From Syncephalis fuscata S228 (Eukaryota; Fungi; Zoopagomycota): a stretch of 64,000 nucleotides of DNA. The stretch spans positions 186,001-250,000 of the forward strand of contig JAHLTZ010000013.1 in NCBI GenBank assembly GCA_025786725.1, read 5' to 3'. Shown piece after piece: positions 1 to 64,000 of this stretch. Within the stretch, counting starts at the first letter, position 1. Each line of letters begins with the position of its first letter. The position numbers and the translations under genes were made by a program. The notes under the pieces are model-generated. The model saw nothing but the letters and a program-made list of their open reading frames with translations. It was not told the DNA's origin and searched no databases.

Positions 1-765
1 ACCGACGGCTTTATCTACGAGAGAAATACACCATTTACGCATACGATTCGTTATCGTAGTGCACTAGGCGGTCTAGTTGGTGTTAGTGCCGCAGATATGG
101 CTGCTGCCGATGCAGCCGCTGAAGCTAAAGAAGCATCCCGATTTGCCTGTCGTAATGGCATGCTACTTACCGATGCTGCCGATAACACGAACGATGGCCA
201 AGTCCCTTCAGTCATTGCTGATGGTCATCTAGCCACAGTATTTGCCTGTATTCCCGATCACGTTGAATATGCACTTCATGAACTATTACGCAATGCTATG
301 CGGGCCTCACTTCGACAACGACGCTGTGCCGCTGAGGCTAATCCATCGGCTGCCGAGTCACCTTTTCCACCTATTCGCGTTACGGTGGCTGAAGGGCCGG
401 CCGATCTTATCTTCCGTGTATCTGATCAAGGTGGCGGTATTAGCAGCCGTGACTGTGCACGTCTCTGGCATTTTGGCAGTGATGGATTTAGAGCATTTGA
501 AACGGTACCCGAATTGGCCGGCAAAGTTGGTGAAGAAGCAGCCCGTCCTCACGTCCGTCTTGGTATTGGTCTATTAATGGCGCGTGTCTACGCCGAATAC
601 TGGGGTGGCGGTCTTGATCTACAAAGTATGCCCGGTTGGGGAGTAGATGCTCATTTACGAGTAAGTAAATTGGGCAACCGTATGGAGAATTTAGGCGAAG
701 TAATGCCATCACCAGATACAGCACAGCCATCACTTCAACATCACAATTCTTCTCGGCTATCCTAA
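1..765 (+). CDS. Mitochondrial PDK/BCKDK-family protein kinase (PKP2-like), C-terminal part; 5' end lies outside the window
   Basis: Frame 1 is open from base 1. GHKL/PDK motifs: N-box HELLRNAMRA, G1 SDQGGG, G2 LGIGLLMARVYAEYWGG, and SMPGWGVD. Confidence 0.85.
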   Translation, partial: TDGFIYERNTPFTHTIRYRSALGGLVGVSAADMAAADAAAEAKEASRFACRNGMLLTDAADNTNDGQVPSVIADGHLATVFACIPDHVEYALHELLRNAMRASLRQRRCAAEANPSAAESPFPPIRVTVAEGPADLIFRVSDQGGGISSRDCARLWHFGSDGFRAFETVPELAGKVGEEAARPHVRLGIGLLMARVYAEYWGGGLDLQSMPGWGVDAHLRVSKLGNRMENLGEVMPSPDTAQPSLQHHNSSRLS

Positions 766-1020
766 TTTGATTTAGTTATAACAACGATATGACAATGACA
801 ACTCTATTATTATTATTATTGCTATTACTATTATTCTTGCTATTATTATAATAGTATCACAGTCATATCGTTATTTTTTATTATTCAGTCCTTTTCTTTC
901 TCATGTCTCTAATGTTTATTGTGTGCCCACATTTCTTTCATTTTTGTCTTTCTAATAAATCAATTTTATTCATTTTATTGAATCGATACATATCCTTTCA
1001 TTATTATTGGTAATGCTTAT

Positions 1021-2797
1021 TCAACTAGGCTTCTCTGCTAATATGCAACCAATATTAGGTGTGCATACAAAACGTGCAGCTACTGTGCCCAAAATACTAA
1101 TTGTTTTTGATGATCCATCAATGGCGGCAATTTCTTGAGGAAAAGCACAATCAGCACCGTCCGTTACCTAAAACGATCATATTTGTATTAATAAACCATT
1201 AACGTTTGTTAATCATTTGTTAATTAACTTTACTTACATCCATTTCAATGTTACCAAGACGTAGTCGCATACGCCCTGATTTATACACAACTAGTTTACC
1301 AACTAATCCTTCTACACCATTGGATGTTACTTTATCCGTATCTTTAGTAGCATCACTATTTGTATTGGCGGTAGCACTTGTTGTATCTTCTTGTTTAACA
1401 TTATTAAAATCATGCTCAGTTGTTTCTTGTTTAACTTTAATTGAATCGGATTCTAATACCGCCTCATTCATAGCAGTATCAGCGGACTCATTCTTGATTG
1501 GAGCTGTTGGTTCTACATCCACTGCCATAGCGTCACTTGATTGAGATGTGTTGGCTGGCGCATTGAATTTAGGCAATACAGTTGGAAATTGAAAAAAAAA
1601 CAAATTTTCTTCACGGGCCGACTATTATTCAATTTAATAAATACAATTGAAATAAAACAATAATACAACAATATATATATAACTTACATTCTGTGGGAAT
1701 ACCTGTGTATTGTCACGGAATACTGGATACATAAGATTACGTGCTGGCAATGGTACACTTTCTTCGTCTTGGCCAGTCTCTTCTTCCTCTTCTTCATGAG
1801 TATTGTCGGTGTCCATTGCTACGGCTGGCTCACTTACTTCCTGCTTTAACATAGCAAGAACATCTTTTTCTTGTTTAACTACTACATTATCTTCATCTTC
1901 ATCCTCCATCTTGACAGCAACTAATAATACATGCCATTAATAATAGGCTATTTGGCTATTTACATTTTATTACTTACTAGATGATACTGATGTACCTGCT
2001 TTCTTGGTCTTTGTCGCTTTATGTCCACTTGATGAAGCCGTTGTACTGACTGAATCATAAGCAACAGGTGCCCATAAGTCAACCGGAAATTTAGCAGTAC
2101 CATTGCCAATAGCTGTATCTAAATCGACCATAGAAGCACCACCTGCCATGCCTGATGCGCCACCGCCACCACCACCACCGCCTCCTCCTCCTCCTCCTCC
2201 AGATCGGCCCATTCTCGATGCCGCTATTATGTTATAATATAATGCTCAATATACAATCAACAAAATTAGACCATTTACTTACCAAGTGTCGATGGACCCA
2301 TAGCAAGAAATCCTGTCGCCGTCGATGATAATTCTACTCGGCCTCGTGCAGCGCCGCCTCGACCACCGCCTCGACCACCACGGCCGCGAGATGAACTGCC
2401 TCTCTCTTGCTACTTTAATTTAATATGTAGTCGATACTTTTTGATATTACACAACTTACTTTAACTGTTTCCTTTTTAACAGCACTAATTATTATCATTT
2501 CATTAATATAATTTCTATTGATAATGTGTTTATATTTACACTTCTTTTTTGTTTCGTTTAATTGGCACCGTTGGCATAAATTGCGTCTATAATAAAGTAC
2601 AACATATTATTATACTACTCTTATATTATCAATTCTATTTAACTAGTCGTATATGTACTTACCTTTTGTTTTCCTCCTAGTGTAAAATCTTTACTGGGAC
2701 GAAGTGACGGCAATCGCCCTTGAGGTGTAGGCACCACAGTGCTACTTCCCTCGCTTGGTGTAGTTTCATTTGGCTTTGAATCTTCTTTATCTGCCAT
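1021..2797 (-). CDS. RPC53: RNA polymerase III subunit RPC4/RPC53, multi-exon
   Basis: ATG at 2797 (MADKEDSK...). Spliced C-terminal RPC4 domain: LFFFQFP...VGKLVVYKSGRMRLRLGNIEMD / CAFPQEIAAID...LGTVAARFVCTP. Stop TGA at 1021-1023. GT-AG introns. Confidence 0.88.
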
Positions 2798-2974
2798 GGT
2801 CTATATATATCGGCACAGTAACCGATAAGGCAACAACAATAACGGTAGTTGCAACGTCAATAATCGTAATAATAAACAGCACGACAGTGTTAAGAATAAA
2901 AGAATTCAGAAAAGGAATTACTGTTGTAGATTAGTGGCTATTTCTTTTTCTTTTTTTCTTTTATTAACTTCAAA
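2798..2974. promoter_or_regulatory. Short bidirectional promoter between RPC4 and RRP41
   Basis: Only 177 bp separate the two divergent start codons. Confidence 0.6.
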
Positions 2975-4081
2975 ATGGTAAGTAGCGATTATTATTACTA
3001 TTTAACTTTGTTGTAATAAATCAATATTATTTAGTCACGTCTGGAATTGCTAAGTCCAGAAGGTAGTGTCAATAGCTATAATAGTTTAATAATAAACCAA
3101 CTGTGATAAATAGGTCTCCGTGTAGATGGTCGTCGAGCTGCCGAACTACGCAAACTTAAGTGTAGTCTATCGCCCCTACCTCATGCCGATGGCTCTGCCT
3201 ACATCGAACAAGGCAATACAAAGGTGCTGGCAGTTGTTTATGGACCAAGAGAGGTATTGATACCACCAGCTACATACATTCCATGACTAATGATAACCAG
3301 ACACGTCATAGAGCACAAGTGATGCATGATCGTGTTTACATCAATGTAGAGTATACTGTTGTGCCATTTAGTACAGGTGAACGTAAAAAGAGATCAAAAA
3401 ATGATCGGTAATTAAAGAAATGAATATGCGTTAAAGACTATTAAGCATAGTGTATAGACGCTTATTGGAATCAGCACTAGCAATTAAACAAACATTTGAA
3501 TCGGCCATTCAAACCAATTTGTATCCACGTTCACAGATTGACATTTACATCCAACTACTACAGGATGATGGTGGTAGGTAGATGGATACATATATGATAT
3601 GATATTTAATAGAAGATATTGTATTTAGGTGCATTACAAGCAAGCATTAATGCGGTGACACTGGCTTTAATTGATGCTGGTGTACCTATGCTTGATTATG
3701 TTTGTGCATGTACAGGTGGTAATGTGGACAATCAGCCACTCTTAGGTTAGTTATTGGTTTAACTAATAGACTATAATGCATTACTGACATGGATCAATAA
3801 TTAGATTTAAATCATATTGAAGAAGCATCGGCAGAGACACCTGATTTAACAGTGGCTATTTTGCCACGAAGTGGCAAAGTAACCCTATTACAGGTAAGTA
3901 ACAATGATAATAATGGCTATGTTTGATTGTTGACCACTATTGCATTATAGATGACTTCACGGGTGCATACGATCAATTTGAGCAAATGATATCGTTAGCT
4001 ATTGAAGGTTGTCGTCAAGTTCATTCTATTATGGATGATGCAGTGCGGCAATCAATGAAAGCACTTGTTCAACAAGCATAA
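2975..4081 (+). CDS. RRP41: Exosome RNase PH subunit Rrp41/Ski6, multi-exon, with one apparent 1-nt deletion near 3969
   Basis: Manual splicing gives M|SRLELLSPEG|LRVDGRRAAELRKL...ADGSAYIEQGNTKVLAVVYGPRE...YPRSQIDIYIQLLQDDGG...ASINAVTLALIDAGVPMLDYVCACT. Not in the ORF track because the exons are small. Confidence 0.93.
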
Positions 4082-5771
4082 CAATAACGCTATTGATTCA
4101 TTTCTTATTAATAAATAAATTACAATGCACAAAAAAGTGCAATAACGAGCAATCAATATTAGGATGTTATTGCATAAAAATATATTGTACTTTGGGCCTC
4201 TTAGCCTCAAACTGAAGGACAAAAAGATTCATAGCTCGAATAGTAACCGTCGATCAGTTTTAATACTGAAAAGTGTTATTTGTTGAAGCAGTGCCACATC
4301 AACTTTAATTGAACTAATTGGAGATGAATCAGTCTGCACTATTTTTTAATATTCGATGTTAATCAATGCTAAATAGTATTTTAGGTTACTTACAATAAAA
4401 TGCTATAGTTTGATTATGATGTTGATGCAACAGCGTCAATTTAATTTCTTGTAGTAATAGGTGGTAGAAATGAGAAAGCCTTGATTCACCACCGGCCATT
4501 GTACTGGATACACTGTGCATGTTTCTACTGGCATTAGCATCGTACTATTTATTCATTCATTTAAATTACTGGCTTGTTGCTCTATCTCTTAAAATATGAT
4601 TATGCTTCATTATTTTAATAATGCCACCTTTTATGACTACACTTGTTCTTAAGAAAATAGACTTATTGTATTTTTCTATTACACTCCATACTTTATTGGC
4701 AGTTGCTCTACAATAATAACATTTGATATTAAATGGCTTTAATTTTTCATAATACATTATTTATTGCTGAGCATGTTCTACAATAGTGAGTAGCTCCGAA
4801 GATCAAATGACATTCAGTATAATTGATCTTTTCCTTCAAATGGCACTGCTAATTAATGCTGAATTATATGGTCATCATACACTACTAATAAAACTGTATA
4901 TTGCTAGTTATATTTGTTATGAATTTCAATTCATTTAGTTCATTGCTCTCACTCAGTCACATATATTATAGCTTTGCTGTTATTATTATTCATCTATTGC
5001 CTTTTGTCTATTCATTCTATGCTGTATGATTATATATCCCGAGCTATCTTATACTGTGTTCCTACTTTTAACCATTTCACCATTTCAATCCTTTAAATCA
5101 TACTTTTAGTTATTTAAGTAGTCAATTAATCGTTTGTTTGTTGATTGGTTTATTAATCTAATTGTTTAATTAGGTATCATTATTATCATTTTAATATATA
5201 CATTGTCACTATGATATTAATTGCTCAAATGCCATTTATTTAGTCAGATTGGCTATAGGGAAAGTGGCTGTTTAATAAACGACATTTATAATAGTTATAT
5301 TAGTATTGATCCTGCATCATAAATATGCCCATAATGCAATAGTAGAAATTAGAAAATGAAACAGACCATTCAGATGCAATAATCCATGCTGTACATAGAT
5401 GCAATAACAACAAATGCAGAATGACATGGGATCATAGCCATATGGCTTCTATAAATATTCAAGCAGTCTTTCTACACATGACCAACAACAACAATGATCA
5501 GTCTCAAATGTTTTGATAAAATCAAATAGTATGTTACACTCTTTATTGAAATGCTTAATATTATTGCTAATACAATTTTCTATTACATTTGATGCTGTTT
5601 TATGGAAATGATAATAAGTAATAATATTACATTAATATTTATTGAGAATAATAATTTGTAATAATACAGGTGTTTACTCAATTAGTTAAACTAGATTTAA
5701 CATGTATATTAATATTTATAACTTTTTTGTAGATACATAATCGACCAAACATATTTATTCACATAGGTCAT

Positions 5772-7678
5772 TTACATCTGATCGGTTACAGATGCAACAT
5801 CGTAGGCAAATTCACCCAATGTTACGTTAAACAATCCGTCGTATAAATCCCCAGTTTCTTTACTCTTATTCAAATCATTCTCTTTTTGAATAACACCGCT
5901 AAACAGCAATCTACGGGCAAGTAGGCTACCACAACCAAGTGAAAGCATAATACCGTGACCGCTTAGTGCGCCGCATACCCAAAGGCCATGCAAACTGTTC
6001 TGCTTATTGTCATAGGGGACTGGTCCGATTATTGGGTGATTATTATTTGTTTTGCAATAATAGCCACTTGCAATCGAATCCACGCATTCTAGTGGATTTA
6101 TAAATAAGTCGTTCGGTGGCAGATATGTCTTAAGCTTGGGGAAAATACGTGCCAGGCCTTGTAGAAGATACAAAGGATATTCAACGGGGATTGGTGGTGG
6201 AACTATTAATTTTAACTGTAAATTACTAAAGTTGTCATTTGTTGGTATCGATGTTGTTTGCTGTTTATTATCATAAGTCCAAACGCCCGTAAATTGCCGC
6301 CTATAAATAAAATTTTAATATGATTGATATATTTATATTTATATATAACTTACGGTCGATTTATGTCTTGATTTTCATTATTTTTAACTGGAGGCCGCCA
6401 AGGACGACCATGAACATTTGATGGTAACTTGACAATGGTTTCAGGATCTAGCCTGCTTTGTACGTTTATTGGATCCGACCAATATGTCCATGTGCGCTGT
6501 GGATATGGTCCTACTGCCAAGTGATCGTTGTAAACCACCTAATTATCACTTATTAACTCAAGACTATTTATTGCAGTTTACAATTACTTACACGACCATG
6601 TGGCTCATTAGTCACTGCAAACTGAATATCCAGTTGAGCACCTAATATTGGTAAATAAGGGCCTACTGCAAGTATAACCGCTGGAGTTTGAGTTATATAT
6701 TCTTTTCCTGTAATTCCATGGTTTAATAAAGCCCCTCGTACTACCTTGTTCTATTAGTATAATTAGTATAATAGGATGTAAAATAAATACATACTTACCT
6801 TTGACTGCTTTCATTATTGTTGTATAAAACATTGACCAATGTTACATTTGTGGCTATGGTTATGTTACCCAATGCCATAGCACGATCAGCAATGTGTTGC
6901 CCAAATGCAATAGGATCAACATAACCAGCATTTCGTATATGAAGTAGCGCTTTTACTTCATCTATTACTAAATCTTCGTTTCCTGCTCCATCACTCGCTT
7001 CAGCGCCAAATGAACCATCGAGTTGTGGATGAATGGCTAACACTTGCTGAATAATTTCAGGACAATCAATAACGTCAATACCATCATGTCGATTACGATA
7101 CGCGTCCAAGTCAAATGTATTAACTATTTTTTTATCATTTTTTAAGAATAAACAGTCATTTGATACTGTGTCTGCAGCTTCTGAATTTCCATTCAAATGC
7201 CATGGGCGTCCATTAAACCAAATTGGACCTAGTCTATTTATTAGCAATAATATCTAGCTATTTGTATACACTTACCGCCTCCATGAGCACTTGCTTTAGA
7301 TGCTTGTTTAAGATAATGTTGCGCTTTCTCTACTTGACCACTAAGCATAACATAGCCATCATCCAAAAAAGCTAGAGAGTCTGCAGTATCTTTATTGATC
7401 TCCGTTCGTAGTTGCGTAATACTTTCTCGCGCCAGTCTACCCAATTCTGGGCTTTCCGGCCACCAACAACGGAATCCGCCACCCGCAGCAGCAGTAGTAA
7501 CTGAACATATCTTTGCTTCTTGTTCGATAATTAAGACGCGACAGGACGGCTGAATACGTGCTATTCCATAAGCCGCAGCAAGTCCGGCAATACCGCCACC
7601 TACAATCAGCACATCAACTGATTCAGGCAACTCTGCCGTGATTGATGGCTCCGAGGGTAACAAACTGTCCAAAGTCAT
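5772..7678 (-). CDS. FAD-dependent oxidoreductase (DAO/sarcosine oxidase-like), multi-exon
   Basis: N-terminal DVLIVGGGIAGLAAAY Rossmann motif, TTAAAGGGFR, GYVDP, ILAVGPY, PIIG and GALSGHGIMLSLGCG. The 3' end is approximate and there is a probable phase error near 6800. Confidence 0.8.
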
Positions 7679-9293
7679 TGATACAAGTCTGATGCTAGAT
7701 AGTAAAGTCAATTAGCGCTAATAAAATGGCAGCAACGCTGTGACTTTAAGCTATGTGGGGATATGCACTGCTGACGTGGTCTTTCAAATTCAATGCTTTC
7801 CATTCACTGGTCGTACGGCTGAACACAAGGTAACACGACCAATGTCATAAACACGTTACCGATCGTATTAGATTGCAGAGCTATTTTATTTTGAGCCTCT
7901 ATTTTTTGGAAATAAAAGACATGATATACAAATAAGTTGTAGAATTTTAAAAAGACTAAATAGTGTACACACACAATTGTAATGAAATCAGACTTGTTAA
8001 AACATATGTTATTTATTTATTTACATAAGCTAGTAGGCCATCGCTTTGCCTTCTGAATGTGTTAATGTCACATTTTTATATGGATTGACTTGGAGGCATT
8101 ATAAAATGGTAATTTTTAAATAGTAATCTATTTAGAGTACTTTTTTGTTAATGCTGCCATTGCTTTGCTGGTGGCATTGTTCCATAGTTATATTTAGATT
8201 TATGTGAGTGGTTTTATTTTTGTTTTATTACATCACTTGAACAACTCTCTCATCTGTATTTCAGTTTATTCATGATATTTACATGTACAATGTCATTTCA
8301 TTTATTAATTAAATAAAGATAGTCTTTTTTGTAAACAATAAACAATTTACTAGTCATTTAATGTTTGTTTGGTGGCCAAACGACTACATCCAATAATATT
8401 CGCATATTTAAATCAATTTTTATTATTATCGAACATGGAACTAGTAGTTCACATCAGAATCTAAAATACTCATCATTATAGATTTATTATCCAATATGCA
8501 TATACTATATTCACATATAACATTCACATTTTATTCCACACCACTATAGACACACATTGTTAACGATATAGGTAAATAGAGATATATACATACTAGGTAA
8601 TAAATCTATGATAATAAGTGTTTTAATGGCTAATGTCACTCACCATCCATCACCATGTTCTATAGATTGAATATTATTAAAATAGCCAATTAAAATCAAT
8701 GTATAAGCTTAAATGACAGGCAAATGCCGCAAATGCGCAATTAAGTTCTACGAACCATTGTCGCATTTAAGTTAATAAATCCAAATTTAAATATTAAGTG
8801 AAAACAGAAAGTGTAATAAAAACAAATGGCAAATAGTAGCTTAGACATAGGCCAATTTAATTAATTCATCAATTATTCAAATTATTACGATCGGTTGCGT
8901 AAAATAATTTATTGCGCTGAAGTGGACAAATGACGGAAAAGTATGAGGCGCAAAGTAGATTTACCATCATTCATGAAGCTATTTTTAGAACATACATGTG
9001 TTAATTGTTATTTGATTGGTGGCATTTCCAGATCAGTAAATTACTTGGTACAACAAAGGCGTTTTTAAGCTGCAATGCCCCAGACATTGCGTGAATCGCC
9101 GCCTCTATACTCACCATTATCTTTCTATTGTACTTTTTGTAAGTACTTTCTTTGTTGATATCGCATTAAGCATTGCACTATATTGCTATTGTACATAAGG
9201 TGACGGACCAATTATCGTCATTTTAGTTTCCTGTTTCTATATTTTATATGTTTATACTTTTATATTAGCAAACATTAGCATTATCCATTAGCT

Positions 9294-10635
9294 ATGAGTC
9301 AGGCTGTACTTCGCCAGGCAACGCGGCTGACGCGTCCAGACACACAGATTACCGGGAATCATTTGGCTACCGGTACAGCGCCTATCAAACATGCGCACCC
9401 TGATCCTACAATTTTATCATCGCTTCGCCACTTTATTATTGGCAATTATGTAAATGTTCTTTTGGTGTTTATTCCTCTTGGCTTTATTTCATATTATGTA
9501 GAATGGAGAGGCGAGCTGGTTTTTGTTTTTAATTTCCTAGCAATTATTCCGCTAGCTAGTATGTTAGGCTATGCCACGGAAGAAATTGCTTTGCGCTTTG
9601 GCGAAACCATTGGTGGATTGTTGAATGCAACGTTTGGTAATGCTGTAGAATTGATTATTGCCATTGTTGCCATTAAAGATGGTTTAATTCGTGTTGTGCA
9701 AGCATCGTTGCTTGGCTCAATTCTTTCAAATTTGTTATTGGTAAGAAGGATTGATATTATAAAAATGGATATGTAGCTAACAGCAATAATTGAATAATTA
9801 GGTACTAGGCTTCTGCTTTTTATTTGGCGGACTAAAATACTCTGAACAATCATTCAATTTAACTGCTGCTCAAAACTACGCTTCTTTATTGGCATTGAGT
9901 TGTTTGTCGTTGCTCATTCCAGCTGCATTCTGGATGACCTTAGCCGACCACGAAAAAGCCAATCAAGCTGTTCTTCGTCTATCACATATTGCAGCCATTT
10001 TCTTACTGTTAATTTATATTTTTTATATCTATTTTCAACTACGTACTCATGCTCATTTGTATGAATCTACTAGCGAAGAAAAGACTGCTGCTACTCCTTC
10101 TGCTGCTAATAACTCAAGAATTACACCGCCCATCAATAAAGATCCGGAAGATAATAGTAGCGCCGACCAAAACATTGATCATGCCGAGAATTCAAACAGT
10201 CCACATATAGAATCAGCTGATAATCAAATTCAGGCTAAAGAAGAGGATGACACGGAATACGAGACACTTACACTGCCCTTTGCCATTGCGGCCCTTGTGG
10301 CTGTTACCGTTTTGGTTGCCTTCCACGCCGAAATGCTTGTTAGCTCCATTGAAAAAATTACCAAGGGCGGGGCTTTAAGTGACACGTTTGTTGGTTTGAT
10401 TCTACTTCCAATCGTCGGTAATGCCGCCGAACATATGACTGCCGTTACTACCGCCATGAAAAACAAGATGGATTTAGCTATTGGTGTTGCACTTGGTTCT
10501 AGTATGCAGATTGCTTTGCTTGTCACTCCATTGCTGGTTATCATTGGCTGGATCATTGGCCAACCAATGACTTTGTTCTTCCATGGCTTTGAAACTGTTG
10601 TTGTTAGAATGAAAAGGGACAATAGAATGGATTGA
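9294..10635 (+). pseudogene. VCX1: Vacuolar Ca2+/H+ exchanger (VCX1/CAX), 3'-truncated by a copia LTR at 10602
   Basis: Alpha-repeat motifs [12 protein letters not shown] and LPIVGNAAEH, plus GSSMQIAL. Homology stops at FETVV and the last residues (RMKRDNRMD*) are LTR-derived. The final TM helices typical of CAX proteins are absent from the window. Confidence 0.88.
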
Positions 10636-10868
10636 ATTGAATAAAATGGATTGTTAATTATTTATTAAAATGTGTTACCGATTTTGGTTATTATATAGTT
10701 AGTGGATTCAATTTAGTCACGCGTTATGATGAAGTGTGATTGTTAGTCATGTGTTTGCATTTAAGCATGATTAACCAAATATGGTAATTAATGTCAGGCA
10801 AATACCTGACGGTCAGGGCCTTGGACATATCGAATGAATGCGGTGTAAACACACGCATTATTTCAATA
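10602..10868 (-). repeat. Copia 3' LTR (267 bp), termini TA...CA
   Basis: On the minus strand it begins TATTGAAA right after the PPT and ends TTCTAACA at the VCX1 junction. Only one copy is present, so the boundaries are inferred. Confidence 0.72.
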
Positions 10869-10871
10869 CTC

Positions 10872-13800
10872 CTACTCAACGCATTCATCAATACTTACTA
10901 AGCCAAGTTGTTTGGCTAATTTATTATGTTGTTGTTTTGCTAATCCTTTAGTAAATATATCGGCGCTATTTTCATTTGTTGGGCAATAATTGATATTGAT
11001 TAATTTATCATTAACGGCGTCGCGCACGTAATGGTGTTGAATATCAATATGTTTTGAACGCTTATGATGGACAGGATTTTTACTGAGTGCAATACAACCT
11101 TGGTTGTCACATAGGACAGTAATTGGCTGTTGATTATTGAGTTGAAGTCCAATAATAAAATTATTTATCCAGATGGATTCCTTAGTTGCTTCAGTTATAG
11201 CCATGTATTCAGCTTCGGTTGAAGATAATGCAACTGTTCTTTGACGTTTGCTGGCCCATGTAACAGCGGTGTCAGAAAAAGTATAGACATAACCAGTAGT
11301 TGATTTACGGTCATCAATGTTATTTGCCCAATCGGAGTCAGAATAACCGAGTAATATACCACTACCAGTTGAGTAAGTGAGTGAGTAGTGAGAAGTGCCT
11401 TTTATATATCGCATGACACGTTTTATAGCATTCCAATGAATGGGGCGTGGATTGGATGAGTATCGGCTAAGTAGGCTAACTGTGAATGCTAAATCAGGCC
11501 TAGTTGCTTGTGTTAAATACATCAAGCTGCCAATAGCACTTAGATATGGTATGGTGGCCATATATTCGGCTTCCTTTTCAGTTAAAGGATCAGTACTTTT
11601 ACACAGTTTAATGCCGGTGTCCAGAGGTGCTCCTACTGGCTTAGCATCGCTCATATTAAAACGGGCAAGTATGTCTTGAACATATTTGTGCTGTGAAAGC
11701 GTCATAGTGCCACATTTTCTGTTGTAGGTAATTTGAATACCAAGTATGTGATGAATAGCACCCAAGTCCTTCATTTTGAATCGTGAAGATAAGTCAGACT
11801 TAATCTTTTGGACAATGGTTGATGTGTTGCCAATAATAATAAGATCATCAACATAAACGGCGATATGAACAATGGAGTTGTTTGTGTGTTGAGTATAAAC
11901 ACCTGGATCAGCTTCGTTGCGAATGAATTTAAGAGATAGAAGAAATGAATCAATTACAGAGTACCATGCACGGCCGGATTGTTTTAGGCCGTATAATGAT
12001 TTCTTTAATAAACAGACCAAGTTGCCTTCTTCAAAGCCTTCTGGTTGTTTCATGTAAATTTCTTCATCCAAAGTACCATTTAAATAGGCAGTAGTAACAT
12101 CCATTTGATGTACATGATAATTATTTTGCGTGGCAATAGCCAACAGCAAACGAACAGAAGCGAAGCGGACAACAGGTGAAAATGTTTCTTGATAATCGAT
12201 ACCATAAAGCTGTGAATAGCCTTGAGCCACTAGACGGGCTTTGTATCGTTCAACACGGCCGTGTTCATCACGCTTAACTCGAAAGACCCATTTTGAACCT
12301 ATGGCCTTTCGTTCAGCTGGTAATTGAGTAAGTTGCCAAGTCTGATTTTCAAGCAGGCTATTGATTTCATCCTGCATTGCTTCTTGCCATTTATTAGCAT
12401 CGCTACTTGATAATGCTTGTTTTACGCTGGTTGGCTCAGCGTCGATAGATGTAGATAGCATGCCATAGTCACTAGATTGTGATTTTAAAACGCCTTTTCT
12501 TTGGTTGCGCGATGCAACTAATTCGTTGTATGTTGTCGGCCTGTTTGTAATTCGGTTTGAACGACGTTTTGAATTAGAATTATCATCTGAGTTATCATCT
12601 GAATTATCATCTGAATTATATGGCGAATGTGTTGCAGAATTTGAAGATGAAGATGTTGTAGATGGCGGAGATGCTTGTAAGGAGGATGGCGAAGCGGACG
12701 AAGGCTTAAGTGGCGATGATGCACACTTATCAAATGTATCGATGATTAATTCATCGTGAGTAGAAGGCAGTTGATTTGGTGGTGTATATATTGTTGATTC
12801 GTTGAAGATAACATCACGGCTTTTAATGACTTTCTTGGTGTCGATGTTATATAATTTATATGCCTTACTACCGTCAATATAACCAATAAAAATGCAGTTA
12901 TTTGATTTTGAATCAAACTTATTACGTTGACCATGAATGAGAGTGTACGCAGGTGATCCAAATATTCTAAGATGTGCAACAGAGGGTGTGGTGTTATACC
13001 ACAGTTGATTTGGAATAGCATTATCGATCGATTTGCTGGGCGATAAATTACGAATGTGTGCAGCAGTGTGAATGGCTTCAGCCCAGAAACGATTATGTAG
13101 ATTTGCTGATAATAGCATTGATCGAGCGGATTCAATTAACGTACGATTCATGCGTTCTGCAGTACCGTTTTGCTCAGGTGAATATGGAGCAGTTGATTGC
13201 CAAATGATGCCATTTGAAGATAGAAATTGTTGCATCTGTGATGATGTATATTCAGTACCATTGTCAGAGCGTAATGCTTTAATAGACTGACCAGATTGCT
13301 TTTCAACTAATGATTTAAAATCTTTGAAAGTATCAAACAATTGGTTTTTAGAATGTATGAATCTAGTCCATACCTTTCTAGAGTAGTCATCAATAAATAC
13401 AATGAAATACTTTGATCCGCCAATGCTAGGTGTAGACATTGGTCCACATAGATCAGAATGAATAAGTGCAAGCGGAACAGATGAACGAGGAGTGGAGGCG
13501 ACTTTCTTAATAGGTGAACGATGTTGTTTACCTTGTGCGCAAGCAATACAATCGAATTGGGCATTGTTGGTCGTATCTAAACCAGTAACAAGTTTATTAC
13601 TTATTAGTAATTTTAACGAGTTATGATTTAAATGACCATAGCGTTTGTGCCAGAGATCGTAGTTTGCAGTTGCGGCAGGAATGGAAGAAAGTAAAGAGAC
13701 ATCAGAGATATGTAATTTAAAATTAAGTAAATAAAGATTGTTTACGAGGACGGCTTGGCCAATATGAGTACCAGATGTAGAAATGATTTTGCAATCAGAA

Positions 13801-13975
13801 TTATTTTCAAATAAAATAGAGAAGCCATGTGAAGTGAGTTTTCGAACAGATAGTAAATTACTAGTAAGAGATGGAATGTGAAGTACATCACGTAAAACAG
13901 CGTGAACAGTTGATCCATTTAGATGTAGGTCGATTTCAATTGTGCCAATACCAATGGCAGCCATACTAGAGTTGT
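10872..13975 (-). CDS. Copia pol (partial PR, IN, RT, RNase H), uninterrupted frame
   Basis: LWHKRYGHLN...CIAC, IHSDLCGP, LRSDNGTEY, PEQNGTAER, KARLVAQG, QMDVTTAYL, YVDD, GYSDSDWA, KHIDI. Confidence 0.95.
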
Positions 13976-14238
13976 TATAACGTATAAAACTTATTCTTAA
14001 ATTAAACTTAAACTTCCACAATATGTGGCCTGAGAGTGTGTAGAAAAATGTATATCCTCTCTTTATTTGAATAAAACATTAGTGTCTTATATAATGGAAC
14101 AGGGGGTAGTTATTAGGCGTGTGTAATACAATTCAGTATACAATACAATATAATGTTTGGGTATAACATTACATGGGGCCTATTTGTATTGAATGTAACA
14201 TTACACTTGTTACAGTAGTGGTAACACTACATGTTACA
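13976..14238 (-). repeat. Chromovirus 3' LTR (263 bp)
   Basis: Direct repeat of 18965-19228. By eye it differs by one A-run indel and one C/T change. Element-strand termini are TGTAAC...GTTATA. Confidence 0.95.
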
Positions 14239-14239
14239 A

Positions 14240-14250
14240 TTCTTCCCCCC
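14240..14250 (-). other. Polypurine tract GGGGGGAAGAA
   Basis: Immediately precedes the 3' LTR on the element strand. Confidence 0.85.
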
Positions 14251-14309
14251 ATGGAAATGAATGCCGTCTCGGCATTAGAACATAATGAAAACATACACAA
14301 TTAGTTCAC

Positions 14310-17300
14310 TTAAGTGGCTTGTGAATTATTAAACGCGTCTAGTATCTCTGGCGCATTCGCAAGGTCGTCGCGTGATTGCCAGGTAGCTTCACTTTGATCG
14401 TATCCTTTCCATTTGACTAAATATTCGATACGGCCTCGCCTTTTTCGTTCTTTGAGTATAGCTTCAACTTCGTACTCTTCTTGTCCGGCAATAACATCTG
14501 GAGGTGGTCGGGTAGGTTGTCTTTCGCCAAATTCGGTTGGATTTGGTTCATGTCGTTTAAGTTTAGATATATGAAATACAGGATGTATTCGCATATTATT
14601 TGGTAACTCCAACTTATACGCAACAGAAGATACCTTTTCCACGATAGGAAATGGTCCGAGAAAACGGGCATTAAACTTACGCGTAGGCCGTTGTTTATCT
14701 GCTTCTGTTGTAATGTTGGCAGTTGACAACATGACTAAATTACCAACTTCATATTCTTCTTCTCGTCGTCTATTATCGGCATAACGGGCTTGTCGATCTT
14801 GAGCAATTTTCATTGCAGATTGGGCTTCTGTCAATATAATGTTCATTTTACCAAGGAATTGTGCGGTATTATCTACTAATGTAATGTCGTTATAATCTTG
14901 TTTCACTATAAGATTATCTGCCATTCTTGGATGTCGTCCTAAATCACAATAAAATGGTGTCATTTTAATTGACGATTGTTCCGCGTTATTATACGCAAAC
15001 TCCGCTAGAGAGAGGCAGGTATCCCAATCATCCTGATGATAATTTACGTAATGTCGCAGTATTTGTTCTAGCGTTCTATTAGTGCGTTCTGTTTGACCAT
15101 CGGTCTGCGGATGATATGCGGTTGATGGTTTAAGTTTAACATCAAGTAATTTGAACAGAGAACGCCAAAAAGAACCAACAAAGCGAGTATCGCGGTCGCA
15201 TACCACGCTCTTAGGGAAGCCGTGTAGACGAACAATATTGTCCACAAATAGCTTGGCGACTTCTGGAGCAGATACAGCAGTTTTAGTAGCAATAAAATGT
15301 GCACGTTTCGTCAAGCGATCGACTACCACGAATATGGCATCATGATGTTGCTTAGTCTTTGGCAATTGAACAATAAAGTCCATAGACAAATCTTGCCAAC
15401 GTCCTTCAGGTACTGGTAATGGTTGTAGTAAACCAGCCGGTTGTTGCTGAGAAGGTTTATTACGCTGGCATGCATCACATGAATTAACATATTTGTAAAT
15501 GTCAGATCGTAATTCAGGCCACCAATATGATCGCTGCACATTTGCAATAGTCTTTTCAATGCCGAAATGGCCAGCAGACGGTGCGTCGTGCCTTTCGCGC
15601 AATATGTCAGCTCGCAACTGATAATCTTTGGGTATGCAAATACGTGGTTCACGATTACGCATTTCGTATATTAGACCATCATCAGAACCAAGTCGAAATT
15701 GGCGCGACCATTTGCGCAATTCTTTCGAATGCGCTGTTTCTATCCCCCCCTCTAGAAATGTTTTCACACCTGTGAAAAACGCGTCTTGATTATATCCTGC
15801 ACGGATACGTTGTAACAAATCATCATTTGGGGCAATAGTAGTGATGTTATTAATAGAGACGGGTGGTGTATCGGTACGTCGTGATAAAGCATCTGCAACG
15901 ACATTCATACGGCCAGGCTTGTAATGAATAGTAAAATTGAAACGACTAATCCATTCTAAATAACGTTCATGGCGAGCAGGTATTTTGACTTGTTCACGTA
16001 TGTATTTAAGCGGCATATGATCTGTATAAATGTCGAAATGTTTGCCAGTAAGGTATGTTTCCCACACACGCGTAGCTTCCATAATTGCAAACATTTCTTT
16101 ATCGTAAGTTGGCCAATTACGCTGTGTGCTTGTAAGAGTGCGTGAGTGGTAGGCAACTGGACGTTTACCACTTTCATCTTCTTGTTCTAGTACAGCACCG
16201 ATGGCGAAGTCGGATGCATCAGTAGTTACCATAAATGGTAATTTGGGGTCGGCTGTACGTAAAATTGGAGCGTTACACAAACGTTTCTTTAATTCCTCGA
16301 ATGCTAATGTAGGCGCACCCGCCATATTGAAAGGTACGTCATCACGTGTAAGTTCACTAAGTGGTTCTGCAATCTTAGAATAATTAGAAACAAAACGCCG
16401 ATAGTAGCCAGTTGTTCCAAGAAAACTACGAATACCAGACACGTCTTTTGGTATTGGCCATGATGTAATAGCCTTTACTTTGTCAGCACATGTATGTATT
16501 CCTTCTGCACTGACCATGTGGCCTAAAAACTCAACATTTGACACACCAAATTCACATTTACTTGCTTTAGCATAAAGTTGATGTTTACGTAAAAGTTCTA
16601 AAACTTGTTTAATATGTTCATTGTGTTCATCAGATGTTTTACTATAAATAAGAATATCATCTAAAAATACAACAACACATTTATCAAGCAAAGGACGTAA
16701 TACATCATGCATAAGTCGCATAAATGTAGCAGGAGCATTGGTCAAGCCAAATGGGAGAACTCGAAACTCATAATGGCCGTATCGTGTGTGAAAAGCCGTT
16801 TTTGGGACATCTTCATCTCGAACGCGTATTTGATGATAGCCAGAACGCAAATCAATTTTAGTAAATATCTTTGCACCTTCTAATTGATCAAATAACTCAT
16901 CAATAAATGGTAATGAGTACTTGTTCTTGATGGTTATGTTATTCAACATACGGTAGTCGACACACATACGCATAGTACCTTCCTTCTTTTTAACAAAAAG
17001 TACTGGTGCGCCGTATGGTGATACGCTTGGTTGAATAAAACCTTTGGCTACTAATTCATCTAGTTGTTGCTTTAATTCGGCCATTTCATTGCGTGATAAT
17101 CGATATGGTGGACGTGAAGGTGGGGCATGACCAGGTTCTAAGTCGATTGCAAAATCGACGGCACGTGGAGGCGGTAATCCGGACGGTAATTCATCTGGAA
17201 ATACATCTTTAAATTGATTTAACGTGGATGCATATTTACCAGAGAAAGCAAGCTTGCCAGGCTCGAGAATGGATACTGTGGTAGTACCACCAGCAGTGGA

Positions 17301-17927
17301 TAAGAATGCGAGGAATGTTTCATTATTGTCTGGTTCATCTAAAGTTTGTTCTAGTTGTTCCAATGACATTAATGAGGGGGTAATAATATGAGTGTTAAAT
17401 GGAATATTACGTGTAGAAGAGGACATATTATTAAATAAAATTGGAGTTGATGTAATTGGATCATTCTGCAATGTCTGTATAGTTCTAGATGTCCAATCAA
17501 TTTGTGGATTGAACATCATAAACCAAGGCATTCCAAGTATTGCCTGATATTTTCCCAATGGCATAATTTCAAAGTCTAAATAGTTGGACCATGATTTTAT
17601 TGAAATTGGTACTGAACGAGCAAACAAGGATGCGCGACAAATAGAACCGTTACCTAGTTTAATTTCCTGGCCACCATTTGCATACTTTTCAGTATTAATG
17701 TTTGAGGACATTACAAATGCTGCGTCAAGGAAATTATCGGTGGCACCACAATCGATTAAAATTAAGGCAGGGTGGCCATTAATTTGAGCATTAAGTGTAA
17801 TTAATGGACATCGTTTTAAGGATGCTAATCGATTGTATTCGGCAGGTAACCCGGGAGGGGAAATTGGTCGGCTACATTGTTTGTGACCAGTGCGTACGCC
17901 GTTCTTCACTGGTCGCTGTCTTTTCCC
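14310..17927 (-). CDS. Chromovirus pol (PR, RT, RH, IN, chromodomain), entered by -1 frameshift
   Basis: [36 protein letters not shown], and chromodomain YEVEAIL...YLVKWKGY...ATW. Confidence 0.95.
17885..17927 (-). promoter_or_regulatory. -1 ribosomal frameshift signal (G GGA AAA, 6-nt spacer, 8-bp stem)
   Basis: The slippery heptamer is in the gag frame and pol is in the -1 frame and open. Stem GACCAGTG/CACTGGTC. Confidence 0.8.
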
Positions 17928-18937
17928 GTTTCCGTTTCAGAAGTAGTAGGCGTATCTGAATATGGTTCATCATCGTCATCGGAAATTAATTCGAGGCGGT
18001 AAGCCCGTCGAAATGGGTTGTTATTTGTTTTGAAATGTTGACGGTTAAATGGATTATTATGGTTGCTATTGTTGCGGTTGTTGTTATTGTTATTGTTATT
18101 ATTATTATTGACATATTGGACACGTCGATCAGTATTTCGTCGTTCCGCCATGCAATGTTTGGCCATGTGATTGTTACCACCACAATTATAACATTTAAGT
18201 GGTTGGTTTTCCATACGGTCTAGTTCCATAGGGGCAGATCCGGTGTATTTTGTTTTTAGAGGAGTCATGGAGTGGCCCGTCGTGTCATATAAGGTGGCGG
18301 TGCGAATGGCTTCTTGTAGATCAGTAATACACCGGACGCGTATTTCTTGACTAGCTGTAGCACTATTTAAGCCAGATGCAAATCGATGAACTTGATCGGG
18401 CATATCCATGTTAGGTAACCGGCCGACTACTTCAAGAAATTTGTTAGCGTATTCTTGCACGGACTGTTTGCCTTGCTTAAGACGGTCTAATTGACATCTT
18501 ATGGAGGGGCCTTGTTGTATTGGTTGAAATTGAAATATTAGTCGGTCTTTTAAATTTTCCCAATTTGTAATGTTTGTATAACCTTGTTTCCCTTTTAGGA
18601 AATTTTGACGATTATCAATAAACCATCTTTGTGCTGAACCTCCTAACAAAGAGACGACGGCTACTAGTTGTTGAGCGTCATTCCATTCTGTACGGGCACT
18701 GAGAGCAAAATCCACGGTACCAATCCATAAATTTAAATCTTCTGACGAATGGCCGTGATATTTGGTGAAGTGTGCACCGAACGATAGATTGTGATTGCTA
18801 CTGATGACATGAGGTATTGGTGTAGCAGATCCTGGGGCGTGTTGTGAATCGGTAAGTGTTTCCATTATAGTTGCGGGAAAAAAATCCGGTGAGGGTATTG
18901 GGCTTTCAGAGCTATCACTCGAGTGATCAAATGGCAT
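17906..18937 (-). CDS. Chromovirus gag
   Basis: Retrotrans_gag-like [21 protein letters not shown], and zinc knuckle [14 protein letters not shown]. Confidence 0.92.
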
Positions 18938-18945
18938 AAGTTAAC

Positions 18946-18963
18946 AACTACCCGTTGCTACCA
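18946..18963 (-). other. Primer-binding site TGGTAGCAACGGGTAGTT (initiator tRNA-Met type)
   Basis: Starts 1 nt after the 5' LTR. TGGTAGC is complementary to the GCUACCA 3' end of initiator tRNA. Confidence 0.8.
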
Positions 18964-18964
18964 A

Positions 18965-19228
18965 TATAACGTATAAAACTTATTCTTAAATTAAACTTAA
19001 ACTTCCACAATATGTGGCCTGAGAGTGTGTAGAAAAAATGTATATTCTCTCTTTATTTGAATAAAACATTAGTGTCTTATATAATGGAACAGGGGGTAGT
19101 TATTAGGCGTGTGTAATACAATTCAGTATACAATACAATATAATGTTTGGGTATAACATTACATGGGGCCTATTTGTATTGAATGTAACATTACACTTGT
19201 TACAGTAGTGGTAACACTACATGTTACA
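18965..19228 (-). repeat. Chromovirus 5' LTR (264 bp)
   Basis: Direct repeat of 13976-14238, adjacent to the PBS. Confidence 0.95.
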
Positions 19229-19230
19229 AA

Positions 19231-19608
19231 ATCGGTTCTAACGACTACGTCCGCAGCAATGTCCGCTCGTTACGAATCCGTTCTATCGATGACTTTCGAT
19301 CTATTGGTCATAGTATTGAATTAGGAAGATACACCCATAAGTTACTGCATGCGGCTAAGGCCAGCATAAACGTTGTTACTAATGACCAATCTCTGTCCGT
19401 GTCCAAGACGGCACCCAATGCAATGCAAGTAGGTACCCGTTCCGGCAATAACCGTCGCCCCAAACAACAGCCAGCTACACGTCGCTTCCCTTGTACCCTC
19501 TGTGATGATACGAATCACTACACACATCAATGTCCAAATTTAGCCACTGCCCGTGCATCGATAGCCAGTAAACTACCTGCTAATGATGCCAAACAGGCGG
19601 AAAACTAA
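19231..19608 (+). CDS. gag C-terminal fragment with CCHC zinc knuckle
   Basis: Frame is open from the junction. Contains CTLCDDTNHYTHQC and ends QAEN*. Confidence 0.85.
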   Translation: MGSNDYVRSNVRSLRIRSIDDFRSIGHSIELGRYTHKLLHAAKASINVVTNDQSLSVSKTAPNAMQVGTRSGNNRRPKQQPATRRFPCTLCDDTNHYTHQCPNLATARASIASKLPANDAKQAEN

Positions 19609-19661
19609 ATGGGACGTCGATGTGTAAGGGTAACGACGTCCCACTCCAAGTAAATCCCTTA
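19599..19661 (+). promoter_or_regulatory. -1 frameshift signal G GAA AAC with predicted H-type pseudoknot
   Basis: Stem 1: GGGACGTCG (19611-19619) with CGACGTCCC (19634-19642). Stem 2: TAAGGG (19625-19630) with CCCTTA (19656-19661). pol is in the -1 frame. Confidence 0.82.
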
Positions 19662-22600
19662 TCGACCATATCCGCAATTAATGTTGCTTCCGCTACCACA
19701 TTATTGCAGGATGGAACGATTAATGGACATATGGTATCGATGTTAATTGATACGGGTGCTGAACGAACGGTTATTTCTAGCGCTATATGTAGAAATATTG
19801 GCCTTGCCTTAGGCCCGTTCACTGATTCATTCGTTAGATTAGCTGATGGCCGACACGCTAACACTCGTGGCCACTCCTTGGTGGATATCGAAATAGCTAG
19901 CGTTGTTCGGAAGGTTAAAGCAATAGTATTAGATACTTCCCCGTATCCAGTATTATTAGGCATGGATTGGTTATCCGCCGCTGGTGCCAGCATTGATTGC
20001 GCAGCTGGCAAATTGTTTATTGATGGCCAATCCATTGACATGAAATTGTCCAACACTCCATCGCACGGTATACATGTAGTTGCCGTGGCTGGAAAAGTCC
20101 GTAATGGCCGGATACTTTCTAAGTTACAACAGCACTTAGTAAGACGGGATATCCGACCTACCGAGCAAGTTGATAATGCCGTGGTATCATTGGCACTATC
20201 CCAACTACCTCGCGTAGATCTGTCTGAGTCCATCCGACTAGCCCGACTCAACAAACTGTTACTGGAATATACGGATCTATTCGCGGTAAATCCGAATAAT
20301 CCACAAGCAGCTACTAGAGTTCGCCATACCATTAATACTGGTGACTCTAAACCCATTAATACTCCTCCGTACCGTTCTGCTTACCGTCAACGTGAAAAGA
20401 TAACTGAAGCCATTAACGATATGCTTGAGAATGGCATTATTGAACCATCTCGCAGTCCTTGGTCATCTCCAGTTGTTCTTGTTAATAAGAAAGATGGTGG
20501 TGAACGTTTTTGTGTCGATTATCGTAAATTGAACGACGCCACTAAGAAGGATTCATATCCTACGACTCGCATTGATGATGCACTAGATATGTTATCTGGT
20601 GCCTGTTGGTTTACTACTTTGGACCTTGCCTCTGGCTATTGGCAAATCCAAATGAACGAAGCAGACAAGGAAAAGACAGCCTTTGTTACACATGCTGGCC
20701 TATATCAATTCCGTGTCATGCCATTTGGCTTATGCAACGCGCCAGCGACCTTTCAACGATTAATGGACGAAGTATTGGCTGGTCTGAAGTGGCATTCATG
20801 TATTGTTTACTTAGACGATATTATTGTATTTGGTAGGACGTTTGATGAACACCTGCAACGTCTACGAACAGTTTTTAATCGTCTACGCGATGCTGGACTT
20901 CGCCTTAAACGTAGCAAATGTCACTTTGGCCAACAACAAATAGCCTATCTTGGCCATGTCGTGAATGCTAATGGTGTTAAACCAGACCCAGATAAAGTCG
21001 CTGCTGTGCATAATTTCCCTCGCCCTACTGATATACGTGGCTGTAAAAGCTTCCTTGGTCTTGCATCCTATTATCGACGCTTTATTAGCCGTTTTGCCGA
21101 ACGAGCCGAGCCCATTCGTCGCCTTGAGAAGAAAGGTACACCCTTCGTGTGGTCAGACGAACAACAAACCGCCTTCGATGATTTACGCACTACATTGACT
21201 AGTGATACTGTGTTAGCTTATCCAACACTATCTAAGCCGTTTCGAATTGAAACTGATGCTTCTACTTACGGTTTGGGCGCAGTATTATCGCAACAAATCG
21301 ACGATGGATGGCGACCGATTGCTTATGCCAGTAGAGCGTTGAATGATGCACAAAAGAACTATTCAGCTACCGAATGCGAATGTATGGCTATTGTATGGGC
21401 CATAGAGAAGTTCCGACCTTATATATACGGTAGTGAATTTACAGTAGTCACTGATCACTCAGCTCTACGTTGGTTAATGTCACGACCCAATCCAACTGGT
21501 CGACTTGGCCGTTGGGCATTGAAGTTACAGGAATACCGTCCGACTATCGAATATAGGCGTGGTACTGCCAATGCCAATGCAGATGCCTTGTCACGAGATC
21601 CGTTGCCATGGCACGAGCTAGTTGAACTAGCTGAACAAGACAAAGTAGAAGAAGTAATGCACATAGCGGAAAATACAACACCGTTGCTACCAACTGAAGA
21701 AGAATGGGTATATGCACAACAAACAGAGTTAACTACTGCTGATGTATATGCTTATTTACAACAAGGTGCTGAGTATATGACGCTAATGTCCGATGCTAGT
21801 CGGCGTGCTTTACGAAAACGTGCTAAACGCTTTGAGCTAGTGACTGGTCGGTTGAAGAGGAAGGTTATGAAAGGCGATGTGATGACAGAGTTGTTGGATG
21901 TTGTGCCTAATCAATATCGACCTATAGTTCTATATCATTGTCATGATAAAGAATTAGCTGGTCATTTGGGTATTACTCGTACTTACCAACGACTACGTCA
22001 GAGCTACTGGTGGCAGAATATGCATAGTGATGTATGCGACTATGTGACATCGTGCACAGTATGTCAGAAGATACGACGAATACACCAACGATCTGGATTA
22101 TTACAATCACTACCAGTGCCAGAAAAGCCATTCGACTTTATTGCCATCGACCTTATGGGTCCATTTACTGAGTCTGAACATGGTAATAAGTACGTAGCTG
22201 TATGCTGTGATTACACCACGCGTTGGATTGAAGCCGCTGCTATCCCAGATGCAACTGCAGAAACTACAGTACAGTTCCTGATGAATAACGTTATTGCTAG
22301 ACACGGCATGCCTAGTGTACTACTTACTGATGGTGGTACTAACTTTACATCTGGATTAACTGCCGGTATTGCGAAACGACTTGGCATACAGCGACGGATT
22401 ACCTCCGCACGACGTCCACAGACTGACGGACTAGTTGAGCGTTTTAATCATACACTTGCATCGATGATCGCTAAGTTCACTAGTGATTTCGAAAAAGATT
22501 GGGATAAATATCTACCCCTGCTATTGTTTGCATACAGAACAACGAAACAGTCATCCGCTGGCCACTCACCATTTCAGTTACTATTCGGCCGAGAGGCGAC

Positions 22601-23147
22601 TCAGCCATTAGAAGTAGCAGTTGGCCCTGTTTCAACGGCTCCAGTTCGGTTCCATAAGAGAGTAGAAGAATATGAGGAATACGTCACCGATCTGCAACTC
22701 CGACTCAATGATGTCAGGGAAAGAGCCAAGTTAATGATTGAAGCGGCCCAACGTCGGCAGTCGGCTAGGTATAATAAAGGAAGAAGAAAAGAGCCATTTA
22801 AAGAAGGTGACTTAGTGTGGATAGAAGAACAACTACTAAAAGGTACGAAGTTGAGAAAGATGAAAGAAAGAATGAAAGGTCCTTTTAAAGTGATAGAACA
22901 AACGTCAGCTGTCAACTACAGACTCAAAGATTTGGAAACACAAAGAATGTTTTCAGAACACGCTGATCGAATAATTCCACTTCACACACGACCTACCCAT
23001 TTATTATTACCCAACATATCAATTAACCAAATATCATTATCTAACCTTTCCACTAATTCACTTAATGTGTCAACGGGACGTTCGACACTTAGTGAGGGAG
23101 TGATGTGGCGACATATTCAGAACACGTGGTACACGGGTACCACGTAA
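19599..23147 (+). CDS. Ty3/gypsy pol (PR, RT, RH, IN)
   Basis: LIDTGA, YLDD, ETDAS, H-H-C-C, IAIDLMGP, TDGGTNF, QTDGLVER, GPF. Confidence 0.95.
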   Translation, partial: GKLNGTSMCKGNDVPLQVNPLSTISAINVASATTLLQDGTINGHMVSMLIDTGAERTVISSAICRNIGLALGPFTDSFVRLADGRHANTRGHSLVDIEIASVVRKVKAIVLDTSPYPVLLGMDWLSAAGASIDCAAGKLFIDGQSIDMKLSNTPSHGIHVVAVAGKVRNGRILSKLQQHLVRRDIRPTEQVDNAVVSLALSQLPRVDLSESIRLARLNKLLLEYTDLFAVNPNNPQAATRVRHTINTGDSKPINTPPYRSAYRQREKITEAINDMLENGIIEPSRSPWSSPVVLVNKKDGGERFCVDYRKLNDATKKDSYPTTRIDDALDMLSGACWFTTLDLASGYWQIQMNEADKEKTAFVTHAGLYQFRVMPFGLCNAPATFQRLMDEVLAGLKWHSCIVYLDDIIVFGRTFDEHLQRLRTVFNRLRDAGLRLKRSKCHFGQQQIAYLGHVVNANGVKPDPDKVAAVHNFPRPTDIRGCKSFLGLASYYRRFISRFAERAEPIRRLEKKGTPFVWSDEQQTAFDDLRTTLTSDTVLAYPTLSKPFRIETDASTYGLGAVLSQQIDDGWRPIAYASRALNDAQKNYSATECECMAIVWAIEKFRPYIYGSEFTVVTDHSALRWLMSRPNPTGRLGRWALKLQEYRPTIEYRRGTANANADALSRDPLPWHELVELAEQDKVEEVMHIAENTTPLLPTEEEWVYAQQTELTTADVYAYLQQGAEYMTLMSDASRRALRKRAKRFELVTGRLKRKVMKGDVMTELLDVVPNQYRPIVLYHCHDKELAGHLGITRTYQRLRQSYWWQNMHSDVCDYVTSCTVCQKIRRIHQRSGLLQSLPVPEKPFDFIAIDLMGPFTESEHGNKYVAVCCDYTTRWIEAAAIPDATAETTVQFLMNNVIARHGMPSVLLTDGGTNFTSGLTAGIAKRLGIQRRITSARRPQTDGLVERFNHTLASMIAKFTSDFEKDWDKYLPLLLFAYRTTKQSSAGHSPFQLLFGREATQPLEVAVGPVSTAPVRFHKRVEEYEEYVTDLQLRLNDVRERAKLMIEAAQRRQSARYNKGRRKEPFKEGDLVWIEEQLLKGTKLRKMKERMKGPFKVIEQTSAVNYRLKDLETQRMFSEHADRIIPLHTRPTHLLLPNISINQISLSNLSTNSLNVSTGRSTLSEGVMWRHIQNTWYTGTT

Positions 23148-23280
23148 TCGATGTGTCAAGCCAGCTATAAAAGCTGGAATATTTACATTTATTAATAAAG
23201 TAGTTCAATTCGAAGAAAACCTTTTATTTACAAGATCCTAGTGTTTTATCTACCTTGCCGTATTACTCAGTCCCCCTTCA
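23101..23280 (+). repeat. 3' LTR of the second gypsy element (start 23101 or 23104)
   Basis: Follows the PPT, has TG...CA ends, and contains TATAAAA and AATAAA. The right boundary is defined by the resumption of host-gene homology at 23281. Confidence 0.72.
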
Positions 23281-23328
23281 TAATAGTAATACGACAAGTG
23301 GTAAGAAATATTTAGTTCCAGATAACAT
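23281..23328 (-). pseudogene. First 16 codons of a secreted pseudokinase-family paralogue, cut by the gypsy LTR
   Basis: MLSGTKYFLPLVVLLL versus the neighbour's MLSGTKCFLPILVLLS. Upstream 23329-~23600 aligns with 25271-~25550. Confidence 0.8.
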
Positions 23329-24113
23329 TATAAATTCTTGTCTAATGCTTTTTTTGTAGTTTCGTAATATTGTAGTTGCAATAATAAAAATAATAGGCAT
23401 AAAGTGAGTTGTGAGAGATAAAGAAATAAAAAGTAACAAATTACTCGGCTATTTATAGCAAATAGTAGTATATAGTAATAGTGCACGCTTTGCTGTTTAA
23501 ACAAAAAAATGTATTTTAACAATGGGCAGCATGGAAATAAAACAATCTAATTAAACGACAGCTCAAAATGGAAATTAGTAATTATTTATGTTAATTAAAA
23601 TACCGTCTTTTATACAAATTAGCTATTGATTTGCCACGTTGATGACATAGAATAAATATGGCAACAGTGATGTGGTGTAGTTGGAATAGAATAATTAACA
23701 GACGATTCAAATGTAGCTGAAATGTATGTATAACATTTCTTTCTAAACTGTAGAATAGCTACGTCATTATACCAACTTGGGATAGAATAAAATGGCGGTT
23801 GTTAAGAAATTATGATATGCAATAAAAATATCGTGTTTTATATTAACAAAGTTATGAAATTAAATATAAAAAAGAAAATTTTTAAAGCACTAGTTTACGG
23901 TTACATCTTTAGTATGAATATGAAATAAAACTAAAAAATATTTAGTCAAATGCATAATCTACATTGATTCAAGTCTTTAACAATAATAAATCACAGAGTA
24001 ACCAAAGTATGTTATAGTTTATTACTTTAGCTACACTACTGCTGCGTGTGGCGATGAAAATAATTGTGCAAAAATAAATTAATATATCTGCAACAAATTC
24101 AGTTATACACTGT

Positions 24114-25270
24114 TTAGTTAGTAGGATCATTGCTTAGTCTTCGGGGATAAGGCGGTGGGAGCTCATCATTGTTACTTGATAGATTCGGTTGATGATTAAT
24201 AGCAGGTGTACGATTGTTTAAACGATTATTAGAATGCGGGTTATATTGTGGTGGAGGTTGATAGCGAGGTGCATTAGTTATCGGTATTAATAAATCCTGG
24301 TAGTTTTCTTTAATATATTTTAATGCTACATCGTATTCCTCAGGATATATGAGTTCTGCATAAATAAATGATAAACCGATAAATAATAAATCATTTGCCT
24401 TTTTTATATCCGCTTCATTCATCACTGTATGAGAAGAAGAAGAAGCAATACCATTGATGGGGCTCATATATTTATTAGAGCCAAATACTATGCTATCTCT
24501 AGTGATGCATGCATCTAATGATTATATAAGTATAAGCAGAGACAATTAAATATCTAACTTACTATCAATATTGCCACCAATCAACCATCCTTTTGCCTTC
24601 ATCTCACGTATAACTATTTAATTGATTATTAGCATAAGATTATTGCAATTAATATACACTCACTTTTTATAAGATCCGGAAACTTAAATTTGTGCGCTAC
24701 TTGTGCTCTATGTGCTTCTTCCAAATAATCACGTATAGTTTTATTGCACTCTGGTTCAACAACCATGAAGCAATAATCGCCGCTTGGTGAAAAAGACTTT
24801 TTAATAACAGAATAAAAAGGATGTGGCAGTGTGTTTGTTGCATACATGTCGTAATCAGCAGTATATATGTCCTATTAACAAGATTGTTATGTTTAAAGTT
24901 TAGAATACAAGTGGATGTACATACATTGTATAATCTAAATGGAAAATAAGTAGTTTCTTTTTTTCCACATATAACTTTGGCGTTGAGTTTACGATTTCCC
25001 GCTGTATCATATTTTGCATTCACAACATACGCGCCACCTTGTTCTATTGCGTTTTCGCTGATCGTAAGGCCTTTGATCTTGAATGCATCATGTTGACCTA
25101 ACCCGTATTTAAAAATAGCATCCATTATAACAATAATGGTTAGTATTGCATTCTGAGGGGGTTCATTATGCTGTTACTTTTGTACCAAAAAAACCTGGTG
25201 ATGCCAGAGCATTTTGGCTAACTGACAGCAGCACCAGTATTGGTAAAAAACACTTGGTTCCAGATAGCAT
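24114..25270 (-). CDS. Secreted degenerate kinase-fold protein (family member 1), 5 exons; intron-1 acceptor appears damaged
   Basis: Signal peptide, then LNAKVICG...YCFMVVEPECNKTIRDYL...IIREMKAKGWLIGGNIDNACI. Same exon structure as 48700-49735. Confidence 0.65.
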
Positions 25271-27104
25271 CGTCTTGTTCTTATCTAATATTTATGTTTC
25301 CGTAATCTCGTAAATATTGTTGTTGCAACAATAAGAATCAGTAGGCGCAAAGTGAGTTGTATAAGAGATAAAGATATAAAAAGTGGCAAATGTTTGAGTA
25401 TTTATACCAAATTGCAGTATGTGACAATCAATGCAGGATTTATTGTTTGAACAAAAAAACATGTATTTTTGATAATGATCAGCATGGAAGTAAAACAAAA
25501 TAATTGAATAATAGTACAAAATGGAAATTAATCATTATTCATGGTAATGAGGATGCTGTTTTAGATTTGGATGCTGCTTTTTACTCAAATTGGTAGTTAA
25601 CTTGTCGCATTGATGGATTAGTACGATATAGTGAAACAATTTCAAGTATTCAAAAAGAATAGGTGGGGCAGTGCTGAACAATCGAGCCGTTTATTTAAAT
25701 ATCTATTTTATGGTTTTGGTTCTAGAACATTAGTACTAATCATTCACATGCAACGTTATTCCAGTTGTATCGATTCTACTACTTTATGAGATAATGCTTA
25801 TTATATAACTATTTTTTACTTTTATGGATTCTAATTACAAAGTTTTATTTGTATGTTTTTAGTTTATTGTTATGCATATTGTTGTAGATTACATTTATCA
25901 AATTGTTCTAAAACATTGTCAAACGTCTAGTGGATTAGCGAGATTAGCGGAAAATCCTGGGCACAACTGAAACACTTATAATGGTCTAGCTAGTTAGCCT
26001 TGCTATTTGGTTTATTTGACAAAACACCTAATGGCAATTTGGATAATCCACCAGTTATGTTTTAATTATTCCATGACGGTAACTAAATATCAAAATACAC
26101 GAGCTGTTATTAAATCTGCTTAATTTATAAAACAATCTAGTAGCAATATAAACAAAGAGCTTTTAAAATATCGTCATAATTTATTAATATACCCTATAAC
26201 AATTGTGTGACATATGTTTACCTATCAAACTAGTCAATAGCTTCGTGAATTTAATCAAATGATCCTGCATGATCACCTAATTTTAGACATAGAGCGGAAA
26301 GATAGCCACATCAGGCGGAGCTTCAATCGGTGTATTGTCGTCATTTTATCCAATCTTTTCCATGTGCTATTTCACTCTTTATCTCTTTCGCTTTGACTGT
26401 CATCACTTCATCCGACTGTTGAAAAAGACGATAGTGTAGCTGTTTATAAGCTATTGTTACTCTAGCACTATTCTTACAGCTGCATCTTGTAGTTATTCTG
26501 TTGTATCTCGTTAGTAGCCTTTATTACCGCCGTACATTTGAACCAGCAAGTTTGCGACGCCACATCTACTTCATGTGATTAGTGTATCGCGTATCTGTAC
26601 TTCTACATTGCGTCTCGACTCTATATCTCCATCCATATACCTATATCCACTTGTCAACCAAACAACACCCGACTATCGCTTAGTCAACTTTGTCATCTTA
26701 GAAGGCCCGTATCTATTTGCCGTTATCTATTCACAGCTTTCTTACGGCAATTGATACCTCACGTGCTTGCTGTTACGACCACCTATTTGTCTATCTATCT
26801 ATCTATCTATCTATCATTTTGTTTACTGCGCTTTTTGTTTATCTCGACTCGTTTATTTGTCGGCAATATTCACATTGTACAGTTGGCGTGTTATTTCTTA
26901 AATCAATCCAATATTCGTTATATCTACAACGTGGTTGGATACGGCAACAATACGTTGACTGTACAAACATTAGCATTCTATAGCTATTTAATTAGCTCAC
27001 TGGATTTGGCGTAATTTTATCTACTCTGTTGTTTATCGGTGTCTATTTAGACACCTAGCAATTAACAACAACAACAATCATATCAGTATCTATAGTTTAT
27101 TGTT

Positions 27105-29105
27105 ATGTATTCTGGTACACGAGGGCGGCAAAATCCGCCGCCTACTATGTTCTATTATCAAAGTAACTTATCCTTTTCAAACGTCCACGATACCTACAAC
27201 AATGATAATGTGGATACACCGCACTGGGATGATGTCTTTACATTTCGACGCCACTCCAGCCGTGCTTGGTCAGTCATCACCGATAATGATGCAGAAGAAA
27301 TAACGACATTATTGGGCAATCCAATACGTGGTCGATTAAAGAGAAAACTAGTTGAATGGTGTAATCGTATGTTAACACGCAATATATTACTTATTGTAGT
27401 GCCTACACTTGCAGTGAGTACTTTATAATATTAATAGAACTGTTTATTAATTATCAATATTTAGATTCTAGCCTGGTGTACAATTCCAATTCCATATGAA
27501 TTAATTGAAAGTAATGTTCCAAAACCGGCACCGGCACCGGCACCAATAGAACATAATGAAACACCATTTAAATCAATGGCTACATCACAACCATCATTTA
27601 CAAATAATCAAGCTCAGCTCAAATGGTCAAAACATTCCGATTTACCATTAAATGTCGCACCAGTTCAAGTGAATAATCAAGTCGATAACAGTGAAACTAG
27701 ATATAACATTTTTACATCTGTTATGTCTAATCACTCAAAAGATAGTATAAAACAACGACAACAATCAACGAACACTATGGATGACAGTATTAATCAATCA
27801 TCTCCACTTAACGTTGATCGATCAACAACGACAGCCACCATCATTTCATCCAGTAATAATAGTAACAATAGTATAGCCGCACCTCATAGTTTAGAATTTG
27901 GAAAACATGAATATGAAGAACATCCACCTATTGCACTAGTTAATTTTTGGTGGTTTCTTTTTGTCTACTATGGCATTTATAATATTATCGCCTTATGGCT
28001 TTTAACTCGTATATTTCAAATCTATTCACTTAACTGGTGGGCAACAGGCTGGAGCAGTAAATCGGCCGGTGCAGCTTGTTGGCTCTGCTCAATGGTCGGT
28101 GGAGCGTTTATTCACTTATTTCTACCACATCTTGAACGCTACACCATTACATGGGTTCTACTTACCTTTCTAATGCTGACTATTCCTCTTTTATCGGCAT
28201 TTGCCGTTATTCGCGGTGAAAATCGCAATGTATACCGACATTCACTTACACTGACCCAGCAAACATTTATGACAACCGATAATATAGGACCACGCATTCC
28301 AGCTTCCTATTTCCGTTTCTTATGGTTCTGTCTTGTTCTAGTCATGATGTGGGCCACTACAGTAGCCGGTGGTTTCTATGCCTGGAGCTATTTATCTTCA
28401 TTGCCACACACCGGCATAGAGGCGTTTATCTACGTCTACTCTTGGGTGGGCATTGTTTACGCTATCGATTTTGTATGTGAAACGATTGTTGAAGAAAAGA
28501 TTCGCTCCCATCCACTTTGTACGGTATTCCGTCTCTATTTCTATCTGCTATATTTCATCTTTTATCGCAATCTATTTGCTCGACTTCGTAATCTTGAACA
28601 ATTTGTCTTAATTCAAGCAGCTTCATCGATTTGGGTCATGATATTCTATCCACTGCGTATGACCCGTACCACGCACCGTTTACTTCAACGATGGTTTGGC
28701 GTGACCCGCGACTACGACGATTACCAGAAGATGCTGGGCCAGCTATTTTATACACGTACCATAGCGGAGAATGTAACCATGCTTGGCTTTCTATGCTGGA
28801 TGAATGCCATTCGAGCCAGTAGCAATTTCCCCATCTATCCATACTACCAATTCAATGGTTATGAAGGTGATCCGTATACCTATGAAAGAACTATGATCTG
28901 TTCTATAGGCGTATGGGTATCGGAATTAGTGACCGCCTATGTGACGCGTGGTCTATTCAAAGCCTATTTCCGACACAGTATTACACGTGAGGCAGTGATG
29001 GATATGCAACGATATCCGGATACAGTATTAACATTAATACTTGTGGCAATTCATGTCATGCAAAGTATGTTATTAGCATTATTCCAACTGAATTTTAAAC
29101 ATTAA
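27105..29105 (+). CDS. Multi-pass membrane protein of unknown function
   Basis: Exon 27105-27413 splices in frame (GT-AG) to 27465-29105. Many hydrophobic helices, e.g. VNFWWFLFVYYGIYN and YFRFLWFC. Confidence 0.8.
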
Positions 29106-29200
29106 ATTAATTATTTTGTCAATTGGATTAAATAATTAATGGATAATTTATATGACAAATAAAATAGTGTCGATATTTATTACAATACCAACCATTATCA

Positions 29201-30428
29201 TTACTCATCGTGTTTATGTGAGTGACGGCCCTTGCGACGTCTGCGTACTTTTTTATGTTTTTCATCGTTATGTTCGTCGTGTTCTCCTTCTTCTCCTTCC
29301 TCTTCTTCGGTGCCACTGTCTTCAGAGTAATGTAATAAAGCGGTCAATTCCATTTCTTTTTTATCGCTATTTGTTCGTTTAGTCGGTTTTAGAACGAGAA
29401 ATGAATAACGACGCCATAATTGAGCCGATGCAAATAAAAGACCAGCTAAACACTTGGCCTCTCGAGGATCAAGTACCAAAAAGCCATCTGTAGGCGATCC
29501 AATAAGTGATGGTGATAAGCGGGCCAGTATAGCATCGGCATAACTAATTTTGTCTGGTGTATTAAGTGTGGTCATGGCATAGATCAGTGTAGTGGAAAGA
29601 CTAACACGTAAATCGTAGTGTTCTTCTTTAAACGCCGCCGGTGTACGTAGACCCCAATCAGCCGCCGTTAGATTAAAGGCATCTATTAATAACATGTAGT
29701 TATTTAATTGGTTATTTATTTAGCTATTTAGTGATCATTAATTGACTTACCGGTAATAATACCGCCACCACAGCCGGCAAGTGTACCACAAAGTAACTGA
29801 GCAATTAAGCTATTCTGTAGTGCAGGCATAGCACGTATTGATTCAATGGCAAAACCTGCTTGTGCATTAGCACGAGTTAAACCATCGGCCAGTAAAAGAA
29901 TGGGACGAATATAGGGTTCAATGGCATCGAGTAGCCGGAATGCAATATCACCGGGTGCACGAAACATGGCCAAGTAAACAATTCTATTATTATTAATAAT
30001 CCAGTAGTTATTATTACAATTATACATTATTAACATGTCTCCTTTACTCTCTCTCCTTGCGCTCTCCTTTAATTGAAAAGTGTATTGACTTACGCATAGG
30101 TCGGTAGTGTGGTGTTTGAAGAGAGCCAGCTTGGTGGTAGACCCATAAGTACAGCGGCTGATGTAGAACCACCCAATGCCATGGCCATTACAACAAAAAG
30201 GCCCTGAACAAGTGGTGGACGTGGTCCAGACATTGTACGAAGACGTGCTCGATAATCGAGTGTCACTTTAATTGCATGAAGTGTTGCAAGAATAGGGAGT
30301 GGTAGCAATGGCGACCATGTTTCTCGCTGAAGCGGGTCAAGTAGATTGGTTAGAAAACCCAGCAGGTTACTATGTTCAGCCACGACAAGGGTCGGCGGTG
30401 GTTGTTCCTCTTTAAAAGACGACGCCAT
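29201..30428 (-). CDS. TRIC/TMEM38-like trimeric intracellular cation channel, 3 exons
   Basis: Two Gly-rich repeats (ALGGSTSAAVLMGLPPSW and CGTLAGCGGGII) and an acidic/basic tail. Family assignment is by motif recognition only. Confidence 0.62.
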
Positions 30429-30788
30429 ATTGAAACGCAAGTAGAAGAATAAACAAGTATAATCAAATTGTAATGAACAATAGAAAGAAGTAAAGGGGCG
30501 GTATTGGTTAAAGCATACGTCACAGTCTAAAAGTGACCTTGATACTTATAGCTAAATTAACACTTTTTAAAGTAGTTATAATGATATACTAATACGGATA
30601 AGTAGGGGCAAATGGTAGGATAATCAAAATTATGACACTGTGCAGTTAATAGCGTTTTAATAGGATTCCACTGTCATTGACTTGAATTATTGTGGATTAA
30701 ACGTTTACTTGACATTAGATTATTCTATTATTGGTTTATGTTGAATCTGTTGCTGTAATCCATGAATTAATTTTTAAGATTTCTGCTC

Positions 30789-31354
30789 ATATCTTTATTG
30801 CTAAAATATTTTAACATATGCTATGATTTGTATAAGCAATACATTAACGACATAATACCAATAAACAATATTATACAATCATCATATTCATATCGCTTAT
30901 TCTATCTATCACGATAATGTCAATTTGTATAAATGATTGAGTGTATTAAAGTACACAGTAGTCTTTAGCAATCAGTCTGTTCCAAACAGTCATAAGATTG
31001 CAGCTAATTGCAATGTATATCATTAAAAGCTGTGTTTAAATTAGTATCAACAAACATGCATACTCAGTTCGCCGCGTTTACGAATAAATCCATTATTTTC
31101 TTTTGGTATTGGAGTTTGAAATTAAGGACCACACAATGGAATTGCTATAATGAACTATGTTCTTCTCATCATGTTGTCAATATATATACATATATATAAA
31201 TGACAATGCAACTCTAAACATTTGTATTTCAAATTCCGTATTTGAATAACGGGGTTATTACTTGCTGTTTATTTCCATGCGCTCTTCCGTGTTTCTTACT
31301 CTGAAGTAGCATTCCATATTCGTCGTCTCATAGTAAATACATCGACTATTGCAT
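30789..31354 (+). repeat. ~570-bp non-coding duplication, copy 1
   Basis: Near-identical direct repeat of 39274-39852. Confidence 0.93.
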
Positions 31355-31480
31355 GCTCTATTTTGCTATAAATACTCATTTTAACATATTTATTTGTTAA
31401 TCATCCCATCATATTTTTTCCTTACGTAATAAACTCATAAAAGTACAGCTTTTTATTGACGACTAGGCCTTGACATAGCC

Positions 31481-32504
31481 ATGTTTACGATGAAATTCAT
31501 TCTTATATTACTGCTCTAGCTTATGCTAGTATGGTTACTCAAGCCACGCCTGCCGATGGCGCACCAAATCAGCCCAGCCTCGGTGGCAAGTATCTATCCC
31601 AAGTCACTCGTGCCATTTACTAATGTTACTATTTATATAGAATTATAAAAACCAATCAAGACTATGTAAAAAGCTTATTTGGCCTACATAGTATTCATTT
31701 ACCGGCACGCCAAACGAATCTAATGGCATATACTATACCAAAGCAACGCAAAATAAGCAGCCTATTACACTTGCATGTGGACTAAATTCAAATCCCAAAA
31801 GTCATGCTCTTAAAGTATATCAGGTGGTTCTATATAACAATATATGCAATAACTAACAAGTATCGCTATCAATAGGATTTAATGGAAACTTACAAACCGT
31901 TTGATGAACGAAACCCTCCGGTTGCTGTGCCTACAGGAAAGATTATGATCCCAGGAAATACATGCTATGTTCTACAAGGCCAATGTAAAAAAAGATATAA
32001 GGATTTTGCTCAAGTATTTAGTGGGTATGTCAACAATGTTAATTGCGCATAAGAAATATTGTTCTAACCTAAATTAGTCGTGATGATGTGGAAAAAGTAC
32101 AAATTTTGTGGATAAATATTGGAAGTGGTACGAGTTTTTAGTGCTTATATACTATATGTTAATCTATTATTAGGTCTAAAAGCTTTAAAAGAATTGGGAT
32201 GGTATGCCCACATGAATTTTGAAGGTAAGCATGGTGTTTATCACTGATGTTTATACTAACAATATTGCTAGATATTTGCATTTATGAGGACAAATATGAA
32301 TTTGACCCATACTTCATTAACCTCAGTAAGGTTATTCCAGTAGGACAAGGAAGAGTTATCGTTGATAAACTTGAGGGAACAACTAAAATTGATGAAATGA
32401 ATGAGTTTGCTCTAAATGCTAGTCTTCGTCTTGTTAGTGACAATGTAAAAGCTGAGATAGCGATAAAAATGCGTAATTCTTTTAATGAAGGAATGTATTG
32501 GTAA
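31481..32504 (+). CDS. Secreted degenerate kinase-fold protein (family member 2, more distant), with at least 2 apparent 1-nt deletions
   Basis: Reconstructed signal peptide (SYITALAYASMVTQATP), then ITLACG...TCYVLQGQCKKRYKDF...GLKALKELGWYAHMNFEDICI...PYFINLSKV. Confidence 0.6.
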
Positions 32505-33250
32505 AATCTTTTTTATTATTTTGGCAAACCAGATTTTAAAGACCGGAATTTAGGACCAATAGACAGCTTTACAGATGCAATCAGTACTATAGCATTGGGC
32601 CCAGAGAATAAATAACAAGTCTTACAAATAACCAGTGATTACTTAAATAAAGCCATGCCATGTTGCGGTTTACTTATTACAACTGTGCACTATTTCTAAT
32701 ATCGATTATTTGTTTATTAAATAATAACATTTATTGCTATTATAAATGTTATTTAGTATAATTAAATAACATAGTATTTTATAAAAATAATATGTATAGT
32801 AGTCTACTATATGCATTTTGTATATTTTAATATATTTAATTCCTTTCTCTATCCTTCAACGTGTAAATGTCGTCAATAGCGCATAATGATCATGGCTGAC
32901 AAATGCCAACTTTAATATGCGGATTTCGCTTATTAATGCTAGGTAAACAAATAGCTACATTTTTAAATCACGTCTTTTCTATTTATTATTCGTAGTAAAT
33001 ATAATGTAACTATAGTTAATAAATAATGAATAGTATGATTTGATCAATTACAACATACATTAAATTAAACACTTTTAATAGTAATTTAATAATAGATAAA
33101 TAAAGATAATGATTAATTTGTTAATTAGCTAGTTAGTTAACAAATCGATTATCTTTATGTATTGTTATTGTTAGAATAAAACAAAATAAGAATTTAAAAG
33201 ATTCACTTTGAATAAATGTCTTTTGTATAGATAATCATAAAAAATAGTAT

Positions 33251-34692
33251 CTAATTACCACCAAACAAACGCTTTGTTGCATCTTGACTAGTGGCACCCC
33301 ATCCTATACCAATAATTAAATTAATAGTATATTCATCAGCTTAATTAGCTATACTGTTAAAATAAAAGTAATTACCTGTAGCCGCTGGTGTTGGTGTTGC
33401 TGCTGTTCCAGCTGCTCCAAATCCCCCAAATCCTCCGAATCCCGTTGATGTAGCCGTTGATGTAGCAGTAGTCGTTCCAGTTGCTCCAAAGCCAAAGGTT
33501 GGCTTAGCAGGTGTCGTTGCTGCAGATGTACCAGTACTAAATCCACCCGTTCCAAATCCACCCGTTCCAAATCCGGTTGCAGGTGCCGATGTAGGAGCAC
33601 TTGTGGCTATAGCACCAAATCCACCCGTAGGTGCAGCCGTACTTGTAGCCGTAGTACCAAATCCTTTAGCACCAAAACTTCCTGTACCAAAACCCGTCGT
33701 AGCAGCAGTTGTACCAAATCCTGTAGGTGCCACTGATGTAGCTGGTGTTGCACCAAAGCCTATGCCACCAAATCCCGTTGTAGTAGGTGCTCTATTAGCA
33801 GTTGCACCAAATCCACCGGCCATTGGTGTTGTGCCTAACGTAGTATTGCACTAAACCCACCACTAAATCCTTTTGATGCTGCTGTTAATGACTGCTGCTG
33901 CTGTGTGTTGTTGTTGTATCATTGGTTGTAGCGTACTTTCAGCTATTGACCTTAACTGTGATTTATTCATATCATTATCTTTATCATCTTGCTGACTCGT
34001 TGCAAATCCTAGAATGTATTATAATAATATATAATATTAGCTACATTATTTATCAATATTCATTTTTAAACCATACCATGAACACGTCGTTGCCGTTTAC
34101 TAAATGGATCTCGTTCATCGCCGTAATGACGACGACGCCAATCCTTATAACGAGCACGTATTCTGACCACTTCGTCGTGTAGTCGCGCAACACGAGCAGC
34201 CTGTGACATAAGGCCGGCATGTTGATGGCGAATAACATCGGTCAATGCTTGTGGCGACGTTGTTGGTTCGCGTACAGTCAATGTCACGTGGCGTTCAATC
34301 TTTTCAACTTCCTGTTGATATTGATCGGCGCGTGATTCCATTTGCGCTGCTAGTTCTAAAAAGTAGTCGTGTGTGATATTAGCAAATCCTTGAATATTGG
34401 TTTGCGACGGCTGTTTAAACGCTTCGTAAGAACGAGCACCTTTCTCGGCTGCTCTAAAACTACGATGTACATCGCGTTTAACCGCATCAATAAGCGATTC
34501 ATCGCGGGTCAGTCCCGTATCAACTGACGCGACAGTATGTTGCAGTTCTTTAGCTATTTTCTGTACGCGTAATGCATCATCTATCACAGGAACTGGATCA
34601 AATAAATCAGCAGCCCGTAACTGTGCACGAATATGAGTGTCAAGCGTGAGAAGCAAACGCTGCGTTTCCGCAGGAAGCTCTTCGAACTGCAT
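33251..34692 (-). CDS. FG nucleoporin Nup49/Nup58-like (coiled-coil core plus C-terminal FG repeats); apparent indels at 33850-33910
   Basis: QFEELP...YFLELAAQMESRADQYQQEVEKIE...AARVARLH...RDPF, followed by many FG/GFG repeats. Final small exon ends KRLFGGN*. Confidence 0.75.
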
Positions 34693-34954
34693 GATCTGTA
34701 CGGCTTAATAGAACGGAAAGAAAAGAAATGACACGAAAAAAGAACAGACTCTTTATTTGTTTACTTTTCAGTCGTTACTTTCTAGTATTTCTACAGTTTG
34801 AATTGTCAATATAATTAATATTTATATTATTGACTCTATAATCAATTAAATATCTATTGTTTCTTATATAATTTATATGACCAACTACTGTTAAACACAC
34901 ACACTATAACATAGCGAGTATTCACTTTATAATCAACTGATTAGTATTACTATT

Positions 34955-35949
34955 ATGTCTGTATCAACGTCAGATTCAACACTAAAGAGGAATAAACGAC
35001 CTTTAGAAGAACTATTCAACGATGATGAAGACAGCGACAATAACAATAACAACAATAGCAATAATAACAGCGAGACAATAGCTGTAATAGAACCAAAGGT
35101 ATCTAATACTTTTATATCTACTAAAAGACTACAACATGAACGATCTGTTGAAGGTTATGATAGAAGCAATACAGCTTCACCTATTAAACGTTCATCTTTG
35201 GCAAGAACTGCACCATCAACTAATACAACACAGGAAATAGCCACTATAAATACTACATCTACTACATCTACTACTACATCAGATGTTCAAAGCAGTAATA
35301 ATGATACATCGCGTGATGCTTTCTGGGAAGAGTTACAAAAGTATCAATCATTAGTTACTGAAGCAACGACAAAACCATCTACTATTCATCTAAAGGAGGA
35401 AATTCAACGAGTCATGATATCAATACCGATGGTATTAATAAACATAAACATAAACATGTAGATACAGAAGAAAGACCATCAGTAGCATCGCAACAATTAC
35501 CGTGTCTTCCAATACTTACACCGTATTTGGATGTACCACATCCTACGTTTGAGATGCTTGAATCAGAACGTGATGGATATGAACGATCATTAGGCGGTAA
35601 TAATAGCTTATTCCGTCGTTATTGGTCATCAAGACGTGGTATTGTTGATGCAGTAACTTATCGTCAACGAGATCCATTAATAGAGCCATCTATAAAGATG
35701 TTAACCTCTAATGAACAGTCTCAAGAACGATTACGTGATTTTGATGGTCAAACTCCATTAAAATGGCTATATGAAGAGCAGAACCTTCCATTGCCATCAA
35801 CTGCAGTATTATCTAGTATGAATAGCGGTAGTTCTTATGAACAACAAGGCCGTCCTAACTATCGATATCGTGGACGCGAAAGAGGTGGTGGCGGTGCAGG
35901 CAGTAGACGTGGTAACTGGCGAGGTAAAAGTAATATGAATGTAGAATAA
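34955..35949 (+). CDS. Hypothetical low-complexity protein with RG-rich tail; one apparent 1-nt deletion near 35400
   Basis: Two ORFs join into one frame if one A is added in GAGGAAAT. Divergent from the nucleoporin. Confidence 0.55.
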
Positions 35950-36152
35950 TAATAAAATAAATGTTATAAATGTTAATAAAGTGTTATATATTATTAATAT
36001 TCAAACACTAATTTGTAAATGGATTTATAGTCAATATTTTAATTACAGTTGTTTCTTTCTTGAATTCTTGTTAAATAATAACAATTCTTTGTTATTTGTT
36101 ATTATACTCGATCAACGATAGAACAACAGAATAATTCCGTATAAATACTAGA

Positions 36153-38974
36153 ATGGCGCAACCACCAGGTAATCATCAGTATAGGAAGCAGGGTAGACCT
36201 ACAGGCAATATACCTATGATATCGCGTCCAGGTAGTGGATATGGTATACAGCCACCACCACCACCACCACCTATGGCTACTATACCACCTCATCCTTCAG
36301 GATGGACACAGCATCCAGGGCCTACGGGACAGCCTTATTACTATAATACATTTACGCGACAAAGTACATGGAAGCGTCCACCAGAACTGGACCAGCCATT
36401 ACCAATGCGTATGCCACCACCACCACCATCCACACGCGTATCCTATGGCATCCAGACAGTACACACAGCCTGCAACAACAATGACAATGTCGGGACCGCC
36501 TACCACCAACACCACTACTAATACTGGTATGGATAAAACAAATAAATCACAATCCAGTAAAGAAAAGAAAAAAGATAAAGCAAAGCGGATGTAAGTAGCC
36601 AGTTTATCTATGTTTAATTGACACGCAATAATCTTGTAATATCGTGTATTTATAGGACACTCATTCCTGGTACACATTGGAAACTGGTAAAGACTGCAGA
36701 GGGAAGAGAGTTTTACTATGACACAGAAACAAAGAAATCAGTATGGACCATACCGGAAGAAATTGTCGATGCTGTTAATGCATTAAAAACGGTCGAACAA
36801 GAATCGAATAAGCGCAAGGCAGAAGAAATGATTGCAAATGATACAGCTAAACCAATCGATGAGACAGTATCAACAGCTAGTTCATACGAAGATAAAGCGG
36901 AAGAGTCAACGAAACGAATAAGGGCTGAATCGATTGAAACGGGTATACAAGTGGATACGGCAACTAAATCACCAGAAATGGCCACAGAGTATGTAAAGCA
37001 TTTAATTAATTGTACACTCAGTATAAGTTAATGAATGAATGAATATGTAATCACCTATATTAATATTGATTAGAATGACTGAGGAGGACATTCTCTTTCA
37101 ACTTCAGGCAATGCAACAAGAGGAGGAACAACAGTATCAACAACAAACTCAAATACCATCAATAGCACCTGAAGCTGCTCTATCTTACGAGGAGCGGGTT
37201 GTTTTATTTAAGGTAATAAGATAGTTGCCTATAGATGTATAGAAAATGATTAATGTACAACGATTGACTAGACTTTGCTTGAAGAATCTAATGTTTCAGC
37301 ATTTTCATTATGGGAGAAAGAGCTGCCTAAAATTGCGGCAGATCCACGCTATTTACGCAAGTATTTGGATTATTTTAAAAGATTATCATACTAATAGTAT
37401 ATCAAATATATTCAGTCATTCCGTCAGTGAAGCAAAGAAAGGAGATATTTGATGATTATTGCAAACACTTGGTGAATAAGCCCAAAGGAGCAGTAGTGGG
37501 TAGAAAGAAGGTAAGATTCATGTATAGAGGATTTGGCATAAAGCTAATAGAAAGATTTAGACGGCAAAAGAAAAGTATCAAGGATTACTTGAACAACAAG
37601 TGACCGAAACTACACGATGGCTAGACTTTAGTCATAAGCATAAACGGGACTCTCGGTTCAATGCGGTGGACACAAAAGAGCGAATGCGTTTGTTTGATAA
37701 CTATGTTAAAGCATTAAAGGAGGATAAACAGCAAAGTAAGTATAAGAGCGGATAAAAAACAGTTAATTAATTTAGTATGCTAGTTAAAGATAGTGAGGGC
37801 AATAAAGTTAAAGACGACTACCGGCAACTGTTACGTGAGATGCGACGCATAGATTCAGAGTCAAGTTGGCGCAGTGTAAGTAATAACCATGTAAATTAAA
37901 TAGCATACAATTTAGATATTATGGCAATTAGGTAAAGCGAATGATTGAAGACGATGCTCGATATCACGCAGTGGGATCGGCAGATGATCAAGAAGATTGG
38001 TTTTACGAGTATCGTAGAGAACTGGAGAAGCATGAAGAAGAACGTCGACAGAAACGGGAAAAGGAAGAAAAGGAACGAGAACGGCGTCGAAAGTAAGCTA
38101 AATAAAATTGATATATCAGTGCATTTATAGTGTTTGTAGAGAAGAGGCGAGTTTACGGGAAAGAGAGCGGCAAGTTCGACGAGAACGTGCTCAGCGAGAT
38201 CGAGAAGCAAAAAACCAACGGGCCGTGGTGGATAAAGAAGATGCTACTCGCTCGTGCCAAACGTTATTTATTGATAAAATTCGAGATCATACGGTAAGTA
38301 GACTGGATATAAATAAATAAATACATAAAGTAATCGATTAATGGTAGATGACATGGTCAGAGGCACAGCCTGAATTGCATCAAGATAAGCGATTTGAATT
38401 GTGTGCTGAGATGCTTGGTTTACGTGAAATGGAGACATTGTATGAAGTACATATTGATACCATTTACAATGCACGAGAAAAAACATTTTTTGCACTACTT
38501 GATGAACAAGTACCGTTATCGGTGTCGAATTGGGTCGAGGCTAGCGAGATAGTTGGAGAACAAAAGGCAACGACCCAGCTCAAGCTGACCGATAGTAAAT
38601 TGGCCGATTTATTTACACGCTATCACACAAAACGAATGATGAAGGCTAAACAAGACTTGAATGCACTACTTGAAGAAAGTACATTTATTGAATTTCATGC
38701 CCGTGATGGCACATTAGCTATAAAGGATGTTATGGAGGTGCTTCAGGTAAGCAAACCATCTTAATTTGTAGTTGTTCATTGCTAATCAATGATGATGGTG
38801 TGTGTGGATTAGGAGGATCAACGGTATTTGCAATTAGCATTTATTGCCGAGGAGCGAGACCAGATTGTAGAGCGTTATGTTGAAGATCTTATGGCAAAGG
38901 TGGGCCGTAAACCAGAGGAAAAGACGAGTGATGCCGATGATGATGACGATAATGAAGTGGATGCGGATGCATAA
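36153..38974 (+). CDS. TCERG1/CA150-like WW- and FF-domain splicing/elongation factor, multi-exon
   Basis: WW1 GWTQH...YYYNTFTRQSTWKRP and WW2 WKLVKTAEGREFYYDTETKKSVWTIP. FF repeats (FSLWEKELPKIAADPRY, DSRF, DARY). Frameshift near 36428. Confidence 0.85.
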
Positions 38975-39273
38975 ATAGCTTTATTATTAAATTAGTAGTA
39001 TTTAGTTTACTTTTATTTAAGCTTCGATGATGTTGATACCGAATATTATTAGTGGTTGCCAAAAAGATACAAAGTAACAATAAATTGAATTTGATAAAGT
39101 TAGAATTATAGTAATTATAAATACCATTACACTCGATTGAATCAATACTAATTTAGATAATAATTAGAATTAACTAAGAATATTCATCACAAGATTTGGT
39201 AGTTGTATTAAAATGGCCGTATTTAGATATAATTATAAGCTAAAGTTTCAAGCTCTCTTTTCTCACTGTATCT

Positions 39274-39852
39274 ATATCTTTATCGCTAAATATTTTAACA
39301 TATGCTATGATTTGTATAAGCAATACGTTAACGACATAATACCAATAAACAATATTATACAATCATCATATTCATATCGCTTATTCTATCTATCACGATA
39401 ATGTCAATTTGTATAAATGATTGAGTGTATTAAAGTACACAGTAGTCTTTAGCAATCAGTCTGTTCCAAACAGTCATAAGATTGCAGACTAATTGCAATG
39501 TATATCATTAAAAGCTGTGTTTAAATTAGTATCAACAAACATGCACTACTCAGTTCGCTGCGTTTACGAATAGATCCATTATTTTCTTTTGGTATTGGAG
39601 TTTGAAATTAAGAACCACACAATGGAATTGCTATAATGAACTATGTTCTTCTCATCATGTTGTTCAATATATATACATACATACATATATATAAATGACA
39701 ATGCAACTCTAAAACATTTGTATTTCAAATTCCGTATTTGAATAACGGGGTTATTACTTGCTGTTTATTTCCATGCGCTCTTCCGTGTTTCTTACTCTGA
39801 AGTATGCATTCAATATTCGTCTGTATCATAGTAAATACATAGACTATTGCAT
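39274..39852 (+). repeat. ~570-bp non-coding duplication, copy 2
   Basis: Near-identical direct repeat of 30789-31354. Confidence 0.93.
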
Positions 39853-40685
39853 TGTTGCTATTCTAATATTTTGGACAGGGTCTTGTGTGAAGTGTGACCA
39901 AAAGATATACCATGTAATTGGATCACCAGGTAAAGTCGCATGTGATTGATTGCAAAAATAATATACCTATCGGATATTAGTACCAATTACTAGTAACAAA
40001 TGCCTATTACGACAATATGACGAGTAGCTACTTGTTAGTTGTGAACATATGAGCAGTCACCTGAACTAATATGCTGCGCTAATAATGAAATACTACAAGA
40101 CATTCCAGTTCTATTATTAGTTATGTTTACTATATAATGATAGCTTTATTCAATATCAATAAAGAAATAATCAAGTTTCTAGTCCAATGTTATTTCTACT
40201 TAGTGTCATACAAGTTATTCAGTTTATTATAGTTAAACTGTGGTAATTGATAACCAATAAGGAATAATTTTATTATAAAAGCAATACAACCAAACAACAC
40301 ATTGCATTCTGAGCGTTAAGCTAAGCGTTAATAAGCATCAGAAATTAGCGTTATAGGATAGCGATAGGATAAGGTGTTGCTTGGTCATCTAAGTTGCAAT
40401 TTCTAAAACTAGAAGCGTAACATTACGTTATTTCCTTGTATGCTGTTTATGCTGGAGAAGCTATTTTAATTTATAAAACTCAATGTATTTTTCTTTTAAA
40501 TTTTTCATATCTTTATTAATAAAATACTTTATGTCTGTAGAAAATTTGTTCATTTCATTCCACATGTACCAATAAAACGGCAAAGGCCACATCACAGCCT
40601 AACGCTATTAATAAATCACGTCATTGCGTAATTTATATTAGACAAATACTTTCTGTTCTTACAAAGGCAATGATATCTTTTTCCA

Positions 40686-42273
40686 ATGCCGTTTGAAAAT
40701 AGCAACGCTTCAGCAAAGATATGGGCTATTGTCGAGATTGTCGAGCACATAGCATTATTCAGTGGAAGTCAGGCCACCGCTATCCTGTCATGTACTTGTG
40801 CTCAATTGCGCAGCTCTATAACAAAAAGTGATCGTTTATGGCATGCGTTTTATCAACATGCTTTCTTTTTTTGTAAGGACAATGATGACGGCTGGTTAAG
40901 CTGGCGACTAAATCAGGAATACTCGACTTTGATGCACACGGATTGTGTAAAAGACGAACACACAAAAAACTATAGCTGGTGGCAACGTTACAGCCAACGT
41001 AAAAAACTACATATAATTGGCTTGAGAATAAGCCGACAAAAACGTTCAACATAATCGGTATTAAGCAGGGTTCAAGCCCAATGTTAACATACAATGATTG
41101 TGATATATTAGCCACTTGTCCTGGTTGGATTGCCTTGACTGATCGTTACCAGCACTGGATTTATTTAATTGAGCTTTCGCCAATTCGTTCAGCAATCGTA
41201 CACACACTAACTTATAGTGAGAAGTCATTTACCAAATTAACTGCAGTATTCAGTACTAATCATCAAAAGCCTTTTGACGACAAAGAAAAAAAAGAGTGCA
41301 ATCTATACTTGATTCTGCACATGTTTTTTCCATACAAAGGCATAAGTGAGCTGCAACTATGGAATGTAGGCAATAGGCAACTATCGCAAACAATTCATTA
41401 AAAGGACGTTTAATGGGCAAGATCATTGGCTTATCTCTGCTACAATGTGAGATTGAACGTGGCTGTTTTAGTCCGCCGCCTTATGATAGTTTTATATCTT
41501 TGATTACAAATATCATTCCAACTAAGAATCGTAAAGTGCAATTTATAGACATTCCCAAGAAAAACAAAAGCAGTCGTTGCATTATACAATCAGTATATGA
41601 GGATTTTGTAATTTTATTGCGCTATTCTAATTATTTACCCTCAGACTCGTACGATGTAATCAAAGTGCCAACAAACACGCTATCCGACGAAGTAGCCAAC
41701 AATGAATCACAGCAGATAATAACCCTTAGCTCAAATTGTTTTTCACCTTCTAATGGAATGAGGCAATTATCTTGTAATTTTCATCGATTGGATCAGAATA
41801 GGGCCTTGTTTCATAATCCAATGCAGTTTGTCGGATCCAACGGCAAACAGCAATATACTGATTACATTGCTGTTTTATCAGTGTCGAACGGCTTAGTTTG
41901 GGAAGCTAGTTATCCTGGAGAACGAAGTGAGCGTTTAATTTTTATGCCTGAGCATAATCTATTTGCTATTCTGTATTCTGAATGGCCAATAATTGTGGTT
42001 ATTTCATTATTGGATGGATCAATTAAGCACAAAATTGGCATTGATTTTTCACTTGATAAGTTTAGCAATTTTGAGCGTTGTTTTGATACATTAATCGTTG
42101 GATATTATTTAAAAGCAAGCCAATATTGCATTGTTAATTTAGCAACAGGTCAGCATTCTATTCATTTATTTCCTATATCAAACGTTACAAATTGCAAGCC
42201 TACATTTGGTCATATGCTAATAAGAAATAGTAACGAATTGCAAGCTATAAGTTTTGTTCCTGAACCAATATAA
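40686..42273 (+). CDS. Divergent F-box-like protein with beta-rich C-terminus; split by two 1-nt deletions (~41005, ~41397)
   Basis: IVEIVEHIALF...LSCTCAQLR...DRLWHAFY is F-box-like. Three consecutive ORFs each shift by -1 with no introns. Confidence 0.6.
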
Positions 42274-42525
42274 CTTTTGACGCAATTACAATAGCAATAA
42301 ATAGTATATTTGGACTTTATTACTTTTCCAATGTATCTATAGCAAGAAAATACACATTGTTGAGCGATAATTAAACAGCGAGATTAGAAGAGACAAAATA
42401 CTAATGACATAAATTTAGTTTTTATTTGCATATTCTCAATAAAATAACATACACAATTAGAGTAACAATAAACCAAAGAAAGCTCTATTAAGCGAATAAA
42501 CAAGTGTTTTTATAGATTTAGTTGA

Positions 42526-43472
42526 TTAGATTATTACGGTTTGATTGGGCTTAATATTGGAAGAGAAATGAAATAAATCGTCGACCATTCGTTCGCTAAC
42601 ATCATTAATAGAAAGATTAAGATCCGCCAAAGGATCCACAAATTGGTCGATTGATAGATAATGCCATTTTGTGTAAGTATAGGCTCGCCTACAACATGAG
42701 CATCCTCGACGTGAATATTATCACTATTGCTATTGCTGTTGCTATTATTAGCTTTACCCATACGCGCCACCTGTAGCGACACACCGGCAAGTGTGGGCAC
42801 ATCGTATTGATGATCTAGTTTCATTGAATCTGCTGGAATTTTTGTTGGGACCAAGAGACCAGCCAAAGTAAATCCCATCATAGCTCGATTGAAATAGTTG
42901 GGCCCCAGTAAGAGACGTTGTGCATTGGGCGATAGTCGGTCAAAAGCCACATCAATTGGTGCAAATAACTAAAATAAATATTTACTAATGAAGATGACCG
43001 TATTTTCAAGCGCTTATACGACTTACTGTTAAATTCTGAAAGGATCAACCAATAAATGACTATGTATTCCGAGCAAATTTAGATGCGTGTTCAACTGAGA
43101 GAATTGCGGCTGCTTTGCAATGATTGTACCAATGGTATTGGGCCGAAGTGGTGCTGGCCCATTAGGAAGCGTAGCAAGTGGCGATTTGGGCATCCATTCA
43201 AACACTTTAACAAAAGGCAGGCCAGGCAATGGTCCATTTTGTACAATGGCAGGAAGACCAGGCTTTTGCAGTCTATGTAATCGATGTATGTTCTTGCTTT
43301 TACTCTTTGCTCGAGTCGAATGTCGTTGTTCTACTCCGATTATAGACTTTATCTTTGGCACTATTGATGCTGCAACTAAGCCTGCTTCTATTGTATTAAT
43401 ACCGTAACCAACATTGTGACCAATAATTATTATGGTCGATAATATTGTAATTAGTCTGTGAATTCCACGCAT
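42526..43472 (-). CDS. Secreted/membrane fasciclin (FAS1) domain protein, 2 exons; 1-nt deletion near 42650
   Basis: Hydrophobic N-terminus, FAS1 H1 FAPIDVAFDRL, TLAG, and H2 NGIIY-x-IDQFVDP after frame correction. Confidence 0.75.
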
Positions 43473-43876
43473 TCTCTAGTTATTGTCTAAAGACACATTA
43501 AACATATGTTTACTACTACTAAAGTTGTACAACCTATCTTTTCTTTTGAAAATCGTCAACCGAATACAAAACAACAACAAAGGAACAAGCTTAATTGGTA
43601 CCAAGTTACGGAACTTTTGTTTATAAATATACATTGCATTCATAAGTCCATCCATTGTCATAATAAGCGCGTTACCATGGCGCATTTTATTGTCGACTAT
43701 TTAACAACGCACGTAATATGATATAATATCTATGTCACTTGGCAACTTTATTCAATACATACGATGCTATTCATTAGCAAAATAGTAGCTAGGCTACCTA
43801 TCTGTTCACAATAGCTTCTTTTCTACCAATGATTGTCCATCATTATTGGCACACCTCAATGTATCTGCAGTTCATG

Positions 43877-44512
43877 CTACCTTTGTTTAAATCCTAATAG
43901 TAAACGTGAATAATCAATGAAATTCATTAATTAGCGGATAGCTTACCATATTTCTTCCGTTCATAAAATAGATCGGTCTTTGATGTGCCCAAATTGACAA
44001 CCTTTGGACAGCCATCTCTCTACAAAGCGCAAAAGTGCAAAAAAATAGATAGGCACGTCATGTTGTTAATGCTATGTTCCATATTCTCAATAGGCACAAC
44101 ACCACTACTCTTATCGATAGTCCAATATGCACTATATTGTAGCGTATTCGTTACTATCGCTATTTACTTACATCTTTTTCCAAAACAGTACACTCTTTGC
44201 AGTAGTACGCGTCAGAAATGCCAACACCACCACAGACAACACAGCGTCCCTGGAAAGTGCCGTAGTTACATTCGTCGCAGATGTGGACGAGCGTGCACGG
44301 CCGTACATAAGAGTCGCAGATAACGCATTTGCCATCGCATTTCTCGCATAAACGACCAATAGCTATTATCGTTATCGTTAGTAGGCAAAAATAGAATGCG
44401 ACAACCGCAAAAAGGTATCGTTATAAGCAACATGGCTTATTAAAACAAACGACCACTTACCAATGCCCGGCTGCTTACGGCACATAATAAGATCGGGGTG
44501 ATGACGAGCCAT
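43877..44512 (-). CDS. RDS3: SF3b subunit PHF5A/Rds3; exons 44512-44461, 44362-44172, 44019-43947, 43893-43877
   Basis: Spliced translation [52 protein letters not shown]...[43 protein letters not shown]. Canonical GT-AG introns. Confidence 0.97.
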
Positions 44513-44664
44513 GACAATACAAGCAGATCACTTATACGTACGTAAAAAGTTGCAATAACAAAACGTGCGAATCCGATCTAGAATGCACTAAGCCTATTCA
44601 ATGGTGTGCACTATTTGTCAATAAATCAACTTTTAGTTATTAATCATTATTAATAGACCATAGA

Positions 44665-45042
44665 TTGATCAAAACTATAACCACCAATCATGTCAATTTA
44701 GTGAAGTTTTCCCATTGCCATTGTAAGCCATTGGTAGACGGCAAATTTGTCTGCCGTGACTGCAACGATGCTTCACCGCCTTTTGGTAGCCATGTAACCA
44801 TCAGGTGCATCCTATGCAAGCTTGCATCTTTGCTTCAAAATAGACCAGTAATTAAGACGGATATGATACACGTGCCAGAATATCCTCCGTCGCGTACCAC
44901 AACTTACTACGGCTACTGGTTGGTGGTTAGTTGTTGTTGTCATGCCAACATCCTGATCAGGCTGGAATGGGTTATGCCCCAGACTGCTACTACGCAAACA
45001 AAACCGACTATCCCACGCTCTGCAAGCACTTATAACGAATAA
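44665..45042 (+). CDS. Possible small Cys-rich protein (start uncertain)
   Basis: GC-elevated 125-codon ORF with CHC, CRDC and CILC motifs, divergent from RDS3. No recognisable family. Confidence 0.25.
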   Translation: MIKTITTNHVNLVKFSHCHCKPLVDGKFVCRDCNDASPPFGSHVTIRCILCKLASLLQNRPVIKTDMIHVPEYPPSRTTTYYGYWLVVSCCCHANILIRLEWVMPQTATTQTKPTIPRSASTYNE

Positions 45043-45891
45043 CAATTGGTTATAATGGACATGGTAATTAACGTCGTTTCTCGTATATTAGTTTACGCGG
45101 CACATTCTCCATTTATGCCATAGAAAGGCAGTATACAATTAAATTAGTGCTTTATTCGGTTTATTATTAGCTCTTTTTTATTTTATTTCTATTCTATTTT
45201 TGTTATTTGCCATTGTATCTCACATAGTCGCCGTATTCGGCGCATATTACATTTATATACACACGCACATTGGATATTGTGCATTCGTGTCGTGTTTCTA
45301 AATTGGAGGATTGCCGTCATATCCGAATTTGTACTCAGCTGACTTGTGCGTGTTTGTGTGTTTGCGTGTCTGCATCATCCATCTCATCATCCCCTTTAAA
45401 TACACCGCCTTGTTTGTCCCCCACCCACCAACTGCATTCTTTCTTTATTTTGTCTTCTGGTTTCTTTTATTCACTGTTGGTCATCATGGCTTTCTAAATT
45501 TATTTTGCGCGTATACTTTTTGGCTATTGGAATTATTTTAACAGCAATTAACAGCAATATCTTTGGCTTTTATTGGACAGCAACTTTTATTTTTAGGCTT
45601 TATTTTCTCTGACCTGCACCGCAATTACAATGACTTGGCTACGTCATCCTCGACCTAAAATGGCTTTTCTCTATTCTCAACAATTATTTTGCTTACCGAA
45701 AGAAAAACTTAAAGAACATTAACATCAGTATTAGCTATTCTCTATCGAGTTGAATACTCACATTAATTATTCATTGATTGCTTTAATAATCAATCCAAAT
45801 CCTCTCTCCAGTTTTAAATTTTGCCGTTATTGGTACTTATTGTTTTGAACTATAACTATTTGCTCTATTTGAAATTTAATTGATTATCAAC

Positions 45892-47268
45892 ATGAAAGCT
45901 GCCGTAACATCTTTACAGATGCTGCCATCTAATCTGACGCATCGTCTTACGGCCGCGGCAGTGACACGCATTTCGGTAAGCAATGACAACATAGGCAGTG
46001 TAACCATAAGCCTTTCACTGTTGCCGTTTTTAGTAATCATAACTAATTGTTTATTTATTACTCATTAGCTCAAGGAAATGTTTATGAAGAACCGTGAAAT
46101 ACTGGCAAATCATGATGGGACTGCTCTAGTAACACCGGCCCAGTTCCTTCATCGCGAACTGCCGGTACGTCTGGGACAAAGTGTAGCGTTGTTGGACGCA
46201 ACACTGTCTCATTCTGATACGACACATTCGCGTAGCTCTATACTACGAGCAACAGTGGTAAAACGTGTCATCCACCAGTATGTCAATGATATCAAGTTAT
46301 TGCTCGATACGCCTGTACCAAAGACGGCGGAACAAGCTATTGGATTTACGAGTATTTTGCACAAGATACGAGAAGGCCAGAGACAATCTATATTTACTCT
46401 TGGCGAAGGTGTGAGTCCTTTAGCAAGTCTGGAACACACTGAGGAAACACGTCAAATGCAGCGCTTTCTGGGAAGATTCTTCTCCGCTCACTTGGGCACA
46501 CATATGCTAATTGGTAACCATTTAACATTATGTGAGCATGGACGTACACTTGTGGACACTGTTCGTCCATACGACATTGCCCAACAAGCGATTGAAGATG
46601 CCCGTCGTAGCTGTGCGGTAGTGTATGGCCGACCTGCACCCAATGTCGAGTTTATTGCACCGGAGCCTAGTGTTTCCACCACATATATACCCGAGCATCT
46701 TAGACGTATTCTATACGAAACGGTCACATTTGCTCTGCGTGGAACTATGGAGCACTTTGGTGTGGCAAAGGATGCAACATCTACCTCTAGCACTGTTCCA
46801 TCCGTAAAAGTAGTGATGATCAACGGAGAAGAAGATGTTAGCTTTAAGGTGTCGGATATTGCGGGTGGTACACCAGCTCGTCAAGTTGAACGACTCTGGT
46901 GGTACAATTGGGAGGATGTCATTCGTGCTCATTCTCGTAACGCTGGTCTAACACCAGTGGCTGATCAATCTAGCGAATTCCAATCTGTCTGTCCGTTTGC
47001 CATGCCTACTAATGGCGAGCCAGCGAACCTAACTTGCATGCCAGGCTTTGGCTTTGGACGAGGATTGCCCGTTGCCCGTTTGGCAGCCAGATACTTTGGA
47101 GGCGATCTGGATCTTGTCTCCATGGAAGGCTACGGCACTGATGTCTATGTACATCTAACACGCGCCGATACTTGCCTGGAAAACTTTCCACCAAGTCCCG
47201 AAGTGGCCGATGCTATCGATCGCAACTACTGGATTATTCCACCAGCTGCGGTTGAACTTGAGGCCTAA
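45892..47268 (+). CDS. Second PDK/BCKDK-family protein with degenerate N-box, 2 exons (45892-45975, 46069-47268)
   Basis: AQFLHRELPVRL, YIPEHLRRILYE, GEEDVSFKVSD, GFGRGLPVARLAARYFGGDLDLVSMEGYGTDVYVHL. Confidence 0.9.
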
Positions 47269-47597
47269 ACACTTCAGTCATATCAGTTTCTTTCTCTTCT
47301 TTTCGTTTCGTTTATTGCTTGTTTGCGTGCGTAAAATACACTGCAGGTTTTAATTGCTTACCAATTAATTGACATTGTTTGGTATATATTTTGAATGTTT
47401 GTTTTTTCTATATACAAAAAACAAGCATGAATATCAATTTAATAAATCTATCAGATTTGTTGCAGTGTAATATATAAGCTACATGGCACACGGTTTAAGA
47501 CATACGTTTTAGTTTAATTAATCTTATTGTCAATTTCAAATAAAATTGGCCTTCATTATCCATAGCAACCTGCTAACTTTCTAGTGCTTTTATCAAG

Positions 47598-47894
47598 ATG
47601 AATACACGCAATCCATCCCATATCTATCGCTTTTTAGAAGATAAAGGACAATTCACTAATAGTGATACGATAAACGATGCAAAAGCACCACCAGCTTGTA
47701 CTGTAGCAATTCGACAAAACGAAAAGACTCGTTGTATTTGTCAACTGGATCACGATGACCTGTGTACCTGTACAACATTTGGTCTTTGTGCATGCGATCG
47801 GACTAGTTGCTATTGCGAGGATTGTTCTCCAGTACAAGCGAACTTGAACCAGCATACTTTGAAAGGAAACTCGTCGAAATCGAAAATTGAATAA
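47598..47894 (+). CDS. Small Cys-cluster protein (metallothionein-like spacing)
   Basis: ATG-initiated 98 aa containing CIC-x7-CTC-x5-CAC-x4-CYCEDC. Confidence 0.4.
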   Translation: MNTRNPSHIYRFLEDKGQFTNSDTINDAKAPPACTVAIRQNEKTRCICQLDHDDLCTCTTFGLCACDRTSCYCEDCSPVQANLNQHTLKGNSSKSKIE

Positions 47895-48699
47895 ATTGTA
47901 TAGTTATTGTCATGCAGTACTATGCTAAAAATGAACTATGAGCATTACTGCAAAAGTGAAACTAACTTTGATAATGTATAAATATCAATACAACAAATTT
48001 ATTACAGGTTCATTTCAAAAATACCAGTATATCAACATTTATAAGACCTAAATATAAATGATACGTCTAATGTTTACTACACGTTCAGTAATTCAAGTAT
48101 AATTAGAGATTATCTGAATTATATGATTAAAATTTTACGATTAAAATTTATTAAAGGCAATAAGTAACTATATATTGTATAATTTTAGCTACAAAAAATA
48201 TTAAATTGATAAAGCAATGAAAATCTACATGCAAGCGATTAGCACTAATACTTAGGACTAAATCAACAAAATAAAATTCTAACTAGACGGCACAATTGTT
48301 TACCATTGCCCCAGTTATTTCTTTTTAGATACATAACATCTTGTTACCATATTTGTTCTAAGCCACTAACATAACAGGTCAACTAGTTGTATATAAAGCG
48401 GTATCTAGATCTAAAACGGCACTTTCAATTAGCTTGCACGATTATTAGTCCCCGTTTTGAGCTGTAATTCGATTAGAATGTTTTACCCCCATGCCGGTCA
48501 TTATTGCAATACAAGGCCTATCGCTTAAACAATAAAACGTGCATTAACTACTATGTATTGCAATTGCTATAAATACTTGAATAATTGCCACTTTTGTTTC
48601 TATATCACGCACACGACTCATTTTACAACTTCTTATTTTTATTGCTATAACTACAGTATCTCACAAAACTACGGGATATACGCATTAAACAAGAATCCA

Positions 48700-49735
48700 A
48701 TGATGCTATCCAAAACCAACTATCTTTTATCTCTACTGGTGCTGCTATCGGTCGGTCAAAGTATAGCAGCATTGCCAAACAATCTTGATGCAAAAGGTAA
48801 CAACATAATGGATTTGTAATACGATGGTAATACTAACATAACAATACTAGATTTTGTCTCTGAGTATCAACTAGGCCAACCTGGAGCATTTGGTATCAAG
48901 AGCTTAGTTATTAATAAGGATGCAGTGAAAAAAGAAGGCGCATATGTTATGGAAGGAAAATATATTGTAGATGGATCTTATCGGCTCAATGCTAGAGTTA
49001 TATGCAGAAATGAGCCAACTAAATATTTGCCATTCAGATTCTACCAGGTATGCATATCCGCTATTACTTTAAATCTTAGTCATAATAACTTTGCTGATAG
49101 GAAATGTATTCTGGGGATTTTAACATGTTTGAATCAAATTCTCTGCAAAGCCCCTTTTATTCTGTCATCAAAAAATTTACTTTAGATAAAGGCTATCTTT
49201 GCTACATGACTGCTAATTCAATGTGCAAGAAAACCGTTCAGTCCTATCGTACCGATAAATACGTTGAACCACAAGTAGCAAAGTCTAGACTTTTGAATTT
49301 TATAAGCTGCAAGTACATATCAGTTACAGTATTTGTTTTGCTAATATCCAATTGAATAGTGATTAAAGACATGAAGGCAAAAGGGTGGTTAATTATTTCT
49401 GCCGTCAGTTCCGGTAAGTTGAATAGTTAACTTTTGCACTTGTAACTATGCTTATATGATTATCAGATGGATGCATTGATGATAATCGCATAACATTTTC
49501 TTCCATCGATCGCATGAGTCCTATGGATACAGCATTTCCAACTATTGATGGGCGTGTAAATGACAATCAAATCATAATGGAGAATGAGAGACTATGGATG
49601 TGGCTGGCCTATTTTTATCTTAAAACTGAACCTAGTTTGAGATACTTGCAAGCATTAAAAGACGTTAAAGATAAATACAAGGATTTAGCAATATCAATAA
49701 CTAATCCACCATTCAATCAAAATTCACGACCGTAA
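48700..49735 (+). CDS. Secreted degenerate kinase-fold protein (family member 3), 5 exons, apparently intact
   Basis: Signal peptide MMLSKTNYLLSLLVLLSVGQSIAALP, then LNARVICR...YLCYMTANSMCKKTVQSY...IKDMKAKGWLIISAVSSDGCI. GC-AG third intron at 49309. Confidence 0.75.
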
Positions 49736-50911
49736 ACTATCATTCTAGTAATTGTTTAATTCATAGTATACCTACCATTAGTTGTCAAACAAGTACGTCA
49801 AGTAATGGTAATGGCAATTTTCTACCGCTTTATACTCTGCAATTATAACATAATTATACTAGCCGAAAAGCATATATTTATATATATCGCAGTCAATAAA
49901 CTTATTTTTGCTATTTTTCGCCGCTATACATGCAATAGTAGTTATAATAAAGCAATAAACCACAACATTATTTGAATAATCAAATGAGCCATTTGATCAG
50001 AATAGTGGCATAATGTTTCTAGATTAGTTTTAAACTACTAATGGTTTATTTTTTTACCAAGTATTATATTGGTTGCTTATATCAATTGTTTGGTTTGTTA
50101 ATTTGCTTATAGTATTTTTACTATATGTATTTTTTACTGTACTGTTTTATAGATAATCTGTGAGCTTTATTGTGCTGCATTATTGGTTAAATATTCTATA
50201 TAGTTTATCCTACAAAATAATGCTAGCTATTATGTAACTATAATTTAACGTTATGATAGTATATTTCTGTTCAAAATGCCAATTTAGTCAATCAAACTTG
50301 CTATTACTGTTATCATGTAACTGACAATGCTACAATATATAAAAAATAATTAATTAAGCTACATTACACAGCATAAAAACTATTAATGCTTCGACTCAAC
50401 ACGAGTTATCTTTGCTTTATAAATTGTTATTTGTCTTGTTAGCATTACCAGTGTCAGGCAGTGACGAATATGTACCAAATACATCCAGCTAAGTCTTGTG
50501 ATTGAACGCTATCATAAAGCGTATTCTCAGCATCTTTTAATGCACATAATTGATGATGCCTCCTATATTCCTAATGAGCCTATTACTATGCAACCATTAG
50601 TAGATGCAGTTATCACTTTTTGACACGTGTCTCAGCAGAAACCACACAGTCGTCATAGAATGCAGGGCATGGAAAGCCGAGCCAGCTAAAGCTAGTAAGC
50701 TAATACTTCTGTACAACTTATCAGGCTCACGACCATTCCTAGCTTAGGCTAAATAAAAATCATACATAGCAAATGCAGCGTCGTTTTCCAAGAATCTTTT
50801 TAACCAAGTTTTCTTATACTGCACTATTCTCTCTCTCTCTCTCGCACCTTATTGAACGTTTCTTCCCATCGTACTTGCCTTTATATTACTTCTGTTCTTA
50901 TCGTACATTCA

Positions 50912-52208
50912 ATGAAATTAAAAATATTTCGACGCAAGAATGAAAATACTGCTGATGAACCTTTATCGCCTGATCCATCCACCAGTGTTGAAAGAGACAA
51001 TTTACATCAAAGCTCGTTTGCACAGAACACTGGTAGATTAAAATGGCATCAAGCATCTAAAAAAGTATACAGAAAAATCTTGTCTATCAAAAATATAATC
51101 TTTAAACAAAAAACGCAACAAAATACTGCGACACTCAATAGTAACAATATCAGACCGGATACATCCGATAGTATATTAGAAACAACAAAGGACGCAACAA
51201 CAAGCAATAGCATTCGTGCCATTAAGGAGGAAACAGATGAAAGCATTTCTACTATCAAACAATATTCTATAGAAGAAGCCAGCATTCAACAGTCAACGAG
51301 TCGTTTGACTGCTGATGTACCGCAAGCAGAAACAGTAGCTAAAAGTGCCAATGCCATTCAGAGCAATGATAAAAGAGATTCAGTAACTAAGGGGACAACT
51401 ACTGATATAATCAAAATTGAAGAAGCCACTGAGCCAGTTATTGTTCAAGATAATGATAATGCTGAGCCGACAGTTCAGGATAACCTGCTGACACAAGCAA
51501 TTATTGAATCTGGTAATATTCATTTAAACATTGTTTAAAAATATTTATTTGTTTTAGAACCTATACCAGAATCTAGTGATAAATCTAATAATGATAAAGA
51601 TAACATTATTGCAGCTATACCTGGTCAAATTGGTAAGAAGAATTAACACTTATAGCTATAAAATTAAACGAATAATTAATAGAGATTAAAGAAGAGTCCA
51701 CAAGTGAACCAATAGTCCATGATGTCGAAAGACTAATTGATATTCAACCACCAGCTAGTTATGAAAATACTGAGTACTACACAATTATCCAGTCATTCCT
51801 CGTAAGCGAAACATCAAGTTTAAACGAGCCACAGACCTGCCGTGTTCCAGCCAATTCCGCAATTGTAAGCTACAGTTTATACAGTTTAATGTAATAATAG
51901 CACTAACAACAATAATAATAACGCTATATTTTAATCATTACAGACTGAGTCTAGTGCTGATGAAAAGGACAAAGTTCCATCAATGCTTACAACTCAAGTT
52001 GAACCAGAAAGTAACACATCTGACCATTTAAATACAATTAAACTCTTAACAACAGCAGGAAATATTGAAGGTATTTGGTTATTGCTGGCAATGTATGCGG
52101 AATATTTGCAAATGGCAATTTCTTGTCTTTTTTGACAAATAGGATATCAATATTAATACGTATAATGTCCATTTAGATGCCCCTGGTGGTTTTGGATCCA
52201 AAGGTTAA
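50912..52208 (+). CDS. Hypothetical acidic low-complexity protein, multi-exon (3' end uncertain)
   Basis: Long open first exon from ATG 50912, followed by short GT-AG-linked exons with similar EP..Q/E-rich repeats. Confidence 0.5.
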
Positions 52209-54973
52209 CTAGAGTTCGGTTTAATAAATCTATGGCAAGTAATTATTAAATAATATATATCTATGATTTATTAATTGGTCCCAATGCTATACTTTATATA
52301 GAATAATACAAATGACTAAAATAAGCTATCAATTGCTTTATTGCCCATAGCATTTTATAAACATCCACCCATCAGTAAATCTGTTTTTAATATCTTAGTT
52401 CACTGTTTATACGCTTTGTTTTTAGCATGGTATTCAATTAACAATAATTGTTTCACTATTAAAAAATAATACTTTAGCACCATACTAACCATAATATTTT
52501 AATTAATTATCTATAGACAGGTATGGTATTGCTATTTGGTCAATCAAACAATAATTATGCTAAGGCTATGCATATACAAATGCAACTAATTAAATAGTGC
52601 AACTATCAATCATTAATACAACCAAATAGATAGATAAATAAACCACGCTTAAACATTTAGACATTAATAAAAATTGATTGTAGAATATTAATCAAAGTGC
52701 TAAATATTTTTTATCTCTGTTTACCATATGAATGAACAAACAAAGGAATCGTATTTAAACTAATATCGTTATTTAAATAGACAATATCATTGTTTATGGT
52801 GTGTACAACTTGTATAGCAGACGGTATACACAGGTGAATAGGTGGCTGGTTGCAGTGGCGTGCTTGAACTCAAAGTGTTTATATGCTGAACTGGCTACAT
52901 AATGCCGATGCCTCGGTTTACAGACATGCCAGTAATCATACACCAACCTATATACACGGTAGTGACAGTTAAAAAGTAGGCTTTGCCTGTGTGTGGGCAT
53001 ATAAAAAGGGAAAGATGTCCACGTATCAAAATCACCAATAATATTAAATGGTACATAACATGCTAACGATTAATTTTTATTTAAAGTCAGATAGCCAAAT
53101 TAAGTAATATTCGCGTAATTGAACTAGCATTGTTCTACTGAACGCGGAACTGAGTGGTGAGTGACATCAATGAGCAAAATATAATATTTTGAATACTCTG
53201 CAGCAACAAAAACACTATTATTAATATCATTTATTTATATATTAATTATACTATTATAATAAATCATAATAAATATCAATCTAATATTAACTTACCATTT
53301 AATACGACTATATATGTTAGCACATGTACTAGCATATAACGCACAGCGTCATGACTTTTTGGTAGTTAGCAATTTAGTACTGCATACAGTCTATATGCTG
53401 TCAAAGCTATTGTATACTCTAGTTTGCCATAGATAACCAATACAGCCATCGGCTGGCTGCTGTAAATATATGGTAGTGGTAACAGTTGTAAATTGCACTG
53501 CTGTACTATCATTAAAAACGTGCTCTGCTACTGTATTAGCATTGCAATCTATTACTATTGCTACTGTATGCATACAATGGCAATAAATGATGACTATAAT
53601 GGCTATATGCCACCAAATCGGTTATATGCATTGATTTACTATGTATCGCTAGTTCAGATCATGTTAGCAGCATATTATAGTGTGTGTAGTAGCAGATCGC
53701 ACTGTTATTGTTGAAATTGCAGATCTGTTGCCAGATGACTTATAAATGCAGTCTATAGTAAAAATGAAGCATAAAATGAGATTCTAACAGCACATGCTCA
53801 ATATAACATAAACACAAGCCAGAAAAGCACTTACCGTGTCAAATAAACTGCCGACACCAATGACTAGAGCAATGAAAGTGATTTGTAAAAATAGTAAGAT
53901 TACAAAAGAGCAATGCAAGTACATAGTGTAGAAGGTGTTTGTACTTGACTAGTAGTCAGTCAGCTACTGAACTATCTAGTTAGCATATATGAGTGTACAA
54001 TATATGCAATGGATATATGTTGTCAAGTGTGAAGAAAGAGAAAGGAAATGTGATGACGTAGATTGTGAGATGTGAGCCTGTCAGTCAATATTTATAAACA
54101 GCCGAGTTAATTGATTAATAAATGGAGTGTAAATAATAAAAGTCAATTACCCAACATGTCGTACATATAGAACAAGTGAAGCAATAATGCATTAAAAATA
54201 AAAGTCATTTGACACCAAAACTACTCATTATCATAGAATATGTAATAAAAAGATAATTGCCATTTAACATCAAGTGTCATTATTATAAGCATCTGTCAAT
54301 AGAACAATAAGTGTAATAAAAAGAATAGATAACAGACAATGAAGACGAACATAATCATATAACAATATCACCAATAAAATAATGACTGTAATAAACAAAT
54401 ATGATTATAAAACATGTCATTAATAGAGTAATCAGTGTAGTAAGAAGAATGGATGTTATTTGACATCAACAGCTAGTATCATAGATGCATACTGACAGTA
54501 AACAATAGGCGTTAGATATCCAGTATATAAGCAACAGCTTCTATTACATGTTAAATAAAATGTTGTAAATAATTTACTTTAAACTATACATTTGTAAATT
54601 TAAGCAAAAGACATTTTGTATGTACGACTTATATAAATCTTTTTATATCTTTCAGATATTTATTATTGTTATGATTCGTTCAGTAACAAACAGATTCAAA
54701 AGGCAATGTATTGTAATCAGACAATTGTGCGCTGTTTTGTATAGATACTAGTATAACAAGTGTATATCAGCTAGGAAAAACATGTCATGCTAGCATCTAA
54801 TGCTACTGTATAATTGGCGTAAACAAACAAGATAGGAGAGGAAGGAAAATAGATAAAAAGGCTACTGTTTCGCCACAACAACCGTGGCCGGCATAAACTA
54901 GCTGTGCCGAACAATATATGGTGTACACGAAAGATGCAGAAAGGATGAGGGCGTGCTGCTACTGCAGCTACGC

Positions 54974-56548
54974 TTATTTTGGAGCACAAATATCTGTGTG
55001 GGCAGCTTCGGGATCGGCGAAGCTCTTGGCAGTGATGTAAGTACCGTAGATCATCACAGCGGTACCGAATACGACCAAGGCCAAATCGGCAATACGAGCA
55101 GTACGTGTGCGGGCCACAGCACGGTAGTGGAAGATAGGTGGGTAGATGAAGCAGAGTGGAATACAGGCAAAGTTACCAATAAGCGAGACGAATTTGTCGA
55201 GTTCGGATGAGCCAGCCCAAGCGATAGCAATGCATACGAGCACAATACCGGTACGGAAGGCGTTCTTGGACCACTTCCACTTGTGGGAGATGGCACCGGA
55301 ACGATTGAGACCAAACGAACCCTTTTCAAGAATGGTAATAGCCGGGAACATCTGTAGCGGTACCGAGAGCAGAATAGCAATCGCATACAAGATTTGCAAT
55401 GTCTGTACAATTGGGTTCATTTGACCAAGATTGTTGGTGATGGGGCCTTCAACGGCGTCACCAAGAGCAGCGTAGGAAATGGAGCCGACACCAACAAACA
55501 AAGAGTAGACACAGTCAAAGTAATGGCCAACACACGGGGGAACTTTTGTGGCTCCTTCATGGCTTCAACAATTGGAATAACCAAGCCGATACCTTCGTAG
55601 CTATAGACAGCAGTACCAATGAAAAGAGCAAAGTGCTGAGTGTTCAATGATTGCACAGTAGGAGCAACGCCCTTTGATACAAGAATGCTGATGTCAAAGT
55701 ACAGAATGTACACAATACCAAACAACATGAAGAGCTCGGCCATCAAGGAAGCAAAGCCGAGTCGTTCAATGCGACGGATCAATGCGAATGGAACAAGTAC
55801 GGCAAGTTGTGCACAGATAAATACCGGCACTGATACGATGGCACTACAATGAGATAGTGACTTGGTTACTGCTTGTAGCGTATCGGCAATGAAGATGATA
55901 TAGGCGCAAGAGAAACCGATTTGCGAAATAGCAATCGAGAACTGGACAACCATGCGCATATAACGGCCATACAATTTATCGGCAATTTCACCAAAACTAC
56001 CACCACTGGCTGCACCAGTATTGCCTTCGGAGGCCAAAACGGCTTCACGACTGCGTACCAACAGCATATAGGAGTAGTAGGAAAGGACACCAACAAACAC
56101 CATAAGGACAATAGAGAACCACATACCGCCGTTATCGAAGGCCTTGGGCAAAAAAAGAATACCAGTGCCGACAAACGCCTTTACCAGCATGAAGACGGCA
56201 CGCGTGACCGAGGCAGTACCAGCCTGGTGGTGGGCCTCCGCCATGGCCATCTCTTTAAAAGAGGATACATCGCTGTGGCGTGTTGATTCTCTGATAGGTG
56301 TTTCACCACCAAAACGGCCATAAGTATCGGCCAAATCATCGCCCAATGAACGTCGTCTAAATAAATAAATTATTAATAAAATTATTAGTAAATCATTAAT
56401 AAAATCACTGATAACAATAATAACATTTATATCATCTATTATTATATTTATAATAATAGTAACACAATATCGACATGTAAATTACTCATCATAATACTTA
56501 CGGTTCAATAGGCGATGCCTTTTCCAATGGGTGTTTGTCATAAGTCAT
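54974..56548 (-). CDS. AAAP-family amino-acid transporter (AVT3/AVT4-like); 1-nt deletion near 55500
   Basis: LVKAFVGTGILFLPKAFDNGG, SQIGFSCAYIIF, IGTAVYSYEGIGLVIPI, LSVPLQMFPA, LDKFVSLIGNFACIPLCFIYPP. Exon 1 starts at ATG 56548. Confidence 0.9.
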
Positions 56549-59500
56549 GATGAAAGGTCACAAAAAAGCTAGCTTGTAATACAGCTTTTGCAAACGACAA
56601 CAATGATAGTAGCAGTGACAGGAGAGGTGGTAGAGGAAATGGTAGTAGTTATAGCAGATGACAATGGAGGTACAGTAATAGGTAATGGAGAGAAAGTGTT
56701 GCAGATGTGCTGTGCTGTGTTAATGGTGGGGGGGAACGCGATACGTGAGAATGTCAAAGGACGAGAGTAAAGCGGGAACAAGGTGTATATATATATATGT
56801 AGAGCGGTATATATATTGTAGTGAACCGAGCCGGTTTAGCGTGAGAAACTAGTTTGCCGGAAAAGCAAAAACTTTCCACAGTGCTATAGCTTATAGTTAT
56901 TTGTCGTCAGGACCAAAGGTAGCTTGGTGTGTTCAAGTTCGTATTGGCTATAAGTGGTATAAATTCGTTAGTAAGAAAACCAGTTAAAAAGCGAGAAAAC
57001 TCAAAACAAAGGGCAGCGCGTGGTAGTGGAAAACAGGGTAAACGCGAGTTTTAGCGCGACAATTTGTTAAAAACTTGTTATTTCGTTATCGTTAATGGAA
57101 AAAGTCAATAGATAGAAGGAAAGAAGAAAAGTGTAATGGAAGGAGGGAGGGAAATGTGAAACGGCGAAATAGGCAAGGAGATGTTGATTGCCATAGTAGA
57201 ACCGGTCACATTAAATTAACCGTTATATTTATATAGGCAAATTGCCGTGCCGCCACATTATTCGCGTGGAAAAAAAACTGGACTAATAGAACAATCACAC
57301 GTATAATAGAAAGGCAACAACCATGAGTGCAGCTATGAAATTACACAATGGATTACTCCGTATCTCCATTTAGACACGAATAAGACGTAGGTTTAATTGC
57401 TTTGACAATCTATAAGAGGAAAAGCGAGTATCTATACACGGCAACAAGGAACAAACAGCCGATGGACATGTGACATATTGCAACGCAAAAATTTGATAGA
57501 TAATAAAGACATGTACAAAACAGGAAAGACAATAAAGCAACATATATATGCACGCCAATACCTACCTTGAAGGGAACTGTGTGCAGGGTAATAATCAATG
57601 TAGGACAAGCACGGTAGAGTAAGCAAGATAGAAACAATGTACGAAGGAGAACCACTGTGGCTTTGATGCCAAGCAAGCGTGGGATGTTATGAGTAATGAA
57701 GATAGAGTGGGGAGCAGTAAAATATATTGAAAGAGTAATGATCGTTAGCGTTAATCGTCAATATTTGAGTGTGTTGATGTAGCGTTGTTGTTTTGTTTGT
57801 GTTGTCGTTGTTTCGTCTCAAGTGAATACGTGTGAGTGAGGTGTGTGTGAGTAAAGTTGAGTGGAAGAGTGAACGAACGGATTGACTGGGATTGAAATCA
57901 ATAAGCCAAAGTGAGAATGTAGGAAGTTGGCAAGGTAGAAAGGGGATAGAGAAAAGCGGCAAAGTTAAACGGCGGCAACAAGCAGATAGATAAAAGGAGA
58001 AATGATATGGATAGTTGGTAGTTGTGTAGAACAGGTGGGTTGCCTTGGAGAAAGCATAGGATATATAGTTGTAAGTCATCATGTGGTAGGTGTGCATTTT
58101 TGCACAGCCACGGTTACAATAATATGTGTGTCACTCCTAAGATGGAGACATCGTATCACATCGACACATTGCGCATTCTCCATCCTCGTCGCTGGAATGA
58201 ATGAATGAGAACCACATGTAGCGATTTGCTCTAAACAGTAGAGGCATCGCCGAATACAGCACAATAAGCATGCCATTCGTTGGCCTTTATCGCCCCTATC
58301 CAAGCTTCAGACCTATAGATCGTCGTCGGTCATTCTTATCCGCGCGTGATGCATGTCCTCGTGCCCCGCGCTATTTGCCGCACTATTTTCGGCAATCAAT
58401 AGGGAATCATACTTTCTACGTCACGGAGCACTGTTACGGATAAAGCAGCACACCACGTGCGTACAAGTAGCAGTTGGGTTTTAACATGGCGCTTATTTGC
58501 GCGATAGGAACAAACAAACAAACAAGTAAACAAGTAACAATGACTGGCTTAAACGGAATGTGAATCCTAAACGGTATTTGTTTTACTTATGATCACTAGA
58601 CGACCGGCCATCTGCATTCCAAACGACAATAATCATAACAATAAATTACTATTTGCCTGCATCAAAGACTCCTAACCAAGGAGAAGGGCCTGTCTGTATC
58701 ATCACTATTGCTACAGAATGTTGTTGGGGCAAGTTCAGGATGGCTAAAGATAGACCGTTAACAAGGAAAATACCATTATAAAACTTGTCCAATCATCATT
58801 TTGATCACATTGCTTGCAGCCATGATGGTCGTAAAATGTAATAAAACGTGTTCCATTGCCTTATTGGGCAGTGAAAAAATGACCTCAAGGTACTCAATAT
58901 AGCAAATGGGCACGAGGTAGCAAGAACATATCTGGTGATTGTAACATGACCATTTATTATTGCCTTTAAAGGTACTCTCTCTATGTAGATAGAATAGACT
59001 AGCCAAATAGCCACAAGACAATTGCTATTACGATGATCATCGTCATAGCAGCACTGATAGTGATAATACAAAGTTAGGTATGATGCTACCATAATTGTAA
59101 CTAATAACCGATGACCTGTTACCACGACTATAACGTATTTTACCATTGATGTCACGGTGATGCCATTGGACTTGCAATAATATGAATTCAGGTTTTATTT
59201 TAATATGGATTCAAACTGCTGCAAGACATTGCCAGACTACAGGTGAGATGCTAGCAATAGTGTTAGTGTGGTGGTGTGGCACTAGTAATTAGTGCCTGTG
59301 ATCGGACTGTGAACTTCATATTTCAAAAATAATGTAACACGTTGTATCATCGGCTGGACATGGAAAGTTTCACATGGCAAGGCTGTACAATTCATAGCTT
59401 AATTTAGGAAATAATCTAATAAACAACATTTTTATTATTATTTAATAGTGATAATTGTAGTGAAAACAACACTAATACTATTGATATTAATATTAATTGC

Positions 59501-59549
59501 AATTATAATAAAATAGTGATTTATTGAATGAATCAAAATACGCCTAGCG

Positions 59550-60608
<1,059 letters not shown>

Positions 60609-60741
60609 CGCTACTATGTTAGACTATAATAAACCAAGTTTCTTTTAATTTAACTAGTGGATTTGTCAAATACAAAAACAAAGAATATTTTTACGATCAA
60701 AGGTAAATAAATTGCAATTGATTGCAAAGAAATATAACCAT

Positions 60742-60747
60742 ACGCGT
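60742..60747. promoter_or_regulatory. MCB-like element ACGCGT in the TS/Csm1 divergent promoter
   Basis: Exact MluI box in a very AT-rich 341-bp intergenic region. Confidence 0.5.
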
Positions 60748-60949
60748 AAATAGAATGGAAAATAAGTAATATCAATAGTAATCTACTAATAATGTTATTA
60801 ATAATGATAATAATAGATTTAATACACTCTATCGACTACACTTCTCTCTTTTTGTTTACTTTAAGCTTTTTATGCTTGTTTGTTGGTCAGCCTTTGTTTA
60901 AACACCGATCTGACTGTCGTTTCTTCTCTAGTTTACTTGCGCGTCTATT

Positions 60950-62502
60950 ATGCCTCAAAACGACTTGAATAGCAATCCTGGCGAGGAGAATGTGTTTGTA
61001 GAAAAGGTAATTGCATTGATTTGTGTACTAGTCTTAGTCTTTACCTACTTACAATAACGCGTATATAATAGCGAAGTCGTGGTCGTCCACGCAAGGGCGA
61101 GAAACGTCCCGCGAAACGACCACCCGGTATGTTTAGTAGAAATACTACTATTTTTAATTTAAAAATATAATGGCTCTAACTAGTCGGCGGTGCAGTTAAA
61201 AGAATGAAGGCCACAGCTCCAAGCAGTACATGGTTAAAAACAAACCAAGAGCTGTCAAGTAGCCGGTCAAATAGCAAAGATCTAGTATTGGATAATGACA
61301 TGGATATGCTAGATATGGATACAGATATGACAGGATACACTGGACAGAATGGATTGGAAACAATGGATGTCTCTGATACTGTCGAAAAACGACCTAAGCG
61401 AGCCTTGACACAAAAGCCAAGTGAAAGTAAAGCATTGCAAGGTATGAAATTAGCATACCAATTTAATGACAACTAATTAAAAGTACAATAATAAATATGA
61501 ATTAATGTTAAAAGACAATACTACAAAATCCAGCTATAAAACACGATCATCTTTAGGAACAGCTGGTGAAATGGATATATCCTTTGAAACCTCTGACTTG
61601 ACAAAACCATGGCTTTCTATGAACATTGAAGAGGTAAATCATTAAACATATAATTAAATGGATTTATTACTAATTGTGCGGTAGCTACGTCAATCATACA
61701 CCAAACTGCATTCACGTCATCATAAACTGCGTGAATTAAGAGAAACGGAAGCGGAAAAGTTATTACAACGCTACAAGAAAAGTATGGAAGCAGAGATGAC
61801 AGGCAAGTAGACAAATAAAGTAATAATGATATATAATACTAATTAATACGGTATAGCAATGTCAGATCAGCTAAAATTACTTCAAGAAGAGAATCAACAT
61901 TTACAACAGGTTGGATTAACACACCAGAAGCAATGAATCAGAAAGAGGGGACAACGGGCATCAAACAACACCAAAGAATAATAAATTAAGTAAGTTCTGA
62001 TTTATATTAATAATAACAAATACCAACCAACTGTTACTATTCAATAGTTGCAGAGCTTAAGGAAGAGCTTAAATCGGCCAAGGAACGAGAACAAGACTAT
62101 ATTGATCAATTGGAACAGTTACAATCAAGTGAACTTTTGGAACTATATTCAAAGTTAACTGGTGCAGTTATTACACGCCAAACAACAGAAGATCCACGGG
62201 ATATAGTATTTGACTTTGTGCACGAAGGTCGTAATGGAGGTAAGTTGGCATTAGTAGATAAATAACAAATAATTAATAAACTGTAATTAGTTATTCAATA
62301 TCGACTAATATTCTCGCTTGAAGATGAAGATATTGAATTTATGCCGACCATGGATGCAGAAAGTGATCCAGAAATGTGGAGTCGTTTGCCAGAATTTATG
62401 CGTGAACCTCTTTTATTTAACCAAGAAGAGCTATCGATGTTCTTTTGGCGAGTCAGTAACCATTTGAATCATCAGCATAAATCAAAGCGTCCCGTAGTCT
62501 AA
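60950..62502 (+). CDS. Monopolin subunit Csm1/Pcs1-like with N-terminal AT-hook, multi-exon
   Basis: RGRPRK, coiled coil LRETEAEKLL, and C-terminal ELYSKLTG...FDFVHEGRNG...LPEFMREPLLF...FFWRV. Confidence 0.75.
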
Positions 62503-62702
62503 TACAAACATATCACTACTGTGTTTGTTTATCTAGTTTTTTGTGGTTATTATTGTTGTTAATATTAATGATAATGACATGGCCATTAGTTTATTAGTAA
62601 TATTACATTTTTACTGAAACGACTAATGCTACATTAATTAATGATTACATGTCAATTGTATATTTATGGCTAAATAGTTGTCACTTTTTACTAATAATGT
62701 GC

Positions 62703-63464
62703 TTAATTTTTAACAGCATTATTAATAAGCAATATTTTCGTGCCCGTGGTTGATACGCAGGCCATAAAGTGGCCATACTTAAAGTGTGCTTCAATTTTCC
62801 ATGCGGGTACAACTTGACCGGTTTCTATGTGTACATAGGCTGGTGTAATGATAACCGACTTTGTAGTAAGAGGGGCATTGAGTAGATGATAGTGCTGTTG
62901 TTGCTTCTTCTTTTTGTCTTGTACCATAATCTCTGTTAGATCACTGTTAGACGCAGGAACATTGATGTGCTTGGCCATTATTTGATATGCTTCTTTTGGC
63001 CTAATGTAATTGGCTACGGCGTGAGGACTCCAAGCCGAAACACCATCGATATTATGGCTAAAACTGTCGCTATAATTGATAACCTTGTTTTCAGCATCAA
63101 GATTTACGTTAATATCACCGTTGAATACTTCAACGCCGTGAATTTGTTGCTTAAGATAAAAATGGGCCATAAACGGCATTTTGGACTCATATTCATTAAC
63201 AATGATATAATCTCCCTTTGCCACATTAAGCTTTTGTTCAACAAACTTACTCATGGAATCCTTAGGAGTATCTTGTTTTAATGACGGTTGCATATTGTAT
63301 TCCTCAAGCATTTTAGACATAAAACTAAACTCGGCAACTTGCGGTACATTCACATAGATCGGCTTAGTAGACAAATAATCTTCATTTTCAGGCTGAACAC
63401 TACTACCTATTGCCAGGGCAGCAAGGGTAATTGTACCAATGATAGTAGAAAATCTAAAAAACAT
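62703..63464 (-). CDS. Secreted fungalysin (M36) propeptide-only protein (FTP domain), no catalytic domain
   Basis: Signal peptide, HFYLKQQIHGVEVFNGDINVNLD...VINYSDSF, and VPAWKIE...MACVS. Stops where the mature enzyme would begin. No HEXXH. Confidence 0.8.
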   Translation of the reverse strand: MFFRFSTIIGTITLAALAIGSSVQPENEDYLSTKPIYVNVPQVAEFSFMSKMLEEYNMQPSLKQDTPKDSMSKFVEQKLNVAKGDYIIVNEYESKMPFMAHFYLKQQIHGVEVFNGDINVNLDAENKVINYSDSFSHNIDGVSAWSPHAVANYIRPKEAYQIMAKHINVPASNSDLTEIMVQDKKKKQQQHYHLLNAPLTTKSVIITPAYVHIETGQVVPAWKIEAHFKYGHFMACVSTTGTKILLINNAVKN

Positions 63465-63939
63465 CTTAATCCGTAATCAATTGATACGAATGGCGATTAA
63501 ATGATAGTTGCAAAACTGAAGATAACAAAAGCAAGAACAACAACAACAATAAAGCTATTTAGAATCAATTGAAGTAAAAATTGAATAAATTCGTTACAGT
63601 GTATTGAATAGAGGAGAGATACAGAGGTACAATTGAACGAAAAACAATTCGTTTTAAATACATCAATCAATCTCCGAAGACATAAGTATCACCATCTGAA
63701 ACAAGTTAATATTTTTGGCAAATGACATGTTATCAACGTGTATATTGGATTTCAAATGGGCAATTGGGACACATGGCGATCACGTTGTATCTGAATAGTG
63801 CACGGCGATTGAATAAGTGATTTACCGAGATATTTCGTATTTTAGTAATAACGTCTATTGTATAGGTAAATACCTGATTATAATACATATAAATTCGATA
63901 AGATTATTAATATAACCATTTAACAATTAATAGAAACAG

Positions 63940-63963
63940 TAATAATAATAATAATAATAATAA
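63940..63963. repeat. (TAA)8 microsatellite
   Basis: Direct reading. Confidence 0.9.
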
Positions 63964-64000
63964 ATGTAATGTCTATAGATATAATTACGAATAGAATACG

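Follow-up and report, generated by a model that had tools for sequence, protein, structure and literature searches.

A family of putatively secreted proteins with a dead kinase fold, non-enzymatic in action and evolving by duplication, gene conversion and loss, is the reading that we favour, with a probability of about 0.62, for a group of genes in Syncephalis fuscata, a zoopagomycete mycoparasite (a fungus parasitising fungi). The genes were flagged in a 64,000-nucleotide stretch of its DNA, the whole of which we call the window. The original prediction of a secreted pseudokinase family in a probable mycoparasite is largely supported: the organism is a mycoparasite and the positions given for all four flagged features (genes A, B and C and a stub) are right. 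The count of three complete genes plus a stub had to be revised, with A and C looking usable, B a dead pseudogene and the stub a stump with only 26 nt of coding sequence, and four loci are far too few for a family of ~40 loci genome-wide.

Gene structures, decay and extent of the family

Gene A is a real gene. Its coding sequence runs from 25270 to 24114 in five exons with intron phases 1/0/1/1, preceded by a 5′ UTR visible to 25318 (see the table). Expression evidence comes from two contigs of run X1, at a depth of 3–4 and for gene A only: one joins 25318–25178 to 25097–25023, i.e. exon 1 to exon 2, and the other, 24871–24692, starts at the exact boundary of exon 3. At the place of the paralogues' intron 1 acceptor (~25127), gene A has AA, not AG, so that the next AG (25099–25098) is used and ~9 codons are skipped; the contig joint and its GT..AG ends show that splicing takes the signal-peptide exon to the first AG past the branch point. 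Note that, where exon 1 ends, the X1 contig has an A that is missing from the assembly and that the frame is open only with this extra A, the assembly version being out of frame by one A. Public annotation begins P0005 at an internal Met, and the protein model is thereby left without the signal peptide.

Features of the family in the window
Feature	Coordinates	Strand	Basis or remark
Stub, A-type: upstream region and first 26 nt of coding sequence (23328–23303)	23303..23595	−	upstream identity; contig divergence
Gene A, A-type (= P0005, BDF19DRAFT hypothetical protein)	24114..25318	−	hand model; P0005 = exons 2–5; X1 contigs
Gene A exons	25270–25178, 25097–24925, 24871–24664, 24613–24563, 24514–24114 (with stop)	−	hand model
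Gene A intron 1	25098..25177	−	cDNA-type contig joint 25178/25097; GT..AG ends; one extra A
Gene A signal-peptide coding part (predicted)	25202..25270	−	N-terminus common to 15 of 18 A-type loci; hydropathy
Gene A disordered Pro/Asn-rich tail	24147..24254	−	two PPxY motifs, 24243–24254 and 24147–24158
Gene B, pseudogene, divergent B-subfamily	31481..32504	+	six-exon plan; 5′ part broken, exons 3–6 open
Copy of gene B upstream region (30789–31354), 96% identical	39274..39852	+	no B-type exons behind the copy
Gene C, A-type (= P0006)	48700..49735	+	P0006 has the same splice pattern
Gene C exons	48700–48796, 48851–49047, 49101–49308, 49360–49413, 49467–49735	+	gene model and P0006
Gene C intron 3, GC-AG, donor GCAAGT, phase 1	49309..49359	+	same donor in paralogues; P0006 reads through the junction
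Gene C truncated tail	49706..49863	+	stop 49733–49735; second HSP 49735–49863

Gene C is intact, except for a tail truncated by a frameshift: past its stop, the likeness to paralogue tails goes on in another frame, including an LPxY-like site. P0006 starts at the second ATG of the gene (48703) and has, by pattern, a signal peptide. An apparent frameshift at intron 3 was rejected: the intron is of the GC-AG type, its donor lying at 49309, and the same GC donor is found in five paralogues (including L002, L004, L005 and L009), five other copies having GT at that place.

Gene B, judged from its sequence, is a pseudogene with at least five frameshifting indels. Its start ORF meets a stop after 12 codons, and alignment with two 92%-identical copies (L020 and L021), both broken too, reveals three deletions in exon 1 (1, 2 and 1 nt) and two single-nucleotide ones in exon 2. 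Upstream of the stub, ~270 nt resemble the upstream region of gene A (76% identity over 309 nt), the match ending at 23299–23302. Repeat contigs diverge at 23302, placing the repeat boundary there, so the gene-derived part of the stub is 23303–23328 only; this copy has been cut off by an LTR retrotransposon.

Genome-wide, ~24 A-type loci were delineated from 64 exon matches to the family profile (18 were matched by a single-exon query), together with at least 16 B-type loci, most of them on contig C112. A profile search of 5.8 billion proteins gave nine matches carrying names, all nine S. fuscata hypothetical proteins. The exon-5 profile, run against 1.84 billion representative sequences, returned 15 matches at E ≤ 0.001, ten of which read as family; seven of these ten were traced to S. 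fuscata (P0003, P0004, P0005 and P0006–P0009), P0005 by its match to gene A of the window. The multigene family thus far found appears restricted to this species. All of its annotated proteins are labelled “hypothetical”, and several of the models are faulty, with P0003, P0008 and P0013 mis-spliced; this labelling and such models (P0005, for instance, is without its signal-peptide exon) hide the family from routine secretome pipelines.

The motif series said to be shared by the three genes is clear between A and C (per-exon tblastn, E 1e-11 to 1e-17) but weak between A and B, for which exon-level hhalign gives E values of 0.023, 0.081 and 0.14 with every best match at the collinear place. A and B have two intron positions and phases in common, and the four conserved Cys of A are all found in B.

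Signal peptides, tails and site of action

By eye and hydropathy, the signal-peptide pattern is present at 15 of 18 A-type loci and at most B-type loci, the maximum 9-residue Kyte-Doolittle hydropathy of A-type N-termini being 2.6–3.9. That of gene A displays a Lys-containing n-region, a Leu/Val-rich core of ~11 residues and small −3/−1 residues, followed by Pro. Only ~10–20 residues separate the signal peptide from β1 of the predicted domain. At the other end, the A-type tails have low pLDDT and carry 1–3 PPxY/LPxY motifs at two conserved places: 20 [PL]PxY motifs were observed in 16 tails versus 1.6 ± 1.2 expected from 5000 composition-preserving shuffles, not one of them giving as many as 20. 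Cytosolic WW domains, such as those of NEDD4/Rsp5 ligases, bind PPxY motifs, and these tails may be candidate WW-domain ligands.

We propose that an intact member would consist of a cleavable N-terminal signal peptide and a compact, bilobal kinase-fold domain of ~220 residues, to which A-type members would add a disordered tail with 1–3 PPxY motifs. The proteins would enter the secretory pathway, be stabilised by disulfides and then leave the parasite, and we infer that they would act by binding partners on a dead-kinase scaffold rather than as enzymes, which makes the family members candidate secreted binding proteins or effectors.

Secretion could also serve the parasite's own surface or secretory pathway without any host delivery, the proteins being cell-wall, adhesion, haustorium or spore-coat components, or ER/Golgi-resident binding proteins. 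Conserved Cys together with a signal peptide are compatible with any protein of the lumen or the cell exterior, the sequences revealed no translocation motif and the PY tails are missing from B-type members; however, PPxY motifs kept in otherwise divergent tails are hard to explain without contact with the cytosol, and rapid birth-and-death turnover by transposons is more typical of interaction genes. We therefore hold an own-surface role to be possible but rather unlikely.

Delivery into the host fungus is speculative. In its most specific form, the A-type proteins would be effectors in the cytoplasm of a mucoralean host, where the domain would serve as kinase mimic or decoy and the PPxY motifs would recruit a host Rsp5/NEDD4-type ubiquitin ligase, the outcome being a parasite-encoded degradation or trafficking adaptor. 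We consider this version doubtful; if true, it would give Fungi their first family of secreted pseudokinase effectors, one that has converged on the rhoptry pseudokinases of Apicomplexa.

Predicted fold and missing catalytic motifs

The architecture of the protein kinase-like (PKL) fold superfamily comprises a five-strand N-lobe with αC, a hinge, and a C-lobe core of αE, the catalytic-loop strands and αF. The kinase fold had been put forward as a refutable prediction, and two separate AlphaFold2 models gave kinase-like matches only: one of gene C (10-row alignment, pLDDT 72, pTM 0.69) and one of the gene A domain (25-row alignment, pLDDT 84.5, pTM 0.82), both from alignments of paralogues of one species only. 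With Foldseek against the PDB, the two models returned at least 500 matches, protein kinases only, with best E values of 1.5e-6 and 5e-6. With an aligner independent of Foldseek, run on 48,161 PDB chains, the best 50 were all kinase-like (Z 6.4–8.6), and at rank 50 the Z was 6.4 for one list and 7.1 for the other, versus 4–5 typical for unmatched models on this aligner's scale. ESM Atlas matches belonged only to kinase families (Pkinase/Kdo/RIO), and the named language-model neighbours to Pkinase/RIO1/APH clusters only. TM-scores are low (0.33–0.46), with rmsd of 5–12 Å and Z about 8, suggesting either a strongly remodelled fold or imperfect models.

At the sequence level, Pfam gave no kinase family even at E ≤ 10 with exon pieces and eight full-length members, a PDB sequence search with the family gave no match, and hhalign against five genuine S. 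fuscata kinases was not significant (E 0.094). As far as the models tell, the likeness to kinases is structural only, with no significant sequence link. The single local hhalign match covers β4/β5-hinge-αD-αE, and the motif map proposed earlier (β3 with Cys for Lys, β5 plus hinge, αE ending in K..GW, the DFG place) fits both this match and the models.

Such models could be an artefact of shallow, paralogue-only alignments, the true fold being different, as the low TM-scores, Z values of 7–8.6 that are middling on the aligner's scale and never significant sequence-level support would allow. Yet the C and A models, built from different alignments and proteins, agree in a secondary-structure order that fits the bilobal kinase architecture, that of A at a pTM of 0.82, and three search engines give kinases exclusively where a chance arrangement would give mixed lists; we regard an artefact as improbable.

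The conservation table upholds the claimed loss of HRD, DFG and the Gly loop, and the short C-lobe is right, the models having a single helix after αF. Throughout the family alignment, the GxGxxG motif is absent, the β1-β2 loop being variable in length and sequence; the β3 Lys has given way to an invariant Cys, hydrophobic or variable residues fill the HRD place and the DFG place reads F-x-S-like. Neither Asp, Lys nor any other charged residue is conserved at the β3, HRD or DFG places, which were assigned from secondary structure and hhalign and are thus approximate at residue level. Conserved columns are hydrophobic or aromatic, with Cys 53/101/109/156 (gene A numbering), the four being common to both subfamilies, and a few Lys, Asp and Asn off the catalytic places. 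An atypical but active kinase or nucleotide-using enzyme with moved catalytic residues, as in WNK, FAM20 or SelO, might draw on the kinase-like fold, on these few polar columns (D73, K91/K92, K142/K144, N194 and D227) and on the frequent D/N at the catalytic-loop Asn place; with none of the polar columns at the Lys, HRD or DFG places, the invariant Cys at β3 and a β1-β2 loop without Gly motif, we find activity very unlikely. On the favoured reading, the domain has lost the Gly-rich loop, the β3 Lys, the HRD and DFG Asp and most of the C-lobe beyond αF.

That the family is decaying, transposon-associated junk without present function is hardly credible: gene B is broken, as are both copies nearest to it, about one-third to one-half of A-type loci have defects and an LTR insertion destroyed the stub, but dN/dS never reaches 1 (0.17–0.80 across 15 pairs), as expected of copies that evolve fast under constraint, there is conservation of Cys, aromatic residues and PY motifs, 9–14 of 21 near-complete copies give clean models with conserved intron phases, and gene A has a spliced transcript. 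Under the secreted dead-kinase reading, duplication, gene conversion and loss adjoining transposons would explain why the window has an expressed copy, another without its tail, a dead one and a stump.

Comparison with known systems

The comparison with ROP5 drawn in the original prediction is sound as an analogy, not as a relationship, no kinase-like Pfam match being found at E ≤ 10. Like the Toxoplasma ROP5/ROP2 clade (ROPK), the S. fuscata family combines a putative signal peptide with a predicted kinase-fold domain of degenerate catalytic motifs and is an expanded multigene family in a parasite; ROPK proteins are polymorphic and act by binding, as the present family may by analogy. It differs in having no detectable sequence relationship to ROPK, a much smaller domain with a truncated C-lobe, PY tails and four conserved Cys, and in its fungal origin, and the arginine-rich amphipathic N-terminal helices of ROPK were not seen in it.

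Among minimal kinase-fold proteins, RIO1 and RIO2 and the bacterial effector kinases NleH1 and OspG are similar in size, have the same truncated C-lobe and are among the best structural matches (aligner Z of 8.5, 8.4, 7.2 with 147/160 residues aligned, and 6.8, respectively), but ATP binding and the catalytic Lys, Asp and Asn are retained in them, and they are cytosolic or type III-injected, without a eukaryotic signal peptide or the conserved Cys set. The secretory-pathway kinases FAM20C/Fjx1, PKDCC/VLK and FAM69 have a kinase-like fold and are held together by disulfides on their way through that pathway, as would be the case here; these proteins are, however, active and larger, with family-specific insertions, and their Pfam families gave no match in the S. 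fuscata family. The A-type PPxY/LPxY motifs, at two conserved places, recall the PPxY late-domain and adaptor motifs that recruit NEDD4/Rsp5 HECT ligases, which are normally cytosolic, whereas the S. fuscata proteins bear putative signal peptides.

To our knowledge, almost nothing is known of how zoopagomycete mycoparasites manipulate their fungal hosts, and the literature searched describes no effector family for them. A secreted, expanded and fast-evolving pseudokinase family would be a concrete set of effector candidates for these organisms, and one that has converged strikingly on the ROP5-type pseudokinases of Apicomplexa as well as on bacterial effectors with a minimal kinase fold. If the models hold, the kinase fold can be reduced to ~220 residues without any catalytic residue and is apparently restabilised by cysteines for extracellular life.

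Predicted fold and active site

The structures of gene A (database protein P0005) and gene C (P0006) were modelled with AlphaFold2, using further database members as alignment rows. We obtained a mean pLDDT of 84.5 and a pTM of 0.82 for the gene A domain (25-row alignment), and 72 and 0.69, respectively, for gene C (10-row alignment). Both models display three long N-terminal strands, then a helix and two further strands; next come helices, short and long, two paired strands, another long helix and a single last helix, an order of elements that reads as beta1-3, alphaC, beta4-5, alphaD, alphaE, beta7-8 and alphaF. Foldseek returned at least 500 PDB matches per model (E ≤ 0.001); among the matches listed (50 per search), all are protein kinases, with best E-values of 5e-6 and 1.5e-6 and a probability of 1.00. 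An aligner independent of Foldseek, run against 48,161 chains, gave a best 50 that are all kinase-like, YabT, CurKC, RIO1, RIO2, SNF1, NleH1 and OspG among them, with Z = 6.4-8.6 over 147-210 residues; the rank-50 values in the two lists are 6.4 and 7.1, compared to the 4-5 typical of this tool for unmatched models. In the ESM Atlas, the clusters retrieved were all of the Pkinase, Kdo, RIO or lanthipeptide-kinase kind (TM 0.41-0.46), and all named language-model neighbours are kinase clusters. The kinase fold of the original prediction is thus upheld by two models whose listed structural matches are kinases only, at low TM-scores against kinases (0.33-0.46, rmsd 5-12 Å), which would reflect either a different arrangement of the lobes or imperfect models.

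At the sequence level, Pfam gave no match on exon pieces or full-length proteins, and a PDB sequence-profile search gave a single match attributed to chance (E = 0.72). No method linked the family significantly to kinases by sequence, the best hhalign E-value being 0.094 against five real S. fuscata kinases, in a match that pairs beta4/beta5-hinge-alphaD-alphaE of the family with the same stretch of the kinases. Judging from the models, we would class the family under the protein-kinase-like fold only. The short C-lobe proposed previously agrees with the single helix that is predicted after alphaF.

Most columns with a conservation of at least 70% hold aromatic or aliphatic residues. In gene A numbering, the conserved cysteines are four (53, 101, 109 and 156) and the conserved polar residues are D73, K91/K92, K142/K144, N194 and D227. 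In a register set by secondary structure and hhalign, as distinct from residue-level superposition, the invariant Cys of a V-I-C motif stands in the place of the beta3 lysine, hydrophobic or varying residues fill the position of HRD, and that of DFG reads F-x-S-like. No Gly motif is seen in the beta1-beta2 loop, whose length varies, and D/N is common at the place of the catalytic-loop Asn. The conservation table and this register therefore agree with the proposed loss of HRD, DFG and the Gly loop.

Family size and the two subfamilies

The genome searched is a 29.4-Mb assembly of 371 contigs, in which exons were searched singly; full-length work relied on proteins from the public database. A single exon of gene A matched 18 loci, and the family profile gave 64 exon matches corresponding to about 24 A-type loci. 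With at least 16 B-type loci, built on a six-exon plan and for the most part clustered on one contig, the family far exceeds the four loci first proposed. Among the 21 near-complete A-type loci, nine have fully clean models and five more, with a divergent exon 4, are probably intact; the others have lost the start, a junction or the frame. B-type loci have predicted signal peptides of their own, and several in the cluster (L024, L025 and L032) carry in-frame stops or lack exons.

Outside the genome, the family profile retrieved nine proteins from 5.8 billion sequences, all of them S. fuscata ‘hypothetical proteins’. The exon 5 profile gave 15 matches (E ≤ 0.001) among 1.84 billion representative proteins. 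Ten were read as family, seven of which are tied to S. fuscata (P0003, P0004 and P0006-P0009 by name, P0005 as gene A); the other five, long proteins with multi-stretch matches, were taken for low-complexity matches. This range is the one found in these databases, which do not necessarily include other Syncephalis proteomes. The database matches name Syncephalis fuscata, a zoopagomycete parasitic on other fungi, in line with the mycoparasitic lifestyle considered probable beforehand, and no work on the family was found in the literature. Note that four public gene models (P0003, P0008, P0013 and P0016) are mis-spliced or fused, the errors being intron retention, exon skipping or extension of the N-terminus; screens for secreted proteins built on them would miss family members.

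The A-type profile found no B-type exons in the genome at E ≤ 0.01, and exon-by-exon hhalign between the two types gave E-values of 0.023, 0.081 and 0.14. Each best match is collinear; the three pieces paired hold beta2-beta3, Cys-x7-Cys and, at the start, D-x-C-I. All four conserved A-type cysteines have B-type counterparts, and both types share, as read from sequence, phase-1 introns a few residues before K..GW and directly before [DN]-x-C-I. The two types adjoin on two contigs. It is thus very likely, on this comparison of sequences, that they form one superfamily.

Gene models, pseudogenes and turnover

The window (C35:186001-250000 of the assembly) is AT-rich (GC 32-44%), with introns of ~50 nt and TACTAAC-type branch sites. 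In gene A, the annotated protein covers exons 2-5 and lacks a signal peptide because its start was placed at an internal Met; exon 1, lying 5' of that start, encodes a typical predicted signal peptide. Intron 1 carries AA in place of AG at the acceptor position of the paralogues. That gene A would be a pseudogene for want of this acceptor was rejected, as a cDNA-type contig of run X1 uses a downstream AG. It joins 25318-25178 to 25097, skipping 80 bases with GT..AG ends, and the transcript thus combines the conserved donor with the AG that comes first beyond the branch point, at a cost of about nine codons. In this contig, the A-run at the end of exon 1 (25178-25181) is one A longer than in the assembly, and the exon 1/exon 2 frame is open only with this extra A, for which a homopolymer error in the assembly or a difference between strains could account. 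Another contig (24871-24692) has its first base exactly at the exon 3 boundary. These contigs have a low depth (3-4) and come from a run labelled as RNA by guess; the excision of a GT-AG intron is nevertheless hard to explain otherwise than by splicing.

Gene C corresponds to a 273-aa annotated protein with a predicted signal peptide. The phase clash at intron 3 of its initial model suggested a frameshift, which was rejected when ten paralogues were compared: the donor is GCAAGT in five of them, including gene C, and GT in the others. This GC donor was inherited within one clade. The gene C tail is shortened, and past the stop the similarity to paralogue tails resumes in another frame.

Genes A and C are thus real, as originally predicted; gene B is a pseudogene and the stub keeps little coding sequence. 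The start ORF of gene B stops after 12 codons. Compared with two further genomic copies (92% identity along 1.4 kb that includes introns and flanks), it has lost 1, 2 and 1 nt from exon 1 and, twice, 1 nt from exon 2, most of these deletions lying outside homopolymers. As each copy has frameshifts of its own, all three are dead. One block of exon 2 is 100% identical in the three copies, which could be due to gene conversion or chance. The upstream region is also present as a second copy, and a WW-domain gene 4 kb away is probably unrelated to gene B.

The stub lies beside an LTR retrotransposon nest. Its upstream region is 76% identical to that of gene A over 309 nt, ending at 23299-23302, and position 23302 is also where the window departs from the contigs of a highly abundant repeat. 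By these comparisons, only 26 nt of coding sequence are left, and what remains of the apparent small ORF belongs to the end of the retrotransposon. An X1 contig with a depth of ~2590 covers the LTR end at 23241-23302, indicating that the retrotransposon is abundant or highly transcribed.

Between family copies, dN/dS (Nei-Gojobori, 15 pairs) ranges from 0.17 to 0.80, mostly 0.3-0.6; the copies are constrained yet fast-evolving. Some pairs are mosaic, with identical exons 2-3 and a dS of 0.41 in exon 5, which points to gene conversion. Genes A and C also share ~470 nt of conserved upstream sequence.

Features of the family and its surroundings (window positions unless a contig of the genome, G000, is named)
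Feature	Position	Strand	Remarks
Gene A	25270-24114	-	five exons, intron phases 1/0/1/1
Gene B	31481-32504	+	pseudogene
Identical block, gene B exon 2	31724-31823		100 nt
Copy of gene B upstream region	39274-39852		580 bp, no gene behind
Gene C	48700-49735	+	annotated as P0006
Stub	about 23281-23328	-	A-type remnant, gene-derived at 23303-23328
LTR retrotransposon nest	10597-23302		long intact ORFs 19620-23147 (1175 aa), 14310-17909, 10872-14021
WW-domain matches (2), region 36153-37031	36294-36380, 36675-36755	+	in neighbouring ORFs
B-type cluster	G000:C112:70000-278000		at least 11 genes on one contig
A-type intron 3, GC-AG	loci L002, L004, L005, L007, L009		donor GCAAGT, paralogue comparison
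Rsp5-like ligase	G000:C79:87297-89534		three WW domains + HECT
Rsp5-like ligase, second copy	G000:C241:5096-7333		three WW domains + HECT

C-terminal tails and possible function

The tails of 16 A-type proteins contain 20 [PL]PxY motifs, compared to 1.6 ± 1.2 in composition-preserving shuffles, none of which reached 20 (n = 5000), paralogues being non-independent samples. The motifs occur at two places, one right behind the domain and the other close to the C-terminus, in tails that are otherwise barely alignable; their persistence amid this divergence indicates a constraint on the motif. They are lost in gene C and absent from the L014 clade and from the B-type. A complex prediction between the gene A tail and WW domain 1 of the parasite's Rsp5-like ligase, as a stand-in for the host's, scored 0.03, a value that speaks neither for nor against an interaction. 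This ligase is found twice with identical match scores, and the second copy may be an assembly duplicate, like C78/C168 and C52/C90. The HECT search also found one ligase without WW domains.

A signal peptide, conserved cysteines and a catalytically empty kinase scaffold would together make a secreted binding protein, a reading to which we give a probability of about 0.6. The expansion limited to one species and the turnover beside transposons would be compatible with such a role. Rsp5/NEDD4 ligases have their WW domains in the cytosol, and the PY motifs are for this reason the sole feature arguing for a cytosolic destination; delivery into the host would be a further, speculative step.

By sequence, the family is a member neither of the minimal RIO/NleH/OspG kinases nor of the ROP5-type secreted pseudokinases. 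In the models it looks like the former, with a C-lobe that appears equally cut down, and in working mode it may be likened to the latter, the analogy from Toxoplasma initially put forward.
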